Shown here: piece by piece, positions 1-64,000 of the stretch
Numbering within the stretch: position 1 is the first letter of the stretch
Layout of the letters: every line of letters begins with the position of its first letter
From: Desulfobacterales bacterium
GTDB lineage: Bacteria > Desulfobacterota > Syntrophobacteria > B119-G9
Assembly: GCA_026983715.1 (NCBI GenBank)
Contig: JALSTM010000077.1
Span: 304-64,303, forward strand
Length of the DNA stretch: 64,000 nucleotides
Direction: 5' to 3'
Translations under genes and position numbers: made by a program
The notes under the pieces: model-generated
Told to the model about the DNA's origin: nothing
Seen by the model: only the letters and a program-made list of their open reading frames with translations
Databases searched by the model: none

Positions 1-407
1 ATTTCTGGCTATGACGGAATCTTGGAAATAAATTTATCGAATACCTGAATCCGTGATCGTTCACCTGGGCCGCAGGCGCAATGAAGTGCCCGGCGGGTTA
101 TAGTACGCTATATCCAGCGGGCGATGACGCCGAGGATGCGGTGCAGGTGGACGCCCCGCAGAGCGTAAAAAGATTGCTTGACTAGGTGAAGAATAATTCA
201 CCCTGGCTATGTGGCCAATGATAAGCAACTTAGACACGTTATAAAAATTAGCCATAAAGTTTCGTCGCGGATTCAGGGAATAGTTTGATCCTTATTTTCG
301 TTCTAATTCTTGTTTATTTCTGGAAAGCGTGTTTATAATTGGCAATCAATTTTACACGAAAACATTTTGTAAGCTATTGATTTGTTGAATTAGTTCAAAA
401 TGCAGAA

Positions 408-1553
408 ATGGGAAAAATTCTCTGGAAATACTTCTTGAAAGAAATGTTGGGCCCTTTCCTTGTTAGCCTCGTGGTACTTATCCTGGTGTTGCTCCTCGGG
501 AAAGTTATGAAGCTTTCCGATGTGCTTTTCTCCGGTGGAGTAACGCTGGCAGCCTTTTCAAGGATTGTTTACTTTGCTTTACCCTACTTCCTTTTGTACG
601 CAATCCCCATGGCAACGCTCCTAGGGGTTCACCTCGCTTTTCTTCGCATGGCTAACGACCGCGAAATTATAGCGTTGAAAGCTTCGGGGGTTGGATGTGG
701 CAAAATGATAGGACCTGTTTTGGTGGTGGTTATTAGCGCGTACTTGCTAACCACGTATATTTCGCTATTTGTTTTACCGGATTCTTATTTTCGTATGAGG
801 CAGTCCTTGTATGAACTGATACAAAAAAGTGGCAAGGTACTGCTAAAGGAGAGGGTTTTTGTCGACCAGTTTCCAGGTTTGTTATTTTACGTTAATCATA
901 TCGACCCGGAAACTAAGCGTCTGGAAAAAGTGCTTATCCAGGACAACAGAACGCCGGAAGCGAGGTGTACGATTTTTGCCAAATCAGGGGAATTGGTGCC
1001 TCTTAAAAATGATTCGGGATATGTTTTACAGCTTGGAAACGGAGTGATTACCCGAATAAATGACAGTATGGATACTGCTCAAAATATAAATTTCGAGAGA
1101 TACGAATTGGTACTTGGAGGGAAAAGAAAGGGGGGAGGTTTGACCCGTAGCAAGGCGAAGGAGCTAACTACAAGGCAACTTATTGAGAGAATACGAAGTA
1201 GAAAAATCGATAAAAAGCGTTCAATAAAGTACCGTTTACTGCTTCACAAAAGGATAGCATTTCCTGTATCTTGCCTGGTTCTGGGACTCATAGCTGCCCC
1301 CCTGGGTATGAAAGTTAGAGAAGACACGCGGGTTCCGGGGCTTGCCAGTGGACTTGCCATTTTTCTCGTTTACTACGTTACGCTTACCGCGGGACAGAAT
1401 TTGAGCGAAGTTGGCATAATACCGCCAGCCATAGGGCTATGGTTTGCAAATTTAGTTTTCGGAGTCCTTGCAATATTTTTCTGGGTCCAAATTTCAAGAG
1501 ACAGAGGCATGCTCGAAATACCTCTTTTGAAAAGATTATTTTCCATGAAGTAG
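408..1553 (+). CDS. lptF: LptF/LptG-family (YjgP/YjgQ) LPS export permease, first of a pair
   Basis: 381 aa, six predicted TM segments with a large periplasmic loop; typical N-terminus 'ILWKYFLKEMLGPFL'; immediately followed by a paralogous permease. Confidence 0.6.
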   Translation: MGKILWKYFLKEMLGPFLVSLVVLILVLLLGKVMKLSDVLFSGGVTLAAFSRIVYFALPYFLLYAIPMATLLGVHLAFLRMANDREIIALKASGVGCGKMIGPVLVVVISAYLLTTYISLFVLPDSYFRMRQSLYELIQKSGKVLLKERVFVDQFPGLLFYVNHIDPETKRLEKVLIQDNRTPEARCTIFAKSGELVPLKNDSGYVLQLGNGVITRINDSMDTAQNINFERYELVLGGKRKGGGLTRSKAKELTTRQLIERIRSRKIDKKRSIKYRLLLHKRIAFPVSCLVLGLIAAPLGMKVREDTRVPGLASGLAIFLVYYVTLTAGQNLSEVGIIPPAIGLWFANLVFGVLAIFFWVQISRDRGMLEIPLLKRLFSMK

Positions 1554-1579
1554 TCAGGGATAACTTCGGACAAAAGATC

Positions 1580-2659
1580 ATGAGAATTCTCTGGAGGTAC
1601 TTGATAAAATCATTTCTTCAGGTTTTTTACCTGGCTCTGGGTGGCTTCGTTGTCATTTACTTGGTGATTGACCTTTTTGAAAAGATTGATGACCTGGTGG
1701 AAGCCCAGGTCAATTTTTCCAAGATCTTTGTGTACTTTTTGTGCAAGATCCCACTCATTGTTGTTGAAGGAATACCCATGGCCATCCTTATTGCGGCTAT
1801 TATAAGCTTTGGTATTCTCGGGAAAAACAATGAAATTGTGGCCTTGAAGGCCAGTGGGATTAACCTGTTAAGGTGTATTATTCCAATTTTGACAATTGCG
1901 CTTGTCATAAGCTCGGTGGATTTTTTCTTCAATCAGGAACTGGTACCTTTTTGCCTGAAAAAAGCTAACGCTATCTGGCAAAAAGAAAGTAAGAAATCAG
2001 GGCAATCGGCGGCAATTGCTCAAGGGCGGATTTGGTGCAGGAGCGACAATGTGATTTTAAATGCCGATTACTTTGACAGACGAAATAATGTGCTAAAGAA
2101 AGTTACATTATTTATCTTCGATGGTGATTTTGATCTTGTAAGGCGAGTGGACGCAAGGGAAGCTAGGTGGTCTGGTGAGGATTGGATTTTCATAAAAGGG
2201 GTTGATCAGCAGAAGAGCAAAGGTAATGCGTGGGTAATAAAGGCATTCAAAGCTAGGGTTTTACCTATAGAGGTTAATCCGGTAAGCTTTGAGACGGTCC
2301 AGAGGATTCCCGATGAGATGAGCTTCACGGAGCTTTACAATTATGTAAGCAGGTTGGAAAAGGAAGGTTATGACACCACATATTACAGGCTTAAACTACA
2401 TTCCAAGATTTCTTTTCCAACAACAGGTGTCGTTCTCGCTTTGTTAGGCCTTTCGATAGCATTTCTCCTGGGTCGCCATTCAAGCATACCCTTGGGGGTA
2501 GCACTGGCTACAGCCCTCGCTTTTGTTTACCTAGTGGTTTTTCAGTTTTCAATTTCACTGGGCGAGGCAGGGGTGCTTCCTCCCTTAATAGCCGCCTGGA
2601 TAGGAAACGTGTTGTTTTCCATGGTGGGTTGTCTTCTCTTGCTTAGAGCCCCGTTGTGA
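1580..2659 (+). CDS. lptG: LptG-like LPS export permease; start moved to the internal ATG at 1580 (MRILWRYLIKSF)
   Basis: Paralog of the upstream permease; the 5' extension of the tracked ORF (1439-1579) overlaps the lptF 3' end and has no family-like sequence; conserved 'ILWRYL' N-terminus starts at 1580. Confidence 0.6.
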   Translation: MRILWRYLIKSFLQVFYLALGGFVVIYLVIDLFEKIDDLVEAQVNFSKIFVYFLCKIPLIVVEGIPMAILIAAIISFGILGKNNEIVALKASGINLLRCIIPILTIALVISSVDFFFNQELVPFCLKKANAIWQKESKKSGQSAAIAQGRIWCRSDNVILNADYFDRRNNVLKKVTLFIFDGDFDLVRRVDAREARWSGEDWIFIKGVDQQKSKGNAWVIKAFKARVLPIEVNPVSFETVQRIPDEMSFTELYNYVSRLEKEGYDTTYYRLKLHSKISFPTTGVVLALLGLSIAFLLGRHSSIPLGVALATALAFVYLVVFQFSISLGEAGVLPPLIAAWIGNVLFSMVGCLLLLRAPL

Positions 2660-2668
2660 TCTAGAGTT

Positions 2669-3649
2669 CTAGCTGTATAGCCAGCACCTGACATGGTGAC
2701 TTCCCTCCACCGAGTATAAATCCGGCATTTTCCCCTTGCATATGTCCATCGCTTGACGACACCTGGGATGAAAGTAACAACCGCTGGGCGGGGATGCAGG
2801 GTTTGGAACATCTCCCTTAAGTACCAAGCCTCGTCGGAAAGCCCCGGGTGTCAATCTTGGAACGGAGGCCAGCAAAGCCTTTGTGTATGGATGCTTTGGA
2901 GTGTCGTAAATCTCCTTGTTTGTGCCCACTTCTACCAGTTTTCCCACATACATAACGGCAATTCGGTCGCACATGTGGCGTACAACGTTCAAGTCATGAG
3001 ATATGAATAAATACGTAAGATCAAATTGCTCCTGGATGTCCAGCAAAAGATTAATAACTTGAGCCTGAATTGATACGTCCAGGGATGATAACGGTTCATC
3101 ACAAACAATCAACTTTGGCTCCAGCGCAAGGGCCCTTGCAATTCCAATCCGCTGACGTTGGCCTCCGCTAAATTCGTGAGGATACCTTGTAAAATGATTT
3201 TCGTGGAGCCCGACACTTTTCATCAGATGGATTACTTTTTCTTTCCTTTCTTTCGGAGTCGCAACACGGTGAATTTCCAAACCTTCCCCAATAATTGATC
3301 CGACTGTCTGGCGAGGGTTTAAGGATGCATAGGGATCCTGAAAGATGATCTGAATCTTGCGAGCCAGTTCCAATTTCTGGGTTCTACGGGAATAGTATAT
3401 ACTTTCTCCTTCCAGGTAAATATCTCCCTTGGTGGGAGGTTCCAGGCCAGCGACGAGTCTCCCAAGGGTTGATTTGCCGCATCCGCTTTCACCCACAAGC
3501 CCAAAGGTCTCTCCCTTGTTTAAAGCGAAAGATACTCCGTCCACGGCCAGGATATGAACTTTTGCCTTTTTAAAAATACCGGCATGAAGCGGATAGTATT
3601 TGGCTAAATCCTGAACTTTTATGAGCTCGCTTCCATTTGACCTGTTCAT
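2669..3649 (-). CDS. Oligopeptide/dipeptide ABC transporter ATP-binding protein (DppF/OppF-like)
   Basis: Walker A 'GESGCGKST', ABC signature 'LSGGQRQR', Walker B 'LIVCDEP'; C-terminal oligopeptide-ABC extension with cysteines (CYFHPRC). Confidence 0.8.
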   Translation of the reverse strand: MNRSNGSELIKVQDLAKYYPLHAGIFKKAKVHILAVDGVSFALNKGETFGLVGESGCGKSTLGRLVAGLEPPTKGDIYLEGESIYYSRRTQKLELARKIQIIFQDPYASLNPRQTVGSIIGEGLEIHRVATPKERKEKVIHLMKSVGLHENHFTRYPHEFSGGQRQRIGIARALALEPKLIVCDEPLSSLDVSIQAQVINLLLDIQEQFDLTYLFISHDLNVVRHMCDRIAVMYVGKLVEVGTNKEIYDTPKHPYTKALLASVPRLTPGAFRRGLVLKGDVPNPASPPSGCYFHPRCRQAMDICKGKMPDLYSVEGSHHVRCWLYS

Positions 3650-3650
3650 G

Positions 3651-4631
3651 CTAGTCTCTCTCGCACAGCCAGCATTTTACCACCTGGCCATCTTCTACTC
3701 TGAATTCCGGTGGTTCTTCATGACGGCATTTATCCAAAGCGAACTTGCACCTTGTATGAAAACGGCAACCACTAGGCCAGCTCGTGGGACTCGGAACTAT
3801 CCCCGGAATAGTGAAAAGTTTCTTACTTTTTAAAGTTTCTGTCTCGCGCGGAATAGAGGAAAGAAGTCCCTGGGTATAAGGGTGACGAGGATTTTCAAAT
3901 AATGTCTGAACAGAAAGCTTTTCCACAACTTGCCCTGCATAGAAAACGGAGACTTGCTGGCATATCGAAGCAATCACCCCCAGGTCATGAGAAACAAAAA
4001 TCATGCTAATGTTCTGCTTTTCTTGAATCTCTAACAGTAGATCAAGGATTTGTGCCTGGACAGTCACGTCTAGAGCAGTTGTAGGTTCATCGGCAATAAG
4101 GAGATCCGGTCCGCAAGCAAGTGCCATTGCTATCATAACCCTTTGTCTCAAGCCTCCGCTCAACTGGTGAGGATATTGCCGTGCCCTGTTAACGGGGTCA
4201 GGGAAGCCCACCCTATCTAAAATATGAATTGCCTTCTCGTCAGCTTCTTTCTTTGATATTTTTTCGTGGCAGTAAATGGCTTCACTTATCTGGTCTATCA
4301 CCCTAAACACCGGGTTTAAAGAACTCATGGGATCCTGAAATATCATGGATATTTTCTTACCACGGAGTTCTCTCATTTCTTCTTCCCGAATGGCAAGGAG
4401 ATTTTGAGAATTAAAAAGTATCTCTCCTTCAACGATTTTTCCTGGAGGTTGAGGAATTAGCCTCATAATTGACAAAGCCGTAACGCTTTTACCACACCCT
4501 GATTCACCTACAATTCCAAGGGTTTCACCCTTCCTTATTTGTAGGTTAATCCCGTCTACGGCCCTCGATACGCCATCGTTGGTAAAAAAGTAGGTTTTCA
4601 GGTTGGTGATTTTAAGGAGTGAGCTATTCAT
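3651..4631 (-). CDS. Oligopeptide/dipeptide ABC transporter ATP-binding protein (DppD/OppD-like)
   Basis: Walker A 'GESGCGKS', signature 'LSGGLRQR', '[12 protein letters not shown]'; C-terminal 'CRFHTRC'; stop and start adjacent to the downstream ATPase. Confidence 0.8.
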
Positions 4632-4640
4632 AGAATCGCT

Positions 4641-6008
4641 TTAATCTTCAACCGGCAAAATAAAATAGAAATTGTTACCGTAAGGTGTCGCCTCGTAGCC
4701 TGTTGAACCTCCGTGTATTTGAATGACTTTCTTCACGAAGCTAAGCCCGTGGCCGGTCCCCGGTTCGCCGAGCGAATTTCTGCCCCTGTACCCGTCTTCA
4801 AAAATCTTATCCACTTCATCTTTGTCTACATGAGGGCCCGTGCTGAAAACATTGAACTTTATTCCGTCCTTTTCTCCGTTGAAGTACTTCGGTACTTTTT
4901 CCCATCCAAAAGCTATGCACTTCACCTTTTCATTGTTAACAGTTGTGACCTCCCGTGTATATTTAAGGGCATTTGAGAAAAGGTTGGCATATACCTGAGA
5001 AATCAGTCCTACGTCAACTACAAGTTGAATTTCTATGTCCGGGACACCTCCAAGGCTGTTATCTATTTCTATGCTCTTCTGCTTGAATCGGGGTAAAAAC
5101 CTTTCCAGTTGAGGGTCAATAACTTCTTGCCTGAAGTTGCAGACTCTTTTCTTTAATACAAAAGTTCCGGCCTCGAAATGGCTTTTCCTGAATAGTGTCT
5201 CAAGGAATAGGCTTGTGTTTCTATAGTGCTTCTCAAGGTTATCGTACTCTTCTTCGAGACTGCGGTTCACTTCCGCCATTTCGAGCAGACACCTGTTTAT
5301 TTTTTCGATAGTTTCATTCTCGATGTGAGTAAGTTCAGCGCAGGATTTTTTCATGATTTCTTCAATGTGCTTATTTTTCTTAATTTTTGCACGGATCCTG
5401 TGCAAAAAAAGCCGAAAAATCATGTTTGGGACAATAACATTATGTTCAATATCAGCGATAAGCGTATTAATAAACTGTAGATGTTCACTATCCTGCTTGG
5501 CAAGAATTCGTCTATGCAGAGCGCAACCAATGCGGTCACTAATCTTCTGTAAAAAAAGGATTTCCTGAGCGTTGAGATTTTCCCCGTTTTTTATTTCGAG
5601 TGAACCCAAGTAATGATGCGGAAGACCGTACGGGTTTCTCAAGTGTTCATTTCCCATGATTGGCACGTAGAGCGAACCTTCCTGGAGATATATCTTGTTC
5701 TGTATTCTAAGAGATTGCTTATTTCGCTTTGAGGTTTTCCCTGTCTTAGCGGGAGTAGCATCACTGTCCTTTGCTTGGGTTGAAGGATCAAACAGGTGTA
5801 TCTCGGAGTCCCAGTCGAAAAACGTTTTAAGTACACCCTTGGCAATCTTGATGAGGCTTTCGAGGTCGTCGCTTTTCTGGGCAAGGTCAAAAAAGACGGT
5901 CAACGCGAAATCTTCTTCACGAGAAAAGCCGGCCCTTTCCAACTCTTTTCGTTTTTGAGATATTTGCTTGAAAATTTTGTCAGTTTCCGGACTCATAGCA
6001 CGATGCAA
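4641..6008 (-). CDS. Cytoplasmic histidine-kinase-like ATPase (HATPase_c with putative GAF-like N-terminal region)
   Basis: C-terminal N/G1/G2 boxes ('NLFSNALKYT', 'GTGHGLSFVKKVIQIHGG'); no TM segments; last member of the 10227->2669 minus-strand gene string. Confidence 0.5.
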   Translation of the reverse strand: MHRAMSPETDKIFKQISQKRKELERAGFSREEDFALTVFFDLAQKSDDLESLIKIAKGVLKTFFDWDSEIHLFDPSTQAKDSDATPAKTGKTSKRNKQSLRIQNKIYLQEGSLYVPIMGNEHLRNPYGLPHHYLGSLEIKNGENLNAQEILFLQKISDRIGCALHRRILAKQDSEHLQFINTLIADIEHNVIVPNMIFRLFLHRIRAKIKKNKHIEEIMKKSCAELTHIENETIEKINRCLLEMAEVNRSLEEEYDNLEKHYRNTSLFLETLFRKSHFEAGTFVLKKRVCNFRQEVIDPQLERFLPRFKQKSIEIDNSLGGVPDIEIQLVVDVGLISQVYANLFSNALKYTREVTTVNNEKVKCIAFGWEKVPKYFNGEKDGIKFNVFSTGPHVDKDEVDKIFEDGYRGRNSLGEPGTGHGLSFVKKVIQIHGGSTGYEATPYGNNFYFILPVED

Positions 6009-6026
6009 AATTACGTGTTGTTGCCT

Positions 6027-8348
6027 CTAAGAGGCGTTTTGTTTGCGAGAGATTCCCTCGGTTTTCAATTCTTTTAGCAGGCTTTTTGCCTTCTCTGCCT
6101 CCGAAAAATTGGGGTTGAGTTTCAAAGCCTCTTCCAACTGCTTGATTGCCTTATCTTTTTCGTTTTTTGCTTTGTAGGCAAGAGCGAGGTGATAGTGTAC
6201 CAGGGGCTCTTTCGGCAACTTTTCCATGGCATCCAGAAGGTAAGAAATAGCAAAGGCGTTAGATCCTTTTTTGTGGTATATCCATCCGATCGTATCATTT
6301 ACCCTGGGATCTTCCGGCAGGACTGCTTTTGCCTGCTGGGCAAATTTCAAAGCCTCGTCGATGTTTCCTCCATGCTCCGATAATATCCAGGCAAGGTTAT
6401 TGGCCGCTGCTCCAAACCGGGGGGAGATGTCCAGGGCTTTTCTATAATACTTTTCTGCGTCTTCATATTTTCCCTGCTGTTCGTATATCATTCCGACAAA
6501 AAGGTAGCCGGGCGAAAATTGAGGTCTTTTTTTCAAGATTTCCTCGTATTTTTTAACCGCATCATCCAATCTCCCTTCCTGCCTGTAAAGTTGTGCAAGA
6601 GAAAAATAAGCGGGTAAGTAATTCTCATCTTTCTGTATGGCCGTAAGAAACATCTTTTCGGCTTTCTTGTTGTCTTTCGAGTTGAGGGCTATTTGGCCCA
6701 AAATGTTGTAAATGTGGGAGACCTTGGGAGCTTTCTTGATTTGTTCATTGCAAAGCTCGATGGCTTTATCTCTTTGTCCTTTTCTCATGTATACCGCTAC
6801 GAGCTGCTGAAGTGCTCCCGGATGTCCCGGGATATCGGATAATACCTGTTTAAGCTTTCTTACTGCTTCGTCCTGTTTGTTCTCGACAAGGTCCAGCAAG
6901 GCTAATTTATAAATCAGTAAAGGGTTTTTGGGGCTTTTTTCAAGTGCGCTTGAATAATATTTTCTGGCTCGTGTCAGCTCTTTTTTGGCAAAGGATATAT
7001 TCCCCAGGAGTACAAGTGCTGCCGTTGAGTTTGGATTTAGCTTGAGAATTTCCTGGGCCTGATTAGTGGCCTCATCGAAATCTCTTTCCTTGAAGGCTAT
7101 TTCGGCGAGAATGAGTCTTGCCTTGATATCTCTCGGATTTAGCCTTATTTCTTTTGCGAATGCTTGCTTTGCCTGATTAATCTCTTTAGTCCCAAGGTGG
7201 GCTAAGGCTTTATAGTAGAAGACTTTGTTTAACCTAGGTGCTTCTCTGGCTGCTTCTGATAGCGCAGTGAGGGCTTCGTCATATTTTTTATCCATAAGTG
7301 CCAGGCGCCCTTTTATCAACAGAGCGCTGGGGAGCTTGGGATCTTTCTGTAAAACTTGGTCAAGAACCTTTCTGGCTTGTTCCGGATGATTAAAATCAAG
7401 GTGAAGCCTAGCGATATTTGAAAGAATTTCTAAGTTTTTCGGTTGTGACTTGTGCGCTTGCTCAAAGCTGGCCAGGGCTTCTTTGTATTTCCCTCGAAAA
7501 GCATGAAACCCACCCAATGCAAGGAGTGCCATCGGATCTTTTGGGTTGTTCTTCACAGCCTTTTCTAAAATTTCTTTTTCTTTATCCCACTTTTTTTCTA
7601 TCTCGTAATACCTGGCAAGGTTAATGTAGTGCTTGGTATTTTTTGGCTCCTTTTTTATTATTTCTCTCAGTATTTTTTCGGCCTCGGCCTTATTTCCTTT
7701 TCTTCTGTAAAGACCAGCGAGGCTGTACAAGAGATTCACATCGGAAGGATTATTCTTTACAGCATCTTTTAATACCTTTTCCGCCTTCTCGGGTTCCTTT
7801 TTCCTCTCGTAGAGTAATGCCAGGGAAATAATGCTCCGCGTCTCCTTAGGATTGTTTTTAAGATAATCTTTCAGAAGCTTCTCGGCATCATCCCATTTTT
7901 TGTTTCGTATGGCGATATTGGCGAGCAGTAACTTCAGCTTGTCGTTCTTGGGATCTAGTTGTTTTATTGTTTCTGCTTCCTTTTGGGCTTCTTTGACCTT
8001 GCCTGCCAGAAGGTAGAATTCTGCCAGCTTCAAATGAGCGTCTACGTTCTTAGGATCGAGATCGACAGTCTTAATAAACGCCCTAAAAGCTTCTCTTGCC
8101 TTTTTTGTTTTTAAATATGCCAGAGCCAGTTTGTACTGGGCTTTTGCATTTTTGGGGTTAATTTGGAGGACATTGAGATACTGAATGATAGCTTCTGGGT
8201 ATTTCCCTTCCTTGTAGTAATTTTCTGCGCTTTTGAAAAACTTGGCCTCTTTTTCCTGCGGTGAACTACAACCGAACGTAGTTGCCAGGACAAATGCCAT
8301 TATTGTAAATATCAGCGAAATATTTCGGATTCTGGTTTTGTGTACCAT
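6027..8348 (-). CDS. Large TPR-repeat lipoprotein (about 20 TPR units)
   Basis: Start placed at the ATG at 8346-8348, preceded by AGGAGG; signal peptide with lipobox 'TTFGCSS'; the rest of the protein is tandem TPR repeats (AxxYxxxG patterns). Confidence 0.75.
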   Translation of the reverse strand: MVHKTRIRNISLIFTIMAFVLATTFGCSSPQEKEAKFFKSAENYYKEGKYPEAIIQYLNVLQINPKNAKAQYKLALAYLKTKKAREAFRAFIKTVDLDPKNVDAHLKLAEFYLLAGKVKEAQKEAETIKQLDPKNDKLKLLLANIAIRNKKWDDAEKLLKDYLKNNPKETRSIISLALLYERKKEPEKAEKVLKDAVKNNPSDVNLLYSLAGLYRRKGNKAEAEKILREIIKKEPKNTKHYINLARYYEIEKKWDKEKEILEKAVKNNPKDPMALLALGGFHAFRGKYKEALASFEQAHKSQPKNLEILSNIARLHLDFNHPEQARKVLDQVLQKDPKLPSALLIKGRLALMDKKYDEALTALSEAAREAPRLNKVFYYKALAHLGTKEINQAKQAFAKEIRLNPRDIKARLILAEIAFKERDFDEATNQAQEILKLNPNSTAALVLLGNISFAKKELTRARKYYSSALEKSPKNPLLIYKLALLDLVENKQDEAVRKLKQVLSDIPGHPGALQQLVAVYMRKGQRDKAIELCNEQIKKAPKVSHIYNILGQIALNSKDNKKAEKMFLTAIQKDENYLPAYFSLAQLYRQEGRLDDAVKKYEEILKKRPQFSPGYLFVGMIYEQQGKYEDAEKYYRKALDISPRFGAAANNLAWILSEHGGNIDEALKFAQQAKAVLPEDPRVNDTIGWIYHKKGSNAFAISYLLDAMEKLPKEPLVHYHLALAYKAKNEKDKAIKQLEEALKLNPNFSEAEKAKSLLKELKTEGISRKQNAS

Positions 8349-8508
8349 TGTTCCTCCTGAGATTAATGTTAACATCTGGGCCACGCCCACGCAAAGACCA
8401 TGGCAAGTAGACTTGATAATCATAAACGATAACCAAGAAGCTGTCCAATTAAAGCCTTATGTGTCCCATTAGCATGGGGGTGGAATTTATCAATCATTTC
8501 TCGATCAT

Positions 8509-10227
8509 CTACTTTTTTACCAGTATTCCTTCCAAGTACCTGGGATCTATTGTTTCCAGATCTTTTATCCCGGAGAAATTCTCCTTGAATTGATCCAGTA
8601 CTACTTCGACATATGATGCAATCACTTGCATTGCGCTGTCAGAAGAAAATTGTATTTCACTTACAAACTTACCAGCCAGAATTTCTGACGACTGACCTAG
8701 GCTCCTTAGAGCACATGGTATTTCGGTTCTGGGGATCGGAAGGCAGGAGTATTCCCCGCGGATTTCCTTGTTTGCTATTGCTGTAATTATGATGTCATCA
8801 ATTTTTATTTCTGTCGGTTCTCCGGGTTGACCAAGGGGCCATAGATTCTGGACTATCTGGTTGTAGTCAACGTTAAGGGCGTGATATATTTCCCCCATAA
8901 ATTCTATTTCTCTCAGTTTACCCTCTGTCCAGAGGATTTCCTCGAGGGTAGAGAAGGGCTTTGTAAGTAAGCCGCCTTCAGGGGTTATTTCTAGGCACTG
9001 GGGATCGGGCGGAATAAGAGCCTCCAGTAAAGACTGGTACGGTGCCTGAAGTATTAATGTCTTGTGGGGCCAATTAGATATCCAGCCTTTTTCTATCAAT
9101 TGCTGGGCTCTTTTCTTCAATCGTTTTACAATAGTAAAACCTACTCTGAATACGGACTCCAGAGGATAAGATTTTAAGAATTCCACAGCTTCTCGTACAG
9201 ATACTATCCCTCCTTGCTCAAGTCCTAGTTCTACGTATGATACGACTTTTTCGACTGCCTTTCTCATCGATTCGGAGTCACCCAGAGAAAGGCGATCGGC
9301 TACGATAATTTTGTTTGCCAGTGAGGCGAATTCTATCTTGAGAAAGTTTAGCACTTCAAGATCTTCTATTTGTTCCACTGCCTTCGCCAGGAGGTTTCTT
9401 CCCGGTAATAAAACGAGAGGATAAATAGAAGGGGTTATATCGGGTCTCTGGATTACCGTGGATTTCTTATTTAAAAAGTGTTTTGAATACAGCTCGCCAG
9501 GCTCTATGTCTTTGTAGATTTCTAGTGCATCATAAAAGTCCGGAATAGCTAAATCTTCCAATCTTCCCTTGCGCCACCTATAAGCATCTTCTTCCAGTTC
9601 TGCCTGAATACCCCAGATGACTCCTTCCATTACCTGGAAATATAGTTTCCTGTCCAGTTCGAAAAGTGTAGCAAGGATCGTTTTCAAAAGCGGCAGCTTA
9701 TCGCCTTTTTTTGCGTTCCAGTAATAGATATTATCTATCGTGTGAGGCGGCAGCTTATCAGTGGCTTCAACGAAGTCAATATCGTCTGGGTCGGGAACTT
9801 TCTCCAGTACTAGCCACTTTTTGAGTAGTGATATCAGAAGTTCTACATCCACGTTCGAAAGCCACATGAGAAGTTGTCTTGGGGCATTTACCCTGAGAAA
9901 TTCAAGCCATTCCCACGCTTTTTCTTCTTCGGGCAAATATTTTTCCCACCATTCCAGGTCAAACAAAAACTTTAGTTGTGACGGGTTTGCATTTCTAACC
10001 AAAACGAGTGCGTCGCTTAAATCTACTTCCTTTAACGTGATGTAGAAGTCCTGTTCTGGAAATCTGCGAACCAAGGCCTCGGGGTTTGGGCTCTCCGCAA
10101 TGGCCTTGATCCTGTCTGGCGCTGGAAGATGCATTATATGTTCGATCTGCTCATCCAGGGATTTTTGATATATCTCTCCTGATGTTTTGTGTTGTGGAAA
10201 GGGTATTGTATTGTTGTTTCTTGGCAT
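8509..10227 (-). CDS. Hypothetical conserved protein (572 aa), no recognisable domain
   Basis: Long clean ORF co-directional with and 85 nt upstream of the TPR lipoprotein gene; the protein-like overlapping ORF on the opposite strand is Ser-rich junk. Confidence 0.5.
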   Translation of the reverse strand: MPRNNNTIPFPQHKTSGEIYQKSLDEQIEHIMHLPAPDRIKAIAESPNPEALVRRFPEQDFYITLKEVDLSDALVLVRNANPSQLKFLFDLEWWEKYLPEEEKAWEWLEFLRVNAPRQLLMWLSNVDVELLISLLKKWLVLEKVPDPDDIDFVEATDKLPPHTIDNIYYWNAKKGDKLPLLKTILATLFELDRKLYFQVMEGVIWGIQAELEEDAYRWRKGRLEDLAIPDFYDALEIYKDIEPGELYSKHFLNKKSTVIQRPDITPSIYPLVLLPGRNLLAKAVEQIEDLEVLNFLKIEFASLANKIIVADRLSLGDSESMRKAVEKVVSYVELGLEQGGIVSVREAVEFLKSYPLESVFRVGFTIVKRLKKRAQQLIEKGWISNWPHKTLILQAPYQSLLEALIPPDPQCLEITPEGGLLTKPFSTLEEILWTEGKLREIEFMGEIYHALNVDYNQIVQNLWPLGQPGEPTEIKIDDIIITAIANKEIRGEYSCLPIPRTEIPCALRSLGQSSEILAGKFVSEIQFSSDSAMQVIASYVEVVLDQFKENFSGIKDLETIDPRYLEGILVKK

Positions 10228-10473
10228 TTTTAATCCCGTTTCTAAATCGTCTAATTCTACATGGTACTTGTCTGCTACAACGAAGTATTAAAACCAGATC
10301 TCTGTCTCGATAAGGGTATGGGAAAAGGCCTTACATACCTATTAAAAATGATTCTCTTAAAGACAGCCATGCTCTTAAATCCTGTGTAGTTTTTAAATAT
10401 AGCTCTTTTAGTTTACTGTAACAAGGGGCTCTAGCCTAGTGAACCAATTCCCCAAAAACATTTTTAACACTTT

Positions 10474-10612
10474 GTCATTGTGAGGTATCTGCCAGAGGCA
10501 GATGGTAATGCAATCTTCCTCGGATATCAAACTCTTGGAGATTGCTTCGTTATGCTTGCAATGACCGTGCTTTAGAATACTTCCCTATAAACATGTAGCG
10601 TTTTATCGTGTC
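10474..10612. repeat. Copy A of a MITE-like intergenic repeat: terminal inverted repeats gtcattgTgag/cttgcaatgac flanking a conserved core 'gagattgcttcg', with an adjacent 41-nt module in reverse orientation
   Basis: Direct comparison with 37512-37804: shared TIR (11 nt, 1 mismatch), shared core, and the 41-nt block 'ttagaatacttccctataaacatgtagcgttttatcgtgtc' is the reverse complement of 37764-37804. Confidence 0.6.
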
Positions 10613-11066
10613 ATAATTCTTATACTACCAATGTCCGTCATAAATGAACCGCCCGCTTCGCTTAAGGCGCGAAGAACGCGAAGAAGGAAAATATTGCGGC
10701 CGGCGGGTTAACGCCGCCCACAATGCCTTGCACCCTTTCAGGGTAACAAGGGCAATGGACAACACGCATATCCTAGGAAGCGCACACAAAACACAAAGCT
10801 TCAGGCGCCAACTCAGATTGTCTGTACCAACAGCATGCCTGAAGGGCAGGCTTCTTTCCTTGAGCAGTTACACACTGCTCAAGGAAAAAACAATATCCCT
10901 TTGCGCTCTTAGCGTCTTAGCGGTTCAAACTTGGTTGCGGCTTCGCTGCCTTAGCTTTTTGGTTGAGTCAATATTTAAAAAGTGACCTATTACTTCGTAG
11001 AGGAAACCGATGATTTTGCATTCTGTGCCGGGATGTTGCAGACTGATATGAAAGTAGGTCCCAGTT

Positions 11067-12452
11067 CTAATTCGTGAACGTATCACAAGACCTGATTGCT
11101 TCCTCCAAGTTGGAGACCCCGGTTATGTGGATGCCCGATTGGGGTGGTAGGGAATGAAAATTTGCAGAGGGTAAGAGTACTCTTTCAAATCCAAGCTTTG
11201 CAGCTTCCGATACTCTAATATCTGCTCGATCAACTCCACGCACTTCGCCTACAAGACCTACTTCTCCAAAAAGTACAGTGTCTTCCGGAAATGGTTTGTC
11301 GAGGTAACAGGAAAGCAAAGCCATAACTACAGGCAAATCTATGGCCGGTTCAACTATTTTTACACCTCCTGCCACGTTTATAAAAATATCATTTCCGGCT
11401 AGGGAAATTCCAAGTTTTTTCTCCATGATGGCTATTAGCAGTGCCAGCCGATTTCCGTCAATTCCCATAGTCATTCTCCTTGGCTGGGGAAAGGAAGTTG
11501 GTGTTACAAGGCTCTGGATTTCCACCAGTATTGGTCGGGTACCTTCAATGCTGGGAACTACTACGGAACCGGAAATGTTCTTGGGGCGTTCGGAAACGAA
11601 TATGGCAGATGGATTTAATACTTCATTGAGCCCGCTGTCGGTCATTTCAAAAACACCAATTTCATTAGTTGCCCCGAAGCGATTCTTGACTGCTCTAAGT
11701 ATGCGAAAACCATGAGCACCTCCTCCTTCAAAGTAGAGTGCAGCATCTACCAAGTGCTCCAGAACCCGGGGACCAGCAATTACACCTTCCTTTGTAACAT
11801 GTCCTGCGAGAATCACGGCTATCCCGGTAATCTTAGCCATGGATAGTAAAATATTTGCACTTTCTCTGATCTGACTCAAGGAACCCGGTGGGCTTGCAGT
11901 CATTGCAGTGCGGATGGTTTGGATGGAGTCAACAGCCAGGACTGAAGGGGCCAGTTTTTCTATCATTTTGAGGATCTCTTCAAGATTGGTCTCGGTAACT
12001 ACCTTAAGATTTCTTTCCTGAATGCCTATGCGATCAGCCCTCAGCTTTACCTGCTGTAGCGATTCTTCACCTGACACATAAAGAGTCGTTAGGCCTGTTT
12101 TGCTTGCTTCTGCAAGGGCTTGAAGAAGCAAGGTAGATTTCCCGATTCCAGGATCGCCTGCAAGAAGCACAAGTGACCCCGGTACTATGCCTCCGCCTAA
12201 CACTCGGTCGAATTCACTGATACCTGTGGAGATACGGCTATCTCTTTTTACGGAGATATCGCAAATGGAAACAGGTTCCGAGGGCTGTTCCAGGAAGGAG
12301 CCGGGAATAATCCCGCGGTTCGGCCTGGGTATTTCTGTCATACAGCCCCAGCCGCCACACTCGGGACACTTTCCGAACCATTTAAGGCTTTCATGCCCGC
12401 ATTCCTGGCAAACAAAGCCTCTCACATTATTTTTGCTTGACTTTTTCTTCAT
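11067..12452 (-). CDS. radA: DNA repair protein RadA/Sms
   Basis: N-terminal C4 zinc ribbon (CQECGHESLKWFGKCPECGGWG), RecA-like Walker A 'GDPGIGKST', KNRFG motif, C-terminal Lon-like domain. Confidence 0.9.
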   Translation of the reverse strand: MKKKSSKNNVRGFVCQECGHESLKWFGKCPECGGWGCMTEIPRPNRGIIPGSFLEQPSEPVSICDISVKRDSRISTGISEFDRVLGGGIVPGSLVLLAGDPGIGKSTLLLQALAEASKTGLTTLYVSGEESLQQVKLRADRIGIQERNLKVVTETNLEEILKMIEKLAPSVLAVDSIQTIRTAMTASPPGSLSQIRESANILLSMAKITGIAVILAGHVTKEGVIAGPRVLEHLVDAALYFEGGGAHGFRILRAVKNRFGATNEIGVFEMTDSGLNEVLNPSAIFVSERPKNISGSVVVPSIEGTRPILVEIQSLVTPTSFPQPRRMTMGIDGNRLALLIAIMEKKLGISLAGNDIFINVAGGVKIVEPAIDLPVVMALLSCYLDKPFPEDTVLFGEVGLVGEVRGVDRADIRVSEAAKLGFERVLLPSANFHSLPPQSGIHITGVSNLEEAIRSCDTFTN

Positions 12453-12742
12453 GGAAACATAAAAACCAAGTTCCGGCTTGGTAGATTCAATTACCGTCAG
12501 GATGTTATTAAGAATAACTAGCTTAACTTAACACCTTTTTCCGGTGATTTTAAGCGATAAGTGATACTGCTGGATTACTTTTTCGCTTCCGATTGTGTGG
12601 GTAACAGCTTGGAATCCTCGTAATAGCGCATGCGAGAAAATTGCACGCGTCGTTGCGTTTAAATGTATTGTTTTCTACCGCCGGTTCATGTTAACATCTT
12701 GCTAAAATAAGAGCATGGAAGAGAAAAAAGGAGGTGGCAGTT

Positions 12743-13021
12743 TTGGCAACTCACAAGTCAGCAATGAAGCGAGCACGACAGAACGAACGAAGAAGATTGA
12801 GAAATAAGTCTATAAGAACCAGGGTAAAGAATGTAATAAAAAAGGTGAGGCTGGCTGTAGAGAGAAAATCTCTGGAAGAGGCACAAGAAGCGTTGAAGGA
12901 AGCGATTCCGGTGATTGATAAGGCTGCATCTAAGGGAGTTCTTCATAAAAGAAATGCAGCAAGAAAAATATCCAGGTTAACCAAAAAGGTAAACCGACTT
13001 GCAGCCAACCAGGTATCTTGA
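12743..13021 (+). CDS. rpsT: 30S ribosomal protein S20; start reassigned to the TTG at 12743 (MATHKSAMKRARQ) with RBS AAGGAGG 8 nt upstream
   Basis: Basic 92-aa protein matching the S20 N-terminal pattern (KSAxKRxRQxExRRxxN) and 'AASKGVLHKRNAARKISRL'; the tracked GTG start at 12734 overlaps the Shine-Dalgarno. Confidence 0.8.
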   Translation: MATHKSAMKRARQNERRRLRNKSIRTRVKNVIKKVRLAVERKSLEEAQEALKEAIPVIDKAASKGVLHKRNAARKISRLTKKVNRLAANQVS

Positions 13022-13071
13022 TTGTATCTAGTTTTGGGCTTGGCAGGCGTAGTGCCTTGTAGTAAAGAAAT

Positions 13072-13108
13072 CCTCCTGGTTCAAAAGCCAGGGGGATTTT
13101 GGTTTTGG
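13072..13108 (+). terminator. Rho-independent terminator after rpsT (8-bp stem cctcctgg/ccaggggg, then T-rich tract)
   Basis: Hairpin cctcctgg-ttcaaaag-ccaggggg followed by attttggttttgg; lies between convergent rpsT and the sensor-kinase gene. Confidence 0.5.
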
Positions 13109-13129
13109 ACAAAGTTCCGGGTAATTTAA

Positions 13130-14842
13130 TCAAGCAGATGGGAAATATATTCGGAAAGTAGCCCCGTTGGTTTTGCCTTCGTCCAGGGCAATTCTTCCAC
13201 CGTACTCATTAACTATTCTTCTAACAATACTCAACCCAAGTCCTGTACCCTTGGTTTTGGTGGTATAAAAGGGATCAAAAATCCTGCTGCGTATCTCTGG
13301 CGGTATTCCTGCGCCTGTATCGCTTACTATGATTTCTACTTCCGGGGTTGAGCTTTCTCCATTTATGTCCACGTTGCCAGTTTTAACGGTAAGAGTCCCT
13401 CCTTGTGGCATGGCTTCGATGGCATTGGTAAAAAGGTTCCAGAGGATTTGCTGGAGTTGTTGAGGGTCAACGGCTATCTTTAGCCCTTTTTGCGTTTCTT
13501 TGATAATTTTTATCTTGCTATTTACTTCCCAGTTACTCTTCAAAATGGTGAGAGTATCGGAAATAGTTTTGTCTACGTCAACCTCCTGTGGAGCTTTCTT
13601 CTTCGACTTGGTGAGTAGCGAAAACTCTTTCACGAGGGAATTCAAGCGCTCTATTTCCCTGGATACGATATCCATCAGGCGATTTTGCAACGGATTGAGT
13701 TTGAGTTCTTTCTTTAACATCTGTATGGAACCGCTCATGGATGCCAAAGGATTTTTGATTTCATGGGCTACCACCGCTGCCATTTCCCCTGCTAGCGCCA
13801 GTCGTTCCATGTGCTTTACCTGTTGTTCCATCTTTTTCAACACAGTAAGATCCTGAAAAACGAGTATGTGGCCGTATTGTTCTCCTTGGGTTCCTCTTAA
13901 TCTTGACAAGGAAAACCCTAGAAATAATTTTTTTCCGTCCCTTCTGACAAATTCCATCTCGCCTCTACTGGTTTTTGTGCGCCAATCTGACTCTAGCTTT
14001 TTAGTCCTGGGCAAGTAATTTGAAATATTTGGAAAAATATCTTCTACGGGAGTGTTCAGTAGTTTAGAGAGATGGTCTGTCCCGATGATTTCACTTGCGG
14101 CTCTATTGAAATAAATTATCCTGAAGTTGTTGTCCAAGGTTATTAAGCCACTGTTTATGCTTTGCACTATATTTTTGTTCAGCATCTCTAATTCGGCAAG
14201 GTCTTTTTGTTTCGCCTTCAATTGTACTTTGCTTTTCTTGAGCTCTTCCGTCAAATGGCTGCTTAAAAAGGCAACCAGGTAGAAGGCACTGCTGGTGACA
14301 AGGAGAGTATAGAGGTAACTACCCGAGGGTGCAGGGGAGGTATAATTTAGTTCTGGGGGGAGGATATATTTGAAAGCGCCGTAGTATTGAAGGTCAAGAA
14401 TAAGGCCGTAAAAAATGGAACTAGCCGATGCTATAATAAAGCTGCCACGCCTGGAAAGTATGGTGGCCGCTATTATTATTACAAGAATATAGCCGAAGGA
14501 AAATATACTGGTGATCCCGCCTGTGAAAAGAATAATCAAAGATACAAATACCGTATCGAAAAGGAGCTGCCCGTAAGCGAAGAGTACGGGATTCTTAACG
14601 TATTTCAGGTAAAGCGAAAAAATAGCTGTGAAAAAAAAGAGTGATCCGGCGAGAAGAGACAAATAGACAACGGGAAGCGAAAAGAAAGATTTGTAACGAG
14701 ACCCCTGGAAATAAAGAGTCAGACCAAGAAGAAAAGTAGCGACAAGCAGACGAAAAAATATCAGATACTTTACCTTGACGAGAATCTTTTCTTCTTCGTG
14801 CTCTTTTCCTTCTTGGGAAAAGGCAAAATTTTTCCTGGTCAT
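13130..14842 (-). CDS. Membrane sensor histidine kinase (PilS-like position downstream of pilB-pilC): multi-TM N-terminus, PAS, HisKA, HATPase_c
   Basis: About 6 TM helices in the first 200 aa; H-box 'AHEIKNPLASMSG'; N box 'NLFTNAIEAM', G boxes 'DTGAGI', 'GLGLSIV'. Confidence 0.8.
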   Translation of the reverse strand: MTRKNFAFSQEGKEHEEEKILVKVKYLIFFRLLVATFLLGLTLYFQGSRYKSFFSLPVVYLSLLAGSLFFFTAIFSLYLKYVKNPVLFAYGQLLFDTVFVSLIILFTGGITSIFSFGYILVIIIAATILSRRGSFIIASASSIFYGLILDLQYYGAFKYILPPELNYTSPAPSGSYLYTLLVTSSAFYLVAFLSSHLTEELKKSKVQLKAKQKDLAELEMLNKNIVQSINSGLITLDNNFRIIYFNRAASEIIGTDHLSKLLNTPVEDIFPNISNYLPRTKKLESDWRTKTSRGEMEFVRRDGKKLFLGFSLSRLRGTQGEQYGHILVFQDLTVLKKMEQQVKHMERLALAGEMAAVVAHEIKNPLASMSGSIQMLKKELKLNPLQNRLMDIVSREIERLNSLVKEFSLLTKSKKKAPQEVDVDKTISDTLTILKSNWEVNSKIKIIKETQKGLKIAVDPQQLQQILWNLFTNAIEAMPQGGTLTVKTGNVDINGESSTPEVEIIVSDTGAGIPPEIRSRIFDPFYTTKTKGTGLGLSIVRRIVNEYGGRIALDEGKTNGATFRIYFPSA

Positions 14843-16054
14843 TTAACCGGCTACTACTCCTGCCATCTTGAAAATTGGCAGGTACATTGAAATAACCAGA
14901 CCCCCGATAACCACCCCCAAAAATACCATCATGAAAGGTTCAAGCATGGATGTCAGAGCATCAACGGCAGCATCCACTTCTTCGTCATAATAGTCGGCTA
15001 TTTTGCCAAGCATTGCATCGAGTGCGCCGGTAGATTCCCCTACCGATATCATCTGGACAACCATGGGAGGAAATACCCCGCTATGCATCAGAGGTTCGGT
15101 AACGCTTTTACCTTCGGCCACGCTGGCTCGGGTTTCTAGTATAGCCCTTTCAATCACCTTGTTTCCGGCAGTTTTTGCAACGATATCCATGGCTTCAAGA
15201 ATGGGAACGCCGCTGCTAAGCATGGTTCCGAGGGTGCGAGTAAATTTTGCCACTGCAACCTTTCTGAGTAACATGCCGAAAACGGGCAAACGTAAAACCA
15301 GCCTGTCTGTTAAATCTCGCCCCTTTTCTGTAGCTCGAAACCTTTTAAAGGCAATAAAAAGTAAAATAATGCCGAGGATAAACCAGTGAAAGTAACTTCT
15401 GACCGTATTGCTGACATTTATAACAAACTGGGTCGGAGCAGGAAGAGCTGCGCCGAAATCTGCAAACATCTTGGAAAAAACAGGGATGACAAAGATAAGA
15501 ATAACAGCCGTTACAAGGACGGCAATTATCGTTACTATGGCAGGATAGGTCATTGCCCCCTTTACCTTTTTCTTCAAGGCGGCAATTTTTTCCATGTATG
15601 CTGCCAACCGGTTTAAAATTACATCAAGAATACCACCCACTTCCCCTGCCGCAACGAGATTGATGGTAAGTTCGTCAAATATCTGAGGGTGTTTTTTAAG
15701 AGCGTCAGCAAAGGTAGAACCTTCTTCAACGTCTTTCTGCACCTGTTTGAGAATTGTTTTGAATGTCCTGTTAGTCTGCTGTTCCTGGAGAATCTGCAAT
15801 CCCTGGACTAGCGGGAGTCCAGCGTCGATCATGGTTGCAAACTGGCGAATGAATACCACGATATCTTTTTCTTTTACCTTCGGTTGTAGCCATTTAACGT
15901 TTTCAAAAATATCTTTTGGCTTTGGCTTAATCTTGGTTACCGTAATATTCTGACGCCGCAAAAGGAGGCGCGCAATATTTTCGTTGTTGGCTTCTATTTC
16001 GCCACTCCTTTTGTTTCCCTTGGCATCTTTTCCTTTCCAAACATAGACAGGCAT
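14843..16054 (-). CDS. pilC: Type IV pilus assembly / T2SS platform protein PilC (GspF family)
   Basis: 403 aa, two repeated T2SSF domains, 3 TM segments; immediately downstream of pilB with an 11-nt gap. Confidence 0.85.
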   Translation of the reverse strand: MPVYVWKGKDAKGNKRSGEIEANNENIARLLLRRQNITVTKIKPKPKDIFENVKWLQPKVKEKDIVVFIRQFATMIDAGLPLVQGLQILQEQQTNRTFKTILKQVQKDVEEGSTFADALKKHPQIFDELTINLVAAGEVGGILDVILNRLAAYMEKIAALKKKVKGAMTYPAIVTIIAVLVTAVILIFVIPVFSKMFADFGAALPAPTQFVINVSNTVRSYFHWFILGIILLFIAFKRFRATEKGRDLTDRLVLRLPVFGMLLRKVAVAKFTRTLGTMLSSGVPILEAMDIVAKTAGNKVIERAILETRASVAEGKSVTEPLMHSGVFPPMVVQMISVGESTGALDAMLGKIADYYDEEVDAAVDALTSMLEPFMMVFLGVVIGGLVISMYLPIFKMAGVVAG

Positions 16055-16064
16055 TTAATCCCCC

Positions 16065-17801
16065 TTAATCCTTAACAGAACACCGGATTACTTCTTCAAT
16101 AGTAGTAATTCCTTCCTTTAATTTCAAAATTCCACTTTGTCTCAATGTTAGCATACCGAGTCTCATTGCTTCACGTTTTATTTCCGTGGTTGAAGCGCCC
16201 ACAAGGATCAATTCCTTTATTTCTTCGTAAATCGGCATGACTTCATACAAAGCTATTCTACCTTTATAGCCCGTGTTACTGCAAACCGGGCATCCGCTTC
16301 CCTTGTAGCATTTAAAGGTTCCAATGTCGTCTTCGTCTACCCCCAGGTCCAAGAGTACCTCTTCGGGGACTTCAACTTCTTCCTTGCACTGGAGGCATAC
16401 CCGCCTGGCCAATCTTTGTGCCAGGATGAGATTTACCGATGAAGACACCAAAAATGGCTCCACACCCATGTTCAACAGCCTGTTAATTGTACTGGGGGCA
16501 TCGTTGGTGTGAAGTGTGCTCAAGACCATGTGGCCAGTAAGTGCAGCTTTAATGGCAATTTCAGCGGTTTCGAAGTCTCTAATCTCTCCGACCATTATTA
16601 TATCGGGATCCTGCCTAAGAAAAGACCTCAGGGCAGCGGCAAAGGTGAGACCTATAGCTTCGTGAATTTGAACCTGGTTTATCCCGGGAAGGTTAAATTC
16701 TACCGGGTCTTCTGCGGTGGAAATGTTTTCCGTGGTTTTGTTTAACTCGGAAAGCGCACTATAGAGTGTGGTTGTTTTACCGCTTCCCGTGGGGCCCGTT
16801 ACAAGTACCATTCCGTAGGGCTTATGGATCGCTTCCTTGAATAGCTTGAGCTGTGTCTCCTCAAAGCCGAGTTTTGTCATGTCGAGCTGGAGGTTGGACT
16901 TGTCGAGCAATCTCAGAACCACTTTTTCCCCGAAAAGCGTCGGAAGTACCGATACCCGGAAGTCCATCTCCCCTCCCCGAACTCTGAGCTTGATCCGTCC
17001 GTCTTGAGGCAGGCGCCGCTCCGCAATATCAAGGCGGCTCATGATTTTAATACGGGAGATGAGGGCGTTTTTTAACTTCAAGGGGGGTTTCATTATTTCG
17101 TAAAGTACACCGTCGATCCGGAACCTAACCCGAAACATCTTCTCGTATGGTTCTATATGAATATCGCTGGCGCCTTTTTTTATGGCGTCCATCAGTATCA
17201 GGTTGACGAGTTTTACAACCGGTGCCTGTTCTGCTTCGTTTTCCACGGAGTCAAGATCAAAGTCGTCAGTCATGGAAACGACATCAATATCGTCATCTTC
17301 CATGCTTCCAATAACGTCTTCGAGAGATGTTGACGGATCAAAGTATTGCTGAATCACAGATATTATGGAACTTTCCGTGGCAACGTTTACCTGGATGTTC
17401 TTTCTCGTAAGAAACCTGATGTCGTCAATAATGAAGTGGTTGCTAGGATCCGCCATGGCAATACTTAGCGTATTGCCCTTGAGGGCTATGGGAACAAGCA
17501 AATATTTCTGGATCATGTGAGCCGGAATGAGGTCGATAATTTTCTGGTCAATGTCCAACTTGGTGGGATCAACTGCGGGCACCCCGAACTGGCGACTGAG
17601 AAACTCCATTAAGTCGGATTCGTTAATGTATCCCAGTTTTACAAGGCTAGAACCCAGAGAGGAACCGGATGTACTCTGGTCTTCCAGAGCCTTATCCAGC
17701 TGCTCCATTGAAATCAACGATTCTCTTAGTAGTAATTCGCCAAGCCTCTTGACGGATCGCGTTTCCAAAGCCCTTTTTAACCCCTTGAAATTAAGCCCCA
17801 A
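16065..17801 (-). CDS. pilB: Type IV pilus assembly ATPase PilB (GspE family) with N-terminal MshEN-type c-di-GMP-binding motif
   Basis: Walker A 'GPTGSGKTT', Asp/His boxes, tetracysteine motif (CLQC...CPVC); N-terminal 24-aa motif 'RLGELLLRESLISMEQLDKALEDQ'. Confidence 0.9.
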   Translation of the reverse strand: MGLNFKGLKRALETRSVKRLGELLLRESLISMEQLDKALEDQSTSGSSLGSSLVKLGYINESDLMEFLSRQFGVPAVDPTKLDIDQKIIDLIPAHMIQKYLLVPIALKGNTLSIAMADPSNHFIIDDIRFLTRKNIQVNVATESSIISVIQQYFDPSTSLEDVIGSMEDDDIDVVSMTDDFDLDSVENEAEQAPVVKLVNLILMDAIKKGASDIHIEPYEKMFRVRFRIDGVLYEIMKPPLKLKNALISRIKIMSRLDIAERRLPQDGRIKLRVRGGEMDFRVSVLPTLFGEKVVLRLLDKSNLQLDMTKLGFEETQLKLFKEAIHKPYGMVLVTGPTGSGKTTTLYSALSELNKTTENISTAEDPVEFNLPGINQVQIHEAIGLTFAAALRSFLRQDPDIIMVGEIRDFETAEIAIKAALTGHMVLSTLHTNDAPSTINRLLNMGVEPFLVSSSVNLILAQRLARRVCLQCKEEVEVPEEVLLDLGVDEDDIGTFKCYKGSGCPVCSNTGYKGRIALYEVMPIYEEIKELILVGASTTEIKREAMRLGMLTLRQSGILKLKEGITTIEEVIRCSVKD

Positions 17802-18058
17802 GAACTATTGCGATTATCGTTTTTAACTTAGGAAAATGGGCAATTTTTGTCAAGTCAAACTGATTTTTATCCTTTTTACAATGTGTTGTTGCAAAAACGT
17901 TTTTCATGGTTTACGATGAAATACTTCTGTTTATATTTATATATTGTTTTTGAATAAGACTTTGTGTTAGAGGTCTACTAACTATTCGTCTTATTCTTTA
18001 GTAAAGGATAGATCAAAATAGATAAATCAGGCAATATTTTCTGCTATAAGGGTGTAAC

Positions 18059-18982
18059 ATGAAGGTTGCATGCATTTTTCCGGGTCAGGGTTCCCAGTAC
18101 GTGGGCATGGGTAAAGAATTTTATGAAAAGTTTGATATGGTAAAGGACCTATTTGAACAAGCTTCTGACTTGATTTCCCTGGACTTAAAGAAGCTGTGTT
18201 TTTCAGGTCCCGACGAAGTGCTTACGAGCACTCAGAATGTGCAACCGGCCATAACCCTGGTTAACGTGGCATGTTACGAAGTGTTAAAAAGTTACGGGGT
18301 TGACTTTGAGGTATTTGCCGGTCACAGCCTGGGGGAATACTCGGCACTATACGCGTCTGGTGTGATGAGTTTTGAACAGGTTATAAAGTTGACAAGGCTC
18401 AGAGGGATATGTATGCACGATGCGGCGAAAAAAAATCCCGGTGCTATGGCGGCAATAATGAATATCTCGTTAGAAGAACTTGAACAAATATGTAGTAAAT
18501 TTGGTTCCGAGGTTGCCAACATAAATTCGCAGGGACAGGTAATTGTAACGGGATCAACGGCGGAGGTTGATAAAACCATTGACGAATGTAGGAAAAGAGG
18601 AGTCAAGCGTTGTATCAAGTTAAATGTAAGCGGCCCTTGGCACAGCAAGTACATGAAAGATGCTCAAAAAAGGTTGGAGCAAGCACTGGAAGAATATAAT
18701 TTTATGGATCCTTTGGTTCCCGTTATATGTAATGTCGATGCTGAATACCTCCTTTCAGGAGAAAAGGTAAGGGAAAAACTTGCATTACAGGTTTGCAAGC
18801 CGGTTTTGTGGTTGGAGTCGATGAAAAGGCTGCTAGACGACGGATACGATGTTTTTGTGGAAGTGGGCCCAAAGAAGGTGCTGAGCGGGCTTATGAAAAG
18901 AATTTCACGCAAGACGAAAATCTTACAGGTTGAAGATTCCGGAACCCTCGATGCGCTCTTGAGATTTCTGAAAAGTAATTGA
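18059..18982 (+). CDS. fabD: Malonyl-CoA:ACP transacylase
   Basis: 'IFPGQGSQYVGMG' and active-site 'GHSLGEYSAL'; 307 aa. Confidence 0.9.
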   Translation: MKVACIFPGQGSQYVGMGKEFYEKFDMVKDLFEQASDLISLDLKKLCFSGPDEVLTSTQNVQPAITLVNVACYEVLKSYGVDFEVFAGHSLGEYSALYASGVMSFEQVIKLTRLRGICMHDAAKKNPGAMAAIMNISLEELEQICSKFGSEVANINSQGQVIVTGSTAEVDKTIDECRKRGVKRCIKLNVSGPWHSKYMKDAQKRLEQALEEYNFMDPLVPVICNVDAEYLLSGEKVREKLALQVCKPVLWLESMKRLLDDGYDVFVEVGPKKVLSGLMKRISRKTKILQVEDSGTLDALLRFLKSN

Positions 18983-19115
18983 AAACCGGGATTAAGAAAT
19001 TTGTTGGAACTTATTACCTGTTATGAGCTATAGTCTGAGTATACTTCAATGCGATGATTTAAATGCGTGGTTTAAACGAGATGAAAACACGGATTATTCA
19101 GAGGAGGACGCTGAA

Positions 19116-19772
19116 ATGAGAATACCGAGGTTAGCACTTTTGATATCCATGCTTGTTATTTGCCTTTGTGCCTGGACCGGCAGTTCGTGGGGCAAGACAC
19201 CGATGGAAACGATACAAGAAGGCACGGACAAAGTAATTTCTATCCTGAAAGATCCGGCTTTGAAAGGGCCCGAACACAAAGAAGAAAGAAGACAGAAAAT
19301 TTGGGATGTGATCTCGCATTACTTTGATTTTAGAGAGATGGCCAAGCGATCGCTAGGCAGGCACTGGAGAAAATTAAATCCGCAGCAGAGGGACGAGTTT
19401 GTGGATCTGTACAGCTTTTTGTTGCAGCATTCTTACATTGGTAAAATAGACAAGTACACCAACGAAAAAGTGGTTTACCAGAAAGAAGTCATTGATGGCA
19501 AATACGCTCTGGTTAACACAATTATCCTGTCAAAAAATGACGTTCAGATACCCGTTGATTATAGGCTCAAGAAAAAAGATAACAAGTGGATGGTTTATGA
19601 TGTATCCGTAGAAGGGGTAAGCCTCGTAAACAATTACAGGGCACAATTTAATAGTGTAATTGTTTCTAAAGGGTATGATGCATTGGTTGAAAAGCTAAAG
19701 AAGAAAAAAAGCGAAGCCAAATCGGAAAAAAAGTCTGAGACGAGCGAAGGCGAGAAAACCGGGGGACAATAA
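19116..19772 (+). CDS. MlaC/Ttg2D-family periplasmic phospholipid-binding protein; start moved to the signal-peptide Met (MRIPRLALLISMLVICLCAWTG)
   Basis: Signal peptide followed by the family pattern '...FDFREMAKRSLGRHWRKLNPQQRDEF...LLQHSY'; the upstream 31 codons of the tracked ORF lack an RBS context. Confidence 0.55.
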   Translation: MRIPRLALLISMLVICLCAWTGSSWGKTPMETIQEGTDKVISILKDPALKGPEHKEERRQKIWDVISHYFDFREMAKRSLGRHWRKLNPQQRDEFVDLYSFLLQHSYIGKIDKYTNEKVVYQKEVIDGKYALVNTIILSKNDVQIPVDYRLKKKDNKWMVYDVSVEGVSLVNNYRAQFNSVIVSKGYDALVEKLKKKKSEAKSEKKSETSEGEKTGGQ

Positions 19773-19789
19773 ACTTCTTTTCCCCATAG

Positions 19790-20488
19790 TTGCCGGGGGA
19801 GAATATGCCGGGGAGGGGTTCAAATAACTATGGACACAGATCAAGGCTCAGGGAAAGGTTTTTTAATACCGGCCTTGATGGTTTCCACGATCATGAAGTA
19901 CTTGAACTTATCCTCACCTACGTAATTCCACGTAAGGATGTAAAGCCAATTGCCAAGGAATTACTTCGAGAATTCAAGTCCCTGGGAGGTGTCCTTGATG
20001 CTCCCAGGGAGCATCTTGTAAGAATAAGCGGTATAGGGGAACAGGCGGCAGGGTTTTTGAGTCTGATTCCGCAACTAATTGCAAGATATCTGAATGACAG
20101 ATGGCAAAAGAGGCGAACTTTTTCTTCCATAAAAGATGCGGCGGAATTTCTGGTGAATCAACTTAAAGCCGAAAAGTGCGAAGTTTTTTTGTGCCTCAAT
20201 CTGAGCAGCCAGAATGCATTGATTGCTACCGAGAAAATACAGAAAGGTACGGTGAACCGCGCCACCGTTTATCCAAGGCTTGTGGTTGAATCAGCATTGA
20301 AGCACAGTGCAACGGCGGTGATCCTTGCTCATAACCACCCGGGCGGTTTGCCTCAGCCCTCAGAAGCCGATCGCAAGCTTACCCGCCGTATAAAAAGGAT
20401 TTTCCAAGAAATAGATATAACGCTCCATGATCATATAATCGTTGCCGGGGAAGACTACTATTCTTTTGCAGAAAATGGTGAGCTGTAG
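19790..20488 (+). CDS. radC: RadC-family JAB/MPN domain protein (UPF0758)
   Basis: C-terminal JAMM motif 'HNHPGG' ... 'SEAD'; N-terminal HhH region. Confidence 0.8.
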   Translation: MPGENMPGRGSNNYGHRSRLRERFFNTGLDGFHDHEVLELILTYVIPRKDVKPIAKELLREFKSLGGVLDAPREHLVRISGIGEQAAGFLSLIPQLIARYLNDRWQKRRTFSSIKDAAEFLVNQLKAEKCEVFLCLNLSSQNALIATEKIQKGTVNRATVYPRLVVESALKHSATAVILAHNHPGGLPQPSEADRKLTRRIKRIFQEIDITLHDHIIVAGEDYYSFAENGEL

Positions 20489-20493
20489 GGAAC

Positions 20494-21480
20494 ATGCGGG
20501 CAGTCTTAGTAGAAGGTGAAGGGAAAAATAACACACTAGTTCTCGGGGAAACTAAAGCCCCGAAAATTGGCCCCGGGGAAGTCCTTGTTAAGGTTCGAGC
20601 CACCTCCGTAAACCAGGCTGATTTACTTCAGCGAAGAGGGCTCTACCCGCCTCCTCCCGGTGTTACCGACATCCTCGGTCTGGATATCGCCGGTGAAGTT
20701 GTGGACACACCCGGAGAAACCTCACAGTGGGAAATAGGCGAAAGAGTGTTCGGTTTTGTCACAGGGGGCGGATACGGTGAATTTGTTACCGTCCATGAAG
20801 CTCTCATTTGGCCCATGCCTTCTAGTTTTGACTTTGAAAGTGCAGCCGCCGTAGGTGAGGTGTTTGCCACGGCCTACCTCAATTTGTTTGTCCTGGGCAT
20901 GCTAAAAAAGAATGAAAAAGTGCTGGTACACGGTGGTAGTGGAGGTGTAGGTACTGCGGCAATTCAACTTGCAAAAAGGGCTGGAGCTGAAGTTTTTACC
21001 ACCGTTGGTTCCCGTGCGGGAGAAAAGATCTGTATAGAACTTGGTGCTGATTATGTCGTGAATTACATAAAAGAAGATTTTGAGAAGAAAGTCCTAGAAC
21101 TTACTTCCGGGGAAGGTCTGGACGTTGTGCTCGATTTTGTGGGAGCGCCATACCTAAACAAGCACTTGGGTATTCTCCGGGAACATGGGCGACTGGTTTT
21201 AATTGGTTTGAAAGGTGGAACCCGGACAGAGGTTTTTCTGCCGCCCCTTTTGACAAAACGGCTCACCATAATTGGATCAACGCTAAGAAGTCTTTCCCGG
21301 CAAAGGAAACAAGAGCTCGTAAAAGAATTCAGAAAAGAGGTTTTACCCCTCTTGGAGGATGGTGAGATTTTCCCCGTCATAGATTCGATATTCCCTATAA
21401 GCCAGGTAGAAGAAGCTCACGAACGGTTCCGTCAAGGCAAGCACGTTGGTAAAATTGTTTTAACCTGGCATGCGGTGTGA
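20494..21480 (+). CDS. NAD(P)H:quinone oxidoreductase / zinc-independent MDR-family oxidoreductase (Qor/PIG3-like)
   Basis: GroES-like N-terminus, Rossmann 'VLVHGGSGGVGTAAIQLAK'. Confidence 0.8.
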   Translation: MRAVLVEGEGKNNTLVLGETKAPKIGPGEVLVKVRATSVNQADLLQRRGLYPPPPGVTDILGLDIAGEVVDTPGETSQWEIGERVFGFVTGGGYGEFVTVHEALIWPMPSSFDFESAAAVGEVFATAYLNLFVLGMLKKNEKVLVHGGSGGVGTAAIQLAKRAGAEVFTTVGSRAGEKICIELGADYVVNYIKEDFEKKVLELTSGEGLDVVLDFVGAPYLNKHLGILREHGRLVLIGLKGGTRTEVFLPPLLTKRLTIIGSTLRSLSRQRKQELVKEFRKEVLPLLEDGEIFPVIDSIFPISQVEEAHERFRQGKHVGKIVLTWHAV

Positions 21481-21513
21481 TTGAGAACAATGGAGCCGGA
21501 TAATAAGCTAATC

Positions 21514-22536
21514 CTAATGCTTTCTCATCTGGTACTTCCGGACAGCGTTTATGTGTTCTCGGATCGTCTGGGAGAAAAAATGATGTCCGTTATTCATCGA
21601 TACGAAGAAAAGGTATTTTACTTTTGCGGGATTGGCTGCGGCTTTAAGCGAGGAAAGACCGGGATTGCAAATGGGGCCAGGGGGAAGACCTTTTATAACG
21701 TATGTGTTGTACGGAGTCTTTGATTCCAGGTCTTTTCTGGTAAGATTCCCATTAAAATTTTTCAGCCCGTAAATAACAGTCGGGTCACACTGTAAAAGCA
21801 TTCCTTTCTGGAGCCTGTTCAGAAAAACACCGGCAATTATCGGACGCTCTTCATCAACCATTGCCTCTTTTTCAACCATCGAGGCAAGGATAAGAACTTC
21901 ATACCTTGAGAGTGGATTGTCTGGTGATTTGTTTTTCCATATCTTGTCAAAATGCTTTTTAAACTGCGCAACCATCGCTTCTATAAGATCCTTATAGTTT
22001 TCTCTGGGTGAATAAAAATATGTGTCCGGAAAGAGGTATCCCTCCAGGGTTGGTGCTTCAATTCCAAGCTTTTCAATGAATTGCTTGTTTTTGAGCAACT
22101 GAATAATTTCGTCATAGGTACCGAGCCCGCGGTCTGAAAGTAGTCTTGCAACCTGTTTCAAGGTCAGGCCTTCAGGTATCGTTATCTTTTTGTAAGTTAA
22201 CTCACCCTGGAGTAACCTCTCCAACACATCCCTGGGAGACATGTAGGTTGTAAAATGATATTCACCTGCCTTAAGCTTTCCTTCCAATCCCATGAAAAGA
22301 ACGTAGTATTTAAATTTGAAGGCACTTGTTATAATTCCCTTATTATAAAGAATGTTTGAAATGGTTGCCAGGTCAGAGCCTTGAGGTATCCGAACTTGCC
22401 TTTGTTCGATGGTTGAACCTGCAGGTTTATTTAAAAAGGTATAAAAATCGAAGCAAATGCCCGCAAGTGAAACGAGTGCCAGAAACAGGATCGAAAACAA
22501 AGCAGTGAGGAGGTTTTTCTTGCTGCGATTGTTCAT
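21514..22536 (-). CDS. mltG: Endolytic murein transglycosylase MltG (YceG family)
   Basis: N-terminal TM anchor, YceG-like domain with 'LQCDPTVIYG' and catalytic-region 'MVEKEA'. Confidence 0.85.
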   Translation of the reverse strand: MNNRSKKNLLTALFSILFLALVSLAGICFDFYTFLNKPAGSTIEQRQVRIPQGSDLATISNILYNKGIITSAFKFKYYVLFMGLEGKLKAGEYHFTTYMSPRDVLERLLQGELTYKKITIPEGLTLKQVARLLSDRGLGTYDEIIQLLKNKQFIEKLGIEAPTLEGYLFPDTYFYSPRENYKDLIEAMVAQFKKHFDKIWKNKSPDNPLSRYEVLILASMVEKEAMVDEERPIIAGVFLNRLQKGMLLQCDPTVIYGLKNFNGNLTRKDLESKTPYNTYVIKGLPPGPICNPGLSSLKAAANPAKVKYLFFVSMNNGHHFFSQTIREHINAVRKYQMRKH

Positions 22537-22690
22537 CTTATCTGTTGTACCAAATTGTAAACGACAAATTTAACATTGACCTTTTAAAGCAGAAGGTACA
22601 TTTTTATGTTGCATGGTTAAATCAGCATTTGTACGTTGTCAGATACTTTAACTGATTCCGCAGGATCTTGGCAAGGGAGTCTTAATACTC

Positions 22691-23800
22691 ATGGATGAGC
22701 AATACATTTCTCGCTTAACAAAACTTGTAGCACAATTTTCTTCACAGTCATTTGATGCTTTTATAGTCTCCGTTCCTGAAAACCGGTACTATTTAAGTGG
22801 TTTTTCTGCTGAAGACGGCGGGCCTCAAGAGACTTCAGGATACCTGGTCATAAGTCCTGATAATAGGTACCTAGTTACCGACGGCAGGTACGAGATTCAA
22901 GCCAGAAGGGAAGCCCCTTTGTACGAAGTGATAGTGTACGAGGAAAGCCTCCTTTTGACAGTGGCAGAAATACTTAAAAATATAAGATGCGGCAAGGTCG
23001 GTTTTGAAGGGCATTACCTGACGTACACAAGTTATTCCAGGCTTGTTAATGCCTTAAAAAAAGTAGGTTACAAGTGCGAGATCGTAGCAACGGAAGATTT
23101 TGTGGAAAATTTGAGAATGATTAAGGACAGTTCCGAGATTGAATTGATTGAGTTTTCTGTTGGGAGAACTGAAGATGTACTGAGCAGGGTTGCGCAAGAG
23201 GTGAAGGAAGGGGTAAGTGAGAGGGAAATTGCACTTCTTCTGGAGATGGAATTGAAAAAATCCGGGGCTGAGAAAGTGGCTTTTGATCCCATTGTTGCTT
23301 CGGGACCTAACGGCGCTTTACCCCATGCTAAGCCTACCAAGCGGTCTTTTGCGGATGGTGATGCAGTTGTAATTGACGTTGGGGGAAAATTCAATCACTA
23401 CTGCTCGGATATGACAAGAACGCTCTTTGTCGGGTCTGCTACGGAGGAAAAGGTAAAAGTTTATAAAATTGTAAGAGAAGCACAAAAACTTGCCATTTCA
23501 TCGACTATGCCAGGAAAGACGAGTAAGGAAATTGACAGCATTGCCAGAAATTACATTGCATCCCGGGGCTACGGCGACTTTTTCGTACACGGGCTCGGAC
23601 ACGGAGTCGGGTTGGCCGTGCATGAAAAACCGGGGATCAACAAGAGGACTGACACTAAGCTGGCGCCTGGAATGGTTATAACCATTGAACCTGGCGTATA
23701 CATCAAGGATCTCGGTGGTATTCGGCTGGAAGATATGGTACTGGTAACAAAGGATGGATGCAGAGTATTGAATCGAGACATTCTGTACTACGAAATTTGA
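22691..23800 (+). CDS. Xaa-Pro aminopeptidase (M24B family)
   Basis: Creatinase N-terminus plus M24 metal-binding residues (D...D...HGLGHGVGLAVHE...E...E). Confidence 0.85.
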   Translation: MDEQYISRLTKLVAQFSSQSFDAFIVSVPENRYYLSGFSAEDGGPQETSGYLVISPDNRYLVTDGRYEIQARREAPLYEVIVYEESLLLTVAEILKNIRCGKVGFEGHYLTYTSYSRLVNALKKVGYKCEIVATEDFVENLRMIKDSSEIELIEFSVGRTEDVLSRVAQEVKEGVSEREIALLLEMELKKSGAEKVAFDPIVASGPNGALPHAKPTKRSFADGDAVVIDVGGKFNHYCSDMTRTLFVGSATEEKVKVYKIVREAQKLAISSTMPGKTSKEIDSIARNYIASRGYGDFFVHGLGHGVGLAVHEKPGINKRTDTKLAPGMVITIEPGVYIKDLGGIRLEDMVLVTKDGCRVLNRDILYYEI

Positions 23801-24041
23801 GTTTCTTGCTAGCCAGCATGGTTAGACCACCTTGGATCGGCCACAACGAACGGATGTAAGTTTTTACAAAGGCCAATCTAGAGCCGAAGACAAAATAGAC
23901 TTTCGCATAGAATAAACCTGGTCAATATTTTGACAGAAATGGGAGGAAAATAGCGAAAAATAGGCAGCTTATAATCAAAAAAATGTTTTGAAAGGGTATT
24001 TAGTATAGTTCACTTGCAAAACCATAAAAGGAGGATCGAAA

Positions 24042-24824
24042 ATGGCACACAAAGCAATCATAGTGGAGAAGCTTGAAGATGAGCGTATCGGTATTATTAC
24101 ACTGAACAGACCTGACCAGATGAACACGTTCAACGTGGACTTGGCACAGGAATTGAACGATAGTCTCAGAGAGTTTGACAAGGAAAAGACAATAAGAGTT
24201 GTGGTTGTCAAAGGGGCCGGAAAGAGCTTTTGTGCTGGGATAGATATAACTGACTTCGAGGGGAAGTCGATTCTCGAGTACAGGAAATGGATCGGCATGA
24301 TGGATGAGATGCACTGGACTATCGCAAAAATGATGAAACCCGTTATTGCAAGTGTCCATGGCTATGCCGTGGCCAACGGTGCCGGCCTCGTGGCTGCGTG
24401 TGATCTGGCAGTAGTTTCAGAAGATAGCAAGTTTGGAACCACGGCAATTAACGTGGGCCTTTTTTGCATGGGACCTGCCGTTTCGCTTGCTCGCCACGTA
24501 GGTAAGAAGCGAGCCCTAGAAATGCTCCTTAGGGGTAATATTATTGATGCCACAACTGCTGAGAGGTATGGTCTGGTAAACAAAGTGGTGCCCAGGGATC
24601 AACTGGAAGAAGAAACCATGAAACTTGCCCGTGAACTTGCATCAAAAAGTCCGATCGCACTGCAGATGGGGAAAAGATCCTACTATTCCATGTGGGATAT
24701 GAACTTCGGTGATTCCCTCGAATACATGGGGGAAGTGTTTGCACGCCTCTGCTGCACGGAAGATGCCCAAGAAGGAGTGAAAGCTTTTCTTGAAAAAAGA
24801 AAGCCCGAATGGAAGGAAAAGTAA
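24042..24824 (+). CDS. Enoyl-CoA hydratase/isomerase (crotonase superfamily)
   Basis: 'VVVVKGAGKSFCAGIDI' oxyanion-hole region; 260 aa. Confidence 0.85.
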   Translation: MAHKAIIVEKLEDERIGIITLNRPDQMNTFNVDLAQELNDSLREFDKEKTIRVVVVKGAGKSFCAGIDITDFEGKSILEYRKWIGMMDEMHWTIAKMMKPVIASVHGYAVANGAGLVAACDLAVVSEDSKFGTTAINVGLFCMGPAVSLARHVGKKRALEMLLRGNIIDATTAERYGLVNKVVPRDQLEEETMKLARELASKSPIALQMGKRSYYSMWDMNFGDSLEYMGEVFARLCCTEDAQEGVKAFLEKRKPEWKEK

Positions 24825-24852
24825 GAAGCCATTGGCAGGGTAGAGTGCTTGT

Positions 24853-25305
24853 ATGAGATCAGAGCTAGAATATTACATGAAGCTTGAATATCCTTGTGAG
24901 ATTACCCCTCTTCCAACTGAGTTGGGACCGGGATATGAGGCATGTATCCCCCAGCTCGGGAGGTATGCTTTTGCCGCAACGGGTAAAACAGTGGAAGAGG
25001 CTCTAAGAAACCTGGAAACTCGAAAAAAGAAGCTTTTCGAAAAATACCTTGAAGAAGGGATCAGCATACCTGAACCCAAGCTGGAAAAACCACAAGCCTA
25101 TAGTGGCAAGTTCGCTCTCAGGATGCCCGTGGAACTTCACAAGGAACTCGCAGAGGGTGCCAAGGCTTCTAGAATGAGTTTAAACAGTTACCTTATCTAC
25201 CTGCTGACAAAGTATCATGGCAGGGAGGTTTATTTGAGACAATTTGAGCGTATATTGAAGCGGGTAGAAAATCTTGAAAAAAGGTTGATAAAGGATTTTG
25301 ATTAG
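24853..25305 (+). CDS. HicB-family antitoxin-like protein (RNase H-like fold plus C-terminal RHH); no HicA partner seen
   Basis: N-terminal 'YPCEITPLPTELGPGYEACIPQLG' pattern and C-terminal 'MSLNSYLIYLL' ribbon-helix-helix. Confidence 0.55.
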   Translation: MRSELEYYMKLEYPCEITPLPTELGPGYEACIPQLGRYAFAATGKTVEEALRNLETRKKKLFEKYLEEGISIPEPKLEKPQAYSGKFALRMPVELHKELAEGAKASRMSLNSYLIYLLTKYHGREVYLRQFERILKRVENLEKRLIKDFD

Positions 25306-25364
25306 ATTTCAAGTACCGTTTTGAAATGCTTGTGCAAGTTGGCCGTAAAGGGAAGGGGAGAAAC

Positions 25365-26183
25365 ATGTGGTCAGGGAAAAAGCTAGGGTTTATCGGTGGC
25401 GGTAATATGGGAGGGGCTTTGATCAAGGGAGTTCTCAAGGCAGGGCTCCTTGAACCCTCCAGCATACTTGTTAGTGATGTTTCAGGAGAAAGACTGGAAT
25501 TTTTGTCCGCGGAATTTGGTGTCCGTACATTCAAATCCAACGTAGATGTTGTAAACAATTCCGATGTTGTTATCTTGGCGATAAAACCCCAGGTCATGGC
25601 AACGGTTTTGGAGGGAATAAAAGGCAGCGTCGGAGACAAGCACCTGTTGGTGTCAATTATGGCGGGGGTAAAACTCGCTACCATTTCAAGCGTGCTGGGA
25701 AAGGAAGTCCCCATGATAAGGGTTATGCCGAATACCCCCGCGCTGGTCCTGGAGGGAGCTTCTGCGCTAGCATGTGGTTCTAAGGCAACCGATGAACACC
25801 GGAAACTTGCGCTGTCAATATTTTCTGCAGTTGGTGAAGTGGTGGAGGTTGAAGAAAAATTACTCGATGCCGTGACCGGTCTCAGCGGAAGTGGCCCAGC
25901 TTATATTTTGCTTGTAATTGAAGCACTTACTGACGGTGGTGTCATGGCAGGGTTGCCAAGGCCAACGGCACTCAAACTTGCCCTTCAAACTACTCTCGGA
26001 GCCGCAAAGCTTATGGCGGAAACAGGACTTCATTCCGCAGCCTTGAAAGACCAGATTACGTCCCCCGGTGGGACTACGATCTACGGGCTTGAGGTTCTTG
26101 AATCTGGTGGTGCAAGAGGGCTTTTTATGCGAGCTGTCCAAACCGCTACTAAAAGATCCGAGGAACTTGGAAAGAAAGGGTAG
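25365..26183 (+). CDS. proC: Pyrroline-5-carboxylate reductase; start at the Met giving 'MWSGKKLGFIGGGNMG'
   Basis: Rossmann 'GFIGGGNMGGALIKG', C-terminal dimerisation domain 'TSPGGTT'. Confidence 0.85.
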   Translation: MWSGKKLGFIGGGNMGGALIKGVLKAGLLEPSSILVSDVSGERLEFLSAEFGVRTFKSNVDVVNNSDVVILAIKPQVMATVLEGIKGSVGDKHLLVSIMAGVKLATISSVLGKEVPMIRVMPNTPALVLEGASALACGSKATDEHRKLALSIFSAVGEVVEVEEKLLDAVTGLSGSGPAYILLVIEALTDGGVMAGLPRPTALKLALQTTLGAAKLMAETGLHSAALKDQITSPGGTTIYGLEVLESGGARGLFMRAVQTATKRSEELGKKG

Positions 26184-26202
26184 TGTAATGCTTGTCTTAA
26201 GA

Positions 26203-26225
26203 GAAGGAGCGAAGGGCGCTCCTTC
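26203..26225. terminator. Bidirectional hairpin terminator between convergent proC and the PEP-CTERM gene (9-bp stem gaaggagcg/cgctccttc)
   Basis: Perfect 9-bp stem, 5-nt loop; T-rich on the + side (ttgttaattctttgcttt) and on the complementary side. Confidence 0.5.
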
Positions 26226-26233
26226 CCGAGTTG

Positions 26234-27067
26234 TTAATTCTTTGCTTTCCTCCGGGTAAGCCCCACAAGGAAAACCACGCCACTTCCCAGGAGCAAAAGG
26301 GAACCAGGAATGGGAACTGTAGTGGAAACCGGATTTGGAGATTCAAACTCGACTTCACTTAGAAATAGCCAGAACATTCCGTTGTGAGCACTGTTGGAGT
26401 CATTATTCCATAAAATATCAGCGTATTCCCAGTCGTTACCACTTTCTTGTAGTTGACTGAATATATTCCAATTACTAAGAGTGATAGAAATCTCATCGTT
26501 GCTCTGTATATCCAGGCTACCAAGATCGAAGCTTATTTCATGGAGCCTCCCGTTGTTGTACCCGTTATCGGTACCAGACCTTCCTTTTAGAAAAGAACTT
26601 GTAAGCGAAACGAGCTCGGTGCCGTTTCTCTTTATTGAGATTTCTCCCGGATAGACAACGTTAAAGCTATGAATGGCATCCTGGTTGGTCCATAGGTTTA
26701 TTGACGAAAGCTCAAAACTTTGCTGGAAAGAGAAGGTGATAGTGACGGGGTTATTGGCGTAATCTCCTTTGCTTATCCTTCCATCTTGGTCTGCGTTACC
26801 CTGGTAAGAAATGCCCCACCAACCTACCCAATCCTGGTAATCCTCGGTCCAATTATCTTGCCCCCTGATACCATCTGTGAGCTTGGTGTAAGATGAGTCA
26901 TCATAGGTATAGGATCCCCCATTTATCCAGCCGGCATTAGGCTCTCTGGAAAAACTGTAACTTGACGGCATTACTAAGTAAGCATAAGAAGGCACATTCA
27001 ATGCCAAGCCAATTCCCAACAAAAACACTATCAACACTGCTTTTTTTATACTATTTCTTGGTAACAT
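26234..27067 (-). CDS. Secreted PEP-CTERM (exosortase-sorted) protein, variant signal 'VPIPGS-LLLLGSGVVFLVGL-TRRKAKN'
   Basis: N-terminal signal peptide; C-terminal tripartite sorting signal (P-rich motif, hydrophobic helix, basic tail); Ser/Asn/Trp-rich, low complexity. Confidence 0.65.
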   Translation of the reverse strand: MLPRNSIKKAVLIVFLLGIGLALNVPSYAYLVMPSSYSFSREPNAGWINGGSYTYDDSSYTKLTDGIRGQDNWTEDYQDWVGWWGISYQGNADQDGRISKGDYANNPVTITFSFQQSFELSSINLWTNQDAIHSFNVVYPGEISIKRNGTELVSLTSSFLKGRSGTDNGYNNGRLHEISFDLGSLDIQSNDEISITLSNWNIFSQLQESGNDWEYADILWNNDSNSAHNGMFWLFLSEVEFESPNPVSTTVPIPGSLLLLGSGVVFLVGLTRRKAKN

Positions 27068-27352
27068 TTTTTCCTCCCGTTTTAATTACATAGATTCTCT
27101 ATATCATGTTATTTGCTAGAAGTATACCAATTATGATCATTGCAAAATATGTTCTGTGATTTGAGGCTGTTATATTGTTATGTAAAAACTGGCGTTGCTA
27201 GCAGGTCGTTTAGTTAAGTGGAAAAACTTTACCGTTTTTAAGAAAATATTTATCCATAAATTTGATGCCGGTATTAATTGGAATTGGCGCTAACTTCCTG
27301 TAATGACGTGTTTTTAAGTTTATGTCTAAGGTTGGAGATAGCTTTCCTGTTG

Positions 27353-28369
27353 TTATTTCCTTGGCTTCTTGGTGTTATTACAAGGGCTGGATCTTTTCAG
27401 CACTTTTTGAGCGAATGGTGAATTTGAAAGCAAGCTCTCAACTAATCCAAAACTTGAAATTTTACCTGAATACTTGGCTGCCACTCTGATCTGTCCGGTT
27501 ACCCTGCTGGTGGATTCCGGTGACAAAAGATTCGTTCCTTCCTTTTCGGAAGCCAGATTGAAAAATTCGATGACCGGCACAAAATTAACACCACTTTTTC
27601 GAGCCAAATTGCTCAATTCATCAAAGTAGAGAGGAAGCGTGCAAAAGTCCTGTTTTTTCGTTCCTATCCCGTCCTGATAATAGATTGAATCTATGTGCGC
27701 TGATGAAAAAATTTTTCTCCAGAATTTTGCCATCCCAAGCGGGCTTAACTTGCAGTTACTGAAACCGGATATCGCAATTTTAGTACCAGGAGAGACCTTT
27801 TTAATTTCACCCGTAACTTCTTTCAAAAAGAGTAAGAGAACCTTTCTTTTTTCAGGTTTAATCCAATTCGTGTCGTCGATCTCCTGGGGTATGTACCATC
27901 CTGCAAAAGCCGGATGACGGTGCACTAGCGGATAAAGTTCTCTTAGCAGTTGAAGGGAATCATGTGCTAGGCGAGCAAAGTAAATCTTAAGACTCCGGGG
28001 CCTTTCCTTGATTCGTACCCAAAATTCAGGGTCGTGAATTAAGCCGATCTTAAGCTTGATTTGGTTTGACTTTGCAATATCGAGAAAGTCAACCACGGTA
28101 ATCTTTGCAATCATTTTCCTGTAGGGCGTAAAAAAAGGGTTCTTGTTTATGGCTGTCCACTGCAAAATGACTTCTCGTATTCCAACATCATGAAGTTTCC
28201 TGAATATTTTTTCCCAGTCTGACTTCTCCAGGGAACTTTTCTCCTGGTCTAGTTGAATAAATGTAGAGGATATTGAGGGTTCCGCACAAGCCGTACTTGC
28301 TAAAGTACTTAAAATGAACAGCAAAAATATAAGTATGTATTTATTTTGTTTCCCAGTAGCCAATACCAT
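27353..28369 (-). CDS. Secreted hypothetical protein, possibly a glycoside-hydrolase-like TIM-barrel protein; positional analogue of E. coli ybcH
   Basis: Signal peptide (LASTACA/EP); no firm motif; last gene of the wecB-nfrB-nfrA string, 59 nt after the NfrA-like gene. Confidence 0.4.
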   Translation of the reverse strand: MVLATGKQNKYILIFLLFILSTLASTACAEPSISSTFIQLDQEKSSLEKSDWEKIFRKLHDVGIREVILQWTAINKNPFFTPYRKMIAKITVVDFLDIAKSNQIKLKIGLIHDPEFWVRIKERPRSLKIYFARLAHDSLQLLRELYPLVHRHPAFAGWYIPQEIDDTNWIKPEKRKVLLLFLKEVTGEIKKVSPGTKIAISGFSNCKLSPLGMAKFWRKIFSSAHIDSIYYQDGIGTKKQDFCTLPLYFDELSNLARKSGVNFVPVIEFFNLASEKEGTNLLSPESTSRVTGQIRVAAKYSGKISSFGLVESLLSNSPFAQKVLKRSSPCNNTKKPRK

Positions 28370-28428
28370 TTATTGTTATGCCTATTAAAAATGCTAGAAA
28401 CTAACCTTACGTTTCCTGTGTTAGAAGT

Positions 28429-31400
28429 TTAGTAACTGATTATCAGTGTTAGAAAGAATCCATCTATCTTTCTTTTGTCTACTCCCCCTGCAGTCAGTTC
28501 ACCCCGTTTATAGTAAGCAAGTAACTCCGCGCTATGGTGATCGCTTAAGTAACTGGTTCCTCCCCAGAAATACTTCCCTGATATTCCGATACCCCCCTCA
28601 ATAAAAGAACTGTCCTCCCTGTCAGGGGTGTACCATATTCCGTCTGCGATCAAGTGCGGGGTAAGAACAAATTTCGGGTATACCTTGAAGCTCCACCCTT
28701 GTCTTAATTCCCCGTACCAGAGCATCCGGTCACGATGGGGAAAGTAGTAATTGATTTCGCTGTAAAGGTACGAATAATTCCAATTATCTTTTACTGTGTT
28801 CAATTCGTACCCCCTCGACCAATCGTAGAGGCCTCTAACGAGCCAGTTATCTTCAGAGTCGTCGCCGATAGAAAAAAGCCTTTCCATTCCTACCTTGAAC
28901 TTGAGTTTTTTGAAAGGCTTGTATCTTAACCCAATGGCTCCTTGCCAGGTGTCCGAATCGGTGTCCAGGGAATCTTCCCGGAGATTTACAGTGGTTCTGG
29001 CTATCGCCTCCAGAATCCTGTAGTCCCGGAATCCTATCCTAGGTAGAACCCATGTCCCTTCGAACCCCATGGTGCCTCGGGCAAGAATGCGCTCTCCTGC
29101 TCCGAGGGTTCCTCTTTCTATCGTACCGGTATCACCCGTAACAAAAGCGTCCCAGGCGGTGAAAGAAAATTTCTTGGTAAGTGCCGTGATTTCTCTCTTA
29201 TATTTCTCCCGTTTTAGTTCTGCTTCTACTTCGCTTGCCGGACTTCCAAAACAGGTAAGAGGCAGGCAATCAATTGCTTTTTTGAACTTTTCAACCCCTT
29301 CCTCATTCTGGTATGTTTGCATGTAGAGGTATGCTAAATCTGCGTGAAGATCAACCTGGTCAGGGTCTTTCCGAAGAGATTCTTTGAAAGCTGCTATTGC
29401 TTCACGGGGTTTTCCATTTTCCTTGAGAGCATCCCCGTAAGCTGATAGGTATATACTGTTTCTGTCAAGTTCAACGGCTCTTCGGAAAGCTCGCAATGCC
29501 TCGTGCTTTTCACCCAGTTCTTTGTTTACCTTGCCGAGTTCAAACCATGTTTCTGCCCGGTTGCTTGTATTAGTCAATTCTTCCCAGAGAGTTTTTGACT
29601 TTTTGAGTTCCCCGATTTGGTGGTAACATTTGGCCAGTTCTTTTTTCCTCAATATTTGCTTGTCTCGCGACAAAGTTTCCCACGATCCGGAACGAAGAAT
29701 GCTGATAGCCTGGGCAGGCTGTCCTTTTCGAGCTTCAACAATTCCGAGGTACAGTCTTGCAGTGGATGTGTTTCTTATGGAAAGAGCTTCCCTGAGTGCT
29801 TTTTCTGCCTCTTCCAGAGCCCCTTCTTGGAGAGCGAGGTATCCACACTGTTCATAAAGCAGATAGCGTTTTTGGTCATCAAGTAAGCTAGAATCTTTTT
29901 TGCCCAACCTTAGATAATGAAGGGCTACACCAGGCTTTTTCATAAGATAGTAGCTGTTTGCTATGGCTAAAAGTATTTCCGGGCCCTTTTTCATCCTATA
30001 AGCTTCAAGAAAATGTTCTATTGCTTCCTCGTGTAAACCCATGCCATCCAATGCATAGCCAAGGTTCAGCCTGTAACTCACGTTCTTAGGATATTTTTCT
30101 ACCAAGCGATAAAAGTAATCCCTAGCTTCCGAATATTTTGCCTGCTTTAGTTTTATGGTTCCGAGTTGCTTGAAAAGTTCGATTTTAAGCTTCCCCGAGG
30201 TGGCAAGAGTTCTAGCTCGCTCGAGGCTTTTCTCTGCTCCTTCATAGTTACGAACCTCGAACTGTGCATTTGCCATCCCAAGAAGTGCCCTTAATCGGAC
30301 TCGAGCACTCAAGCGCTTCTTGTTTAAAACGTTCCTAAATTGAGAAATGGCTTTGTTCGGTTGACCAAGGCGCGCGTAAAGGTAGCCAAGCTGGAGGTGA
30401 ATTTTCGTTGCCGTGTTCTCACGAAGGGAATTCTCAAGTGCTTTGTTAAGATGATAGAGTGCTTTTTTGGGTTCTTTCGTGTCCAAGTACAAGATGGCCA
30501 GCTCCTGGTGGGCCTCTCCTATTTTCTGTCCCTTTTTACCTGATTTCAGAATATATTCTTTAAGGAGGGGAATTGCTGTCCCGGGATTACCTGCTGCCTG
30601 GTAGCTTGTAGCGGCCATCATGAGAAGTTCATACCTTTTTTTTCCTCCTACCTCAAAAGCTTTAAGGAAATAATCTCCTGCCTTACGATGATTGCCAGTG
30701 TGGGAGTATAGAGTTGCTATTCGAGTAAGTATCTGCGGATCTTTCCCTTTAGTTTTCCTTTCTAGTTGTAGCAAAATCTCTAGTGCCCTTCGATATTTCT
30801 TCTGTTTTTCTAGGGCTACCGCCAGAGATTCCATGGCGGCAGGGCTTTTTTTAAGTTCACTGGCTTTTGAGAGATATAGCTGTGCAAGTTCTGGCTTGTT
30901 AAGTTTCAGGTAAAGCTCCCCTAGAGCCCGATTCGTTTTGTAGTTATCAGGGGCAATTTTGAGCGCATTCTTAAATGCTTCCTCCGCCTTGTCTAGTTTT
31001 CCCAGTTTTTCCTGCTCAAAGCCGAGGTACTGGTATGCAGACAACCTATCGTGTTCTGAAAGCCCAAGTTTGATCGCGTGTTCAAGAGACTCCACTGCTT
31101 CAAGGTCTTTGCCCACGGATCCCTGAAGTATCCCAAGTGCAAGGAAGTATTCCGGTTTCCGGGAAAGCGATGCTGCTTCGGCCATCTCTTCTTCAGCTTC
31201 CACGAGCTTTCCCTGTTTCTCAAGGGTTATAACAAGTTCCCTCATAACCTCGGGATCACGCTTTACTCGGAGTGCTTCCCGGTAGAACTTCTCTGCCAGT
31301 TTCAATTTACCGAGCTTGTATGCCAGGGTGCCCTTTTTTCGGGCAATTTTTACACGTCTTTCATTGTTCGCCGGTGGTAAAGTCACGGAATTAAGAATTT

Positions 31401-32220
31401 TAAAGGCCTCTTCGAAATACCCTTCCTTTTCAAGGTAGGTTACAAGAATCAACCTGGTATCTAGAGCCGGGTTTAATTCTATGCTTTTCTTAATCAACTT
31501 GATTGCCCTTTTGGTTTCTCCAAGGGAGTCCGCCATGACGGCAATCTTTTTAAGGGCAATGGGATCCATGGAATATTTTAAAGCAAGATGCGACAACTTG
31601 GAAATTGCCAAATCTTTTTGAGATGTGGCGGCAAGAGCTTTGATCTCCAGCAAGCTAAGGTCAAGATCTTTCTCTCGTTCGGGGAGCTTTTCAAGAAGCC
31701 TAAGAATTCTCTTGTAATCAGCTTGTCTTGCGAGAATAAAAAGGGCGTTTTTGAGTGCCCTGTTCTTTGTGGTAGGCTCCCTTGCGGTCGAAACCACGTC
31801 TAAAAAATCTTTTAAGGCTGCACTTGTTTTCCCAATCTCGCTGTACGAAGTTCCCCTGCACAGAAGTGCGTTAACTTCGTGGGGATCATGGCTTAAAATG
31901 ATAGTAGCCTGGGAAATTGCCTGGTCGTATTTCTTCAAGTTGTAGTATTGGTACATCAGTGTTAGCCTTGCCCGGTCATCCAGCGGCTTAATTTTAAGGT
32001 ATTCTTTTAATTCCTTTATGGCTTCTTCATACTTTTCTTCTTTTATGAGGCGATAAGCCATGTCAAGATGCGGATAACTCTTGAACTGTTTGATTTCCCT
32101 GGATATCCATCCTCCGTTGTTCTTTTCTTTTTCCTTGGCTGACACGGAAAAAGAGACATAGACAAGGCTACTGGTTAGAAGCAGAAAAAAGACCCAAAAT
32201 ATTTTTAAATGCTTATTCAT
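28429..32220 (-). CDS. NfrA/PgaA/BcsC-like outer-membrane exopolysaccharide export protein: signal peptide, very long TPR array, C-terminal beta-barrel
   Basis: 1263 aa; many TPR units; last ~300 aa are Gly/aromatic-rich alternating strands ending in aromatic residue '...LTLIISY'; overlaps the upstream GT2 synthase gene by 8 nt. Confidence 0.7.
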   Translation of the reverse strand: MNKHLKIFWVFFLLLTSSLVYVSFSVSAKEKEKNNGGWISREIKQFKSYPHLDMAYRLIKEEKYEEAIKELKEYLKIKPLDDRARLTLMYQYYNLKKYDQAISQATIILSHDPHEVNALLCRGTSYSEIGKTSAALKDFLDVVSTAREPTTKNRALKNALFILARQADYKRILRLLEKLPEREKDLDLSLLEIKALAATSQKDLAISKLSHLALKYSMDPIALKKIAVMADSLGETKRAIKLIKKSIELNPALDTRLILVTYLEKEGYFEEAFKILNSVTLPPANNERRVKIARKKGTLAYKLGKLKLAEKFYREALRVKRDPEVMRELVITLEKQGKLVEAEEEMAEAASLSRKPEYFLALGILQGSVGKDLEAVESLEHAIKLGLSEHDRLSAYQYLGFEQEKLGKLDKAEEAFKNALKIAPDNYKTNRALGELYLKLNKPELAQLYLSKASELKKSPAAMESLAVALEKQKKYRRALEILLQLERKTKGKDPQILTRIATLYSHTGNHRKAGDYFLKAFEVGGKKRYELLMMAATSYQAAGNPGTAIPLLKEYILKSGKKGQKIGEAHQELAILYLDTKEPKKALYHLNKALENSLRENTATKIHLQLGYLYARLGQPNKAISQFRNVLNKKRLSARVRLRALLGMANAQFEVRNYEGAEKSLERARTLATSGKLKIELFKQLGTIKLKQAKYSEARDYFYRLVEKYPKNVSYRLNLGYALDGMGLHEEAIEHFLEAYRMKKGPEILLAIANSYYLMKKPGVALHYLRLGKKDSSLLDDQKRYLLYEQCGYLALQEGALEEAEKALREALSIRNTSTARLYLGIVEARKGQPAQAISILRSGSWETLSRDKQILRKKELAKCYHQIGELKKSKTLWEELTNTSNRAETWFELGKVNKELGEKHEALRAFRRAVELDRNSIYLSAYGDALKENGKPREAIAAFKESLRKDPDQVDLHADLAYLYMQTYQNEEGVEKFKKAIDCLPLTCFGSPASEVEAELKREKYKREITALTKKFSFTAWDAFVTGDTGTIERGTLGAGERILARGTMGFEGTWVLPRIGFRDYRILEAIARTTVNLREDSLDTDSDTWQGAIGLRYKPFKKLKFKVGMERLFSIGDDSEDNWLVRGLYDWSRGYELNTVKDNWNYSYLYSEINYYFPHRDRMLWYGELRQGWSFKVYPKFVLTPHLIADGIWYTPDREDSSFIEGGIGISGKYFWGGTSYLSDHHSAELLAYYKRGELTAGGVDKRKIDGFFLTLIISY

Positions 32221-34456
32221 TTTCCTGTTCCCGTATCATTTCATCAAGGTAGGATTCTGAAAGCAATCCCAGCCGAACGAGAAGTTCTCCGAATTTTGGA
32301 GTTTCGAGTTCCTGGTGTTTCAATATATGTTCTAAATCTGACCTGGTTATCAGGCCCTTTTCAACCAGATATTCACCAAACCGAACCCTCTCCACTGCTT
32401 CATCAAGGTATTCATCCAGTGCTGACTTGAGTTCCTCACGCGTTACGAGTCCTTTATTTACAAGGATTTCCCCCAGGCGCTTATATGCCTTTTTTTGCAT
32501 TCGTGCAGCTTTGCGAAGGTCTTCTTCCGCTACTTTTCCTCGCCTGAGAGCAATTTCTCCGATCCTTGACCTGGGTTGCTTTTTCGTTAATCTTTCGTAT
32601 CCTTTCCGAATAGCGAGACTTATGTCTCCATGTGTGACGAGCTTTAGCACTATGGGCTTTCCCACCTGGTTTTCCAGTTCCGATAAAACCTCCCTTGGAA
32701 GAAGGGTTTCCGTGCCTACCTCTATTGCCCCTTTACTGGAAATTCCTATAGGGAAGACGCTATATTTGATTGCGAGCCTTCTGGGGAATTTTTTAAGGAG
32801 GTCAAGCGGGGTTTTATAGGGGTCGATTTCAGCGATTTCAAGGCCAAACTGTTGTCCCAGGGCTTGGAGCAAAATGTTTTCTGATACAAATCCCATATCC
32901 AGGAGAATTTTCCCGAGAAGCTCTTCTTTTTCCTTTTGTATCATAAGGGCTTTTTCAAGTTGACCGAGGGTTATAAACCGTTTTTCTATCAAAAGGTCTC
33001 CTAGGCGCTGTCGGTAACCTCTGAGTTCTTCCTCGGTGGGATAAACGTGTTCTGTCTTCTCCCAGGGAATAATTTTTCCTGTTGCCTTGTACCTTGCGTA
33101 AATCCAGATTGCTCGAATAGTTGCGAAAAAATTTACACAGTTTGACCACGGAAGGCGAGGTATGGCCAAGAGTGCCTGTGCAGGCCCGTACATGTTCCAC
33201 ACGCAGCAAACCCTCCAAGTTAATCTCCAGCAAAGGAAAAAGAGGTTAATCAGAAGGAGAGTCCAAAGTAGTGTGCCAGGGGAAATCAAGGGAGGATAAT
33301 GGTAAGCGGAAGGGTTTTTCCACTCGTAGATAAAGAGGCCTATTATAAAAATTGCAAGCACATTTCCCAGCAGGTTAATCTGGTTGGTGATGAGAGACTT
33401 TCTATCCCGATAGAGCATAAACTTGTTCATGAAACTTCCGTACCAACCAACATAAGACCATCCCTGCAAGGCGATTCCAACGACCCAGCGGGATTTCTGT
33501 CTCACTGCATCCGTAAATCTTTTCGGAAAAAATTCCTGTACCGCTATGTACTCCTTCTTTTTTTTCTTTTGGATTTTTCCATTTCTCGGGAGCGTGATTT
33601 CTCTCTCAATGGCTTTCCTGACAAAAATCTGCTCCAGGTTAAACTCGCCCATCTCGAGACCCAGTTCGTAGTCTTCGGCGAGAGAGTGTACGTTTAGAAT
33701 TTGGCCCCTGTTCTTTTCCCGCAGTAGTTCAACGGTTCTTCTGCTAAGCGCTGTGCCGACACCGGCAGAAGGCAGTATTTTGGTTAAACTTTCCCGGACC
33801 ACGAGATCACGGGTATGGTTTTCTGCAAATTCGTCCAAGTAATGGTTTCTCGTAAACTGATACCATTCCCCTGCAATCGGTAAAACCGGAAGCTGGATCA
33901 TGTCCTTGCGAGGAATTAGGTAATTGAAAAGTTTAAGAGTCAAGGGATGTAATATGTCTTCTGCGTCTTCTATCACGAAAATCTCGAACTTCCTGTCATG
34001 TTCTTTTTCGTATACCCGGATTCCTTCAAACACCCAGTTTAGACAGTCCGCTTTGTTCGTAGGACCATTCTTAGGGCAGGTTATGCGCTCTACGTTGTCG
34101 TAATGCTCGCGGACAATATCTATTTCTTTTCTTGTTTCCGGGTCATTGGGGTAGGTGCCCACAAAGATTGTATAGTTACTATAGTTTAGGGTCCTTAATG
34201 TGTTTTCAACCATGTTCCTAATAACAGCACTTTCATCCCAACAGGGGATCAAGATTGCAACCGGTTTCTCAGGAACACCCTGCAACTGCCTTTCATCTAG
34301 TGGTTTGTACTTTTTCATCACGAAGAACTTCCTGTATAGAGTCCTAAATATCCAGTACAGATCGATGGATAGTTCCTCGATTCCGTTCCACGTAAAGACT
34401 ACTCCGCAGACTATCAGGAGTATCTTGGTAGCTAGTAGTATATAAGCCATGATCAT
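32213..34456 (-). CDS. NfrB-like inner-membrane family-2 glycosyltransferase (EPS synthase) with C-terminal GSPII_E_N/MshEN c-di-GMP-binding domain and four further tandem MshEN motifs
   Basis: N-terminal TM, GT2 core (ILIPCWDE...DAED...), 4-6 TM block, then 'RLGDLLIEKRFITLGQLEKALMIQ' plus 'RIGEIALRRGKVAEEDLRKAARMQ', 'RLGEILVNKGLVTREELKSALDEY', 'RFGEYLVEKGLITRSDLEHILKHQ', 'KFGELLVRLGLLSESYLDEMIREQ'; 747 aa versus 745 aa for E. coli NfrB. Confidence 0.75.
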   Translation of the reverse strand: MIMAYILLATKILLIVCGVVFTWNGIEELSIDLYWIFRTLYRKFFVMKKYKPLDERQLQGVPEKPVAILIPCWDESAVIRNMVENTLRTLNYSNYTIFVGTYPNDPETRKEIDIVREHYDNVERITCPKNGPTNKADCLNWVFEGIRVYEKEHDRKFEIFVIEDAEDILHPLTLKLFNYLIPRKDMIQLPVLPIAGEWYQFTRNHYLDEFAENHTRDLVVRESLTKILPSAGVGTALSRRTVELLREKNRGQILNVHSLAEDYELGLEMGEFNLEQIFVRKAIEREITLPRNGKIQKKKKKEYIAVQEFFPKRFTDAVRQKSRWVVGIALQGWSYVGWYGSFMNKFMLYRDRKSLITNQINLLGNVLAIFIIGLFIYEWKNPSAYHYPPLISPGTLLWTLLLINLFFLCWRLTWRVCCVWNMYGPAQALLAIPRLPWSNCVNFFATIRAIWIYARYKATGKIIPWEKTEHVYPTEEELRGYRQRLGDLLIEKRFITLGQLEKALMIQKEKEELLGKILLDMGFVSENILLQALGQQFGLEIAEIDPYKTPLDLLKKFPRRLAIKYSVFPIGISSKGAIEVGTETLLPREVLSELENQVGKPIVLKLVTHGDISLAIRKGYERLTKKQPRSRIGEIALRRGKVAEEDLRKAARMQKKAYKRLGEILVNKGLVTREELKSALDEYLDEAVERVRFGEYLVEKGLITRSDLEHILKHQELETPKFGELLVRLGLLSESYLDEMIREQENE

Positions 34457-35673
34457 AAATTCAATTTCAGTTTCATATTGGTTTCTGTCTTCCCAGTTCG
34501 TCGAGAAAAATCAGGAGATGAAAATTGCTCTTCAGCCTCAAGCAGGGGAGCGACTCCACGACTAAACCTTTCGATGGCAAGCCTTATGCGCCTACTTGCA
34601 TGTCCGTCACCAAAGGGGTTAGGCATATCGAAACAACGAAAACGCTTCTCGGTATCCAGAATCTTCATCACTTCTTCGACGATTCTTTTCCTGTTTCTCC
34701 CTGCCAAAACACCACGATTTTGATATATAATTTCAGGACGTTCAGTGTGATCCCTCAGTATTACTAAGGGCACGTTATAATATGTTGCCTCTTCCTGTAT
34801 TCCGCCTGAATCTGTCATTGTGAGAGTTGAGTTCTTGAGCGTGTATAACGTGTCCGGGTAATCCAAAGGTTCCAGGAGGTGAACTCTCCTGTTTGGCTCT
34901 AGAATCGATTTCACAGTTGCTCTAACCCTCGGGTTCATGTGTAGCGGGAAAATAAATTCGACATCAGATCGAAGTGAGCTTATTTCATTTATGGCATCGC
35001 AAATATTGCGGAGAGGCTGCCCCCAGGATTCCCGACGATGAGATGTTACGAGTATAATCTTATTGTTACCCTGGCTTAGATTATGGATAAATCTTTTGAT
35101 GTTCACCGATGCAAACTTCTCCATCTTTTTGATAGCATCTATGACCGGATTGCCGGTCACATAGATGGTGTCTTCAGGAATTCCTTCGGTTAAGAGGTTT
35201 TTCTTAGCTGTAAGAGTTGGTGCAAGGTGCACACTTGTAATGGTACTTATTAGCTTCCTATTTCCTTCCTCGGGATAAGGACTATACAAGTTGTGTGTAC
35301 GCAAGCCGGCTTCAACGTGAAATACTGGGATCTTGCAATAATAGGCTACAAGGGCTGAAGCGAACGCACTGGAAGTATCTCCCTGCACAAGAAAGATATC
35401 AGGTGCTAAATCCGCTATAGCAACATCCATTTTCATTGTAATTCGCGAGATAATCTGGTTGAGTGATTGTTGATGTTCCATGATTCCAAGATCTATGTCG
35501 GGGGTTATGTCAAAGACTTTTAAAATGCGTTGTAACATGTCGTTGTGTTGCCCCGTGGTTACAACAAGCGTTTGAATGTCTCCAGATTCTTTCAGGGCTT
35601 TAATTACAGGACCCAGTTTTATCGCTTCGGGCCTGGTGCCGACGGCAACAAGAATTTTTGGTAGAGTGGTCAT
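34453..35673 (-). CDS. wecB: UDP-N-acetylglucosamine 2-epimerase (non-hydrolysing), WecB/MnaA (NfrC equivalent)
   Basis: 'KILVAVGTRPEAIKLGPVIKAL', 'HVEAGLRT', 'DSGGIQEEA' motifs; 4-nt overlap (ATGA) with the downstream GT2 gene. Confidence 0.9.
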   Translation of the reverse strand: MTTLPKILVAVGTRPEAIKLGPVIKALKESGDIQTLVVTTGQHNDMLQRILKVFDITPDIDLGIMEHQQSLNQIISRITMKMDVAIADLAPDIFLVQGDTSSAFASALVAYYCKIPVFHVEAGLRTHNLYSPYPEEGNRKLISTITSVHLAPTLTAKKNLLTEGIPEDTIYVTGNPVIDAIKKMEKFASVNIKRFIHNLSQGNNKIILVTSHRRESWGQPLRNICDAINEISSLRSDVEFIFPLHMNPRVRATVKSILEPNRRVHLLEPLDYPDTLYTLKNSTLTMTDSGGIQEEATYYNVPLVILRDHTERPEIIYQNRGVLAGRNRKRIVEEVMKILDTEKRFRCFDMPNPFGDGHASRRIRLAIERFSRGVAPLLEAEEQFSSPDFSRRTGKTETNMKLKLNL

Positions 35674-36204
35674 TTGGTTTACGCGTTTTTGTCAGGAAAC
35701 AGCCTAAAATCGGGTAATAATCAGCAACGTACCATTAAGCAACGTTTGGGTAATCTCTAACGATTAATTTATTACAATACTTTTATGATTATTAATTGCC
35801 TGTTTTCGCAAAGATAATATTTTCTATTTAAATGATAAAGATTCATGTTTTCGTACACTAAACTAGCAATAATATCAAGTGATTTCGGTCAAAAGTTTTA
35901 TTATTCCACAAGCTATCCTGATTTTTAGCAAAAGGAATTATCAAAGTTAGACTTATTCGATACTTTTTTGGGGGGCCAGTGGAGACTTTCCTATTGACTA
36001 TTTTTTGTGATCCCTATATTTATACCCGGTTAGTTGAACAGATTTGATGGTCGTCAGTTAATGCCCACCAAGCCGGATACTGCCCTATGATCGGTGATAG
36101 TGAAAATAGTTATCGGGCACTGTAACCGAGTTTGCGGAGCTGTACCCTCCGGAATTTTGCCAGCTTTTGGTTATATCCAAAATTGTTTGTTTAACCGCAA
36201 ATAA

Positions 36205-36783
36205 ATGTTAGAAGCTCTTATAACATCCAAAACACGTCTCCGTGTTCTAATGCGTTTGTTCTTAAATCCTGAACAAGAGGTGTATATAAGGAAACTTGCC
36301 TCCGAGTTTGGAATATCATCAAATCTTGCAAGCGAAGAATTTCATTCGCTAAGCAAGGCGGGATACCTCGTTAGCAGAAAAGACGGAAGGCAAATATTTT
36401 ATCGAGCAAATACTAAGCACCCTCTTTTTCCGGAAATTCATTCAATGGTAAGAAAAGCCATTGGGGTTAAGCATATCGAGGAAATTATTTTGAAAAAACT
36501 GGGCAACGTTGAACAGGCTTTCGTTGTCGATGACTATGCTGAGGGAAGAGATACGGGAGTTATTGATTTGGTTATAGTTGGTGATATTAATAGAAGTAAT
36601 CTGAACAACTTGGTAGAAAAGACCGAAAGGCTCATTAAAAGAAAGATACGTTCACTAGTGCTGGATAGAAAAGAATTTTTGAACCTAAAAACATATTTTG
36701 CCGATAGGCCAAAGTTGACGCTTTACCCTTTGGGTTTTGAGTCCCTGGAGATCCCTTCTGGAGAAATCACGCTAAACGCTTAA
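36205..36783 (+). CDS. Winged-HTH (ArsR-like) regulator fused to a nucleotidyltransferase-like domain
   Basis: N-terminal wHTH (IRKLASEFGISSNLASEEFHSLSKAGYLVSRKDGRQIFYR); C-terminal 'GVIDLVIVGD' Pol-beta-like NTase signature. Confidence 0.5.
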   Translation: MLEALITSKTRLRVLMRLFLNPEQEVYIRKLASEFGISSNLASEEFHSLSKAGYLVSRKDGRQIFYRANTKHPLFPEIHSMVRKAIGVKHIEEIILKKLGNVEQAFVVDDYAEGRDTGVIDLVIVGDINRSNLNNLVEKTERLIKRKIRSLVLDRKEFLNLKTYFADRPKLTLYPLGFESLEIPSGEITLNA

Positions 36784-37511
36784 GGAGGGTTGGATTTTCG
36801 GTCTTGAGATTTGGGTGGAGAAATGAGTCTAAGTTTGCAAAATTCTTCGCTTTTCTGTGCCTTGGCGGGAGAAAGACATATGCTCCCGTAGAGACGCGGA
36901 GCTGCCGCGAATACACTAAGATAATTTAATTTATTTCGGTAAACGTTTTATTCTCGGAAATTCCTGGAAAGGCGTTAAATATACTGCTGAAGGGATATTA
37001 AAGTTTATTTAACTGGGATAAAGAGGTAAAATTTTTAGTAAAGGAATTCAATTTCAAGCTTTTATGATGTTTAAGCTATTCCGGGATGTCGTAGGAATAC
37101 CAGTGGTTTTTGGTGAAACTATCAAGAAAATCACCGCATAAATTTCCAATGTCAACATTTGACCTCGTGACCACCATGAGTAAAAAGCATGGAAAAAGAG
37201 TTTTGGATAAAGCACCCTTTGGAAACATGTCGATTCTTGAGAAGAGGGGGATTTAATTATTTTCCCGCTGAAACCAGTAAGCACAATTGGAAGGTGCAAT
37301 CCGTCTGATAAAAGGCTTTGTTAAGCTGTGTGAGATCATTCTCAGTTTGATGAGAGGAGCAAGGGAGGTCTTCTGGTTGTTTAAAACAGGAAGTGTTGAA
37401 AGAAAGCTAAAGCTTTTTACTCAACTCATTCAGGGTAAAGTTCTAAGGCAGCAAAGCCGCAACCAAAACCCAGGACAAAGATTGATGGTTTCGTAAAAAG
37501 TCCAAAAACCG

Positions 37512-37804
37512 GTCATTGCGAGGATCCCAAACCCACTTTATGACAATGTTTTCGGCTTAATTTCAAGATGTATGGTTTAAAGTGGGTGTGGGAGACGCGG
37601 CAATCTCATCAGCAAGAGATTGAGGATTAGGGATGAATCAGCTTCTGGTTTACTCCTTAATCCATCAATTCTTACCCCGGTCTTGCCCCCATAATCATTG
37701 AGATTGCTTCGCTTCGCTCGCAATGACAAAACAGGAGATTTTTTGCGATACTGTCAGGATTAAGACACGCTAAAGCGTTACATGTTTATAGGGAAGTATT
37801 CTAA
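37512..37804. repeat. Copy B of the MITE-like intergenic repeat (TIR gtcattgCgag/ctcgcaatgac, core 'gagattgcttcg', 41-nt module in forward orientation), longer than copy A
   Basis: See copy A; 37764-37804 'gacacgctaaagcgttacatgtttatagggaagtattctaa' is the reverse complement of 10572-10612 (about 36/41 identical). Confidence 0.6.
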
Positions 37805-38173
37805 CAATCAAACTTGACATTCTGAGCAGTGTGCAAAACCAAGGGTTTAATTTCAAACTTGTAGTTATTAGTGTTTTTGGTAGAATCGTGGATAAATTAA
37901 AAAGACACTGATAAGTTGGGGCTTATAACACCAAGAATTAATTAAAACAAGTAGGACAAGAACAATTCAAAACCGTGATTCAGGTAGGAGCGAAACGTAA
38001 GGCCAGAATCTACCACTCTCCGGCTGGATGCGTGGTAGAAGCCTGCCCCTGATTGAATCAAGGGGGCTGGCATTACGTACAAAAGGCCATATGGCTATCT
38101 GAAGATTTAATCGGAGGGTCCTCAACATATAAGGTAATTATCGAGGTGTAAAAAAGATCGTCTTTATAACGTC

Positions 38174-39271
38174 ATGAGATCTTACTTCAAAGACAAACGT
38201 GTTCTTGTTACAGGAGCTTGCGGAACTGTTGGTCGTGAGCTTGTCCGTCAGTTGTTGGAAAACTACGGCGTCAGCGAACTTGTTGCTCTTGATAATAATG
38301 AAACCGAACTTTTTATTCTTGAAGAACGTCTTTCAAGTTATAGTAATAGTTCTTTCTTTTTAGCCGACATCAGAGACCGTGACAAACTTTGCCGCAAAAT
38401 GCAACACATGCATATAGTCTTTCATACTGCTGCATTTAAACACGTTATCATGTGTGAACGTTCACCTTTCGAAGCGGTACAAACTAATATCCTTGGTGTC
38501 AACAATATCATTTATGCGGCCTTAGAAAACAAAGTTGAACGGGTAATTTTTACAAGCTCAGATAAAGCGGTAAACCCAACAAACGTCATGGGAACTTCCA
38601 AGCTTATGGGTGAGCGTCTTATGACTGCAGCTAACGGTAATCTGCGAGATGGGCGTCAAATATTTGCTTCAACCCGGTTTGGAAATGTGTTGGGTTCCCG
38701 AGGTTCAGTGATACCTATTTTCCGTGAGCAAATTCGACGAGGTGGCCCTGTAACTCTAACGGATCCATCGATGACGCGGTTTATAATGAGCGTGCAAGAG
38801 GCAGTGAGGTTGGTTATTGAATCAACCTTTCTTGCAAGAGGTGGAGAGGTTTTTATCACCAAAATGCCAGTGATGCGAATACAGGACCTTGCTAAGGTCA
38901 TGATAGAGGAATTGGCTCCGGTTTATGGGTATCACCCGGACGAGATAGAAATAAAGCTGATCGGTGTAAAAGCGGGCGAAAAAATGTACGAGGAACTCAT
39001 GAACCATGAAGAAACAAGAAGAGCAGTGGAACTAGAGCGTTACTTCGTGGTTTTACCCGCATTCACAGGTCTTTACCGCAAAATAGATTATTCATATCCT
39101 ACTACTCTTTCTACCCATGTAACAAATCCTTATAATTCCGCAATTGAAAAGCCTCTTTCAGCCGACGAACTTCGACACTTTCTCGTAGAAAACAAACTCT
39201 TAGAGGAAGATTTGTACACTTATCGTCATCCTGCAAGACGTTATTGGCCGAACGAAAAAGAGGGTCAATGA
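38174..39271 (+). CDS. UDP-GlcNAc 4,6-dehydratase, PseB/FlaA1/CapD family (extended SDR)
   Basis: 'VLVTGACGTVGREL', 'DKAVNPTNVMGTSKL', 'RFGNVLGSRGSVIPIF', 'MTRF' match the PseB/FlaA1 pattern. Confidence 0.8.
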   Translation: MRSYFKDKRVLVTGACGTVGRELVRQLLENYGVSELVALDNNETELFILEERLSSYSNSSFFLADIRDRDKLCRKMQHMHIVFHTAAFKHVIMCERSPFEAVQTNILGVNNIIYAALENKVERVIFTSSDKAVNPTNVMGTSKLMGERLMTAANGNLRDGRQIFASTRFGNVLGSRGSVIPIFREQIRRGGPVTLTDPSMTRFIMSVQEAVRLVIESTFLARGGEVFITKMPVMRIQDLAKVMIEELAPVYGYHPDEIEIKLIGVKAGEKMYEELMNHEETRRAVELERYFVVLPAFTGLYRKIDYSYPTTLSTHVTNPYNSAIEKPLSADELRHFLVENKLLEEDLYTYRHPARRYWPNEKEGQ

Positions 39272-39323
39272 AGTATTCTTGAGAGCTACTAGGAGTGGTT
39301 CCCGTCTACTCAGAGGTGGTTTT

Positions 39324-40514
39324 ATGAAAAAACACATACTTATACTTGGCGGTGATGGCTATCTCGGTTGGCCCACTGCCATGTATTTCTCTAACCGAGA
39401 TTATAAAGTAACAGTTGTAGATAACTATTTCCGGAGAAATGCTTGTACGGAACTTGACGTGGGCATGCTTTACCCGGTGCCGACTTTGATTCAGCGTGCC
39501 AAAATCTGGTATGATCTCACAGGAAAAGAGATAAAAGTGGTGATCGGTGACCTTACCGATCCTGAACTTATGCGGGCACTATTTGATGGTACCATAGTTT
39601 ACAATTGGGCTGTCAACCCCGAGTTTACCGGGGTGCCGGAGACTGTCATTCACTATGCCGAACAACCCTCTGCTCCCTATTCCCTTATTAATTACAAGTA
39701 TGCAAATATAACTATCAAAAATAATCTCTTGGTAACTAACAACCTTATGTTTGCTGTTCGCGATTATTCTTCTGATACTCATATCATAAAGCTAGGCACC
39801 ATGGGAGAGTACGGAACGCCAAACATTGACATAGAAGAAGGGTGGATTGAAATTGAGCACAAAGGTCGCAAGGATAGGTTCCTTTTTCCTCGCCAGGCCA
39901 GTTCGCTTTATCATACCACTAAAATAATGGATACAGATCTTCTTTGGTTTGGTGTAAGAATGTGGAATCTGCGTGTTACTGACCTTATGCAAGGTCCGGT
40001 TTACGGAATAGAGACGGAGGAATCAAAACTAGATCCGCGTTTACGCACCCTTTTCAACTATGATGAAATTTTCGGTACAATACTTAATCGTTTCATCGTG
40101 CAGGCTGTGGTGGATTATCCTTTAACTGTCTATGGAAAGGGAGGACAGACTCGTGGTTATCTGAACATCAATGATACGCTACAGTGTGTCCACATGTCAG
40201 AAATAACTCCGGCTCAACCTGGTGAACTTCGCATTTTTAACCAAATTATGGAAACTTTTTCAGTTAATGAATTGGCTGAAAAAGTTTGTAACGTGGGCAG
40301 ATCTCTTGGGTATAATGTCCGGGTCAACCATATCGATAACCCCCGTAAAGAAGCTGAAGATCATTACTATAATCCGACGTATCAAGGTTTAATAGAAATC
40401 GGAGTTAAGCCTCACTATCTCACCAAAAAAGTTTTACTAGAAATGTTCCAAATAGTTGAGCAGTACAAGGAGAACGTTAGAACTGACGTTATTTTTAGAG
40501 GGATTAAGTGGTAA
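39324..40514 (+). CDS. sqdB: UDP-sulfoquinovose synthase homolog (SQD1/SqdB/Agl3 family); start at the ATG with RBS (MKKHILILGGDGY)
   Basis: About 400-aa extended SDR; recalled SQD1 blocks 'GGDGYxGWxTA', 'KLGTMGEYGTPNIDIEEG', 'LTVYGKGGQTRGYL', 'FSVNELA', 'NPRxEAEEHYYN' all present. Confidence 0.75.
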   Translation: MKKHILILGGDGYLGWPTAMYFSNRDYKVTVVDNYFRRNACTELDVGMLYPVPTLIQRAKIWYDLTGKEIKVVIGDLTDPELMRALFDGTIVYNWAVNPEFTGVPETVIHYAEQPSAPYSLINYKYANITIKNNLLVTNNLMFAVRDYSSDTHIIKLGTMGEYGTPNIDIEEGWIEIEHKGRKDRFLFPRQASSLYHTTKIMDTDLLWFGVRMWNLRVTDLMQGPVYGIETEESKLDPRLRTLFNYDEIFGTILNRFIVQAVVDYPLTVYGKGGQTRGYLNINDTLQCVHMSEITPAQPGELRIFNQIMETFSVNELAEKVCNVGRSLGYNVRVNHIDNPRKEAEDHYYNPTYQGLIEIGVKPHYLTKKVLLEMFQIVEQYKENVRTDVIFRGIKW

Positions 40515-40648
40515 TTTTAGCAATTGATAAATGGTTATACTCTGATGAAGGTAGTCCCCGGTACGGGTAAGCAATTTGTAAATCTTGTCATGCCATACTA
40601 ATGAATGGTCTCTTTTGATTGATAGTGATCAACCGGATAGTTGGTTAA

Positions 40649-41950
40649 GTGGACTTTGCGCGTAAAGTTGTTAATACGGCGGGTGCAACATTCATTGTTC
40701 GCATATTGGGTTTGGCTGGATCTGTTGTGCTCGGCCGATTACTTGGACCTGAAGGACTGGGAGTATACAGTATACTCCGGGCTATTCCATCTTTCCTTGT
40801 GGCTTTAACATGTGTGGGACTACCAACTGCCGCAGTCTACTACGTTTCTCGCGAACCACAAAATCGACCTCAGATAACTGCGACACTATTCTTTTATGCT
40901 ATAGTATGTGGAAGTATTATCGCCATAGGGCTCTGGATTTCGAGTCCCCTTTTAAATAAGCTCTATTTCAAAGGAGTCTTGAAAGGCTCTTATTTTGTGC
41001 TTCTTAGTTTCCTTGTGCCTTTTATGCTGTTTGTGAGGCTCGGAAGTGCAATACTGCAGGGACTGTATCGGATTACGGAACGAAATGGTGTGGAGATCCT
41101 CCTCCGTACCGTTCTAATACTAGGTTATTTGGCGCTAGTATGGCTGGTAAAGTGGCACATTTTTGGTGCGTTAACAAGCTTAGTTATAGCTCATTGTTTA
41201 ACTGCATTTTACGTTCTATTTTTTGTTAGGCGTGATATAAAATTTACTGTTAGCCGAAATTTCGCAATAATACGTCGTATGTTCGGATATGCCCTGTCGG
41301 CCTTCCTTGGACAGTTTCTCGAACAGATGGAGGGAAATATCATCTTCTTAATACTCGGAATGTTTATCGAATCGGCAAGTCTTGGCTTATTTGCCGTAGC
41401 AATAGCGCTTGGTGGCTTTGTATTATTTCCAAGTACCGCTATAGCGAGACCAATGCTTCCGAGACTAGCGCGAATGGATGAGAAAGAAGCTGGTCGCGCA
41501 TTTATTCAAGTGATACAGGTCGGTCTGATTCTATCCACCCTCACAGCAGTTGCTGTTGTTGTAATTGCACCATATGCGGTTCCTTTGTTGTATGGTTCAA
41601 AATTCAATGGCGTCACAAGAATATTGATCGTCTTGCTTCCGGGGTTTATAGCAGGGGCAATGTTGAGCTTTGTTAGGGTGTATTTTTTGAGTACCGGGAA
41701 ACCCCTCTGGAGAATGTACATGAGCATGTTTAGAGCTGTGTTACTGTTGGTCTCAATCGTAGTGGGAGGAATCAGTGGGGGAATACTCGGGGCGGCAATT
41801 GGTATGACGGTGGGGTTGATTATCACCTTGTTCGGAGCCTTGTGTTTTATTTTTTGGTATAATCCGATTATTGAGTTTCGAGATATGATAGTTGCCTGGA
41901 CAGCAACTGTAACCTATGTCAAGGCATTTATCGGCAGTAGAAAAAGATGA
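40649..41950 (+). CDS. Polysaccharide biosynthesis flippase (MOP/Wzx family)
   Basis: 433 aa, about 12 TM; N-terminal 'VVNTAGATFIVRILGLAGSVVLGRLLGPEGLGVY' typical of PF01943/Wzx proteins. Confidence 0.7.
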   Translation: MDFARKVVNTAGATFIVRILGLAGSVVLGRLLGPEGLGVYSILRAIPSFLVALTCVGLPTAAVYYVSREPQNRPQITATLFFYAIVCGSIIAIGLWISSPLLNKLYFKGVLKGSYFVLLSFLVPFMLFVRLGSAILQGLYRITERNGVEILLRTVLILGYLALVWLVKWHIFGALTSLVIAHCLTAFYVLFFVRRDIKFTVSRNFAIIRRMFGYALSAFLGQFLEQMEGNIIFLILGMFIESASLGLFAVAIALGGFVLFPSTAIARPMLPRLARMDEKEAGRAFIQVIQVGLILSTLTAVAVVVIAPYAVPLLYGSKFNGVTRILIVLLPGFIAGAMLSFVRVYFLSTGKPLWRMYMSMFRAVLLLVSIVVGGISGGILGAAIGMTVGLIITLFGALCFIFWYNPIIEFRDMIVAWTATVTYVKAFIGSRKR

Positions 41951-42054
41951 CTGAAGCCATACGTAACTAAAATGGCAACTTCTGAAAAAAGACTGAAGCT
42001 TCGGACTGACGGTTTTTTGTTGAGAACTTCACAGGAAAGAAATGTGTTAAGTGT

Positions 42055-43113
42055 ATGGAAACGGTGGGAATAGATCCAAGAAGCTACAAACACATCTATG
42101 TTTATGGTACTCCTAGAGGTGCAACTAACCTTTTTTGCGCATTACTTCATAATCATACAAATATAGTTGCTATTAATCATAGATCGACGAGAAAGTATCT
42201 CAATCATTTAATAGAAACGAAACGATCGGCTGAAAGATCTCACTGGTTATTCAATATAAAGGACCTAATTTATGAAAAAGGTGGCCCAGCAAAAGATTTT
42301 ACGTGCATTTCTTATATCCTGTTTGACAAGGTTCACTGGGCATCTGATCGTGCCTTTCAACATGTTGAACTCACCCTGTCACGAGTTCGGTCTGGTCTTG
42401 CTGATGGTATCGTCCTAATCCGCCATCCGCTTCAGGTCCTAAAATCAATGGACAATTTCCACCGACGTTACGGACGTCCCAGATGGGCTCTTACACGCTT
42501 CAATGTACTTCGTTACTTGGTGCAGTATTTTTTACCCCAACTGTGGCTTCTAAAAATTAAGGGAATATATGGAATTGTAGTAGAAGCTTTCGTTAAGAAT
42601 TTGCCTTATAGTTATCGGGATCTATGTGAAAAACTCGGGATACCGTTTGAACTTAGATTTGCTGATTTTCGCTTGACTTTTGAGGATGCGCTAACATGGA
42701 CAGGTGGTAAGTTTGTAATACGGAAATCTGAAGTTGTGGGGGGAGGTTCGTTCTTGACCTCCAAAAGTATAAAAGCACCTGCTCAAGATGTTTATTTTGA
42801 CCCGATAAGCGGTGAGCCCACGTGGGGTTATGGCCAGTTTAATCCTGCGTTACCATTAAATCCTGAAAGACTAATGAGAAGTAATGAGAATTTTGATTTA
42901 CCTACTAGCAGCCTCATTAGGGAAGTATTCTGTAAAGGAATTTCAAAAAAAGATGTGGATTACCTTTTTGAAACAAGATTGTTGGACGTCGAAAGGCTTC
43001 GGGAGTTTGACATGAAGGGAATCGGAAACATTATGTTTCATCTGTTGAATCGATTTCCGCCACCGAAGTGGTTGCAATGGTCCTGGAAATATTTGCGTTC
43101 AAGACCTTATTGA
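42055..43113 (+). CDS. Putative sulfotransferase-fold protein
   Basis: Possible 5'-PSB P-loop 'YGTPRGATNLF' and 3'-PB-like 'LIRHPLQVLKS'; no TM; sits between the flippase and the NeuB-like gene. Confidence 0.4.
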   Translation: METVGIDPRSYKHIYVYGTPRGATNLFCALLHNHTNIVAINHRSTRKYLNHLIETKRSAERSHWLFNIKDLIYEKGGPAKDFTCISYILFDKVHWASDRAFQHVELTLSRVRSGLADGIVLIRHPLQVLKSMDNFHRRYGRPRWALTRFNVLRYLVQYFLPQLWLLKIKGIYGIVVEAFVKNLPYSYRDLCEKLGIPFELRFADFRLTFEDALTWTGGKFVIRKSEVVGGGSFLTSKSIKAPAQDVYFDPISGEPTWGYGQFNPALPLNPERLMRSNENFDLPTSSLIREVFCKGISKKDVDYLFETRLLDVERLREFDMKGIGNIMFHLLNRFPPPKWLQWSWKYLRSRPY

Positions 43114-43190
43114 AAGTTCTTGCATATAGGTGGTAGGTTCACATTTTTAAGTACTATCTCGGAAAGCGTGTATACAAAGGAGGAGAAAGG

Positions 43191-43997
43191 ATGGAGCTTA
43201 TAGCGGAAATAGGTTGGAATCATATGGGGGATTTCCAACTGTTAAAGAAGATGGTAAGAGCAGCGGCTGAAGCGGGTGCTACATATGCTAAGTTTCAAAC
43301 ATGGAGAGTAAAAAATCTCAAGCCTGGTCCATGGGACGAGGATGGACGTAGAGATATTTATAAAGCCGCTGAGCTAACGACGAGTGATTTTTTTAAAGTT
43401 AAGAGAACTTGTGAAGAACATGGTGTTAATTTTCTGACCAGTGTTTTTAATCCGGAAGATTTAGAAGATATGGCCCGTGTATCAGACGAAGCCATAAAGA
43501 TTCCCTCTCCAGAGGTCGCAAATATTCCTCTTTTGGAAGGAGCCGGGAAATTGTTCAAAAAGGTTTACCTTTCAACCGGTGCTAGTACTGAAGAAGAATT
43601 AGACCAAGCGATTGATATACTTAGATCTTTAGACTGCGAGTTAACGTTACTTCATTGTGTTTCTATCTACCCGTGCCCTGATGATAAAGTTAATCTCCCG
43701 AGGATCAAAAGACTAAAAGAGAAACATTCTCGGGTGGGTTTTTCCGATCATACTCCCGATAATTTGAGTGCTCTGTTCGCTATTGCACTGGGAGTTGACT
43801 GCATCGAGAAACACTTCACCATTGATAAAAACCTCCCGGGCAGGGATAATCGTTTCGCCCTGTTGCCTGATGAGTTTAAAGCTATTGCAGATGCTGCAGC
43901 TCGTTATGAGCTCATGTCACATGACTTAGGTCTCGAATTTCAACCTGAAGAAAAAGAACAGCGTGAAATCTATCGGGGTAGATGGAGTGGGAGGTAG
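43191..43997 (+). CDS. NeuB/PseI-family sugar-phosphate (PEP) condensing synthase, TIM-barrel only, lacking the C-terminal SAF domain
   Basis: 'IAEIGWNHMGDFQLLKKMVRAAAEAGATYAKFQTW' N-terminal signature of the N-acetylneuraminate synthase family; 268 aa versus about 340 aa for canonical NeuB. Confidence 0.7.
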   Translation: MELIAEIGWNHMGDFQLLKKMVRAAAEAGATYAKFQTWRVKNLKPGPWDEDGRRDIYKAAELTTSDFFKVKRTCEEHGVNFLTSVFNPEDLEDMARVSDEAIKIPSPEVANIPLLEGAGKLFKKVYLSTGASTEEELDQAIDILRSLDCELTLLHCVSIYPCPDDKVNLPRIKRLKEKHSRVGFSDHTPDNLSALFAIALGVDCIEKHFTIDKNLPGRDNRFALLPDEFKAIADAAARYELMSHDLGLEFQPEEKEQREIYRGRWSGR

Positions 43998-44003
43998 AAC
44001 CAC

Positions 44004-45275
44004 ATGTCGAGAAGAAACCCCAAGGTTACTATAGTTGTGCGCGCCAAAAATGAAGAGTTCTGGATAGGGAAGACGCTTGAACAGATAAACCGCCAGACGT
44101 TCCAGGATTTAGAGGTTGTCCTCGTAGACAGTGGGAGTACGGATAGCACCGTTTCAATCTTTCGCAATTATCGACCAAAAGATTCAGTAGTTGATTTGAA
44201 GGACTTTAAGCCGGGGAAAGCCATCAATGTTGGTATTGAGGCCGGTAGAGGTGAACTGATAGTTGTGCTTTCAGCTCACTGTGTACCGGTGGATGAGAAT
44301 TGGCTTGCTAGCTTCATAAAAGTTATGAAAAACGAAAAAGTGGCAGCTGCATATGGCAGACAACTTCCGTTGCCCTCTTCACACCCGCTGGATAAGCGAG
44401 ATTTACTGAACATTTTTGGTATTGAGGCAAAAATCCAGAAAAAAGACACGTTTTTTCATAACGCAAATAGTATAATTCGCCGTGAGATTTGGGAGCAGGT
44501 ACCCTTTGATCCAGATGTTTCTCACATAGAAGATCGTTTGTGGGCTCAAAAAATTATTTCTATGGGCAAGTACATCGCTTATGAACCAGATGCGGCTGTT
44601 TATCATCACCATGGTATTAATCATTACTCTGACCTCAAGAGAGCAGAAGTCATTTCTGATTTGCTTGTCCGCAGTACCATGATCAATGGCAATGAATATC
44701 CTGAATATTTGAAGCCCGAAAATGAACCAATCCTCTTCTGCTTGTTAGGGCATAACCGAGATGTTCACGATCGGTATGTTCCTATTATTCAACAGGTTTC
44801 AAAGAAATTTCAGAAATCAAAAGTCCTAGTTAATACCCGTGTTCCAGAAATGCTATCGGATTATGATGTTATAGCAGTACCTAGACTAGATAGTGAAGAT
44901 CATCTGACTTTTGTGGACATATTGGCAAAAATGATGAATTGTGCGCATTTAGATGGTTTCTTCCCAAATTGCATCGTGTATCTTAACCCAAAGCTTGAGG
45001 GTTTGAATGTAGATATGGTCCATGATTTGGTAGTTCAGTATTATAGAGGGATGTATGATTCCGTCTTTTTTGCCAGGGAAGAGTATAATAATTTATGGGT
45101 AAAAAAGGGAGATACTTACAAGCAACTTATGGCGGATTACGCTCCTAGAGCAGAAAAAACGCCTATACTTGTGGCTCAATATGGATACGGAACAGCTACG
45201 AAGCCACAGTTTATCAGATCACGTGATTTTGTTGGTCCCAAGGTTGGGATTATCCGTATCAAGGAGGCAAGATGA
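44004..45275 (+). CDS. Family-2 glycosyltransferase with about 200-aa uncharacterised C-terminal extension
   Basis: GT2 N-terminus 'VTIVVRAKNEEFWIGKTLEQINRQTFQDLEVVLVDSGSTDST', DxD-like 'EDR'; C-terminal half has no recognisable motif. Confidence 0.7.
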   Translation: MSRRNPKVTIVVRAKNEEFWIGKTLEQINRQTFQDLEVVLVDSGSTDSTVSIFRNYRPKDSVVDLKDFKPGKAINVGIEAGRGELIVVLSAHCVPVDENWLASFIKVMKNEKVAAAYGRQLPLPSSHPLDKRDLLNIFGIEAKIQKKDTFFHNANSIIRREIWEQVPFDPDVSHIEDRLWAQKIISMGKYIAYEPDAAVYHHHGINHYSDLKRAEVISDLLVRSTMINGNEYPEYLKPENEPILFCLLGHNRDVHDRYVPIIQQVSKKFQKSKVLVNTRVPEMLSDYDVIAVPRLDSEDHLTFVDILAKMMNCAHLDGFFPNCIVYLNPKLEGLNVDMVHDLVVQYYRGMYDSVFFAREEYNNLWVKKGDTYKQLMADYAPRAEKTPILVAQYGYGTATKPQFIRSRDFVGPKVGIIRIKEAR

Positions 45276-46000
45276 TAAACGGAAAAAAAGTTTTGGGTAT
45301 AACATTGGCGCGGGGTGGCTCAAAATCTGTTCCAAAAAAGAACATACGTCCCCTTGCGGGTAAACCGCTCATCGCTTACACTATTGAGGCTGCCTTATCC
45401 TCTTCCTACCTTGACGACTACATCGTGTCCACGGAAGATCAGGAAATTGCAGATATTTGCTCAGATCTTGGAGCACGAGTACCATTCCTGAGACCAGTAG
45501 AACTTGCCTCAGATACAGCTTCCTCGGCGGATGCCCTTTGCCATGCTGTTGATTTCGTTGAGCATGAACGTGGTGAAAAATTTGATTATGTAATTGAACT
45601 TATGGCTACAAACCCTTTCAAAACGTCATTGCAGATTGACAAGGCATTGGAAAAGTTGGATGAGACGGGAGCTGATTCAGTTATAGCGGTGACCCGCGTT
45701 TGGGATTATCATCCGGCGAGAATTAAAAAACTGGATGATAAAGGCCGTTTGGTAAATTTTTGCGTACCAGAACCTTTGGAGGCCCGCAGACAGGATCTAA
45801 CACCGCCAGCATATATCAGATGCGGATCTATTTACGCGTTGCGACGTGATTATTTAATGACTACTAAAACGCGCTACGGGTCAAAAGAATCGTACGCACT
45901 AGTAGTTCCCGAAGAAGAATCAATCAATATTGATAACGAATTTGACTTTGCTCTTGCTGAGATCATTATTGAAAAGAGAAAGAAAATTGCAGGTGGATAA
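45272..46000 (+). CDS. CMP-nonulosonate (acylneuraminate) cytidylyltransferase family protein (NeuA/PseF/LegF-like)
   Basis: 'LGITLARGGSKSVPKKNIRPLAGKPLIAYTI' CTP_transf_3 signature; 4-nt overlap with the upstream GT2. Confidence 0.8.
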   Translation: MINGKKVLGITLARGGSKSVPKKNIRPLAGKPLIAYTIEAALSSSYLDDYIVSTEDQEIADICSDLGARVPFLRPVELASDTASSADALCHAVDFVEHERGEKFDYVIELMATNPFKTSLQIDKALEKLDETGADSVIAVTRVWDYHPARIKKLDDKGRLVNFCVPEPLEARRQDLTPPAYIRCGSIYALRRDYLMTTKTRYGSKESYALVVPEEESINIDNEFDFALAEIIIEKRKKIAGG

Positions 46001-46007
46001 TTGAAAA

Positions 46008-47030
46008 ATGGATATTCAATACAAACGCTGGAAAGCATTTGCGAGTTTCGTATCCCAATACCGTGAAGATGGTCATTATTCTTCTCTTTGGTCGGAGTTT
46101 ATCCGTGACTTCACCATAGAGCCTGGTGAATTCAAGGAGGTAAATAAGTTCATTCAAAAAAATTGCCGGGGCTATAGTTTCCTTGATAGCCCATCAGTTT
46201 TCCCTAAGTTTAGAGATGCCACTGAGCTCACATTCGGGCTTGCCGTCCACATAATTGACTCTATTTGGCGCCGGCTTCTGAGCGCAGCCAGGAGTAATAG
46301 GTTGGGGAGGCAATTAGATTGGCGTACATATAAAGTGTATGCTTTTTTGCGAAAAAACGGCATCAAAATTGATGATTACCTGGGGCCGGTTTCAAGAGTT
46401 CACCCAGTACGTATAAGCTATAATTCTTTAAAAACAGTTTATTTTGCTCATAAAGTATTTTCCAACTGCGCCTTCGATAATGATCGAAGAAATTTCTTTC
46501 TGGAAGTAGGTGCAGGAGCAGCTAACTTTCTTATCATTACAGCTTTCCGCTTTTCAAAACTCAGTTACTACGTTGTAGATCTTCCTGAAATGCTCTTAGT
46601 ATCATCGTTTGAAACATTAAAGCACGTTCCGGGTGCGCACATTTATATGCCAAATGATGTGGAAAACGGTGTCTTAGAACAACCACTTCGTGGAGACAAG
46701 AATTTTATTTTTTTGACCCCGTCGCAAATAGGAAGAATTCCTAACAACAGTATCGACTTAGCTCTGAACATAGAATCTTTCGCAGAAATGCCACAGAATG
46801 TAGCTGAAAGTTACATTGACTTTTTCTATCGCATACTTAAGCCTGGTGCTTATATGTTCACAGCCAATCGCGAATCAAGGATCATTTCTGAAAATGGTAG
46901 TTTCACATGTTACTGGAAGTTACCGTATTCTGACAAAGATAAAATAATTTTATGGGAATACTGCCCCATGCGGCAGTTTATGATGAACGGGATGTCCCCG
47001 AATATTAACAGGCTCGCTCGCGTGCCATAG
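46008..47030 (+). CDS. Putative SAM-dependent (sugar O-)methyltransferase
   Basis: Class I MTase motif I 'FLEVGAGAANF', acidic motif II 'YVVDLPE', downstream 'NIESFAEMP'. Confidence 0.45.
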   Translation: MDIQYKRWKAFASFVSQYREDGHYSSLWSEFIRDFTIEPGEFKEVNKFIQKNCRGYSFLDSPSVFPKFRDATELTFGLAVHIIDSIWRRLLSAARSNRLGRQLDWRTYKVYAFLRKNGIKIDDYLGPVSRVHPVRISYNSLKTVYFAHKVFSNCAFDNDRRNFFLEVGAGAANFLIITAFRFSKLSYYVVDLPEMLLVSSFETLKHVPGAHIYMPNDVENGVLEQPLRGDKNFIFLTPSQIGRIPNNSIDLALNIESFAEMPQNVAESYIDFFYRILKPGAYMFTANRESRIISENGSFTCYWKLPYSDKDKIILWEYCPMRQFMMNGMSPNINRLARVP

Positions 47031-47068
47031 TGAGATAGTTGTCCGTGTATTGACTGTTAGGAGATTCG

Positions 47069-48025
47069 ATGAGTAAAATGTATAAGCTTCTTGTCATCAC
47101 ACCTATAGCCCACATAAAGGGACTTAGGCATAAGTTAGCCTCTTGTTTTGATTTAATTGAGTACCCCGATCCTGTTTTTGACGATATTAGAGAAACCTTG
47201 CCTGCTATTGACTCCGTTTTCACAAATCCTAACAAATCAAAGGTACCGATTGATAGGCACTTTATGAGTTTGGCCAAGAACCTTAAAACCATTGCTACAG
47301 CCTCCACCGGGCTCATACATATTGACATGGAGGAGGCTCGGCGACGAGGTGTCAAAGTCATTTCTCTTACCAGAGAAATCGAAACAATTGAAAAAATTAG
47401 CTCTACGGCAGAACATGCTCTGGCATTAACATTGTCCGCGTTGCGTCGGATACCTTGGGCTTTTGAGGATGTTCTAAATGGAAACTGGGACTATGAAAAG
47501 TTCATAGGCCGACAGTTTGACTATTTAACTGTAGGAGTAATCGGCTGGGGACGTCTGGGGAAAATGTATGCTCGCTATGTCCAGGCACTCGGTGCGAAAG
47601 TGTTGGTCTGTGATCCAGCTTACACAGAGAAACAATGCCCGTATGCTTTGGTGGATCTGCAAGATCTGGTGCGACGCTCTGACATCATCTCCATACACAT
47701 CCATGCAACCCCTGAGAACATCGGCTTATTCGGGAAACAGTTGCTGTATTTAGCCAAGCCAGATGTGCTTATAGTCAACACCTCCCGCGGTGAGATTATC
47801 GACGAGCCGGCCATGGTCGAGTTTCTGGAAACCAATCCAAAAGCTATGTTGGCCACTGATGTGCTTGCCGATGAACTCAAGCATAAGTGGGGAAGTCCGA
47901 TATTCGATCTGGCCAAACGCGGTGGTAACGTCCTCATCACTCCACACATCGGCGGCATGACGCGGGAAGCGCAGGAGATTGCTTACCATCGTGTAGCAGA
48001 TATGCTTATCGAGTTCTTCGAATGA
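47069..48025 (+). CDS. D-isomer-specific 2-hydroxyacid dehydrogenase (NAD-binding)
   Basis: 'VGVIGWGRLGKMYARYVQALGAKVLVCD' Rossmann; catalytic R/E/H pattern ('TSRGEIIDE', 'ITPHIGG'). Confidence 0.8.
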   Translation: MSKMYKLLVITPIAHIKGLRHKLASCFDLIEYPDPVFDDIRETLPAIDSVFTNPNKSKVPIDRHFMSLAKNLKTIATASTGLIHIDMEEARRRGVKVISLTREIETIEKISSTAEHALALTLSALRRIPWAFEDVLNGNWDYEKFIGRQFDYLTVGVIGWGRLGKMYARYVQALGAKVLVCDPAYTEKQCPYALVDLQDLVRRSDIISIHIHATPENIGLFGKQLLYLAKPDVLIVNTSRGEIIDEPAMVEFLETNPKAMLATDVLADELKHKWGSPIFDLAKRGGNVLITPHIGGMTREAQEIAYHRVADMLIEFFE

Positions 48026-49089
48026 ACACAAATACCAACGCTGAAACAATAAACATAAAGCCTAGCCGGATCGCTCAGATTGATATTATCAAAGGTATTG
48101 CCATCATAGGGGTGATTATACTGCATAGCATTCCTGCTAAGATCAAAATGTCGACACATGCTGCATTGCACATCCAGCAGGCGGTGCCTGTTTTTATCGT
48201 GGTCTTCGGTTTCAATAGCAGATTACTTTTAATGCGGTACTCAAGTAAATACACAAGGGATTTTGATTGGCGGAGGTATCTCAGTAATAGATTTAGTAGA
48301 ATAGTGCTACCACTATCGTTAATTTGGGTGCTTTCTTTAGTCATCGGCATTGGGATGAAGAGTTTTTTAAAAGATGATGTGATGTATTTTGGCCCAATGT
48401 TGCTTTTTGGAAGACTCCCGTACAGAGGTCCAGGTAATTACTACATATCCGTAATTATTCAATTAGTCATTATTGCACCAATACTTTTATCGCTTTATGA
48501 AAAAAACAAGAAACTGGCACTGATTGGAATTTTTTTAGTCGACTTGGCCTTTCAATTGGGCTTTGGAAGCCTTTCTATAGTAGATGAAGCAACATACGAA
48601 TACATATGTACCCGCTTTTTATTTATGATGGTACTCGGTTTCTGGTTGCATGATCATATGGATCTTTTTTCAAAAAATAATATATGGCTACTTTTGTTAT
48701 CTACCTTCAGTATTGTTTATCTTGTAAGTTTTGGGAATACTGAATTTTCTTATTTTAGAGGTGGTATGAACAATTATGAAAATCTTTTAGCTTCTTTTTA
48801 TACAGCCGCCCTCGTGTTGACCCTATTAAATATTTTGCCAAAAGAAGAAAAAAACATCACGAGCAGATTTGTAGCTAAATGTGGGCGACTTTCCTGGCAA
48901 ATTTTTCTAGTTCAGATAGTCTACTTTCCAATCATACGGTACGTAGTAGATTACCCTAATGTATTTAAAGGGCATGATGTGTCTATTCAGATGGCGCTCT
49001 TAATTGTATATTTGAGCTTGAATATCTCGTTTTGCTATCTATTAGGCTATGCTCTTCAACGCTTTGAGAATAAATACCTGCGCTTATGA
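48022..49089 (+). CDS. Membrane acyltransferase family 3 (sugar O-acyltransferase)
   Basis: 10 TM; N-terminal 'RIAQIDIIKGIAIIGVIILHS' typical of Acyltransf_3. Confidence 0.7.
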   Translation: MNTNTNAETINIKPSRIAQIDIIKGIAIIGVIILHSIPAKIKMSTHAALHIQQAVPVFIVVFGFNSRLLLMRYSSKYTRDFDWRRYLSNRFSRIVLPLSLIWVLSLVIGIGMKSFLKDDVMYFGPMLLFGRLPYRGPGNYYISVIIQLVIIAPILLSLYEKNKKLALIGIFLVDLAFQLGFGSLSIVDEATYEYICTRFLFMMVLGFWLHDHMDLFSKNNIWLLLLSTFSIVYLVSFGNTEFSYFRGGMNNYENLLASFYTAALVLTLLNILPKEEKNITSRFVAKCGRLSWQIFLVQIVYFPIIRYVVDYPNVFKGHDVSIQMALLIVYLSLNISFCYLLGYALQRFENKYLRL

Positions 49090-49243
49090 TAAAAAATTTT
49101 CGAAGGTAAGGAAATCATTGTATTAATAATGAAATGGTTTCATGTGTAGAATTCTGGGAAACGTTACTTCGATTTTTATCAGATATAAGCAGATGAGCAA
49201 AAGAATATTAAACAGAAGAGGCAGATAGGTATACGGAGAAGAA

Positions 49244-50326
49244 GTGCACAATTTTTTCCTTGCATTTACACCCTATCATGTATTGTTATCGTGTGCGGTA
49301 GCTCTTCAAGAATGCACCAATGATTACAACCACCTAGTGATTCGCCCGAGTTTTTCACATGCACAAGTATTGACATCGCTTCTTTCCAATTGGCAAGGGT
49401 CTCCATTTACCAAGATCTCTGTTATTCGTGGATTACATGGTGTGGTTAATGAAGGATTGAGAAGATTGATACTGAAAATGAATACGGTTAAATTGACGAA
49501 AATGGTGATGAAAGAGAGGGTCAATAAAGTTTATGTGGGCTCAGACGGAAGTCCCGAATCGCAAGGGGCCTTGTATTTTGCCAAGAGTTCTAATCGAGAA
49601 AGCAAGGGAATTTATATCGAAGACGGTTCCGCCGCATATAGCGCTGCCCGCTTCTCCGAAAGAAAGGCATGGAAAGAGAATGTTGAAAAGATTTTTTACG
49701 GAACCTGGTGGGAACATATCAACATTCATGGTACCTCGAAATGGACTGATGAAGCCAGGTTAATTTATCCTCGATTTGCGAGACCTGAGTTGAGAACTAG
49801 GGTCTTAAAAGGCATTGACAGGAGAAAAATATTGTGTCTGAGAAAAGCAAAATGGCCTGCCGAATATTTGTCAACCATGGGGCTTAATCAAGTGACCTTA
49901 CGATCAATTGATGGTCTACTTCTGTTGCCTCGTTCGACTTTGGTGGGTGGAATTTCAAATCTTGTATCTATTGTCGATAAGTTTGTGTATCAGGCTTCCA
50001 AACATCATCTGACGATCGGAATCAAGTGTCACCCACGCGATGTTGCGCAAGAATTTCTTGCAAACTGGGACAATAAACACGTGCAGGTGTTGCCGAGTTC
50101 GGTACCTGTGGAACTTCTGTATCTTTATGGTAGCGACAACCTCAGGTTCGTTGTGGCGGGGGGGTCCACTTCTCTCTTAACAGCTCGGTGGTTGCTAAGT
50201 AATGCAAAAATTGTTTGCACTTTATCCTTTTCTAAATCTCTGGATAATCGACTTATGGGTACTTTTCAGAAACTGGGTATCAAGTTGTCCGGATCAGCGG
50301 AAGAAACTTTTGGGTTGATGATCTGA
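49244..50326 (+). CDS. Putative GT52-like (sialyltransferase-type) glycosyltransferase carrying an 'HP' motif
   Basis: Architectural similarity to Lst-type GT52 enzymes (N-terminal 'FTPYHVLLS', mid 'VYVGSDGS', 'IKCHPRD' HP motif); no other family fits; follows the CMP-sugar synthetase genes. Confidence 0.4.
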   Translation: MHNFFLAFTPYHVLLSCAVALQECTNDYNHLVIRPSFSHAQVLTSLLSNWQGSPFTKISVIRGLHGVVNEGLRRLILKMNTVKLTKMVMKERVNKVYVGSDGSPESQGALYFAKSSNRESKGIYIEDGSAAYSAARFSERKAWKENVEKIFYGTWWEHINIHGTSKWTDEARLIYPRFARPELRTRVLKGIDRRKILCLRKAKWPAEYLSTMGLNQVTLRSIDGLLLLPRSTLVGGISNLVSIVDKFVYQASKHHLTIGIKCHPRDVAQEFLANWDNKHVQVLPSSVPVELLYLYGSDNLRFVVAGGSTSLLTARWLLSNAKIVCTLSFSKSLDNRLMGTFQKLGIKLSGSAEETFGLMI

Positions 50327-50445
50327 CCTAAGTCATAATTCACTCTGAGTGTCTCTCAAAGGTTTTTGCCTATCCAAGGTGATATTATTCCCATGGTGAT
50401 AAGTTTTTTAAGATCAATTTCACATAACCGGAAGCGTGAAAGATT

Positions 50446-51807
50446 GTGCTTAAAATAAGGCCTCATTATTTCCTTTATATGCTTGCAGCCAGTTTGCCTT
50501 TATCCGCCTTTCCATTCTTGAATTTCGAAACAAGGGCGATCACTTGGGACTGGGTTGTGCTGAGCGTACTGCTTCTTGTTTTTTTTGTTTCAGTGGCAAT
50601 GGGGAAAAAGGTTAAAATACCTCGGGACGAAGTCCTGCTATTCCTTTTTCTGTTTAATTTTTTTCTAATGCTTTCGGGAATACGTCCTGCACTATCTGAG
50701 AATAGTAAACAACTTTTAGATTTTCTCACCGCGTGGCCTCAATATGTGCTTTTTTCTTTGGCATTTGTGGTGATTGCAAGCTTACGTTGCCAGGCTTCGG
50801 TAGTTCGTTCAATATTGCAATGGTATCTTGTTGTAGCGTGGGTAGTGGCGATGTTTGGAATAATCCAGGCAATATCCCATTGGCTATTTCGTGTTGATCT
50901 CTATCCAAGATTAACTCACGTTATGTATACAAAATCTGAAAGCGGCTATGAAATGTATTTGGGCGGTCTGAGTCGGGCAGTCTCCATATTTGAAGAACCT
51001 CGTCAATTCGGAGAATATCTCGATGTGGCTTTTTTTACCACATTAATGAGTTTTCAATGGGATCCTCCGATATTCCGACATCGGTGGATGAGGAGAACTA
51101 TTTTTTCGGCCCTTCTGGTAGGAATACTTTTATCTCTCTCCACCAGCGCATATTTAGGGTTCGTAATCATGGCAATTCTTGTAATTGGAATTTCGGGAAC
51201 TCGGTTGCGCAAAAGGATTATAATGATGCTCCTTATGGGTCTAACAGGTGGACTTTTTTTCGCTTATATTCTGAAAATAAAATTTGGAGTCAGTTTAGGA
51301 GGATATTTGGCTAAACGGTTTCATACCCTACACCATGCCAGGGAAATTCTTGAATTAGATGTCGAACTTGGTGGGATCGCAAGATATATTAGGGGAACAA
51401 TAATAGCTCTTAAAGTGGCAGTTGAGAATCCTGTGTTCGGTACGGGGGTTAACCAGTCGCATTACTGGCTGAGCCCATATGAGAGTTTGGGGCCTGTGGT
51501 CATGCCTCCATTTGATCTTCTCGCATCAGTAGGGATACTGGGAACAACTTGTTTTGTTGGTTTTTTTTACGCACTGATGAAAAGGGCTTGCAATATAAGA
51601 AAACAACTTGGCGAAAAGAATCGCTTTGAAATAGAAACAGCGTTGGGATTGCTAGGAATTGCGGTTATCGCTACGTTAGGGGCAAGTTGGCACCAATATA
51701 ACACTAGCCTATTTTGGTTTCCGGTGTATGTTGCTACACTAATCATTTATAGTATGCCGACTTGGAAATTGAGATCTCCGGTTAAAAGCAATACGGATGA
51801 AAAATAG
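50446..51807 (+). CDS. O-antigen/EPS polymerase or ligase (Wzy/O-antigen-ligase-like, about 10 TM with a large periplasmic loop)
   Basis: 453 aa polytopic membrane protein; periplasmic loop between TM9-10 region; sits in a Wzx-containing locus. Confidence 0.6.
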   Translation: MLKIRPHYFLYMLAASLPLSAFPFLNFETRAITWDWVVLSVLLLVFFVSVAMGKKVKIPRDEVLLFLFLFNFFLMLSGIRPALSENSKQLLDFLTAWPQYVLFSLAFVVIASLRCQASVVRSILQWYLVVAWVVAMFGIIQAISHWLFRVDLYPRLTHVMYTKSESGYEMYLGGLSRAVSIFEEPRQFGEYLDVAFFTTLMSFQWDPPIFRHRWMRRTIFSALLVGILLSLSTSAYLGFVIMAILVIGISGTRLRKRIIMMLLMGLTGGLFFAYILKIKFGVSLGGYLAKRFHTLHHAREILELDVELGGIARYIRGTIIALKVAVENPVFGTGVNQSHYWLSPYESLGPVVMPPFDLLASVGILGTTCFVGFFYALMKRACNIRKQLGEKNRFEIETALGLLGIAVIATLGASWHQYNTSLFWFPVYVATLIIYSMPTWKLRSPVKSNTDEK

Positions 51808-52993
51808 TAAGGTTTTGATACTGTCAAATGCGCCTAGGCCAATTCCAAGATTGTTGTGTCAAATCAGCAGTTTGACGAAACTGGGGATAACTACGGATGT
51901 TTTATGCTGGCAACGAAGAAAGGGGGCTGTGGAAAGTGAGAAAATCGGCTGCCGAGTTGAGCAGATTTGTCTCCCTGCTCCCAAAGGGAAACCTTTTTTA
52001 ATATTTTGTATGCCCCTTTTATGGTTCTTAATGGTAAAAAAAGTACTTCGCCATTCTTTCAATGTTATTCACTGCACTCATCTTGGTTTGTTGCCTATGG
52101 CTGTTTTTCTGGGAAAGATTAAAAAAGCAAAAGTTGTTTACGACGATTATGATTTTGATAGTTTCAGAATAACAGAAATGATGGTTCCTCCTTTGAAGCC
52201 TTTGGGCAAAATTATTGCCATGGGAATAGAAAAGATTTTTCTCAGGCACGTAGATCACATCTTTGTAATCGATACTGCTGGAGATACTCTGTTACAACAC
52301 TACCGACGATATACTCCTAATGTCACATCCATTGCAAATTATCCAATATTAAACCAAAACGCTTTTAGTGGCACGAAAGAAATTCCCACGAATCTGCGCA
52401 AGGTGCTCGGGGATAAGACATTGATTTATGTGGGAGGAATAGAGATAGCCAAGGGTTGGAATGTGCTGTTAGAGTCTCTGAATCTGGTCAGAAATGAAAT
52501 TCCGGCTGTAAACCTTGTGATTCTGGGTGATTTTTCCGATCAGAAGCAAAAAGAGCAGTTTGATCACACCGTTAAAAAATATGAACTGAGCAGTCACGTT
52601 CAAGTTCTTGGATGGTTACCATATGAACAGATGATTCAGTATATTCGAGCATCACAAATAGGTATGGCGCTTTATCAGCCGAACCCAAGGTATCGATTAT
52701 CGAAAGGAAACGCACGTAAAATATATACGTATATGAGCTGCGGCATCCCAGTCATTGGCCCTGAATTTGGCGAAATAGGGACAATTCTTGTAAAGGAAAA
52801 GTGCGGACTAGTGGTTGATACGACCAACTCGCGTTTGGTTGCAGACGCCATTCTGTTTTTACTAACCCATCCGGAGGAACTTAACAGGATGGGGAAAAAC
52901 GGGCTCGAAGCAGTGACAAAACGGTACAATTGGGAAAATGAGAGTAAGAAATTCATAGCGGCCTATAGAACATTGCTCGATCAATTAACATAG
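51797..52993 (+). CDS. Glycosyltransferase family 4 (GT-B, retaining)
   Basis: C-terminal EX7E region 'MSCGIPVIGPEFGEIGTILVKEKCGLVV'. Confidence 0.8.
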   Translation: MKNSKVLILSNAPRPIPRLLCQISSLTKLGITTDVLCWQRRKGAVESEKIGCRVEQICLPAPKGKPFLIFCMPLLWFLMVKKVLRHSFNVIHCTHLGLLPMAVFLGKIKKAKVVYDDYDFDSFRITEMMVPPLKPLGKIIAMGIEKIFLRHVDHIFVIDTAGDTLLQHYRRYTPNVTSIANYPILNQNAFSGTKEIPTNLRKVLGDKTLIYVGGIEIAKGWNVLLESLNLVRNEIPAVNLVILGDFSDQKQKEQFDHTVKKYELSSHVQVLGWLPYEQMIQYIRASQIGMALYQPNPRYRLSKGNARKIYTYMSCGIPVIGPEFGEIGTILVKEKCGLVVDTTNSRLVADAILFLLTHPEELNRMGKNGLEAVTKRYNWENESKKFIAAYRTLLDQLT

Positions 52994-53138
52994 AGCTTTG
53001 AAATCGAAATGATATGGTTGGCAGATAACAGAGAAAGGAGGTAACACAATTTGAGTTATCGCAACGATTACTTCAAAAATTGAGAGTTTCAAAAAGACAT
53101 GAATGCGTGGTGGAGAATATTTGGGAGGTGAGTATAAA

Positions 53139-53768
53139 ATGTCGGAGGAACATTATGTAGAATCAGGGAAAAATTGCCTATTCCAACATGGTGTGGTGTT
53201 AGGGCTGCGTTATAAAGAAGGTTGTTCTCCGTTTAGAGTCGGTAATGGAGCGTGTATTCGTACCGGCACAATTATTTATGCTGACGTAATTGCAGGGGAC
53301 GATTTTCAAACGGGGCACAACGTTCTAATTAGGGAGAAAACTGTTTTCGGCAATCATATTGTAGTGGGTACTAATACAGTTATTGATGGGCACGTGACAA
53401 TAGGTGACTTTGTGAAAGTAGAATCAAATTGTTACATACCCACCCATGTAACTATTGGCTCTCGTGTATTCTTTGGACCGGGTGTGATCCTTACCAACGA
53501 TCGATATCCTCAAAAGATGAGAGATCAATATCGACCTGAAGGACCAGTAATTGAGGACGGAGTAACACTGGGTGCCGGTGTGGTAGTTTTGCCGGGAGTA
53601 ACAGTAGGAAAAGGTTCTTTTGTCGCTGCAGGTGCAGTGGTAACAAAAGACATCCCCTCCATGAGTTTTGTCAAAGGAATACCTGGTAAAATTTCTTCCC
53701 TACCGGACAAATTGAGGGAGTTCAATATGGCTAAAAACTGGAGGAAGTACCTGAATGAAAAAGATTAG
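53139..53768 (+). CDS. Left-handed beta-helix (hexapeptide) sugar N-acetyltransferase, WbpD/PglD-like; start at ATG 53139 with RBS GGGAGGTG
   Basis: Repeated [LIV]GxxxxI hexapeptides ('IGDFVKVESNCYIPTHVTIGSRVFFGPGVIL...GVTLGAGVVVLPGVTVG'). Confidence 0.8.
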   Translation: MSEEHYVESGKNCLFQHGVVLGLRYKEGCSPFRVGNGACIRTGTIIYADVIAGDDFQTGHNVLIREKTVFGNHIVVGTNTVIDGHVTIGDFVKVESNCYIPTHVTIGSRVFFGPGVILTNDRYPQKMRDQYRPEGPVIEDGVTLGAGVVVLPGVTVGKGSFVAAGAVVTKDIPSMSFVKGIPGKISSLPDKLREFNMAKNWRKYLNEKD

Positions 53769-54774
53769 AGTTGCTTTGATTGGTTGTGGTAAACAGGCAG
53801 AGAAACATCTTGCAAGCCTTATGGCATATCCAAATGTCGATGTGATACTTTCTGATATGCAACCTGATCTTGCCCGATCTTTGGCCAAGAAAAACAAAGT
53901 GGCATGTGTGGATTATCCGGAGGAGGTATTCGAAATTAACGATGTACTAGCGGTTCTAATATGTACACCGACGGCTTCGCACGCTGGTTTGATTAAAAAA
54001 GCGCTTGAAAATGGTAAAGATGTCTTTTGCGAGAAACCTTTGTGCGTAAAACTTGAAGAAGCTTTTGAGTTGAAGGATCTGGAGGAAAAAACAGGCCACA
54101 GCGTGATGGTTGGCTATATTTACCGTTATGTACCAATATTTGAGGAGGGTCACCGACTGTTTTCAAAATACAGGATAGATGAAGAGAGCCTGATTCTAGG
54201 GAAACCTTTGAGCGCTTTTTTTAGACTCGGCGGACGAGGTGGTCATAGAGCGTGGAAGCATAGCAAAAACCGAGGCGGTGGTGCCATAAACGAAATGCTG
54301 GTTCACATGATTGATCTTGCCAATTGGTACTTTGGGCCTCTCTACGATGTAGAAGTTATTTCGAATGAGTTGAAGTGTCCGGAGCGGATAATCGAGGGAG
54401 ACCTTTTGAAGGTTGACGCAGAAGATTTCGTTATGATTCGCTGCTTCGGATTTTCCGGTGTAGAAATCTTTTGTCAAGCTGACCTCATTACACCGGCATT
54501 TAACCAGTATGTTGAGATACAGTGTGAAAATGGAACCTTCATGGGCTCCATACAACCTGAAATGCCTTCGTTTGTTTATATGAAAAGGGCGCGGGGAGGA
54601 TACGAAGCTGGAAAGACAGTGCTCAAATATGGTAAGAGGAAAGTCTTAGATATTCAAATGGCCCATTTTATCAAGGTCATATCAGAAAGAAAAAGGCCAG
54701 ATCGTAATCGTATCGAAGACTCGATTGAATTGATGAGAATTATCCGAGAGATATTATCGCAGAGTAGAAAATGA
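53755..54774 (+). CDS. Gfo/Idh/MocA-family NAD-dependent sugar oxidoreductase (WbpB-like)
   Basis: 'KIRVALIGCGKQAEKH' Rossmann; 14-nt overlap with the acetyltransferase gene. Confidence 0.8.
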   Translation: MKKIRVALIGCGKQAEKHLASLMAYPNVDVILSDMQPDLARSLAKKNKVACVDYPEEVFEINDVLAVLICTPTASHAGLIKKALENGKDVFCEKPLCVKLEEAFELKDLEEKTGHSVMVGYIYRYVPIFEEGHRLFSKYRIDEESLILGKPLSAFFRLGGRGGHRAWKHSKNRGGGAINEMLVHMIDLANWYFGPLYDVEVISNELKCPERIIEGDLLKVDAEDFVMIRCFGFSGVEIFCQADLITPAFNQYVEIQCENGTFMGSIQPEMPSFVYMKRARGGYEAGKTVLKYGKRKVLDIQMAHFIKVISERKRPDRNRIEDSIELMRIIREILSQSRK

Positions 54775-55916
54775 ATAAGAAAAATAACATACTGATGGCG
54801 GAAATCAAGCTGACTGATGCGGAAGTTGAAGCTGCAGTCCGTGTGCTTAGATCTGGGAAGCTGCGGCAGGGCAAGGAATGCAGAGCTTTTGAGGAAGAGT
54901 TTGCGGAAAAAGTGGGTGCAAAATGTGCTGTTACATGCGCTAGTGGTACAGCTGCACTGCATCTCGCTTACATGACACTGCTTAAACCTTCTGATGAAGT
55001 GCTGGTACCAAGTTTCACCTTTATTGCTACGGCGAGCATGGTCACGATGTCGGGGGGGAAACCAGTTTTCTGTGATATAGATCCTGAGACTTTTCTGATA
55101 GATTTAAGAGATGCTGAGAGGAAGATAACATCACGAACAAAAGTTATTTCTCCTGTCCACCTCTTTGGAAATCCTTGTGATGTCGAAGCAATTAGAAAGT
55201 TTGCTGATAAATATGGACTGAAAATCGTCTGGGATGCAGCTCAGGCTCACGGTGCGACTTTTAAAGGGAAAGATGTGGGTTCTTTTGGCGAGTTTGTATG
55301 TTATTCGTTTTATCCTTCAAAAAATATGTTTGTCGGTGAAGGTGGAATGATCTGCACAAACAATTCGGAACTTGGAAATAGGGTCAGATATCTTAGAACA
55401 CACGGTCAAACGGATAAATATTACCATACCATGTTGGGTTTTAACTACCGCATGACTGATGTGGAAGCAGCGATCGGAAGGGAACAATTAAAACGACTAG
55501 ATAGCATGTTGCATATTAGGAGGCAAAATGCGGAAATCCTGAACAGAGGTTTGACAGGCATACAAGGGATTCGGCCCCAAAAGACCACTCCCAACGCTTG
55601 TCATGCGTGGCATCAGTACAGCGTAGTAATAGAACCTGAAGATTTTCGGTGTACTAGAGCTGAACTTGCAAAATTTTTGGAAGCAAGAGGGGTCGCCACC
55701 AACGTTCATTATCCACGCGGATTGCATCAACAGCCCATTTTTGAAAGGATGTACGGAAAAGTTGTTCTTCCAAACACTGAATCTCTTGCGAAAAACATCC
55801 TAGCATTGCCCGTGCATCATGGATTGTCTAAAGCTGATGTAGAGAGGATTGTTGAAGTGATATATGAAGCTGGTCGACACTTTAATGGCAAAACGCATGG
55901 CCTATCCCAAGTGTAA
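54771..55916 (+). CDS. DegT/DnrJ/EryC1/StrS PLP-dependent sugar aminotransferase (WbpE/PseC/PglE-like)
   Basis: 'CTNNSELGNRVRYLRTHGQ', 'FYPSKNM' PLP-lysine region; 4-nt overlap with upstream gene. Confidence 0.85.
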   Translation: MNKKNNILMAEIKLTDAEVEAAVRVLRSGKLRQGKECRAFEEEFAEKVGAKCAVTCASGTAALHLAYMTLLKPSDEVLVPSFTFIATASMVTMSGGKPVFCDIDPETFLIDLRDAERKITSRTKVISPVHLFGNPCDVEAIRKFADKYGLKIVWDAAQAHGATFKGKDVGSFGEFVCYSFYPSKNMFVGEGGMICTNNSELGNRVRYLRTHGQTDKYYHTMLGFNYRMTDVEAAIGREQLKRLDSMLHIRRQNAEILNRGLTGIQGIRPQKTTPNACHAWHQYSVVIEPEDFRCTRAELAKFLEARGVATNVHYPRGLHQQPIFERMYGKVVLPNTESLAKNILALPVHHGLSKADVERIVEVIYEAGRHFNGKTHGLSQV

Positions 55917-55952
55917 CCAAACTGGCAAGGATCTCGGTTTAAATAGAATGAT

Positions 55953-57170
55953 ATGAAAGTCTGGATACTTAATCATTACGCTGGTACTCCAGATACTACG
56001 CCGGCGATACGTCCCTACAGTTATGGCAAGGAACTAGTGCGACGAGGGCACGAAGTAACTATATTTGCTTCCAGCTTCAGCCATTATTCATTCGAAGAAG
56101 AACATCTTGCTCCTGGTGAAAGCTGGAAAGCAGAATACTACGATGGAATAAGATTCATCTGGGTAAAAACGCGGCCTTATTTTCGGAATGATTGGCGACG
56201 TTTTGCGAATATGGTTGATTACTCCCTATGGGCTTTACTGATCGGTGTGAAGAGCAGAGAAAAACCGGACGTTATCATAGGCACGTGCGGTCATCTCCTG
56301 GGTGTTCTGGCTGCTTATTTTCTCTCTCTTTTTAAAGGAAGTCGCTTTTTTTATGAGCCAACTGATCTGTGGCCTGAATCCTTGATAGATCTAGGCGCAA
56401 TTTCTGAGAAGGGGTTGGTTGCCAGGGGGCTTCGAATCTTGAGTAAGTTCCTGTGCGTTAAGGCTGAAGGAATCATAACTAATCTTCCCAATTTGGGTGA
56501 TTATGTAGAGGCTTTTGGTGTATCAAGGGACAAAGTGATATATTTACCCAATGGCGTAGACTTTTCCATTTACAAAGGGATAAAACCTTACGACGGGGGA
56601 GCTGGCAAGACTTTTACCATCATGTACATAGGTGGTTTTGCTAAGGCTCATGGGTTGGAGTACACTATCGAAGCCGCTCGCATACTTAAAGATGAAGGGT
56701 TTGACGGAATTCGTTTTGTCTTGGTAGGGGATGGACCAGAGAAAAGTAAGTTAGAAAAGATTTGTAATGAAATGGGACTCGAAAACGTTGAGTTTTGGGG
56801 CTGGGTCCCGAAGGCGAAACTTCCGAAAGTTATGGAGAAAGCTGATGCCTTTTCTTGTAGTTCGCTGGATATGCCTGTGCATAGATTTGGCATGGGTTTT
56901 AATAAGCTCTACGATTATCTGGTTGCCGGTCGTCCAATCATTTATTCCGTTAATTCGAAAAATCGCCCTGTTGATGAGGCTCGGGCAGGAATTTCCATAC
57001 CTGCTGAAAGTGCTGAGTCACTTGCAGTTGCAGTGAAGATGCTTGTTTCTATGACCCCTGAGCAACGCCGCGAAATGGGGAACAACGGCTTTATTTACGT
57101 GAAAAAAAATCACGATTTTGAGATCCTGGGCGGGAAGCTTGAATCAGCCTTACAACAAAGCCTTTCATAA
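55953..57170 (+). CDS. Glycosyltransferase family 4
   Basis: GT-B two-domain pattern; C-terminal 'AFSCSSLDMPVHRFGMGFNKLYDYLVAGRPII'. Confidence 0.8.
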   Translation: MKVWILNHYAGTPDTTPAIRPYSYGKELVRRGHEVTIFASSFSHYSFEEEHLAPGESWKAEYYDGIRFIWVKTRPYFRNDWRRFANMVDYSLWALLIGVKSREKPDVIIGTCGHLLGVLAAYFLSLFKGSRFFYEPTDLWPESLIDLGAISEKGLVARGLRILSKFLCVKAEGIITNLPNLGDYVEAFGVSRDKVIYLPNGVDFSIYKGIKPYDGGAGKTFTIMYIGGFAKAHGLEYTIEAARILKDEGFDGIRFVLVGDGPEKSKLEKICNEMGLENVEFWGWVPKAKLPKVMEKADAFSCSSLDMPVHRFGMGFNKLYDYLVAGRPIIYSVNSKNRPVDEARAGISIPAESAESLAVAVKMLVSMTPEQRREMGNNGFIYVKKNHDFEILGGKLESALQQSLS

Positions 57171-57217
57171 GTGATGAAATCATCTCTTAAAATGTGTGAA
57201 AAAAATGCAAACAAAAA

Positions 57218-57961
57218 GTGCCTGTAGCTTCTGGGAGTAAGGATTCTGGGTTGAGTCTTGGTGAAAAAGCGACATGTAATTTAAAAATGGGGTTGAAGGC
57301 TGGTGGTGCACCCAGAATGTGGAAGCGCATTATCCGGCATTCTATTCCACATATAAAGCAGCTCGTGTTGCCCGGTAGCCAAATTCTTGAAGTTGGTTAT
57401 GGTGATGGATTACTAAGCTGCTATTTGGTCCAAAAACTGGGTTGGTATCTAACTGGTTTTGATATTTCACCCGAAGCCCATGAGACTGCAATCAAGAATG
57501 CCAAACGTTTTGGACTGGAAGACAGAGCTGAATTTCGCTTTTGCAGTCCTGAAGAAACTTGGCAGCATTGCGGTCGATATGATGCGGTGTTCATCAAAAC
57601 AGTACTTTATAGTTCGCCAAATTTGGCCGAATACGGCAGGAGGCTTGACTGGATTATATCAGTGCTGAGACCAGGAGGTGTGCTGATTAATTTTGAAACC
57701 GGCCGAGCTAACTACCTTGTGAATATTTACCGCCGGATAAGGAGGAGGGAATACACAAATTTATGTCTTTATACTAGCGAGGTAGAGGCCTTGTATAATG
57801 CCCGGTTTGACATAGTTTTTAGAAGATACTATGGAGGGTGGAGCCAGTTTGCTGCTCCCATTAAAGGTGTTTACAATTTCATGGTCCTGCTGGAGGAAAG
57901 TTTTCGACCAAGGGGCCCGGATAATTGTTTTGCTGTGAGCATCATTGCCAAGAAACGATAA
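57218..57961 (+). CDS. Class I SAM-dependent methyltransferase (start uncertain; alternative ATGs at 57287 and 57317)
   Basis: Motif I 'ILEVGYGDGLLS', motif II 'AVFIKTVLY'. Confidence 0.65.
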   Translation: MPVASGSKDSGLSLGEKATCNLKMGLKAGGAPRMWKRIIRHSIPHIKQLVLPGSQILEVGYGDGLLSCYLVQKLGWYLTGFDISPEAHETAIKNAKRFGLEDRAEFRFCSPEETWQHCGRYDAVFIKTVLYSSPNLAEYGRRLDWIISVLRPGGVLINFETGRANYLVNIYRRIRRREYTNLCLYTSEVEALYNARFDIVFRRYYGGWSQFAAPIKGVYNFMVLLEESFRPRGPDNCFAVSIIAKKR

Positions 57962-58451
57962 CTTGAAGTATCCAATTGCTGCACAAAGACGTGATATTGT
58001 ATTGGTGTTCTTGGGCTAAAGGAAGAGCTTTTCTATTTGAGGAAACTCTGATTAGTTACTTAGTTTGCCTATGGTCTCTTGCACGTCATACCGGACCCCT
58101 GATCCAGTCAGGGACAGGCTCTGATCCGGGGTCCAATTAAAGAATCCTAGGTTCCGATTCTACGCTTCGCTCCGGCCGGAATAACGATTTCTAAGTTGTG
58201 ATCATCCTACTTGTTTAATTGATTGTACTCCTAAAAATCGGAACTAATCGGAGCTTCCCTGATTGAAGAGATTTAATAACTTTTGGATCTTTGGTGTTGG
58301 GATCCAGGACGGCAGGTGAGGCAGGTCTGGTACTCAAGTAATAGCGGAAGTATTCTAATCAAAACCCCATTGAAGATTTTATCAAAATCCCCAATGACTC
58401 GTTATAATGAGCTGCAAACTCAAGCAATGGTTTTCCGATCCACGAGGAGTT

Positions 58452-59099
58452 ATGAAACGAGGTTTTGACATTGTCTGTGCTGCTACAGGTCTGTTGGTTT
58501 TGAGCCCCTTGCTGATCTTGATTGCCCGGAGGATTAAAAAGGAAGATGGCGGTCCTATTTTTTACAGGGGTGAGAGGGTCGGACGGCATGGTAAGACTTT
58601 CAGAATTTATAAGTTCAGAACTATGGTCGTGGATGCGGAGAAAATAGGTCCGTGTTCTACGTCGGAAGAAGATCCGAGGATTACTAGAATCGGGCATTTT
58701 TTAAGGAAACGTAAGCTTGATGAATTACCACAATTGATAAACGTGCTGTTGGGAGACATGAGTATCGTTGGGCCTAGACCCGAAGTAAAACGTTTTGTAG
58801 ACATGTTTACGGATAGAGAAAAAGCTATTCTATCGGTTAGGCCAGGAATTACTGACTGGGCATCCATATGGAACTGTGATGAGGGTTCAGTGCTGGCAGG
58901 TGCGAAAGATCCCGATAAGGTTTACCTTGAACAAATTCGACCTACAAAAATTGCATTGCAACTAAAATACGTTGAAGAACAAAGTTTTCGCACAGATCTA
59001 AAAATAATATTCTTAACTCTGCTTGCCGTGATTAACCCTGAGATTAAAATGATCCGAGAAATTAGGCAATATATAATCCCTCACAATAACCCGGTCTAA
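58452..59099 (+). CDS. Undecaprenyl-phosphate sugar phosphotransferase (small PglC/WbaP-C-terminal type initiating transferase); start at 'MKRGFDIV'
   Basis: 'KRGFDIVCAATGLLVLSPLLILIA' TM helix, 'DELPQLINVLLGDMSIVGPRPE' catalytic signature of the bacterial sugar transferase family. Confidence 0.85.
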   Translation: MKRGFDIVCAATGLLVLSPLLILIARRIKKEDGGPIFYRGERVGRHGKTFRIYKFRTMVVDAEKIGPCSTSEEDPRITRIGHFLRKRKLDELPQLINVLLGDMSIVGPRPEVKRFVDMFTDREKAILSVRPGITDWASIWNCDEGSVLAGAKDPDKVYLEQIRPTKIALQLKYVEEQSFRTDLKIIFLTLLAVINPEIKMIREIRQYIIPHNNPV

Positions 59100-59117
59100 T
59101 ACGTTTGGAGGATAATA

Positions 59118-60095
59118 GTGGGTTACTCGAGAGAACTACTTGCGAATCTATATCGCACAATGGTTCGCATCAGATTTTGCGAAGAAAGCTTGGTCAAACC
59201 TATTTTGAAAGGTGAAATAATATGTCCGTGTCATTTATATTCTGGGCAAGAGGCTGTTGCGGCCGGCATTTGTGAGTCTTTGAATGAGAAAGATTACGTG
59301 TTTGGTACTCATCGGTCTCATGGACACTTTTTAGCTATGGGTGGAGCTATGAGGGATTTGTTGGCGGAGATTTTTACCCGGGAAACAGGGTGTTCGAGAG
59401 GTAGGGGAGGTTCCATGCACTTGATTGACCCTGGAAAGGGAATTATGGGAGCTGCTCCTATTGTTGCCGGTACAATTTCTCTCGCCATGGGTGCCGCCCT
59501 TGCTTCTAATTTGCGCGGTGAGAAGAGAGTGGCTGTGAGTTTCTTTGGAGATGGGGCAGCAGGTGAAGGAGTGCTCTACGAATGCCTTAATTTTGCGGCT
59601 TTAAAAAAACTACCATTGGTATTTGTCTGCGAAAATAATTTTTATTCTACTCACATGCCGATACAAGAATGCAGAGTTAATGGAGACATTTACAAGATTG
59701 CAGAGCCTTTTTCCGTTAAGTCTTCTAAAGTCGATGGAAATGACGTTTTAAAGGTGTACGAGGCAGGTAAGGAAGCAATTGAGTTTTGTAGAAAAGGGGA
59801 AGGACCTGTGTTTCTTGAATGTAAAACTTATCGCTTTAGAGGCCATGTGGGCCCTGACGACAATATTCAGGGAACGCATACCGACATACGCCCGAGGGAA
59901 GAAGTTGAAAGTTGGTTAAAAAAGGATCCGATAACACGATTTGAGAAATATCTGCTGGAGAATAATCTTCTAAGTGAAAAACTACTTGATGGTATTAAGA
60001 AAGAGATTAGTGACGAAGTTGAAGAGTCCATTGAATTTGCGAAAAACAGTCCGTATCCTGAAGCAAAGGAATTAACCCGATATGTCTATAAATAG
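59118..60095 (+). CDS. TPP-dependent 2-oxoacid dehydrogenase E1 component, alpha subunit (PdhA/AcoA-like)
   Basis: 'GQEAVAAGI', 'THRSHGH', TPP-binding 'GDGAAGEGVLYECLNFA'; 14-nt overlap with the beta subunit. Confidence 0.85.
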   Translation: MGYSRELLANLYRTMVRIRFCEESLVKPILKGEIICPCHLYSGQEAVAAGICESLNEKDYVFGTHRSHGHFLAMGGAMRDLLAEIFTRETGCSRGRGGSMHLIDPGKGIMGAAPIVAGTISLAMGAALASNLRGEKRVAVSFFGDGAAGEGVLYECLNFAALKKLPLVFVCENNFYSTHMPIQECRVNGDIYKIAEPFSVKSSKVDGNDVLKVYEAGKEAIEFCRKGEGPVFLECKTYRFRGHVGPDDNIQGTHTDIRPREEVESWLKKDPITRFEKYLLENNLLSEKLLDGIKKEISDEVEESIEFAKNSPYPEAKELTRYVYK

Positions 60096-61077
60096 AAAAC
60101 TACAATACAGTCTGGCAATCAATGAAGCATTGCATCAAATGATGGCAGTTAATGATTCGGTCTTTTTAATGGGACAGGGTGTAAAGAGTCCCTGGTACGT
60201 TGGAAACACTGCAAGAGGACTGCTGGAGAAATTTGGAAATGGCCGAGTGATAGACACCCCAGTGTCTGAGAATTCCATAACTGGTGCCGGGGTGGGGGCA
60301 GCAATTGCTGGGATGAGACCGATTATTGTGCATCCTAGAATGGATTTTATGCTCTACGCCATGGATCCCATAATAAATGAAGCAGCTAACTGGTATTATA
60401 TGAATGGTGGCAGAGTATCCGTACCTGTAGTTATATGGGGTATAATAAATAGGGGTGGAGAACAAGCAGCACAGCATTCCCAAGCCCTTCACTCGATATT
60501 TTCACACGTTCCGGGCCTCAAGGTTGTTATGCCTTCGACTCCTTACGACGCAAAAGGGCTAATGATAGCAGCTATAGAGGATGATAATCCTGTTGTATTT
60601 ATAGATGATAGATGGCTCTACGGAATCGAAGATTTTGTTCCTGAAGAAATTTACATTGTGGAGATCGGAAAGGGAATTATTCGGAAAGAAGGGTCTGATA
60701 TCACGCTTGTTTCCATATCGTTCATGGCCCATCAGGCTCTTGAAGCTGCTAACAGACTAGCAGAAGAGAACATACATGTTGAAGTTATTGATCTTCGCTC
60801 CGCAAAACCAATAGATACCGAAATAATTATTGATTCATTGAAAAAAACAGGTTTTCTAGTTGTGCTGGATGGGGGCTGGAAAACCTGTGGTTTCTCATCA
60901 GAAGTGGCCGCCATCGTCGCAGAAAAAGGATACCAATATCTCAGGGGGCCAATAAGACGTATAACTCTTCCGGATTGTCCTGCTCCTGCAAGCTCGGTGC
61001 TTGAAAAAGCATATTACCCGAATTCTGATAATATTGTCGCTAACATAAAATCCTATCTAGAAAATTTCCATCGATGA
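60082..61077 (+). CDS. TPP-dependent 2-oxoacid dehydrogenase E1 component, beta subunit (transketolase-like Pyr and C-terminal domains)
   Basis: 'VFLMGQGV', 'DTPVSENSITGAGVGAAIAGMRPI', 'KVVMPSTPYDAKGLM'. Confidence 0.85.
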   Translation: MSINRKLQYSLAINEALHQMMAVNDSVFLMGQGVKSPWYVGNTARGLLEKFGNGRVIDTPVSENSITGAGVGAAIAGMRPIIVHPRMDFMLYAMDPIINEAANWYYMNGGRVSVPVVIWGIINRGGEQAAQHSQALHSIFSHVPGLKVVMPSTPYDAKGLMIAAIEDDNPVVFIDDRWLYGIEDFVPEEIYIVEIGKGIIRKEGSDITLVSISFMAHQALEAANRLAEENIHVEVIDLRSAKPIDTEIIIDSLKKTGFLVVLDGGWKTCGFSSEVAAIVAEKGYQYLRGPIRRITLPDCPAPASSVLEKAYYPNSDNIVANIKSYLENFHR

Positions 61078-61099
61078 AAGAGACGGAGGTTAAATCAAT

Positions 61100-62227
61100 A
61101 TGGGATACAAGGTTCGATTTGTTGACCCTGCCAGGAACTACCGAATGATCAAGGAAGAAATAGACAAAGCTTACTTCGAAGTAATGAGCAAAGGAGATTT
61201 GATTGACCGGCAGCATTTAAGAGATTTTGAGGCTAATCTGGCGGCCTTCGTAGGAACAAAATACGCCGTGGGGCTAAATAGTGGATATGATGCTCTGCAC
61301 ATGTCACTAAGAGCGGCGGGAGTCGGTCTGGGAGATGAGGTTATCGTGCCTTCTCATACCTTTGTTGCGACAGCATCTGCAGTAGTGAATGTTGGAGCAA
61401 AGCCGGTTCTTGTTGATGTGGGAAAGGACTTCAATATTGATTGCAGCAAGATAGAGGAAGCTATTACAGAGCAGACAAAAGCAATTATTCCGGTACACCT
61501 GAATGGCTACATGGCAGATATGGAAAGAATTATGGAACTTGCTAACAAGTATAATCTTGTGGTGATAGAAGACGCTTGCCAGAGTCTGGGAGCAAGCATG
61601 TTGGATGAAAAAGCAGAGGGTAAGAAAAAAAAGGCAGGTTCGTGGGGGCTTACCGGATGCTGGAGTTTCTATCCATTCAAAATGCTTGGTGGTTACGGTG
61701 ATGGAGGAGCTATTACTACTAACGATCCAGATGTGGCTCTGTTCGCGAGACGCATGAGGTTTAACGGTGAAGATCGTGAAACTGGGGAGTACCACGGGCA
61801 TGGATTTACCTGCCTGCTAGATAACCTTCAAGCTGCGTTTCTTGACGTGAAACTGAGATATTTACCTGAATGGATAAAGAGAAGGCAAGAAATTGCCAAG
61901 CGTTACAGAAGGGGGCTTAAAGACTTAGAAGACCTTATGCTACCTCACTATGATGATCCGAGAAGGGATCATGTTTACCAGAATTATGTGGTTAGATCAA
62001 AGCAGGGGGATGAATTTTCTAATTATCTCAAGGCAAATGGTGTAGAAGTATTGATTCAATTCAGGAAGCCCTATTACAAGCACAAAGCTTTACAGTTGGA
62101 AGACAGGGGATTCCCTGAAACTGAGGCGCTAAGTAAAGAGGTATGTTCTTTGCCGATGAATGTGGAAATAACTGATGAAGAAGTCGATTATGTTATTTCT
62201 GTTGTGCGCAGTTTCTATTCAAAATAA
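61100..62227 (+). CDS. DegT/DnrJ/EryC1/StrS-family PLP enzyme (sugar aminotransferase or dehydratase)
   Basis: 'VPSHTFVATASAVV', 'EDACQSLGA', 'SFYPFKMLGGYGDGGA' with lysine. Confidence 0.8.
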   Translation: MGYKVRFVDPARNYRMIKEEIDKAYFEVMSKGDLIDRQHLRDFEANLAAFVGTKYAVGLNSGYDALHMSLRAAGVGLGDEVIVPSHTFVATASAVVNVGAKPVLVDVGKDFNIDCSKIEEAITEQTKAIIPVHLNGYMADMERIMELANKYNLVVIEDACQSLGASMLDEKAEGKKKKAGSWGLTGCWSFYPFKMLGGYGDGGAITTNDPDVALFARRMRFNGEDRETGEYHGHGFTCLLDNLQAAFLDVKLRYLPEWIKRRQEIAKRYRRGLKDLEDLMLPHYDDPRRDHVYQNYVVRSKQGDEFSNYLKANGVEVLIQFRKPYYKHKALQLEDRGFPETEALSKEVCSLPMNVEITDEEVDYVISVVRSFYSK

Positions 62228-62259
62228 AAACATAGAGCTTTCTACAAGAAAGGGATGCA

Positions 62260-63417
62260 ATGGCTCTCAACTTAAGTTCCCGACACGAATTGGTGAGGCA
62301 ATCCGAAATACGTAATATGTCTGTTGAATGTGATAGAATGGGGGGGATTAATTTATCACAAGGAATAAGTGATTTGGCTGTACCCAAGTGTGTGATGATG
62401 GCAGCCCAAAAGGCAATAGAAGGAGGATATAATTCTTATACCCATTTCAGTGGATTGGAGGAGCTTCGAAAAGCTATTGCAGAAAAGCAAAAAAAATATA
62501 CCGGGATGGATATCGATCCTGAAAACGAAATTGTCGTTAGTGCAGGCTCGACAGGAGCGTTTTACTGTGCATGCCTTGCTCTTTTAAATCCAGGAGATGA
62601 AGTAATCTTGTTTGAGCCATATTACGGCTATCACAAGACAACTTTGGTTGCAGCAGGGGCGGTACCGGTTTATGTTCGTCTTTCTCCTCCTGAATGGACC
62701 TTTACAGATGAATCGTTGGAATCAGTTGTTTCAGGAAAAACAAGAGGAATACTCATCAATACGCCTGCTAATCCTTCAGGAAAGGTGTTCAGTAAAGAGG
62801 AACTTGATCGGATTGCTGAATTTGCTTCCAATTATGATCTTTTTGTATTCACAGATGAAATCTATGAACACTTTCTCTATGACGGGAAGGAACATATCGC
62901 TCCGGCGACCATTCCCGGGATGAGGGAAAGGACGATTACCATATCGGGTTTATCAAAGACTTTTAGCATCACTGGTTGGAGAATCGGATATTCTATTTGT
63001 GATCCCAAATGGTCCAGAAGTATTGGTTACTTTAATGACCTTATATACGTATGTGCCCCTTCGCCACTGCAGATGGGCGTAGCTAAAGGCTTGATAGACT
63101 TGGATAAAGACTTTTACCAACATATCTCCCAACAATTTCAGAGAAAACGAGATATGGTTTGTAATTCTTTGAGAGAAGCAAATCTTAACCCCTTTGTTCC
63201 CGAAGGGGCATATTATATTTTGGCAGATATTTCAAGAATACCGGGAAAAAGCAGCAATGAACGTTGCTTATATATTTTGCGTGAGATAGGAGTTGCGAGC
63301 GTGCCGGGTAGTGCCTTTTACCACGACAAATCGGGGGAGAAGTTAGCAAGATTTTGTTTTGCAAAAGAAGATTACGTTTTGAGCGAAGCTTGCACGAGAT
63401 TAAAGAGTTTGAAATAA
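62260..63417 (+). CDS. Class I/II (aspartate-aminotransferase-fold) PLP aminotransferase
   Basis: 'INLSQGISDL', 'LINTPANPSGKVFS', 'SGLSKTFSITGWRIGY' PLP-lysine region. Confidence 0.8.
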   Translation: MALNLSSRHELVRQSEIRNMSVECDRMGGINLSQGISDLAVPKCVMMAAQKAIEGGYNSYTHFSGLEELRKAIAEKQKKYTGMDIDPENEIVVSAGSTGAFYCACLALLNPGDEVILFEPYYGYHKTTLVAAGAVPVYVRLSPPEWTFTDESLESVVSGKTRGILINTPANPSGKVFSKEELDRIAEFASNYDLFVFTDEIYEHFLYDGKEHIAPATIPGMRERTITISGLSKTFSITGWRIGYSICDPKWSRSIGYFNDLIYVCAPSPLQMGVAKGLIDLDKDFYQHISQQFQRKRDMVCNSLREANLNPFVPEGAYYILADISRIPGKSSNERCLYILREIGVASVPGSAFYHDKSGEKLARFCFAKEDYVLSEACTRLKSLK

Positions 63418-63467
63418 GGGCTATGCAAAGCTTTCTCATTTTGTGAACCTAATGGTCGTTCTCGATG

Positions 63468-64000
63468 TTACTGGGTCTTCACAAAAATGTCATCGAACCA
63501 AACGATACCGGTAGTTTTATAAAGCAACAAGTAAGGTTGCACGGCAACTACACCCTTGTTCCATGTTTTTACGATCTGTTTTAGTTGCCAATCATGGGTA
63601 CCGGCGTCAAACTTCAAGGGGTAATAATACCAACGAACTGTTCCATCTTCAAAGGTTACCTTGAAATCTAGGCAATAGAAACCACCTCTTTGTACGTTAT
63701 GAGCCTTGGACCAACCTCCAAAAAGAAGCGTTTTAGGATACGGTGCGTCGAACCGGACCTTTTCTCCGTACCATCCAACATAGGTTGCAGTAGTATTTTG
63801 TATTTTTACAGAGTGTGTTCCCTCATGCGATTCATCTGTTCCCCATTCCCCCGGGTCCACGTTGGCTTGCTTTCCTTGGGTTACTTGCTCATATAAATGC
63901 CATCCAGATACAAAGGATTTTCCTTTTTCAAGTGTGGAGTTATAGATTAAGTTATCGGGCTCAGGGATTACAAAAATGTCATCGAACCAAACGGTACCGG
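63468..64000 (-). CDS. C-terminal part of a protein made of tandem ~164-aa repeat domains (continues beyond the window end)
   Basis: Reading frame stays open upstream of the tracked GTG start through position 64000; the motif 'WFDDIFV' (gtcatcgaaccaaacgRtaccgg) recurs at 63484-63508 and 63976-64000, exactly 492 nt apart. Confidence 0.5.
   Translation of the reverse strand, partial: GTVWFDDIFVIPEPDNLIYNSTLEKGKSFVSGWHLYEQVTQGKQANVDPGEWGTDESHEGTHSVKIQNTTATYVGWYGEKVRFDAPYPKTLLFGGWSKAHNVQRGGFYCLDFKVTFEDGTVRWYYYPLKFDAGTHDWQLKQIVKTWNKGVVAVQPYLLLYKTTGIVWFDDIFVKTQ

Follow-up and report, generated by a model that had tools for sequence, protein, structure and literature searches.

A probable mosaic envelope-glycan locus with a sulfoquinovose-synthase-like variant and several conserved sugar modules in an uncultured bacterium

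Background

Several described systems make sugars of the kinds considered here. SQD1 and Agl3 act through a 5,6-ene intermediate, and the substitution R101A abolishes the activity of Agl3 (PMC4388408); this single alanine substitution, in an archaeal enzyme, is the sole source for the role of Arg101. Pen is a UDP-GlcNAc 5,6-dehydratase (PMC8987622). In paulomycin and avilamycin biosynthesis, the role proposed for the E1 alpha/beta homologues Pau11/12 and AviB1/B2 is to add an acetyl branch at C-4, which the AKR Pau7 would reduce (PMC4753412).

Here, we analyzed a locus at 38174-63417 of a 64,000-nucleotide window (the whole stretch of DNA under study). We consider it likely to be a mosaic, polyprenol-phosphate-linked envelope-glycan locus of the Wzx-flippase type with four sugar modules as proposed below; its product would be an O-antigen or exopolysaccharide, or else an oligosaccharide of a related kind. 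It is a surface-polysaccharide cluster of ordinary general design, built of several conserved, uncharacterised sugar-making modules, and its assembly genes would be interleaved with these four portable sugar-precursor units. The data establish the family of each gene product, the modular build, the linkage counts, the Arg-to-Pro signature of the SQD1-like enzyme and a sulfotransferase fold; substrates and products given for all locus enzymes are predictions from sequence.

Locus organization, base composition and host

The ORF listing revealed an unbroken series of 23 co-directional + strand genes (g1 to g23); the original prediction had the orientation and continuity right but counted 22. Overlaps of 4-14 nt, also foreseen, occur at 6 of the 22 junctions (4 nt each at g6/g7, g9/g10 and g15/g16, 11 nt at g12/g13, and 14 nt each at g14/g15 and g20/g21), while the remaining genes are separated by 6-154 nt, plus a single 445-nt gap (57962-58406) ahead of the phosphoglycosyltransferase (PGT) gene. 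Pfam and NCBIfam searches returned the identities first proposed for the PF02719 dehydratase (38174), the SQD1-like gene (39279), Wzx (40649), the PGT (58407/58452-59099) and the class-I aminotransferase (62260-63417), and Pfam likewise placed GT2 at 44004 and GT4 at 51797 and 55953.

The locus had also been described as visibly more AT-rich. Windowed GC indicated that this was overstated for bulk composition, which was 42.0% in the locus versus 43.5% for 1-38173 (1.5 points lower) and 44.4% across positions 11-26 kb (Mann-Whitney test on 1-kb windows, p=0.02), but mean GC3 was clearly lower, at 38.7% in the 23 locus genes versus 45.2% in the window's 26 remaining ORFs (p=2e-7). On its left, the locus is bounded by a stretch at which the assemblies part:

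37798..38173, + strand, leader/promoter region, the common upstream stretch and left edge of the locus (assembly or strain breakpoint)

In another assembly of this strain, a different left flank precedes the locus, with the junction at window 37797/37798: upstream of 37797, the ENA contig L004 bears no relation to the window, and the first base of the Logan contig L005 is exactly window 37798. A search of the locus edges for tRNA, Rfam RNA and flanking repeats found none, and close relatives for a synteny comparison were sought and not found. Moreover, further metagenomic contigs carry the modules apart from one another and in different combinations. Because the modules recur apart, GC3 is lower and an alternative left junction exists, we regard the locus as mosaic and, as had been anticipated, of the exchanged type.

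Host-type genes in the window include LptF/LptG, MlaC, type IV pilus genes and an NfrA-like outer-membrane protein, and the nearest homologues of g2 and g20 carry the labels Desulfobacterales, Desulfobaccales or Deltaproteobacteria MAGs. The host is an uncultured diderm, probably a sulfate reducer of the Desulfobacterota. No genes for PAPS or sulfite supply were found within the window.

A Pen-like dehydratase paired with an SQD1-like enzyme

The first two genes of the locus are as follows:

g1, 38174..39271, + strand, PF02719 UDP-HexNAc dehydratase (Pfam E 2e-97), nearest to Pen (5,6-dehydratase)
g2, 39324..40514, + strand, SQD1/SqdB-like extended SDR of its own clade with Arg101 changed to Pro (1QRR SQD1, E 6e-118), predicted sulfite-adding sugar-nucleotide enzyme; the ORF starts at 39279, the database gene call at 39324

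The best PDB match of g1 was Pen (6BWC, 280 bits), followed by FnlA (208), CapE (204), PglF (196) and FlaA1/PseB (191), and g1 scored under the PseB and FnlA NCBIfam equivalog cutoffs. That the gene called PseB-like in the original prediction belongs to a pseudaminic acid pathway is not evident, given the similarity to Pen, the conserved SQD1-like partner, the lack of PseG and NeuC, and Pse models under cutoff. The g1 motif, SSDK...MxxxK, includes SDK...Mx3K as in PglF/CapE-type 4,6-dehydratases, whereas Pen has Yx3K, and by this motif g1 could be an ordinary UDP-GlcNAc 4,6-dehydratase feeding the DegT and PGT genes.

By alignment, g2 is a variant of the sulfoquinovose-synthase-like type: almost every SQD1 invariant is still present, but Arg101 has been lost. 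It is 47% identical to SQD1, compared with 44% for the proven S. meliloti SqdB, and retains the catalytic Thr/Tyr/His/Lys; on NF041015 (UDP-sulfoquinovose synthase equivalog) it scored 400 bits versus a cutoff of 575. The motif HYAEQPSAPYS occurs in 80/80 members of the g2 clade, and SQD1, S. meliloti SqdB, Pseudonocardia and Agl3 have ...EQR... at the EQP site. Three canonical enzymes share 138 invariant columns, and among these R101P is the sole non-conservative change fixed in the clade (80/80). Canonical sulfoquinovose, one form of the sulfonation originally predicted, is thus not established, because g2 falls under the equivalog cutoff and Pro replaces the Arg essential in Agl3; sulfonation itself is plausible. 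Since the four catalytic residues are kept and g2 is as SQD1-like as S. meliloti SqdB, it may still produce plain UDP-sulfoquinovose.

This variant nearly always adjoins a partner dehydratase. Of 55 metagenomic loci with a g2 orthologue, 42 have a g1 orthologue as its immediate upstream neighbour and another 9 carry one at some other position; the upstream arrangement was also seen in four independent contexts, and linkage is very tight over a 59-85% identity range. Unlike g2, S. meliloti sqdB has no g1-like dehydratase neighbour.

It is possible, though rather unlikely, that g2 is a canonical UDP-sulfoquinovose synthase and g1 an independent PseB/PglF-type UDP-GlcNAc 4,6-dehydratase for a pseudaminic- or bacillosamine-type pathway that includes the g22 and g16 aminotransferases, the g14 acetyltransferase, the g5 NeuB, the g7 CMP-transferase and the g19 PGT, their adjacency then reflecting no more than that the same glycans use both sugars. 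Such an arrangement would fit the SQD1 match with its intact catalytic residues, the JGI annotation of g2 homologues as UDP-sulfoquinovose synthase, the PglF/CapE motif in g1, and the small PGT and DegT genes that often lie ≤10 kb from the pair (e.g., L011, L053, L067 and L047). However, the tight linkage, the fixation of R101P and the sub-cutoff score of g2 argue against it, as do the missing PseG and NeuC, the failure of every Pse model to reach its cutoff, the occurrence of the pair in L009/L010 away from any aminotransferase, PGT or NeuB gene, and the L002/L003 NeuB cassette, which travels without g1 or g2. We therefore favour a single two-gene module, in which g1 would provide a dehydrated (5,6-ene or 4-keto) UDP-sugar and g2 would add sulfite at C6 via the SQD1 cycle of oxidation, Michael addition and reduction. 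This would yield a 6-deoxy-6-sulfo sugar nucleotide, perhaps in an N-acetyl form rather than plain UDP-sulfoquinovose.

A putative sulfotransferase and ulosonic acid cassette

Six consecutive genes, together with g11, would supply a second sugar:

g4, 42055..43113, + strand, predicted divergent PAPS-type sulfotransferase of a very small family (Foldseek; Sulfotransfer_3 in relatives)
g5, 43191..43997, + strand, short NeuB-family PEP-aldose condensing enzyme without SAF domain (PF03102, E 4e-59)
g6, 44004..45275, + strand, GT2-fold protein (PF00535) with a C-terminal region of ~200 aa, within the g4-g9 cassette
g7, 45272..46000, + strand, CMP-ulosonic acid cytidylyltransferase, PseF/NeuA-like (PF02348)
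g8, 46008..47030, + strand, NanM-like putative sugar O-methyltransferase (TIGR04371, 67 bits versus cutoff 44)
g9, 47069..48025, + strand, D-2-hydroxyacid dehydrogenase, PGDH-like (PF02826, PF00389), last member of the cassette, which is conserved in L002/L003
g11, 49244..50326, + strand, GT38-like protein with a polysialyltransferase-type C-terminal region (PF07388, 27.1 bits versus cutoff 23.3), candidate CMP-ulosonate transferase

The g4-g9 cassette is syntenic in L002/L003 at 60-80% identity (70% for g6, whose C-terminal half had no Pfam match), without an SQD1 gene and with g1 and g2 absent. A search of 5.8e9 proteins found only 4 homologues of g4, and one of 1.84e9 representatives found 40; the motifs PRGxTN and RxPxxxxxS are conserved. 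Pfam Sulfotransfer_3 was matched by 19/32 family members, and the top Foldseek matches of the AF2 model (pLDDT 90.8) were all PAPS sulfotransferases. The sulfotransferase fold is confirmed at the level of this model and PAPS-type activity is predicted, which bears out the suggestion of a possibly sulfated glycan; sulfation is plausible.

Profile scores for g5 were 211 bits (NeuB) and 168 bits (PseI), each under cutoff, and its best PDB match was 6NCS, a short sialic acid synthase; g7 reached 162 bits on TIGR03584 (PseF) versus a cutoff of 206. Scores for PseB, PseC, PseI and PseF were all beneath the NCBIfam equivalog cutoffs, and PseG and NeuC were not found in the locus. Thus, of the nonulosonate-like character suggested earlier, an ulosonic acid is plausible, while canonical pseudaminic acid synthesis is not supported. 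The g5 synthase and g7 cytidylyltransferase would make a CMP-activated 2-keto-3-deoxy-ulosonic acid, to be tailored by the sulfotransferase, O-methyltransferase and 2-hydroxyacid dehydrogenase; g11, with no PDB sequence match, probably transfers it.

A putative 3-amination and N-acetylation trio

Three further genes resemble the WbpB/E/D enzymes:

g14, 53103..53768, + strand, left-handed beta-helix N-acetyltransferase, WbpD/PglD-like (PF00132, NeuD/PglB/VioB subfamily)
g15, 53755..54774, + strand, GFO/IDH/MocA oxidoreductase, WbpB-type sugar 3-dehydrogenase (PF01408, PDB matches)
g16, 54771..55916, + strand, DegT-family sugar aminotransferase, WbpE/QdtB-like (PF01041, E 4e-124)

This trio recurs next to the g1-g2 pair in L011 and L028, where g14 orthologues (63-78% identity) adjoin the pair. 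PDB matches of g16 were QdtB, DesV and WbpE at 216-229 bits, and g15 weakly matched UDP-GlcNAc 3-dehydrogenase. By WbpB/E/D logic, C3 oxidation, transamination and N-acetylation would yield a 3-acetamido sugar. Genes corresponding to the amination, acetylation and methylation expected of the glycan are all present in the locus.

Glycan assembly

The remaining genes, apart from the last module, are of assembly type:

g3, 40649..41950, + strand, Wzx-type MOP flippase (PF13440, PF01943)
g10, 48022..49089, + strand, membrane acyltransferase-3, probably an O-acetyltransferase (PF01757)
g12, 50446..51807, + strand, Wzy/WaaL/PglL-type polytopic membrane protein (PF04932, weak)
g13, 51797..52993, + strand, GT4 glycosyltransferase (PF00534, PF13692)
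g17, 55953..57170, + strand, GT4 glycosyltransferase, WcaI-like (profile matches)
g19, 58407..59099, + strand, small monotopic PglC-type PGT (PF02397, Bac_transf, E 3e-62), alternative start 58452

Hydrophobic segments number 12 in g3, 8 in g10 (at 36%, the lowest GC in the locus) and 9 in g12. A small PGT, Wzx, a Wzy/WaaL-like protein and several glycosyltransferases agree with the predicted polyprenol-linked glycan locus; of the predicted polymerase, a Wzy_C-like gene at 50446 is indeed there, but its match is weak (24.8 bits on PF04932, below the 31.7 cutoff). The assembly set would comprise g19, g3, g12, the GT2/GT4 proteins g6, g13 and g17, the GT38-like g11 and the O-acyltransferase g10.

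Small PglC-type PGTs are typical of protein glycosylation systems. With such a PGT in the locus, type IV pilus genes in the same window, no Wzz (chain-length regulator), Wza or Wzc (export) genes within it, and a weak g12 match to a domain common to WaaL, PglL and PilO, the product might instead be a short lipid-linked oligosaccharide destined for the O-glycosylation of proteins (pilin, flagellin, S-layer) or for direct lipid A-core ligation, with g12 a PglL/PilO-type O-oligosaccharyltransferase or WaaL ligase rather than part of a Wzy-polymerised pathway. We consider this improbable: several glycosyltransferases accompany Wzx, the 25-kb size is typical of O-antigen/EPS loci, no target protein gene is adjacent, and the g12 subtype is not assignable by the tools used.

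A phosphoglycosyltransferase and E1-like module

With g19, five genes complete the locus:

g18, 57218..57961, + strand, class-I SAM methyltransferase (PF13649), opening the conserved g18-g23 module
g20, 59118..60095, + strand, ThDP-dependent E1 alpha-like subunit (PF00676)
g21, 60082..61077, + strand, E1 beta-like subunit, transketolase pyrimidine-binding and C-terminal domains (PF02779, PF02780)
g22, 61100..62227, + strand, DegT-family sugar aminotransferase (PF01041, E 2e-99)
g23, 62260..63417, + strand, class-I/II aminotransferase (PF00155), assigned to this module, not to housekeeping metabolism

The g18-g23 order is conserved in L093, a Desulfobaccales MAG, at 59-80% identity (59% for g18 at the same position, 68% for g19, 80% for g22, and 69% for g23, directly downstream of the DegT gene). 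Orthologues of g20 (~70% identity) adjoin PGT genes in L093, L094 and L095, those of g21 in L093 and L094 share 72-73% identity, L094 has the order PGT-AKR-E1alpha-E1beta, and one protein (P0224) is a PGT::E1alpha fusion. On TIGR03182, g20 scored 343 bits versus a cutoff of 394.

In another reading, g20/g21 would be the E1 of a normal catabolic pyruvate or acetoin dehydrogenase and g23 a housekeeping aminotransferase, beside glycan genes by chance in a locus ending at g19. This is highly improbable: g21 does exceed the NCBIfam PDH E1-beta subfamily cutoff (339 versus 321 bits) and g23 resembles general class-I aminotransferases, but no E2 or E3 genes adjoin g20/g21, the gene order is kept in L093, PGT-E1 adjacency recurs in L094 and as the fusion, g20 begins 18 nt downstream of g19, and g20 and g21 overlap by 14 nt. 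By analogy, the g18-g23 module probably installs a two-carbon sugar branch, the E1 pair being likened to Pau11/12 and AviB1/B2 by proposed role. Acting without E2 or E3, g20/g21 would take a two-carbon unit from pyruvate and attach it as an acetyl branch to a keto-sugar nucleotide; g22 and g23 would then aminate the branch and g18 methylate it, and g19 would load the product onto undecaprenyl phosphate.

The PDH-E1 alpha/beta pair had been left uninterpreted in the original prediction; here it forms part of a conserved module of six genes, of which the class-I aminotransferase gene is the last.

A Wzx-type glycan locus with unusual content

The locus at 38174-63417 consists of an unbroken run of plus-strand genes, as stated in the original prediction, although the ORF listing contained 23 genes (g1 to g23) rather than the 22 predicted. 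Six junctions overlap, by 4, 4, 11, 14, 4, and 14 nt, in agreement with the proposed overlaps of 4 to 14 nt, while the other junctions have gaps of 6 to 154 nt and a single larger gap of 445 nt lies 5' of the phosphoglycosyltransferase (PGT) gene. Family searches identified the following assembly genes.

Genes for transfer, export, and putative polymerization in the locus
g3, plus strand, MOP-family Wzx flippase (PF13440 and PF01943; 12 hydrophobic segments)
g6, plus strand, GT2 protein whose C-terminal half has no Pfam match
48022-49089, plus strand, g10, acyltransferase-3 (GC, 36.2%)
g11, plus strand, GT38 polysialyltransferase family (27.1 bits; Pfam cutoff, 23.3)
g12, plus strand, polytopic membrane protein with nine hydrophobic segments
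g13 and g17, plus strand, GT4 glycosyltransferases
g19, plus strand, small monotopic PGT (PF02397, E value of 3e-62; TIGR03025, 236 bits)

The matches for g19, g3, g6, g13, and g17 confirmed that a PGT, a Wzx flippase, and glycosyltransferases are encoded together. A Wzy-like polymerase had also been claimed. The candidate is the nine-segment membrane protein g12, whose match to PF04932 (Wzy_C) is weak (24.8 bits, below the cutoff of 31.7) and falls in a family common to Wzy, WaaL, and PglL. No useful PDB match was obtained for g11 by sequence search, and its N-terminal part gave no Pfam match. As in classical Wzx/Wzy O-antigen and EPS loci (e.g., enterobacterial rfb/wb*), the genes are co-directional, lower in GC3, and mosaic in make-up, and a PGT, a Wzx, a Wzy-like protein, and glycosyltransferases occur with sugar-precursor genes. 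Unlike in such loci, none of the ORFs in the 64-kb window was identified as Wzz, Wza, Wzb, or Wzc (these may lie elsewhere in the genome), and the precursor modules are unusual and largely uncharacterized. The locus is an ordinary Wzx-type glycan locus in kind but unusual in content, with three conserved and uncharacterized modules.

A Pen-like dehydratase gene paired with an SQD1-like gene

The abundant pair formed by g1, encoding a Pen-like dehydratase, and g2, encoding an SQD1-like enzyme with the change R101P, is the lead of greatest interest. The g2 protein (recorded gene start, ATG at 39324) is homologous to Arabidopsis SQD1 over its full length (47% identity; E value of 6e-118), and it shares core motifs with SQD1, SqdB (cyanobacteria, Rhodobacter, and Sinorhizobium), and Agl3 (Sulfolobus), retaining GxxGxxG, GTMGEYG, and SSLYHTTK (Thr145, Tyr182, His183, and Lys186). 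It scored 400 bits against the UDP-sulfoquinovose synthase equivalog NF041015, below the cutoff of 575, and contains a 13-residue insertion relative to the canonical enzymes. Of 138 columns invariant in three canonical sequences, 133 are matched by g2 and five differ consistently in its clade, R101P being the sole non-conservative change among the five. All 80 clade members (the best 80 of 590 relatives) read HYAEQ-P-SAPYS, whereas SQD1 reads HFGEQ-R-SAPYS, Sinorhizobium meliloti SqdB reads HFAEQ-R-AAPYS, and a Pseudonocardia homologue reads HFAEQ-R-SAPYS. Agl3 reads AEQ-R-SAP, as taken from the R101A primer sequence, and its R101A mutant is inactive (PMC4388408); the functional role of Arg101 is known from this one mutant.

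The metagenome scan for g2 revealed 590 relatives, the best 80 of which (59 to 82% identity) were kept, and 55 loci with at least 1,150 nt upstream were scored. A g1 orthologue (50 to 75% identity) was located immediately upstream of the g2 orthologue in 42 of these 55 loci and elsewhere in the locus in nine, while four had none; in the other contexts examined individually, it was always directly 5' of the g2 orthologue. The surrounding genes vary, including GT4s, a carbamoyltransferase, GH130s, PGTs, and WbpB/E/D-like trios, which leaves the g1-g2 pair as the conserved unit. In contrast, canonical genes neighbor SqdX, SqdD, or Agl16, and the S. meliloti sqdB gene is followed by a glycosyltransferase gene and has no g1-like neighbor. 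Moreover, genes of the g2 type occur in Wzx-type polysaccharide loci of non-phototrophs, unlike those for canonical UDP-sulfoquinovose synthases, and the predicted g2 product would be bound for a glycan rather than a lipid, as is that of Agl3.

The partner g1 is a soluble PF02719 enzyme that had been labeled PseB-like. It scored below the PseB (270 bits; cutoff, 408) and FnlA equivalog cutoffs, and its best PDB match is Pen (6BWC, 280 bits), followed by the 4,6-dehydratases FnlA (208), CapE (204), PglF (196), and FlaA1/PseB (191). Pen is the UDP-GlcNAc 5,6-dehydratase of Bacillus thuringiensis, with UDP-GlcNAc-5,6-ene as its product (PMC8987622). Pen/Pal and TunA are the known 5,6-dehydratase systems, and the 5,6-ene formed by Pen resembles in type the intermediate to which SQD1 adds sulfite. 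The resemblance has limits, as the g1 clade has Met in place of the catalytic Tyr of Pen (SSDK...Mx3K, as in PglF and CapE, in 62 of 67 sequences, rather than Yx3K). Thus, g1 has neither the Pen-type [ST]DK...Yx3K motif nor a Pal partner: no Pal-like gene is present in the window, the partner is an SQD1-like enzyme instead, and genes for later pseudaminic acid steps (Pam/Pdi/Phy type) are absent.

With SQD1 and Agl3, the intermediate is UDP-4-keto-glucose-5,6-ene, and UDP-glucose-5,6-ene is released without sulfite (PMC8987622). In the g2 clade, the dehydration step would be handed over to g1, after which g2 may oxidize the sugar at C4, add sulfite to C6, and re-reduce it, yielding a 6-sulfo-6-deoxy sugar nucleotide, possibly in the N-acetyl form. 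A sulfonated glycan, as originally predicted, is plausible, yet by way of a non-canonical enzyme pair, since g2 lies below the equivalog cutoff and lacks Arg101. A more specific joint reading is tentative and, taken together, rather unlikely: the pair would be an unrecognized two-enzyme route in which g1 forms UDP-HexNAc-5,6-ene and the Arg101-less g2 converts it with sulfite to UDP-2-acetamido-2,6-dideoxy-6-sulfo-hexose (N-acetyl-sulfoquinovosamine); considering the abundance of the pair in Desulfobacterota and sediment metagenomes, sulfate reducers would hold, in their envelope polysaccharides, an unrecognized pool of C-S sulfosugars outside phototroph SQDG; and the PGT-coupled E1 alpha/beta module described below would provide an aminated two-carbon-branched initiating sugar.

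Sulfoquinovose is regarded as a membrane product of phototrophs, and sulfite is an intermediate of dissimilatory sulfate reduction. Here, an SQD1-like gene is found among the surface-polysaccharide genes of what is probably a sulfate reducer. Its clade combines an active-site change that has become fixed with a dehydratase partner that looks obligate, and it is abundant in metagenomes, with many homologues of at least 80% identity labeled Desulfobacterales. If the pair makes a sulfonated sugar, anoxic sediments would hold a non-phototrophic source of C-S sulfosugars, sulfite would be drawn straight into envelope glycans, and R101P together with the partner enzyme would serve as a natural experiment on how SQD1 carries out its acid/base chemistry. 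Searches of open-access papers revealed no description of such a pair, of 6-sulfo-HexNAc, or of sulfoquinovose in bacterial polysaccharides, and a 2026 review of bacterial sulfoquinovose cycling covers the SqdB-SqdX route only, without the word polysaccharide.

Of the 80 related loci, 23 (L007, L011, L014, L016, L018, L022, and 17 others) have a third SDR gene (product, ∼327 aa) directly adjoining the pair on one side or the other; this SDR is absent from the window. Its identification as Pal was rejected, as it is nearest to the GalE/WbpP/WbgU 4-epimerases (4ZRM, 160 bits; Pal, 134 bits), and it may epimerize the product of the pair. In one of these loci (L007, NCBI MAG GCA_054035815.1), the pair is directly followed by a carbamoyltransferase gene (10132-11907; Carbam_trans_N/C), then by genes for a GT2 and a WecA-type GT4-family transferase.

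A PGT-linked E1 alpha/beta module

The genes g20 and g21 encode PDH-E1 alpha- and beta-like ThDP subunits, together a split enzyme, and no E2 or E3 gene is present in the window. A Desulfobaccales MAG (L093) contains genes for a methyltransferase, a PGT, E1 alpha, E1 beta, a DegT protein, and a class-I aminotransferase in the same order (59 to 80% identity), indicating that the terminal class-I aminotransferase gene g23 belongs to the locus. Another contig (L094) has the order PGT, aldo-keto reductase, E1 alpha, and E1 beta. In addition, the short contig L095 encodes, at 2206-3846, a single 546-aa fusion of a PGT (PF02397) and E1 alpha (P0224). Its E1-alpha part shares 72% identity with g20, and the contig has no E1-beta gene downstream of the fusion.

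For avilamycin and paulomycin, the E1 alpha/beta homologues AviB1/B2 and Pau11/12 have been proposed to form a C-4 acetyl branch from pyruvate, which the aldo-keto reductase Pau7 reduces, and C-4 hydroxyethyl-branched sugars are also known in Gram-negative O-antigens (PMC4753412). The g20-g21 pair is alike, at the family level, in being a split PDH-E1-like ThDP enzyme without E2/E3 inside a sugar pathway, and the aldo-keto reductase gene adjoining the E1 pair in L094 parallels Pau7. It differs in its position in an envelope-glycan locus beside an initiating PGT, to which it is fused elsewhere, and in being followed by two aminotransferase genes and no reductase gene; these two aminotransferases in the reductase's place suggest an aminated branch. 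In the yersiniose system (YerE/YerF), YerE belongs to a different ThDP family. By analogy with the antibiotic pathways, g18-g23 probably builds a two-carbon-branched sugar, the branch of which would be reduced in L094 and both aminated and methylated in the window and L093. This sugar may be the initiating sugar transferred by g19 or may be made close to it. No description of E1 components in O-antigen clusters was found in open-access papers.

A sulfotransferase/NeuB cassette and a predicted 3-acetamido sugar block

The order g4 to g9 is kept in two JGI contigs (L002/L003; 60 to 80% identity) without an SQD1 gene nearby, which defines a portable six-gene cassette. The acyltransferase gene g10, which has the lowest GC in the locus, is missing from these otherwise syntenic contigs and thus looks like a separate insertion. 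Besides g4 and the GT2 gene g6, the cassette comprises the following genes.

Further genes of the cassette
g5, plus strand, short NeuB without the SAF domain (best PDB match, 6NCS)
g7, plus strand, PseF/NeuA-like cytidylyltransferase
g8, plus strand, NanM-like O-methyltransferase, above cutoff
g9, plus strand, PGDH-like 2-hydroxyacid dehydrogenase

Homologues of g4 are few, numbering four in a set of 5.8e9 proteins and 40 in one of 1.84e9 cluster representatives, and no useful PDB match was obtained by sequence search. While g4 itself matched Sulfotransfer_3 (PF13469) with an E value of 0.023, 19 of 32 relatives matched this family (best E value, 3.8e-19) and five matched Sulfotransfer_1. The family keeps the motifs PRGxTN and IVLxRxPxxxxxS, with R21/G23/N25 and R123/S131 conserved, in line with the 5'-PSB and 3'-PB motifs. 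The AF2 model of g4 had a pLDDT of 40 with a four-sequence alignment and 90.8 with 32 sequences, and the top 50 Foldseek matches of the model in the PDB were all PAPS sulfotransferases, including TPST1/2, the CurM ST domain, HS 3-OST, and NDST. At the level of the predicted fold, g4 is a sulfotransferase, and the earlier suggestion of possible sulfation gains support from this model and from the relatives' Pfam matches.

The proposed nonulosonate-like component was upheld at the level of the NeuB and CMP-transferase families, but not as pseudaminic, legionaminic, or neuraminic acid. The NeuB, PseI (168 bits; cutoff, 340), and PseF (162; 206) equivalog cutoffs were all missed, as were those of the other pseudaminic pathway enzymes (PseC, 311 against 424, for g16, and PseB), and no PseG, GNAT-type PseH, or hydrolyzing epimerase was found in the locus. 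Compared with the NeuB/NeuA, PseI/PseF, LegI/LegF, and Kdn pathways, the locus likewise has a NeuB-family synthase, a CMP-transferase, and a GT38-like transferase. It differs in the missing SAF domain of g5, in having no hydrolyzing epimerase or PseG, and in the addition of a sulfotransferase, a GT2-like protein, an O-methyltransferase, and a 2-hydroxyacid dehydrogenase. Judging from these sequence families, the cassette would make a CMP-activated ulosonic acid, methylated and/or sulfated.

Downstream lie g14 (LbH acetyltransferase), g15 (GFO/IDH/MocA oxidoreductase), and g16 (DegT aminotransferase), with overlaps of 14 nt and 4 nt between neighbors. The nearest 3-aminotransferases to g16 are QdtB, DesV, and WbpE, while g15 is distant from the solved members of its family in the PDB. 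The same three enzyme families form one overlapping block in WbpB/WbpE/WbpD of Pseudomonas aeruginosa (WlbA/C/B in Bordetella; 2,3-diacetamido sugars), and g14-g16 would follow this WbpD/B/E logic for a 3-acetamido sugar. Unlike in that pathway, the locus has no WbpA-type 6-dehydrogenase or WbpI epimerase, and a uronic acid substrate is therefore not evident. Orthologues of the three genes stand beside the g1-g2 pair in two related loci (L011 and L028). Genes for amination, acetylation, and methylation, all three claimed earlier, are present in the locus.

Composition, borders, and mosaic structure

A windowed GC profile showed that the proposed AT-richness is real but modest: bulk GC differs little (42.0% in the locus, 43.5% upstream, and 44.4% at 11 to 26 kb; P = 0.02 for 1-kb windows), while GC3 is clearly lower (38.7% versus 45.2%; Mann-Whitney P = 2e-7). 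Exact copies of the sequence, a metagenomic contig, are present in ENA, Logan, JGI, and NCBI assemblies (longest, 69.7 kb). An ENA contig of essentially the same strain (ERZ27262647, k141_199454; L004) is unrelated to the window upstream of 37797, where it contains (positions 1 to 700) the 3' end of a gene for a 239-aa hydrophobic protein, and a Logan contig (L005) starts exactly at 37798. This makes the left border either an assembly junction or a strain-variable (or repeat-induced) one, and a variable junction fits an exchangeable glycan locus, short of proof. Searches for tRNAs, Rfam RNAs, and repeats revealed none flanking the locus borders, and promoter and terminator scans gave chance-level results. 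On other contigs, the four modules (g1-g2, g4-g9, g14-g16, and g18-g23) occur separately and in differing combinations. Considering these separate modules, the lower GC3, and the left junction, the locus is a mosaic. The PGT-linked E1 alpha/beta module, including its fusion protein, and the sulfotransferase/NeuB cassette are portable, uncharacterized sugar-tailoring units that would widen the known monosaccharide repertoire.

The region at 36205-38173 contains a low-GC (38.9%) ArsR/SmtB-like HTH gene and then ∼1.4 kb without a plus-strand ORF of at least 80 aa before g1, and may be a regulatory or remnant region. Just 3' of the locus, a 31-nt direct repeat (63481-63511 and 63970-64000; 97% identical; spacing, 489 nt) overlaps a 130-aa minus-strand ORF without a Pfam match, which suggests tandem paralogous small genes running off the window end.

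Host and neighboring genes

Genes elsewhere in the window specify LptF/LptG, MlaC, PilB/PilC/PilS, FabD, and RadA, as well as an exopolysaccharide system of the Nfr type that includes an outer-membrane protein resembling NfrA, indicating a diderm host with LPS. The closest homologues of g2 and g20 are labeled Desulfobacterales, Desulfobacteraceae, Desulfobaccales, and Deltaproteobacteria MAG, and on these labels the host is probably a Desulfobacterota sulfate reducer. Scanning GTDB species representatives with the flanking WecB/NfrC revealed no close relative, the sole match being chlamydial (32% identical).

Neighboring features upstream of the locus
13130-17801, minus strand, type IV pilus block: PilS-like histidine kinase, PilC (T2SSF), and PilB ATPase with an MshEN c-di-GMP-binding domain
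26234-27067, minus strand, 277-aa ORF beside the Nfr system
27353-35673, minus strand, complete exopolysaccharide system of the Nfr type under c-di-GMP control, immediately upstream of the locus
within 27353-35673, minus strand, DUF4434 protein and 1,263-aa NfrA-like TPR outer-membrane protein (NfrA_C domain)
within 27353-35673, minus strand, NfrB-like GT2 with MshEN c-di-GMP-binding domains (NF008411, 663 bits; PRK15489, 632 bits, above cutoff)
within 27353-35673, minus strand, WecB/NfrC UDP-GlcNAc 2-epimerase, part of the Nfr system

The window thus encodes two MshEN proteins, PilB and NfrB. The 277-aa ORF has a weak likeness, below cutoff, to the flocculation-associated PEP-CTERM protein PepA (E value of 4e-5).

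Follow-up and report, generated by a model that had tools for sequence, protein, structure and literature searches.

A Pen-like dehydratase gene paired with an SQD1-family gene: a candidate cassette for a sulfonated amino sugar of bacterial surface polysaccharides

UDP-sulfoquinovose synthases are recognized by the signature [ST]-M-G ... Y-x3-K, with a His following the Tyr, together with an N-terminal GxxGxxG (PMC8987622). In the case of Agl3, UDP-Glc-5,6-ene accumulates as a released intermediate and is then converted with sulfite, and an R101A substitution renders the enzyme inactive in an assay that reads out the conversion of UDP-Glc into UDP-Glc-5,6-ene (PMC4388408). Since Agl3 releases and then consumes this compound, SQD1-type enzymes can process the free 5,6-ene. 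Pen is a UDP-GlcNAc 5,6-dehydratase, and the difference in product between Pen and TunA has been attributed to nicotinamide geometry, with no sequence determinant of product type given (PMC8987622). The 64-kb stretch of DNA analyzed here (the window) contains homologs of SQD1 and Pen side by side:

38174-39271, + strand: Pen-like UDP-GlcNAc dehydratase (Polysacc_synt_2), 365 aa; Pfam PF02719, 326 bits
39324-40514, + strand: SQD1/SqdB-family enzyme, Pro101 clade, long form with a 13-aa insert; assigned by homology, residue 101 and phylogeny

The SQD1-family protein and the Pro101 clade

The 39324-40514 product (396 aa) starts at an ATG preceded by a Shine-Dalgarno-like AGAGGTGG; a longer ORF from an alternative TTG at 39279 is possible, and the ATG is the start used by gene callers and homologs. 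The protein matches SQD1 (1qrr) over residues 3-396 in a PDB search (E 6e-118) and shares 46% identity with Arabidopsis SQD1 over the full length by BLASTP. Its match to the NCBIfam UDP-sulfoquinovose synthase model NF041015 (E 7e-120, 400.4 bits) falls under the curated equivalog cut-off of 575 bits, while its GalE score is only 21.7 bits, excluding a GalE-like best match. H96, T145, M146, G147, E148, Y149, S180, Y182, H183, K186 and Q209 are all kept, and the family signature is present as GGDGYLGW (GxxGxxG), GTMGEYG and SSLYHTTK, in agreement with the preliminary description of the locus, which had assigned the gene to this family. Among the four hallmark blocks quoted there, GGDGYLGW, KLGTMGEYGTPNIDIEEG and LTVYGKGGQTRGYL are found as described, and the fourth reads NPRKEAEDHYYN, differing by one residue from NPRxEAEEHYYN. 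Judged by sequence, 39324-40514 is a genuine SQD1-family enzyme with its catalytic set intact and a putative C6-sulfonating enzyme, but is not a canonical UDP-sulfoquinovose synthase.

The departure from the canonical enzymes lies at position 101 (SQD1 numbering), where the protein has Pro (EQPSAPYS) in place of Arg. Every one of the 82 clade members sampled has Pro here, as do 118 of the 120 nearest database matches, whereas all 120 matches to the canonical profile have Arg; Arg101 is kept in SQD1, S. meliloti SqdB, and the Marinovum, Rhodococcus, Agrobacterium, Microbulbifer and Pseudonocardia proteins. An archaeal homolog from Haladaptatus also has Pro101, but without a Pen-like neighbour. 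In the phylogeny, the Pro101 clade is bacterial and monophyletic, with the SQD1/Rubrobacter group as its sister; the validated S. meliloti SqdB is more distant from SQD1 than this clade is. The mean pairwise identity of its SQD1 homologs is 67%, and the long-form subclade carries an additional conserved 13-aa insert near the residue-101 loop. The clade is a large, undescribed branch of the SQD1 family.

Gene pairing and the polysaccharide locus

The 38174-39271 product, well above the PF02719 gathering cut-off of 20.2 bits, contains the catalytic motifs TSSDKAV (S-D-K) and NVMGTSK (M-x3-K), both of which are present in every Pen-like partner whose alignment covers these sites. Among solved structures it matches Pen best (6BWC, E 2e-82, PDB search), and neither the PseB model (269.5 bits, cut-off 407.75) nor the FnlA model (217.9 bits, cut-off 730) is matched at equivalog level. 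Because the residue at the position of the catalytic Tyr of Pen is Met, a feature shared with CapE, FnlA and PglF, the protein may be a 4,6-dehydratase instead of a 5,6-dehydratase.

The preliminary description treated this gene as an unrelated neighbour, a view not supported by the comparison of related loci. In 61 of 81 loci, the gene immediately 5' of the SQD1 homolog is a Pen-like homolog (45-73% identity), and 12 more have one at another position within the locus; three loci are on contigs too short to judge, and in 5 of the 78 informative loci no Pen-like gene was found within 10 kb of the SQD1 homolog, with sufficient space for one. Carriers of the paired cassette include Desulfobacterota, Gamma-, Alpha- and Betaproteobacteria, Campylobacterota, Brocadiia, Leptospirales and Myxococcota, and a Mantel test finds the two identity matrices, one per protein, to be correlated (r 0.31, reached in 0 of 2000 permutations). 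The other neighbours vary between loci, with those sampled in 80 loci being mostly glycosyltransferases, aminotransferases, epimerases, flippases and Wzz; a generic third SDR follows directly 3' in about 30 of the 80. No Pen-like gene was found in the canonical sqdB contexts compared, namely sqdB-sqdD-sqdC, sqdB with a GT1-family gene, and Rubrobacter. The dehydratase and SQD1-homolog genes are thus a conserved pairing in diverse phyla. Many of the scanned carriers are sulfate reducers, sulfur oxidizers or anammox bacteria, which handle sulfite.

In the window, the SQD1 homolog is flanked, as first described, by the Polysacc_synt_2 dehydratase and a Wzx-like MOP flippase, and the predicted functions downstream of it are as follows:

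40649-41950, + strand: Wzx-like MOP flippase; Pfam Polysacc_synt_3 4.7e-20, Polysacc_synt 8e-16
42055-43113, + strand: divergent PAPS-type sulfotransferase, 352 aa, heading a conserved module of six genes; motifs, family profile, predicted fold
43191-43997, + strand: short NeuB-like PEP-condensing synthase, 268 aa; Pfam NeuB 4e-59, NeuB and PseI NCBIfam models under cut-off
44004-45275, + strand: GT2-domain protein, 423 aa; Pfam Glycos_transf_2 5e-21
45272-46000, + strand: CMP-sugar cytidylyltransferase (PseF-like); CTP_transf_3 2e-24, PseF 162 bits, below the cut-off of 206
46008-47030, + strand: NanM-like sugar O-methyltransferase; TIGR04371, 67 bits, above the cut-off of 44
47069-48025, + strand: D-2-hydroxyacid dehydrogenase family protein; Pfam 2-Hacid_dh_C 1.4e-38
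48022-49089, + strand: Acyltransferase_3 (O-acyltransferase); Pfam PF01757 5e-23
49244-50326, + strand: possible CMP-sugar-dependent glycosyltransferase; weak polysialyltransferase-like match, Pfam A-2_8-polyST 3.9e-6, 27.1 bits
50446-51807, + strand: Wzy-like polymerase or O-antigen-ligase-like membrane protein; Pfam Wzy_C 2e-5, under gathering score
51797-52993, + strand: GT4 glycosyltransferase; Pfam Glycos_transf_1 4.5e-23, no sqdX-like reference similarity
53103-55916, + strand: hexapeptide acetyltransferase, GFO/IDH/MocA oxidoreductase and DegT aminotransferase, three genes for amino-sugar tailoring
55953-57170, + strand: GT4 glycosyltransferase (WcaI-like)
58407-59099, + strand: initiating polyprenyl-phosphate sugar-phosphate transferase (Bac_transf); Pfam 3e-62

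This same-strand cluster of a Wzx-like flippase, a Wzy-like gene, a Bac_transf protein and GT4/GT2 glycosyltransferases marks the 39324-43113 region as part of a predicted Wzx/Wzy-type polysaccharide locus. The polymerase assignment of 50446-51807 is weak because its Wzy_C match is under the gathering score, and the NCBIfam EPS_sugtrans match of 58407-59099 (236 bits) is under the cut-off of 295.55. The lack of an adjacent lipid glycosyltransferase, remarked on in the preliminary description, extends to the whole 64-kb window, where searches with sqdX-like, sqdD and sqdC reference proteins gave no homolog. Among the ORFs of the window scanned with Pfam there were likewise none for the supply of sulfite or PAPS, the other functions that this description had pointed to. 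Given the Wzx/Wzy context and the absence from the window of a lipid sulfoquinovosyltransferase, the sensible reading is that a sulfonated sugar would belong to a glycan rather than a lipid.

The sulfotransferase-like gene noted at the outset is 42055-43113, next but one to the SQD1 homolog. Its product contains a 5'-PSB motif (PRGATN) and a 3'-PB motif (R123...S131, 8-residue spacing); across 30 family members, R21, G23 and N25 hardly vary, and R123 and S131 do not vary at all. The protein itself scores 15.4 bits against the Pfam sulfotransferase model (E 0.023, gathering score 27), but Sulfotransfer_3 hits occur in 25 of 30 relatives (best 3.8e-19), and a profile of the family finds the CurM ST domain (E 1.5e-13). 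In the AF2 model (pLDDT 90.7), the top 45 Foldseek PDB matches are all sulfotransferases, the best being TPST1 (E 5e-6, probability 1.0, TM 0.37-0.47). The family is small (about 40 representatives among 1.8 billion), and the protein extends C-terminally by roughly 120 additional residues. Motifs, family profile and modelled fold identify it as a real but divergent PAPS sulfotransferase. The gene travels with the 3' NeuB-like module and not with the SQD1 homolog: the module of sulfotransferase, NeuB-like synthase, cytidylyltransferase and methyltransferase is syntenic in loci L091/L092, so that the sulfoquinovose with an extra sulfate ester first proposed is not indicated.

Proposed chemistry and alternative explanations

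With a likelihood that we place a little short of even, 38174-39271 and 39324-40514 would form a two-enzyme cassette whose product, a UDP-amino-sugar sulfonated at C6, goes into a surface polysaccharide assembled by the Wzx/Wzy route. We infer the following substrate, step order, role of sulfite and product. The Pen-like SDR would oxidize C4 of UDP-GlcNAc and eliminate water across C5-C6, releasing UDP-6-deoxy-GlcNAc-5,6-ene as Pen does. The SQD1-family enzyme, with its bound NAD+, would re-oxidize C4 to give the 4-keto-5,6-ene, add sulfite at C6, reprotonate C5 and reduce C4, yielding UDP-2-acetamido-2,6-dideoxy-6-sulfo-D-glucose (UDP-6-sulfo-QuiNAc), and a glycosyltransferase of the locus would then place the sugar into the repeat unit. 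Weighing against this reading are the five informative loci and the Haladaptatus homolog that lack a Pen-like neighbour, the Met of the Pen-like protein, and the failure to find the sugar in the literature search or a sulfite-supply gene among the scanned ORFs of the window.

In a simpler explanation, 39324-40514 is a plain synthase converting UDP-glucose and sulfite into UDP-sulfoquinovose for a polysaccharide, and the Pen-like gene serves another sugar of the same glycan. This accords with the 46% full-length identity to SQD1, the retention of all known catalytic residues bar R101, a position of the clade closer to SQD1 than that of the validated S. meliloti SqdB, the JGI annotation of clade members as UDP-sulfoquinovose synthase, and the five loci lacking a Pen-like gene. 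We nevertheless regard it as unlikely, as Arg101, whose replacement by Ala abolishes Agl3 activity on UDP-glucose, is Pro throughout the clade, the NCBIfam score is under the equivalog cut-off, and independent pathways would not be expected to keep their adjacency and order over many phyla amid changing neighbours. Given the link of the clade with a UDP-GlcNAc dehydratase and its loss of Arg101, the product is probably a GlcNAc-derived sulfonated analogue and not UDP-sulfoquinovose itself; of the preliminary description, the polysaccharide destination is retained, probably with a different sugar.

The same substitution bears on the use of sulfite: if Arg101 binds sulfite, its loss would count against sulfite chemistry, and losing a cationic active-site Arg would fit losing an anionic co-substrate. 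The SQD1 homolog would then be the second, non-sulfonating SDR of a 6-deoxy-HexNAc pathway, acting either as a Pal analogue (4-oxidase, 5,6-reductase, epimerase) on the 5,6-ene or as an epimerase or reductase on a 4-keto-6-deoxy sugar. There is precedent in Pen and Pal, in which the 5,6-ene is passed to a second SDR (PMC8987622), and the third SDR of about 30 of 80 loci could be the final reductase or epimerase. However, the strong retention of SQD1-specific sequence (67% mean identity; M146, E148/Y149, H183) is unexpected for a mere reductase or epimerase, the PDB search gave no similarity to Pal or a known 4-reductase, and many carriers are sulfite-handling bacteria, making this explanation unlikely as well. 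The removal of a cationic residue as the sole clade-specific active-site change, and the conserved insert near that loop in the long-form subclade, would also suit Michael addition of another nucleophile (thiol, amine or phosphite) at C6 of the 4-keto-5,6-ene, giving a non-sulfonate 6-substituted 6-deoxy-HexNAc, but no conserved neighbour supplies such a nucleophile, and we give this explanation very little credence.

Neither the sugar of the proposed structure (UDP-6-sulfo-QuiNAc), in a full-text search, nor a dehydratase/SQD1-homolog cassette was found in the literature. We tentatively suggest that the sulfonating cassette represents a bacterial route, widespread but so far undescribed, to a new nucleotide sugar, UDP-6-deoxy-6-sulfo-GlcNAc (N-acetyl-sulfoquinovosamine), in which a 5,6-dehydratase and an enzyme adding sulfite share the work that SQD1 performs unaided. 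If so, surface polysaccharides of sulfate reducers, sulfur oxidizers and many other Gram-negatives would carry a C-S-bonded sulfonated amino sugar, constituting an unrecognized organosulfonate pool beyond phototroph sulfolipid. As pure speculation, in loci with a NeuB-like synthase such as the 39324-43997 region, the sulfonated sugar could feed a 9-sulfo ulosonic acid.

Comparison with known systems

The 42055-43113 product shares its 5'-PSB and 3'-PB motifs and predicted fold with Sulfotransfer_3-type PAPS sulfotransferases (CurM ST domain, TPST1/2), from which it differs in its strong divergence, sub-gathering Pfam score and extra C-terminal region. The 38174-39271 product belongs with the 4,6-dehydratases acting on UDP-GlcNAc, FnlA/CapE and PglF/WbpM, to the Polysacc_synt_2 family, with S/T-D-K and M-x3-K in common, but is less similar to them (204-208 and 196 bits, respectively) than to Pen (280 bits), and the usual partners of FnlA and PglF (FnlB/FnlC and PglE/PglD) are not conserved neighbours of the Pen-like gene.

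The arrangement resembles the opening pair of steps by which Bacillus thuringiensis makes CMP-pseudaminic acid, where Pen is likewise followed by a second SDR, Pal, here presumed to have a counterpart that uses the product of the Pen-like enzyme; this second enzyme is of the SQD1 family and not Pal-like, and the Pen-like protein has Met where Pen has the catalytic Tyr. The cassette is not a nonulosonic acid pathway in general, as most related loci are without a NeuB/PseI-type synthase.

With SQD1 (Arabidopsis), SqdB (cyanobacteria, Rhodobacter, Sinorhizobium) and Agl3 (Sulfolobus), 39324-40514 shares fold and length class, the GxxGxxG NAD site, T-M-G, E-Y, S, Y-H-x2-K and Q209, and probably the chemistry of oxidation, 5,6-ene formation, sulfite addition and reduction. 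It differs from them by Pro101, the 13-aa insert of the long form and the sub-cut-off NCBIfam score. It does not adjoin sqdX, sqdD, sqdC or agl1-type transferases; its clade is instead tightly linked to a UDP-GlcNAc dehydratase, in polysaccharide loci.

The SQD1 homolog and its locus

The SQD1 homolog is encoded by a 396-aa ORF whose ATG has AGAGGTGG ahead of it. It matches Arabidopsis SQD1 (1qrr) from end to end (E 6e-118, 46% identity) and is found by the NCBIfam UDP-sulfoquinovose synthase model with E 7e-120, its 400 bits lying below the equivalog cut-off of 575. GalE and dTDP-glucose dehydratase models give about 22 bits, and the assignment to the SQD1 family in the preliminary description therefore holds against the generic GalE-type enzyme named there as its alternative. 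The SQD1 blocks quoted in that description are all present, except that the last differs by one residue (NPRKEAEDHYYN). The gene and the surrounding features are as follows.

Features of the window (coordinates, strand where assigned, description)
26234-35673, minus strand: second, divergent exopolysaccharide system, with WecB (above its NCBIfam cut-off), a 747-aa GT2-MshEN fusion (its MshEN domain presumably of a type that binds c-di-GMP), a TPR/NfrA_C protein of 1263 aa and a DUF4434 protein
36205-36783: small winged-helix-type regulator gene, preceding the next stretch
36784-38173: 1.4 kb ahead of the locus, free of + strand ORFs of at least 80 aa
38174-39271, + strand: Polysacc_synt_2 dehydratase (365 aa), upstream of the SQD1 homolog
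39324-40514, + strand: SQD1 homolog
40649-41950, + strand: Wzx-like flippase, downstream of the SQD1 homolog
42055-43113, + strand: 352-aa protein
42055-48025, + strand: six-gene module headed by the 352-aa protein
59118-61077, + strand: alpha and beta E1 genes of a TPP-dependent enzyme (acetoin/pyruvate dehydrogenase type), flanked by the initiating transferase and a DegT aminotransferase

From 38174 to at least 63417 the + strand carries a single run of same-strand genes, and the neighbours described earlier (dehydratase upstream, flippase and 352-aa protein downstream) are as stated. The dehydratase and SQD1 homolog are followed by the flippase, a sulfotransferase/NeuB-like module, an acyltransferase_3 protein, a weakly polysialyltransferase-like protein, a Wzy-like protein and two GT4s, then by an acetyltransferase/oxidoreductase/aminotransferase trio, a methyltransferase, a Bac_transf initiating transferase, the E1 alpha/beta pair and two more aminotransferases. 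The E1 pair may put a two-carbon branch or an acyl group on a sugar. The 64-kb window contains no homolog of sqdX, sqdD or sqdC, which bears out the reported absence of an adjacent lipid glycosyltransferase; a search for sulfite or PAPS supply genes found none for sulfate activation or sulfite formation among the Pfam-scanned ORFs of the window. The 1.4-kb stretch ahead of the locus (36784-38173) has no Rfam family and no consensus signal that stands out, Rfam has no match anywhere in the window, and promoter and terminator scans of the window perform no better than on shuffled sequence.

The 352-aa protein has no Pfam match of its own (Sulfotransfer_3 at E 0.023) and, in a set of 5.8 billion proteins, three close relatives only; an exhaustive profile search extended its family to 40 representatives. 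In a 30-sequence family alignment R21, G23 and N25 are nearly invariant, forming the P-R-x-G-x-N 5'-phosphosulfate loop, and R123 and S131, spaced by eight residues as in the sulfotransferase 3'-phosphate motif, are invariant. Sulfotransfer_3 matches 25 of the 30 members (best E 3.8e-19), and the family profile matches the CurM sulfotransferase domain (E 1.5e-13) and TPST2 (3e-7). The AlphaFold model built from this alignment has a pLDDT of 90.7 (38 with 4 sequences), and PAPS sulfotransferases make up all of its 45 top-ranking Foldseek matches in the PDB. The earlier call from motifs was thus correct: the protein is a sulfotransferase. Its nearest homolog (60% identity) stands first in an identically ordered six-gene run, which is shared with two metagenome contigs (L091 4319-10402 and L092 5232-11315) and comprises the sulfotransferase, a short NeuB-like synthase (268 aa), a 423-aa GT2-domain protein, a CTP_transf_3 cytidylyltransferase, a NanM-like O-methyltransferase and a 2-hydroxyacid dehydrogenase. 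The sulfotransferase therefore goes with the NeuB-like module, and its association with the SQD1 homolog in the preliminary description is abandoned. The module looks like a path to a modified, perhaps methylated or sulfated, CMP-activated ulosonic acid. In 16 of 80 related loci, mostly of the long-form subclade described below, Sulfotransfer_3-type genes of a family different from the window's lie within 10 kb of the dehydratase-SQD1 gene pair (e.g. L013 8631-9908, L011 9414-10658, L012 12962-14428; raw count).

Pairing with a Pen-like dehydratase

The best solved relative of the window dehydratase is 6BWC (E 2e-82, 280 bits), ahead of FnlA, CapE, PglF and FlaA1 (191-208 bits). 6BWC is Pen of Bacillus thuringiensis, a UDP-GlcNAc 5,6-dehydratase (PMC8987622). 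An S-D-K and M-x3-K arrangement is common to the window protein and its aligned orthologs, with Met in place of Tyr as in CapE, FnlA and PglF; Pen, in contrast, has Tyr at this position, and the dehydration may be of either the 5,6- or the 4,6-type. To our knowledge, every characterised member of the family uses UDP-GlcNAc.

The window proteins were used as tblastn queries against 81 related loci, in which homologs of the 365-aa protein are 45-73% identical to it. The Pen-like gene lies directly upstream of the SQD1 homolog (gap of at most 400 nt) in 61 of the 81; in others it is 0.4-3 kb upstream (7), downstream on the same strand (4) or elsewhere (1). It is missing from 5 loci with enough room, and 3 further contigs end too early for a decision. 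Between the two proteins, the identity matrices correlate (Mantel r 0.31, reached in 0 of 2000 permutations). No Pen-like gene adjoins sqdB in the canonical Arg101 contexts compared. Among the carriers of this two-gene cassette are Desulfobacterota, Gammaproteobacteria (Pseudomonas, Halomonas, Gilvimarinus, Allochromatium, Cocleimonas, Thiothrix), Alphaproteobacteria, Rhodoferax, Sulfurovum, Brocadiia, Leptospirales and Myxococcota; strains with orthologs of both genes include Desulfatibacillum alkenivorans DSM 16219, Cocleimonas flava DSM 24830 and Allochromatium warmingii DSM 173. One metagenome-assembled genome of an uncultured Desulfovibrio sp. (CAJXYU01) has two full cassettes (loci L028 and L078), one with a long-form SQD1 homolog 74% identical to the window protein and the other with a short form (57%). 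An apparent 734-aa Pen-SQD1 fusion in another locus, L063, proved to be an artefact, an ORF extended out of frame in a genome of 69% GC, as residues 355-733 alone give a match, to SqdB.

Apart from a generic downstream SDR in about 30 related loci, the cassette has no conserved neighbours. Its surroundings (n=128 neighbours) are mostly GT4 and GT2 glycosyltransferases, methyltransferases and DegT aminotransferases, with UDP-GlcNAc 2-epimerases, UDP-sugar dehydrogenases, sulfotransferases, flippases and Wzz also common. A pseudaminic or legionaminic acid pathway starting with the cassette was rejected as a general account because NeuB and cytidylyltransferase homologs occur within 10 kb in only about 8 of 80 loci. 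The SDR (extended type, about 330 aa, SSGA...PYGASK, GalE/RmlB-like, under every equivalog cut-off) overlaps or abuts the SQD1-homolog stop codon in about 30 of 80 loci (e.g. L006 11176-12159, L031 11179-12162, L077 11146-12153) but has no counterpart in the window. This SDR may contribute a third step to the pathway, and in this third of the loci could act as a 4-epimerase on the cassette product.

The Pro101 clade

More than 8000 database proteins match the SQD1 homolog at E below 1e-20; the 120 best share 80-85% identity with it, and the named ones come from Desulfobacterales or Deltaproteobacteria metagenome-assembled genomes. A GTDB scan with one genome per species gave 590 relatives, the best 80 of which fall into a long form (about 393 aa, 67-81% identical) and a short form (about 380 aa, 57-65% identical). 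The long form has a 13-aa insert (window 39603-39641, residues 94-106; conserved Y-N-W-x-V-N-P-x-F-T) about 10 residues before Pro101, absent from SQD1 and the short form.

Clade members were aligned with SQD1 and with canonical SqdB from annotated records (S. meliloti sqdB-sqdD, Marinovum sqdB-sqdD-sqdC, Microbulbifer sqdB with a GT1-family gene, Rhodococcus, Agrobacterium and Pseudonocardia). Checked against these, the known catalytic residues are intact, the clade keeping H96, T145, M146, G147, E148, Y149, S180, Y182, H183, K186 and Q209. SQD1 Arg101 (EQRSAPYS), present in every bacterial and plant canonical sequence aligned, is Pro in all 82 aligned clade members. In larger samples, Q-P-[SA]-A-P-Y-S occurs in 118 of the 120 best matches to the window protein, and Q-R-[SA]-A-P-[YF]-S in all 120 best matches to the canonical profile (plants, algae, Rubrobacter). 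We take Arg101 to align with E. coli GalE Lys84 and WbpP Gly102, positions in the sugar-pocket wall that differ between UDP-Glc- and UDP-GlcNAc-specific epimerases, and treat this as a lead only. The R101A variant of Agl3 is inactive in an assay that scores the formation of UDP-glucose-5,6-ene from UDP-glucose (PMC4388408).

In a neighbour-joining tree the 82 Pro101 sequences form one clade containing no Arg101 sequence, sister to an SQD1/Rubrobacter/Pseudonocardia group and with the long form as a subclade inside it. A plasmid-borne SQD1 homolog of the haloarchaeon Haladaptatus salinisoli (locus L089, 3995-7777) has Pro101 independently of the bacterial clade, outside which it lies. It adjoins GT4 and WecB and has no Pen-like gene, which cautions against taking Pro101 alone as proof of partner dependence. 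Clade members are named generically as 'NAD-dependent epimerase/dehydratase' in NCBI-sourced records and as UDP-sulfoquinovose synthase by JGI. Searches of E. coli genomes (blastn) and PLSDB plasmids (tblastn) found none of them, and so gave no link to a known O-antigen structure. Among canonical Arg101 enzymes, SqdB of Rubrobacter xylanophilus (AP019791.1; L095, 1131-11812) and of locus L093 is 69% identical to SQD1 and neighbours a TMEM260/PMT_2-type GT-C, a DUF2304-GT2 protein, a flippase-like gene and BacA, a context that suggests an actinobacterial sulfoquinovose on a glycoconjugate, not a lipid.

Candidate product and comparison with known systems

In Agl3, UDP-glucose-5,6-ene is a free, accumulating intermediate, to which sulfite is then added to give UDP-sulfoquinovose (PMC4388408). 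The product of Pen is the N-acetyl analogue of this intermediate, and a division of labour between two enzymes is therefore proposed. The Pen-like enzyme would form UDP-6-deoxy-GlcNAc-5,6-ene, and the Pro101 SQD1 homolog would oxidize C4, add sulfite onto C6 and reduce C4, giving UDP-6-sulfo-QuiNAc for the repeat unit of a Wzx/Wzy-type polysaccharide. Except for the homology, the residue patterns and the synteny, we infer all of this account, and hold it tentatively, at somewhat below an even chance. It would explain the conserved pairing and the retained SQD1 catalytic set, as well as the glycan context and the disappearance of a residue on which the UDP-glucose half-reaction depends. Many of the carriers named above process sulfite in energy metabolism, which fits the proposal without proving it.

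Plain UDP-sulfoquinovose synthesis beside an unrelated dehydratase is unlikely, being opposed by Pro101 and by the conserved adjacency of the two genes. The SQD1 homolog might instead be non-sulfonating, a Pal-like enzyme or an epimerase/reductase in a 6-deoxy-HexNAc pathway; loss of the cationic residue would fit this if Arg101 bound sulfite, but the SQD1-specific residues are strongly kept, and we consider such a role a little more doubtful still. Addition of a nucleophile other than sulfite is highly improbable.

Sulfoquinovose is usually credited to phototrophs, with a few rhizobia and Sulfolobus as further producers, and its synthase gene serves as a marker for sulfolipid production. SqdB figures solely as a sulfolipid enzyme in a 2026 review of sulfoquinovose cycling, and a search of the full-text literature found no sulfoquinovose-containing bacterial polysaccharide, no N-acetyl-sulfoquinovosamine and no account of the gene pair. 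A large share of non-phototroph 'sqdB' matches, notably frequent in Desulfobacterota metagenome genomes, is a distinct clade, in which the active site is altered, a UDP-GlcNAc dehydratase looks like an obligate partner and the genomic context is that of polysaccharide loci. If the proposed product is correct, the cassette would provide a nucleotide sugar and a class of sulfonated bacterial glycans, both of them new, as well as a new substrate pool for sulfonate-degrading sediment microbes, surveys using sqdB as a marker would need re-reading, and the clade would constitute a natural experiment on the splitting between two enzymes of the reaction catalyzed by SQD1.

Follow-up and report, generated by a model that had tools for sequence, protein, structure and literature searches.

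Pathways for CMP-Kdn, as described in Bacteroides thetaiotaomicron (BT1713-1715) and Serratia marcescens (the neuA-neuB genes of KL1/KL2), combine a NeuB-type synthase with a CMP-synthetase and have no NeuC/PseG step. In these systems the aldose is drawn from central metabolism and the product is incorporated into the capsule or a surface polymer (PMC6200933, PMC9000132). Kdn is made in Serratia with neuA and neuB alone (PMC9000132), a route from Man-6-P to Kdn-9-P is on record (PMC6200933), Prymnesium likewise has no recognisable dedicated phosphatase (PMC6200933), and the Kdn polymer of Streptomyces bears methyl groups (PMC11481543).

A cassette of genes resembling these systems was found at positions 43191-50326 of a 64,000-nucleotide stretch of Desulfobacterales DNA (hereafter, the window). 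Every gene described in an earlier note on this DNA was located where that note had placed it, and its proposal of a non-canonical ulosonic-acid pathway, with a NeuB-type synthase lacking the SAF domain, a CMP-transferase and an HP-motif sialyltransferase-like enzyme, was borne out. The genes all lie on the + strand and are tightly packed: the synthase and GT2 fusion genes are separated by 6 nt, the cytidylyltransferase start overlaps the GT2 fusion stop by 4 nt, gaps of 7 and 38 nt precede and follow the O-methyltransferase gene, the dehydrogenase and acyltransferase-3 genes overlap by 4 nt, and 154 nt separate the latter from the final transferase gene. The cassette shares with the canonical NeuBCA, PseBCHGIF and LegBCHGIF pathways the fold and catalytic residues of the synthase, a CTP_transf_3 enzyme for CMP activation and an HP-motif transferase, but it differs from the canonical Neu5Ac, Pse and Leg pathways in having no SAF domain, no hydrolysing 2-epimerase or PseG and two extra conserved enzymes, and its proteins score under every equivalog cutoff (NeuB 211 vs 400, PseI 168 vs 340, PseF 162 vs 206 bits). 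Unlike the phosphorylated Kdn/Neu5Ac route (BT1713-1715, animal NANS/NANP), it is accompanied by no HAD ulosonate-9-phosphate phosphatase in the window; the Serratia NeuB carries an extra isomerase-like domain, in contrast to the minimal synthase found here; and, going by their descriptions, neither the BT1713-1715 nor the Serratia system has been reported to include the GT2/pseudo-synthetase fusion or the 2-hydroxyacid dehydrogenase. It is rather likely that the genes at 43191-48025, probably together with those at 48022-50326, form a self-contained module for making, decorating, activating and transferring a 3-deoxy-2-ulosonic acid of the sialic acid class.

The first gene (43191-43997, + strand) encodes a PEP-condensing 2-keto-3-deoxy-acid (ulosonic acid) synthase of 268 residues, here called NeuB-short, which comprises the TIM barrel only. 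The Pfam NeuB model (PF03102) matched residues 21-241 of 268 with 200 bits (4e-59), covering model positions 1-234 of 241, and the alignment to TIGR03569 ended at model position 277 of 329, before the SAF part; the scores were below the equivalog cutoffs (210.6 vs 399.65 bits for NeuB; 168 vs 340.25 bits for PseI). The closest solved relative is 6NCS, a crystal structure with a 290-residue chain named 'sialic acid synthetase', which was the top PDB match (5e-35) and is also SAF-less, the alignment reaching to about 7 residues from the end of its chain; no functional data were found for 6NCS, and it is a distant relative without the C-terminal Y-x-G-R-W that, together with a G-P-W-D-x-D-G-R-R loop, is a signature of the NeuB-short family. 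Residues E6, K34, Q36, K103, S106, S128, S185, H187, E206, H208 and D219 were invariant in an alignment of 36 family members and fall on the corresponding motifs of 6NCS and 8H2C; their positions are taken to match those of the metal and PEP ligands of NeuB (a His-x-His pair, Glu, Lys/Gln and Ser), with the N. meningitidis enzyme as reference.

That the protein ends at residue 268 with no SAF domain, as the earlier note had stated, could also mean that it is a truncated, non-functional NeuB in a cluster that has lost the ability to make an ulosonic acid, a reading for which only the absent SAF domain and the equivalog scores below cutoff speak. However, thousands of proteins of this length make up the family, whose 58 invariant columns include the catalytic set; the best 120 database relatives are 232-295 aa long and consist of the NeuB domain alone; and the operon position of NeuB-short is conserved across phyla. 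The next gene begins 6 nt downstream, and an HMM for SAF, which was derived from 26 relatives that carry the domain and recovered 30 hits in a positive control, detected no SAF remnant in six frames of all 64 kb. With a SAF-less homologue crystallised as well, truncation is extremely improbable and effectively refuted, and NeuB-short is, as judged from its sequence, an intact enzyme. Absence of SAF is found well beyond this locus, in a large and conserved family for which a structure has been solved. In the N. meningitidis NeuB structure, an arginine of the SAF domain touches the ManNAc N-acetyl group, and a lack of SAF fits a non-acetamido substrate. SAF-less NeuB proteins have been recorded as an 'environmental' NeuB group, and one Streptomyces NeuB is without SAF (PMC8208679).

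The cytidylyltransferase predicted in the earlier note, here called CT3 (45272-46000, + strand), is a CMP-ulosonic acid synthetase of the NeuA/PseF/KdsB family (PF02348, CTP_transf_3, 87 bits, cutoff 22.6). The PseF model matched it over its full length with 162 bits, below the equivalog cutoff of 206. CT3 retains LARGGSKSVPKKN (the CTP-binding loop), RRQD and NIDNEFD (the acidic metal motif), and is apparently catalytically intact. It is followed by the gene previously described as methyltransferase-like (46008-47030, + strand), which encodes a sugar O-methyltransferase of the NanM family (TIGR04371, 67.4 bits, cutoff 44); a gene of equal length (340-341 aa) occupies the matching position in locus L090 and lies nearby in Desulfovibrio ferrophilus. 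The expected membrane acyltransferase-3 (48022-49089, + strand; PF01757, Acyl_transf_3, 82 bits) is likely to O-acetylate the glycan or the acid sugar, and is not conserved among related cassettes.

The last gene (49244-50326, + strand) encodes ST360, a 360-aa GT-B transferase of the bacterial sialyltransferase kind (GT38/GT52/GT80). The polysialyltransferase model PF07388 matched it with 27.1 bits (gathering score 23.3), within the last 80 residues. The HP motif and the sialyltransferase resemblance claimed for this protein stood, but it scores as GT38 and not as GT52, although its relatives match both PF07388 and PF07922. Two sialyltransferase motifs, E126-D127-G128 (D/E-D/E-G) and H263-P264 (HP), are invariant in the family, as are YIEDGSAAY, K-x-H-P-R, PVELLY and STSLLTA. 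The AF2 model (pLDDT 90) has a GT-B fold, for which the best Foldseek match was the polysialyltransferase 5WCN (1.2e-10), followed by GT80 and GT52 structures (2ZWI, 2YK7, 2IIQ). ST360 shares with GT38 (5WCN), GT52 (NST, 2YK7) and GT80 (PmST1, 2IIQ) the fold, both motifs and a conserved Glu and Ser/Thr stretch in the C-terminal domain, at an identity to these structures of 12-14%. No characterised member of the 360-aa family, which counts 1228 representatives, was found; one relative (P0248) adjoins a canonical set of NeuB with SAF and cytidylyltransferase. The genomic association with cytidylyltransferase and NeuB genes suggests a CMP-ulosonic acid as the putative donor.

The dehydrogenase (47069-48025, + strand), also anticipated in the earlier note, is a short D-2-hydroxyacid dehydrogenase (Pfam 2-Hacid_dh_C, 132 bits) closest to 3-phosphoglycerate dehydrogenases (PGDH model 183 bits; best PDB matches 1YGY and 1WWK). 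A NeuB partner was present near the GT2 fusion in 20 of the 21 loci with a 2-hydroxyacid dehydrogenase of this type, and a 2-oxoacid reductase (2-Hacid_dh, Ldh_2 or shikimate-DH-like) accompanied the synthase in 39 of the 50 loci that have at least 6 kb on both sides of the fusion gene. We know of no role for a 2-oxoacid reductase in any known CMP-ulosonate pathway, which counts against the pathway proposed here. Such a recurrent reductase could indicate that the keto acid is an intermediate and not the finished sugar. NeuB-short would then form an omega-phospho-ulosonate, the PGDH-like enzyme would reduce C2 to give a 3-deoxy-aldonate phosphate, CT3 would make a CDP-linked acid-alditol and the HP-motif GT-B enzyme would install a teichoic-acid-like phosphodiester. 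The scheme follows the logic of ribulose-5-P to ribitol-5-P to CDP-ribitol. Phosphoglycerate dehydrogenases act on omega-phospho 2-hydroxy acids, the family-specific invariant arginines R53, R54, R218 and R264 of NeuB-short could bind an anionic group, a phosphatase is absent, and the HP-motif transferase neighbouring the cassette in locus L007 gives a weak Glyphos_transf (TagF-type) match. However, CT3 can be aligned with PseF and NeuA from end to end and keeps their motifs, to our knowledge every characterised member of its family makes CMP-ketosides, ST360 matches sialyltransferases and not TagF, and we know of no acid-alditol phosphodiester polymer of this kind, all of which makes this route improbable.

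The second gene (44004-45275, + strand) encodes a fusion protein, here called GT2L, in which a GT2 domain (residues ~1-205) is joined to a second domain (~235-423). Pfam identified GT2 (5e-21; PF00535, 75.7 bits, residues 9-164), after which a tail of about 200 aa had been left unassigned in the earlier note. Our profile comparisons identify this tail, for the first time here, as a degenerate CMP-sialic-acid-synthetase-like domain. CTP_transf_3 (PF02348) matched the tail in 12 of 48 aligned members (best 1.7e-14), and the tail region of the family profile matched the CMP-Neu5Ac synthetases 1QWJ (6e-6), 6IFD and 9T4Z; the homology spans the entire domain. All tails shown have lost the ARGGSK..P.KN (CTP-binding) loop by deletion; the ID.D acidic metal motif is lost as well, the tail of the window's clade stopping before it; a rough motif check, covering the 45 of 80 loci with a delimitable tail, agreed with this loss. 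In the GT2 domain, the invariant S90-A91-H92 stands where ordinary GT2 enzymes have D-A-D, so that the DXD metal-binding motif is absent, while the nucleotide-binding aspartates are retained. The AF2 model (pLDDT 92.5) shows two GT-A-like domains, and its fold matches are GT2 enzymes. GT2L is conserved over its full length and has relatives in at least 495 species. Vertebrate CMAS carries a non-catalytic KdsC-like C-terminal domain, and both proteins join an active enzyme of ulosonic-acid pathways to an inactivated homologue of an adjacent enzyme in the pathway; in GT2L, however, the synthetase is the dead partner and the GT2 domain the live one, and there is no phosphatase-like domain.

A relative with 78% identity and D. 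ferrophilus (71% identity) have NeuB-short, GT2L and CT3 in the same order, and the conserved unit extends to the methyltransferase and 2-hydroxyacid dehydrogenase. Within 7 kb of GT2L, a cytidylyltransferase was found in 44, a keto-deoxy-acid synthase in 36 and a dehydrogenase in 43 of the same 50 loci, the synthase being a NeuB, a DAH7P-synthase-like protein or HpcH. In two loci (L005 and L006) the cassette adjoins a separate canonical set of NeuB with SAF and its own cytidylyltransferase, in L006 also with a 2-epimerase, and it therefore represents a distinct pathway. The pairing of GT2L with the dehydrogenase also occurs with SAF-bearing NeuBs, and in Leptospira-type loci beside LegB/LegC/NeuC-like genes, so that the cassette is not tied to non-amino sugars. 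No assayed close relative of any cassette enzyme was found.

The cassette sits within a Wzx/Wzy-dependent surface-polysaccharide operon. A Wzx-type flippase gene (40649-41950, + strand) was matched weakly by MOP flippase models, an identical gene being on record as Polysacc_synt family, and a Wzy-like polymerase gene (50446-51807, + strand) encodes a multi-pass hydrophobic protein with a Wzy_C score of 24.8 bits, below the gathering score of 31.7. The same operon contains a PseB-like dehydratase gene (38174), a hexapeptide acetyltransferase gene (53103) and a DegT aminotransferase gene (54771), as the earlier note had pointed out. These genes could feed an amino-sugar route, which is a point against the pathway proposed here, and the cassette could in that case provide the last steps of a Pse/Leg-like pathway to a di-amino nonulosonic acid, in which they make a UDP-2,4-diacetamido-trideoxyhexose and GT2L is a non-homologous replacement for PseG/LegG that frees the aldose for NeuB-short. 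PseG is itself a hydrolase with a glycosyltransferase fold, GT2L retains nucleotide-binding aspartates and lies directly downstream of the synthase in nearly all loci, and many minimal cassettes contain nothing else that could supply free aldose. However, the PseB and PseC models gave scores well below their cutoffs (270 vs 408 and 310 vs 423 bits), and the DegT gene belongs with a GFO oxidoreductase and the acetyltransferase to a WbpB/E/D-like trio typical of 3-amino sugars. No dehydratase or aminotransferase gene was present within 10 kb of the cassette in D. ferrophilus or in Magnetococcales. GT2L is no replacement in the Leptospira-type loci, where a NeuC-like gene (cluster c18) is present; it is also found with DAH7P-synthase-like and HpcH enzymes, which use substrates not derived from nucleotide sugars; and the dehydrogenase is left unexplained. 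We therefore regard the di-amino route as unlikely. Since the conserved unit recurs in loci without nearby PseB or DegT genes, the three genes, though present in the operon, more likely serve other repeat-unit sugars than a truncated Pse pathway.

No NeuC, PseG or LegG was found in the window (the scan took in ORFs from 150 aa upwards in 1-34 kb and from 180 aa upwards in 34-64 kb), in agreement with the earlier note; as one correction to that note, a 2-epimerase of another type does lie in the window. The sole 2-epimerase in the window is a non-hydrolysing UDP-GlcNAc 2-epimerase, WecB (34453-35673, - strand; TIGR00236 406 bits vs NeuC model 97 bits), which lies outside the cassette in a separate Nfr-type operon, its end overlapping an NfrB-like gene by 4 nt, with NfrA_C and DUF4434 genes downstream. 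The 'missing' NeuC/PseG step is probably not really missing, because Kdn-type routes need none.

From these domain identities, motif states and gene linkages, we infer a pathway in which NeuB-short would join PEP and an aldose from general metabolism to give a 2-keto-3-deoxy acid. Most likely this aldose bears no amino group, and it may be anionic or phosphorylated; the formation of Kdn from mannose or mannose-6-phosphate is an example. No UDP-sugar hydrolase or 2-epimerase would then be needed; a phosphorylated substrate would require a phosphatase, and no HAD or other phosphatase was found in the window, which argues against the scheme. CT3, as a NeuA/PseF-type enzyme, would couple the acid to CMP, the NanM-type methyltransferase would add an O-methyl group and acyltransferase-3 probably an O-acyl group. 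ST360 would then move the acid from CMP to the repeat unit, with the EDG aspartate as base and the HP histidine as acid. For GT2L, we tentatively suggest that the dead synthetase domain binds the ulosonate or CMP-ulosonate and serves as a docking module beside the real synthetase, while the metal-motif-less GT-A domain alters the acid at the monomer stage. The dehydrogenase may be of the 2-ketoaldonate-reductase type and act on the open-chain 2-oxo acid or its phosphate. The product is probably a CMP-activated, O-methylated, non-amino (Kdn-like) ulosonic acid; the sequence does not name it, in line with the earlier note, which had left the choice between Kdo-like, Kdn-like and novel ulosonic acids.

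In conclusion, the cassette is a compact set of genes, conserved widely although not yet studied, with which a sialic-acid-like acidic sugar would be made and attached. On a more speculative level, the GT2L fusion and its dehydrogenase partner might represent a hitherto unrecognised step that spans phyla and is shared by many ulosonic-acid pathways (C7 DAH-like, C9 NeuB-type and HpcH-aldolase-derived), a possibility that we consider doubtful. Such a step could be a monomer-level glycosylation or other group transfer onto the acid or its C2-reduced form, or the labile CMP-sugar could be handed over inside a synthetase-transferase complex. If this is true, the product of the SAF-less NeuB cassette would be an activated acidic sugar, or sugar-acid derivative, of a class not yet described chemically.

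Seven plus-strand genes occupy 43191–50326, within a long plus-strand operon that extends from approximately 38.2 kb to beyond 63.4 kb, and the domains that the earlier note had named for them were all borne out by profile searches. The first gene encodes the short, 268-aa NeuB-type synthase (NeuB-short, 43191–43997; NeuB, 200 bits) and is followed by a 423-aa GT2 fusion protein (GT2L, 44004–45275), in which the GT2 match (76 bits) covers residues 9–164 only, and by a separate cytidylyltransferase (45272–46000; CTP_transf_3, 87 bits; PseF model, 162 bits with a cutoff of 206). Next are a methyltransferase (46008–47030) matching the TIGR04371 'NanM' sugar O-methyltransferases (67 bits, cutoff 44), a D-2-hydroxyacid dehydrogenase (47069–48025; 132 bits), whose top PDB matches are 3-phosphoglycerate dehydrogenases, and an acyltransferase-3 (48022–49089; 82 bits). 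The spacings from the NeuB gene to the acyltransferase gene are 6, -4, 7, 38 and -4 nt, and the last gene, which encodes a 360-aa HP-motif transferase (ST360, 49244–50326), is preceded by a 154-nt gap. The window's proteins are not members of the NeuB, PseI and PseF equivalogs, because all cutoffs were missed.

The synthase had been described as stopping after the barrel without a C-terminal SAF domain, and this was confirmed; its alignment to the NeuB equivalog model ends at position 277 of 329. A frameshifted or relocated SAF domain, as expected of a truncated pseudogene, was ruled out by the 6-nt gap to the next gene and by an SAF HMM, built from 26 SAF-bearing NeuBs of related cassettes, which recovered 30 positive controls but, across all six frames of the window, detected no SAF domain at an E value of 10 or below. 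Among 5.8 billion proteins searched, 4163 were related to NeuB-short at E ≤ 1e-10; the 120 closest measure 232–295 aa and contain the NeuB domain alone. Alignment of 36 relatives yielded 58 invariant columns, including E6, K34, Q36, K103, S106, S128, S185, H187, E206, H208 and D219, which correspond to the metal and PEP ligands of the Neisseria meningitidis structure. The SAF-less synthase is real and not a pseudogene, and the reading that NeuB is truncated and the cluster no longer makes an ulosonic acid is extremely improbable.

Features specific to the SAF-less family include an invariant G-P-W-D-x-D-G-R-R loop (residues 46–54), a nearly invariant C-terminal Y-x-G-R-W (residues 261–265), and the arginine within an L-P-G-R-D-N motif. 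Judging from these motifs, the C-terminal tail could substitute for the SAF arginine, and the four family-specific arginines might either replace that arginine or bind an anionic substrate. The top PDB match to NeuB-short is 6NCS (E 5e-35), the chain of which ends a few residues past the barrel. The lack of the SAF domain as such was already known, because a 2021 survey had recorded that approximately 30% of bacterial NeuB-domain proteins, from environmental organisms and with untested function, are without it (PMC8208679).

More than 2000 proteins, 416–478 aa long and matched along their whole length, make up the family of GT2L. The GT2 assignment in the earlier note was correct, and the tail of approximately 200 aa that it had called unknown was identified by profile matches as a degenerate CMP-sialic-acid synthetase. 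The tail matched CTP_transf_3 and NTP_transf_3 in 12 of 48 members scanned singly (best 1.7e-14), and in the family profile the same region matched the CMP-Neu5Ac synthetases 1QWJ (6e-6), 6IFD and 9T4Z. The tails align end to end with true cytidylyltransferases, with the A-R-G-G-S-K...P-x-K-N CTP loop deleted and R-R-Q-D altered; further tails showed the same loop loss, and in the clade of the window's GT2L the protein ends before the I-D-x-D motif. By these sequence criteria, the tail is a dead CMP-sialic-acid synthetase. An active second cytidylyltransferase was ruled out, since the CTP loop was found in no tail inspected, including that of a locus (L050) that has no separate cytidylyltransferase. 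Conservation is high in the N-terminal domain (45 positions in total are invariant), and the GT2 DXD motif is replaced by an invariant S-A-H-C, which pairs in the alignment with the D-A-D of an ordinary GT2. In the structural model (pLDDT 92.5) both domains are GT-A-like, and the closest structures are likewise GT-A enzymes of two domains. At one marine locus the N-terminal domain occurs alone, with the same motifs, adjoining a NeuB-short gene. Three GT2L open reading frames (L008, L014 and L021; 656, 672 and 614 aa) appear to exceed the family norm by approximately 150–250 aa, which could reflect an extra fused domain or an artefact of calling the frames from the first start codon.

In a scan of one genome per species, GT2L relatives were found in at least 495 species, including Leptospira, Magnetococcales, Scalindua, Nitrospira, Desulfobacterota, Pelagibacteraceae, Omnitrophota, Elusimicrobia and CPR bacteria such as Uhrbacteria, a range that takes in anammox bacteria, SAR11 relatives and magnetotactic bacteria. 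Neighbouring genes were clustered in 80 GT2L loci and counted in those 50 where 6 kb or more flanked GT2L on both sides. A cytidylyltransferase was located within 7 kb of GT2L in 44 of these 50 loci, a dehydrogenase accompanied it in 43, and an enzyme forming a 2-keto-3-deoxy acid in 36, with GT2L usually directly downstream of the synthase. The enzymes had regular partners: for NeuB mostly a 2-hydroxyacid dehydrogenase; for the DAH7P-synthase-like enzyme, both a GFO oxidoreductase and a shikimate-dehydrogenase-like enzyme; and for the HpcH aldolase, a true KdsB together with Ldh_2 and a short-chain dehydrogenase. A further type without a synthase carried GFO and Ldh_2. Most cassette NeuBs have the SAF domain, are approximately 345 aa long and share approximately 29–37% identity with NeuB-short, and three fall in the SAF-less clade with 49–62% identity; SAF loss is therefore a lineage variant within a single type of cassette and not a defining trait. 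In Desulfovibrio ferrophilus, the closest named organism, whose NeuB-short orthologue is 71% identical, NeuB-short, GT2L and the cytidylyltransferase are in the same order as in the window; its dehydrogenase and a methyltransferase of 340 aa are encoded close by, and neither a dehydratase nor an aminotransferase is encoded within 10 kb. At two metagenomic loci, the NeuB-short cassette adjoins a canonical NeuB+SAF set that is complete and has a cytidylyltransferase of its own. The locus in the window shows the SAF-less enzyme as part of a fixed five-gene unit, which includes GT2L and the dehydrogenase.

Several of the related loci had further features. A canonical set adjoining a NeuB-short cassette contains a single 604-aa gene comprising NeuB, SAF and CTP_transf_3 (L005, 1782–3596). 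The HpcH/HpaI pyruvate aldolase type with Ldh_2, short-chain dehydrogenase and bona fide KdsB was found at L012–L014, L017, L023–L026 and L085, some of the loci of this type adding a histidine phosphatase and an APH-type kinase-like gene. GT2L cassettes of CPR bacteria (Uhrbacteria and others; L015, L048, L068 and L076, approximately 8000–13600) combine the DAH7P-synthase-like enzyme (269 bits, cutoff 335) and a cytidylyltransferase with a GFO oxidoreductase and a shikimate-dehydrogenase-like protein, and have no dehydroquinate synthase, which hints at a CMP-activated heptulosonic or heptulosaric acid.

The statement that the locus lacks a NeuC/PseG step was upheld over a wider region, as no NeuC, PseG, LegG or phosphatase gene was found anywhere in the window among the open reading frames scanned (at least 150 aa in 1–34 kb and at least 180 aa in 34–64 kb). 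The PseB-like gene scored far below the PseB cutoff, and the DegT, GFO oxidoreductase and hexapeptide acetyltransferase genes form a group of the kind typical of 3-acetamido sugar synthesis. A UDP-GlcNAc 2-epimerase (34453–35673) is of the WecB type, with 406 bits as against 97 bits with the NeuC model, and its gene opens a minus-strand Nfr-type exopolysaccharide operon (27353–35673). It overlaps by 4 nt the gene for an NfrB-like GT2 with a C-terminal MshEN domain of the c-di-GMP-binding type (32213–34456), followed by genes for a 1263-aa NfrA-like TPR protein with NfrA_C (28429–32220) and a DUF4434 protein (27353–28369); WecB therefore serves another polymer, and this operon accounts for the only 2-epimerase in the window. 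WecB was thus ruled out as the missing epimerase, being non-hydrolysing, on the opposite strand and at the head of an NfrB/NfrA-type operon. That GT2L itself is the missing nucleotide-sugar hydrolase, for a Pse- or Leg-like product, is unlikely; as a generic NeuC replacement it is weakened by the co-occurrence of NeuC-like genes with GT2L in several loci. Synthesis without a hydrolase has precedents: Serratia capsule types make Kdn from neuA and neuB only (PMC9000132), and Bacteroides and Prymnesium form Kdn-9-P directly from mannose-6-phosphate, with no recognisable phosphatase homologue in Prymnesium (PMC6200933). Streptomyces walls contain a Kdn polymer with methyl groups (PMC11481543), and a Streptomyces NeuB is listed among the SAF-less ones (PMC8208679).

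ST360 had been described as a GT52-like HP-motif transferase. Its sialyltransferase-like, HP-motif character is well supported by its Pfam match, invariant motifs, structural model and the context of a distant relative; by score it is closer to GT38 than to GT52, its match being to the C-terminal part of PF07388, the GT38 polysialyltransferase family (27.1 bits against a gathering score of 23.3). A word-based search found only eight relatives, most with PF07388 and two also with the GT52 family PF07922. Their alignment has four invariant stretches: YIEDGSAAY, which holds the D/E-D/E-G motif, K-x-H-P-R, which is the HP motif, PVELLY and STSLLTA. When 1.84 billion representatives were searched with a full profile, 1228 relatives emerged, of which 384 were below 1e-30. 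The AlphaFold model has a GT-B fold (pLDDT 90), with the polysialyltransferase 5WCN as best solved match (E 1.2e-10) and GT80 (2ZWI, 2IIQ) and GT52 (2YK7) sialyltransferases among generic GT-B structures. The distant relative (P0248) adjoins a canonical DegT, NeuB+SAF, formyltransferase and cytidylyltransferase set, next to a KpsC/S-type gene. A family HMM found no ST360 member in the 80 GT2L loci, which rules it out as a core cassette member; ST360 is a locus-specific transferase. Large family-less proteins with an H-P motif (IRYHPS, ITPHPAKS) are encoded at L007 (9584–10984) and, as neighbour cluster c45, at L015, L048, L068 and L076, one with a weak Glyphos_transf match; they are probably locus-specific ulosonate transferases, counterparts of ST360.

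The polysaccharide operon also encodes a UDP-sulfoquinovose-synthase-like SDR (39279–40514; 400 bits, cutoff 575) and, 3' of the flippase gene, a 352-aa protein (42055–43113) with no match in Pfam, NCBIfam or PDB. The related D. ferrophilus locus contains a Sulfotransfer_1 gene, and the polymer may therefore include a sugar that is sulfated or sulfonated. Also inside the operon, in the region 59118–63417, an E1 alpha/beta pair that depends on thiamine (E1_dh; Transket_pyr + Transketolase_C) is placed between the phosphoglycosyl transferase on one side and a DegT-type and a class I/II aminotransferase on the other, an unusual content that suggests a branched or acyl-modified amino sugar.

As read from its genes, the cassette would be a self-contained route that works like a CMP-ulosonic acid pathway. 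NeuB-short would condense PEP with a metabolically available, probably non-aminated aldose, and the resulting acid would be activated with CMP, O-methylated and probably also O-acylated. ST360 would then transfer it to the repeat unit on which the operon's Wzx, Wzy and phosphoglycosyl transferase act. We regard the ulosonic-acid framework as highly probable, and its Kdn-like, hydrolase-free specifics are somewhat favoured. The dehydrogenase families of these cassettes include known 2-ketoaldonate reductases, so that action of the PGDH-like dehydrogenase on an open-chain 2-oxo acid is plausible by analogy; a route through a reduced, CDP-activated acid-alditol is very unlikely. Within the CMP-ulosonic acid scheme, the most plausible role for the dead synthetase domain of GT2L is to bind the acid or the CMP ester of the acid; the GT-A domain of GT2L would carry out a monomer-level transfer.

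Some parts that define the canonical pathways, and some that define the phosphorylated Kdn pathway, are absent here, and to our knowledge neither the GT2/dead CMP-synthetase fusion nor the PGDH-like dehydrogenase has a place in any textbook ulosonic-acid pathway. Literature searches found no characterisation of SAF-less NeuB function or of NeuB with a 2-hydroxyacid dehydrogenase, and no paper on the fusion or its linkage to keto-deoxy-acid synthases; the Leptospira NulO paper leaves the fusion and dehydrogenase genes unmentioned. The main interest lies mostly in this conserved accessory pair, GT2L and the dehydrogenase, rather than in SAF loss itself. The question is directly testable in D. 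ferrophilus, a cultured carrier. Sialic-acid-like sugars shape the recognition of bacterial surfaces by phages, hosts and neighbouring cells, and the GT2L reaction, once defined, would extend a widespread area of glycan biosynthesis by one step and might also account for unassigned CMP-linked sugars detected by mass spectrometry in environmental bacteria.
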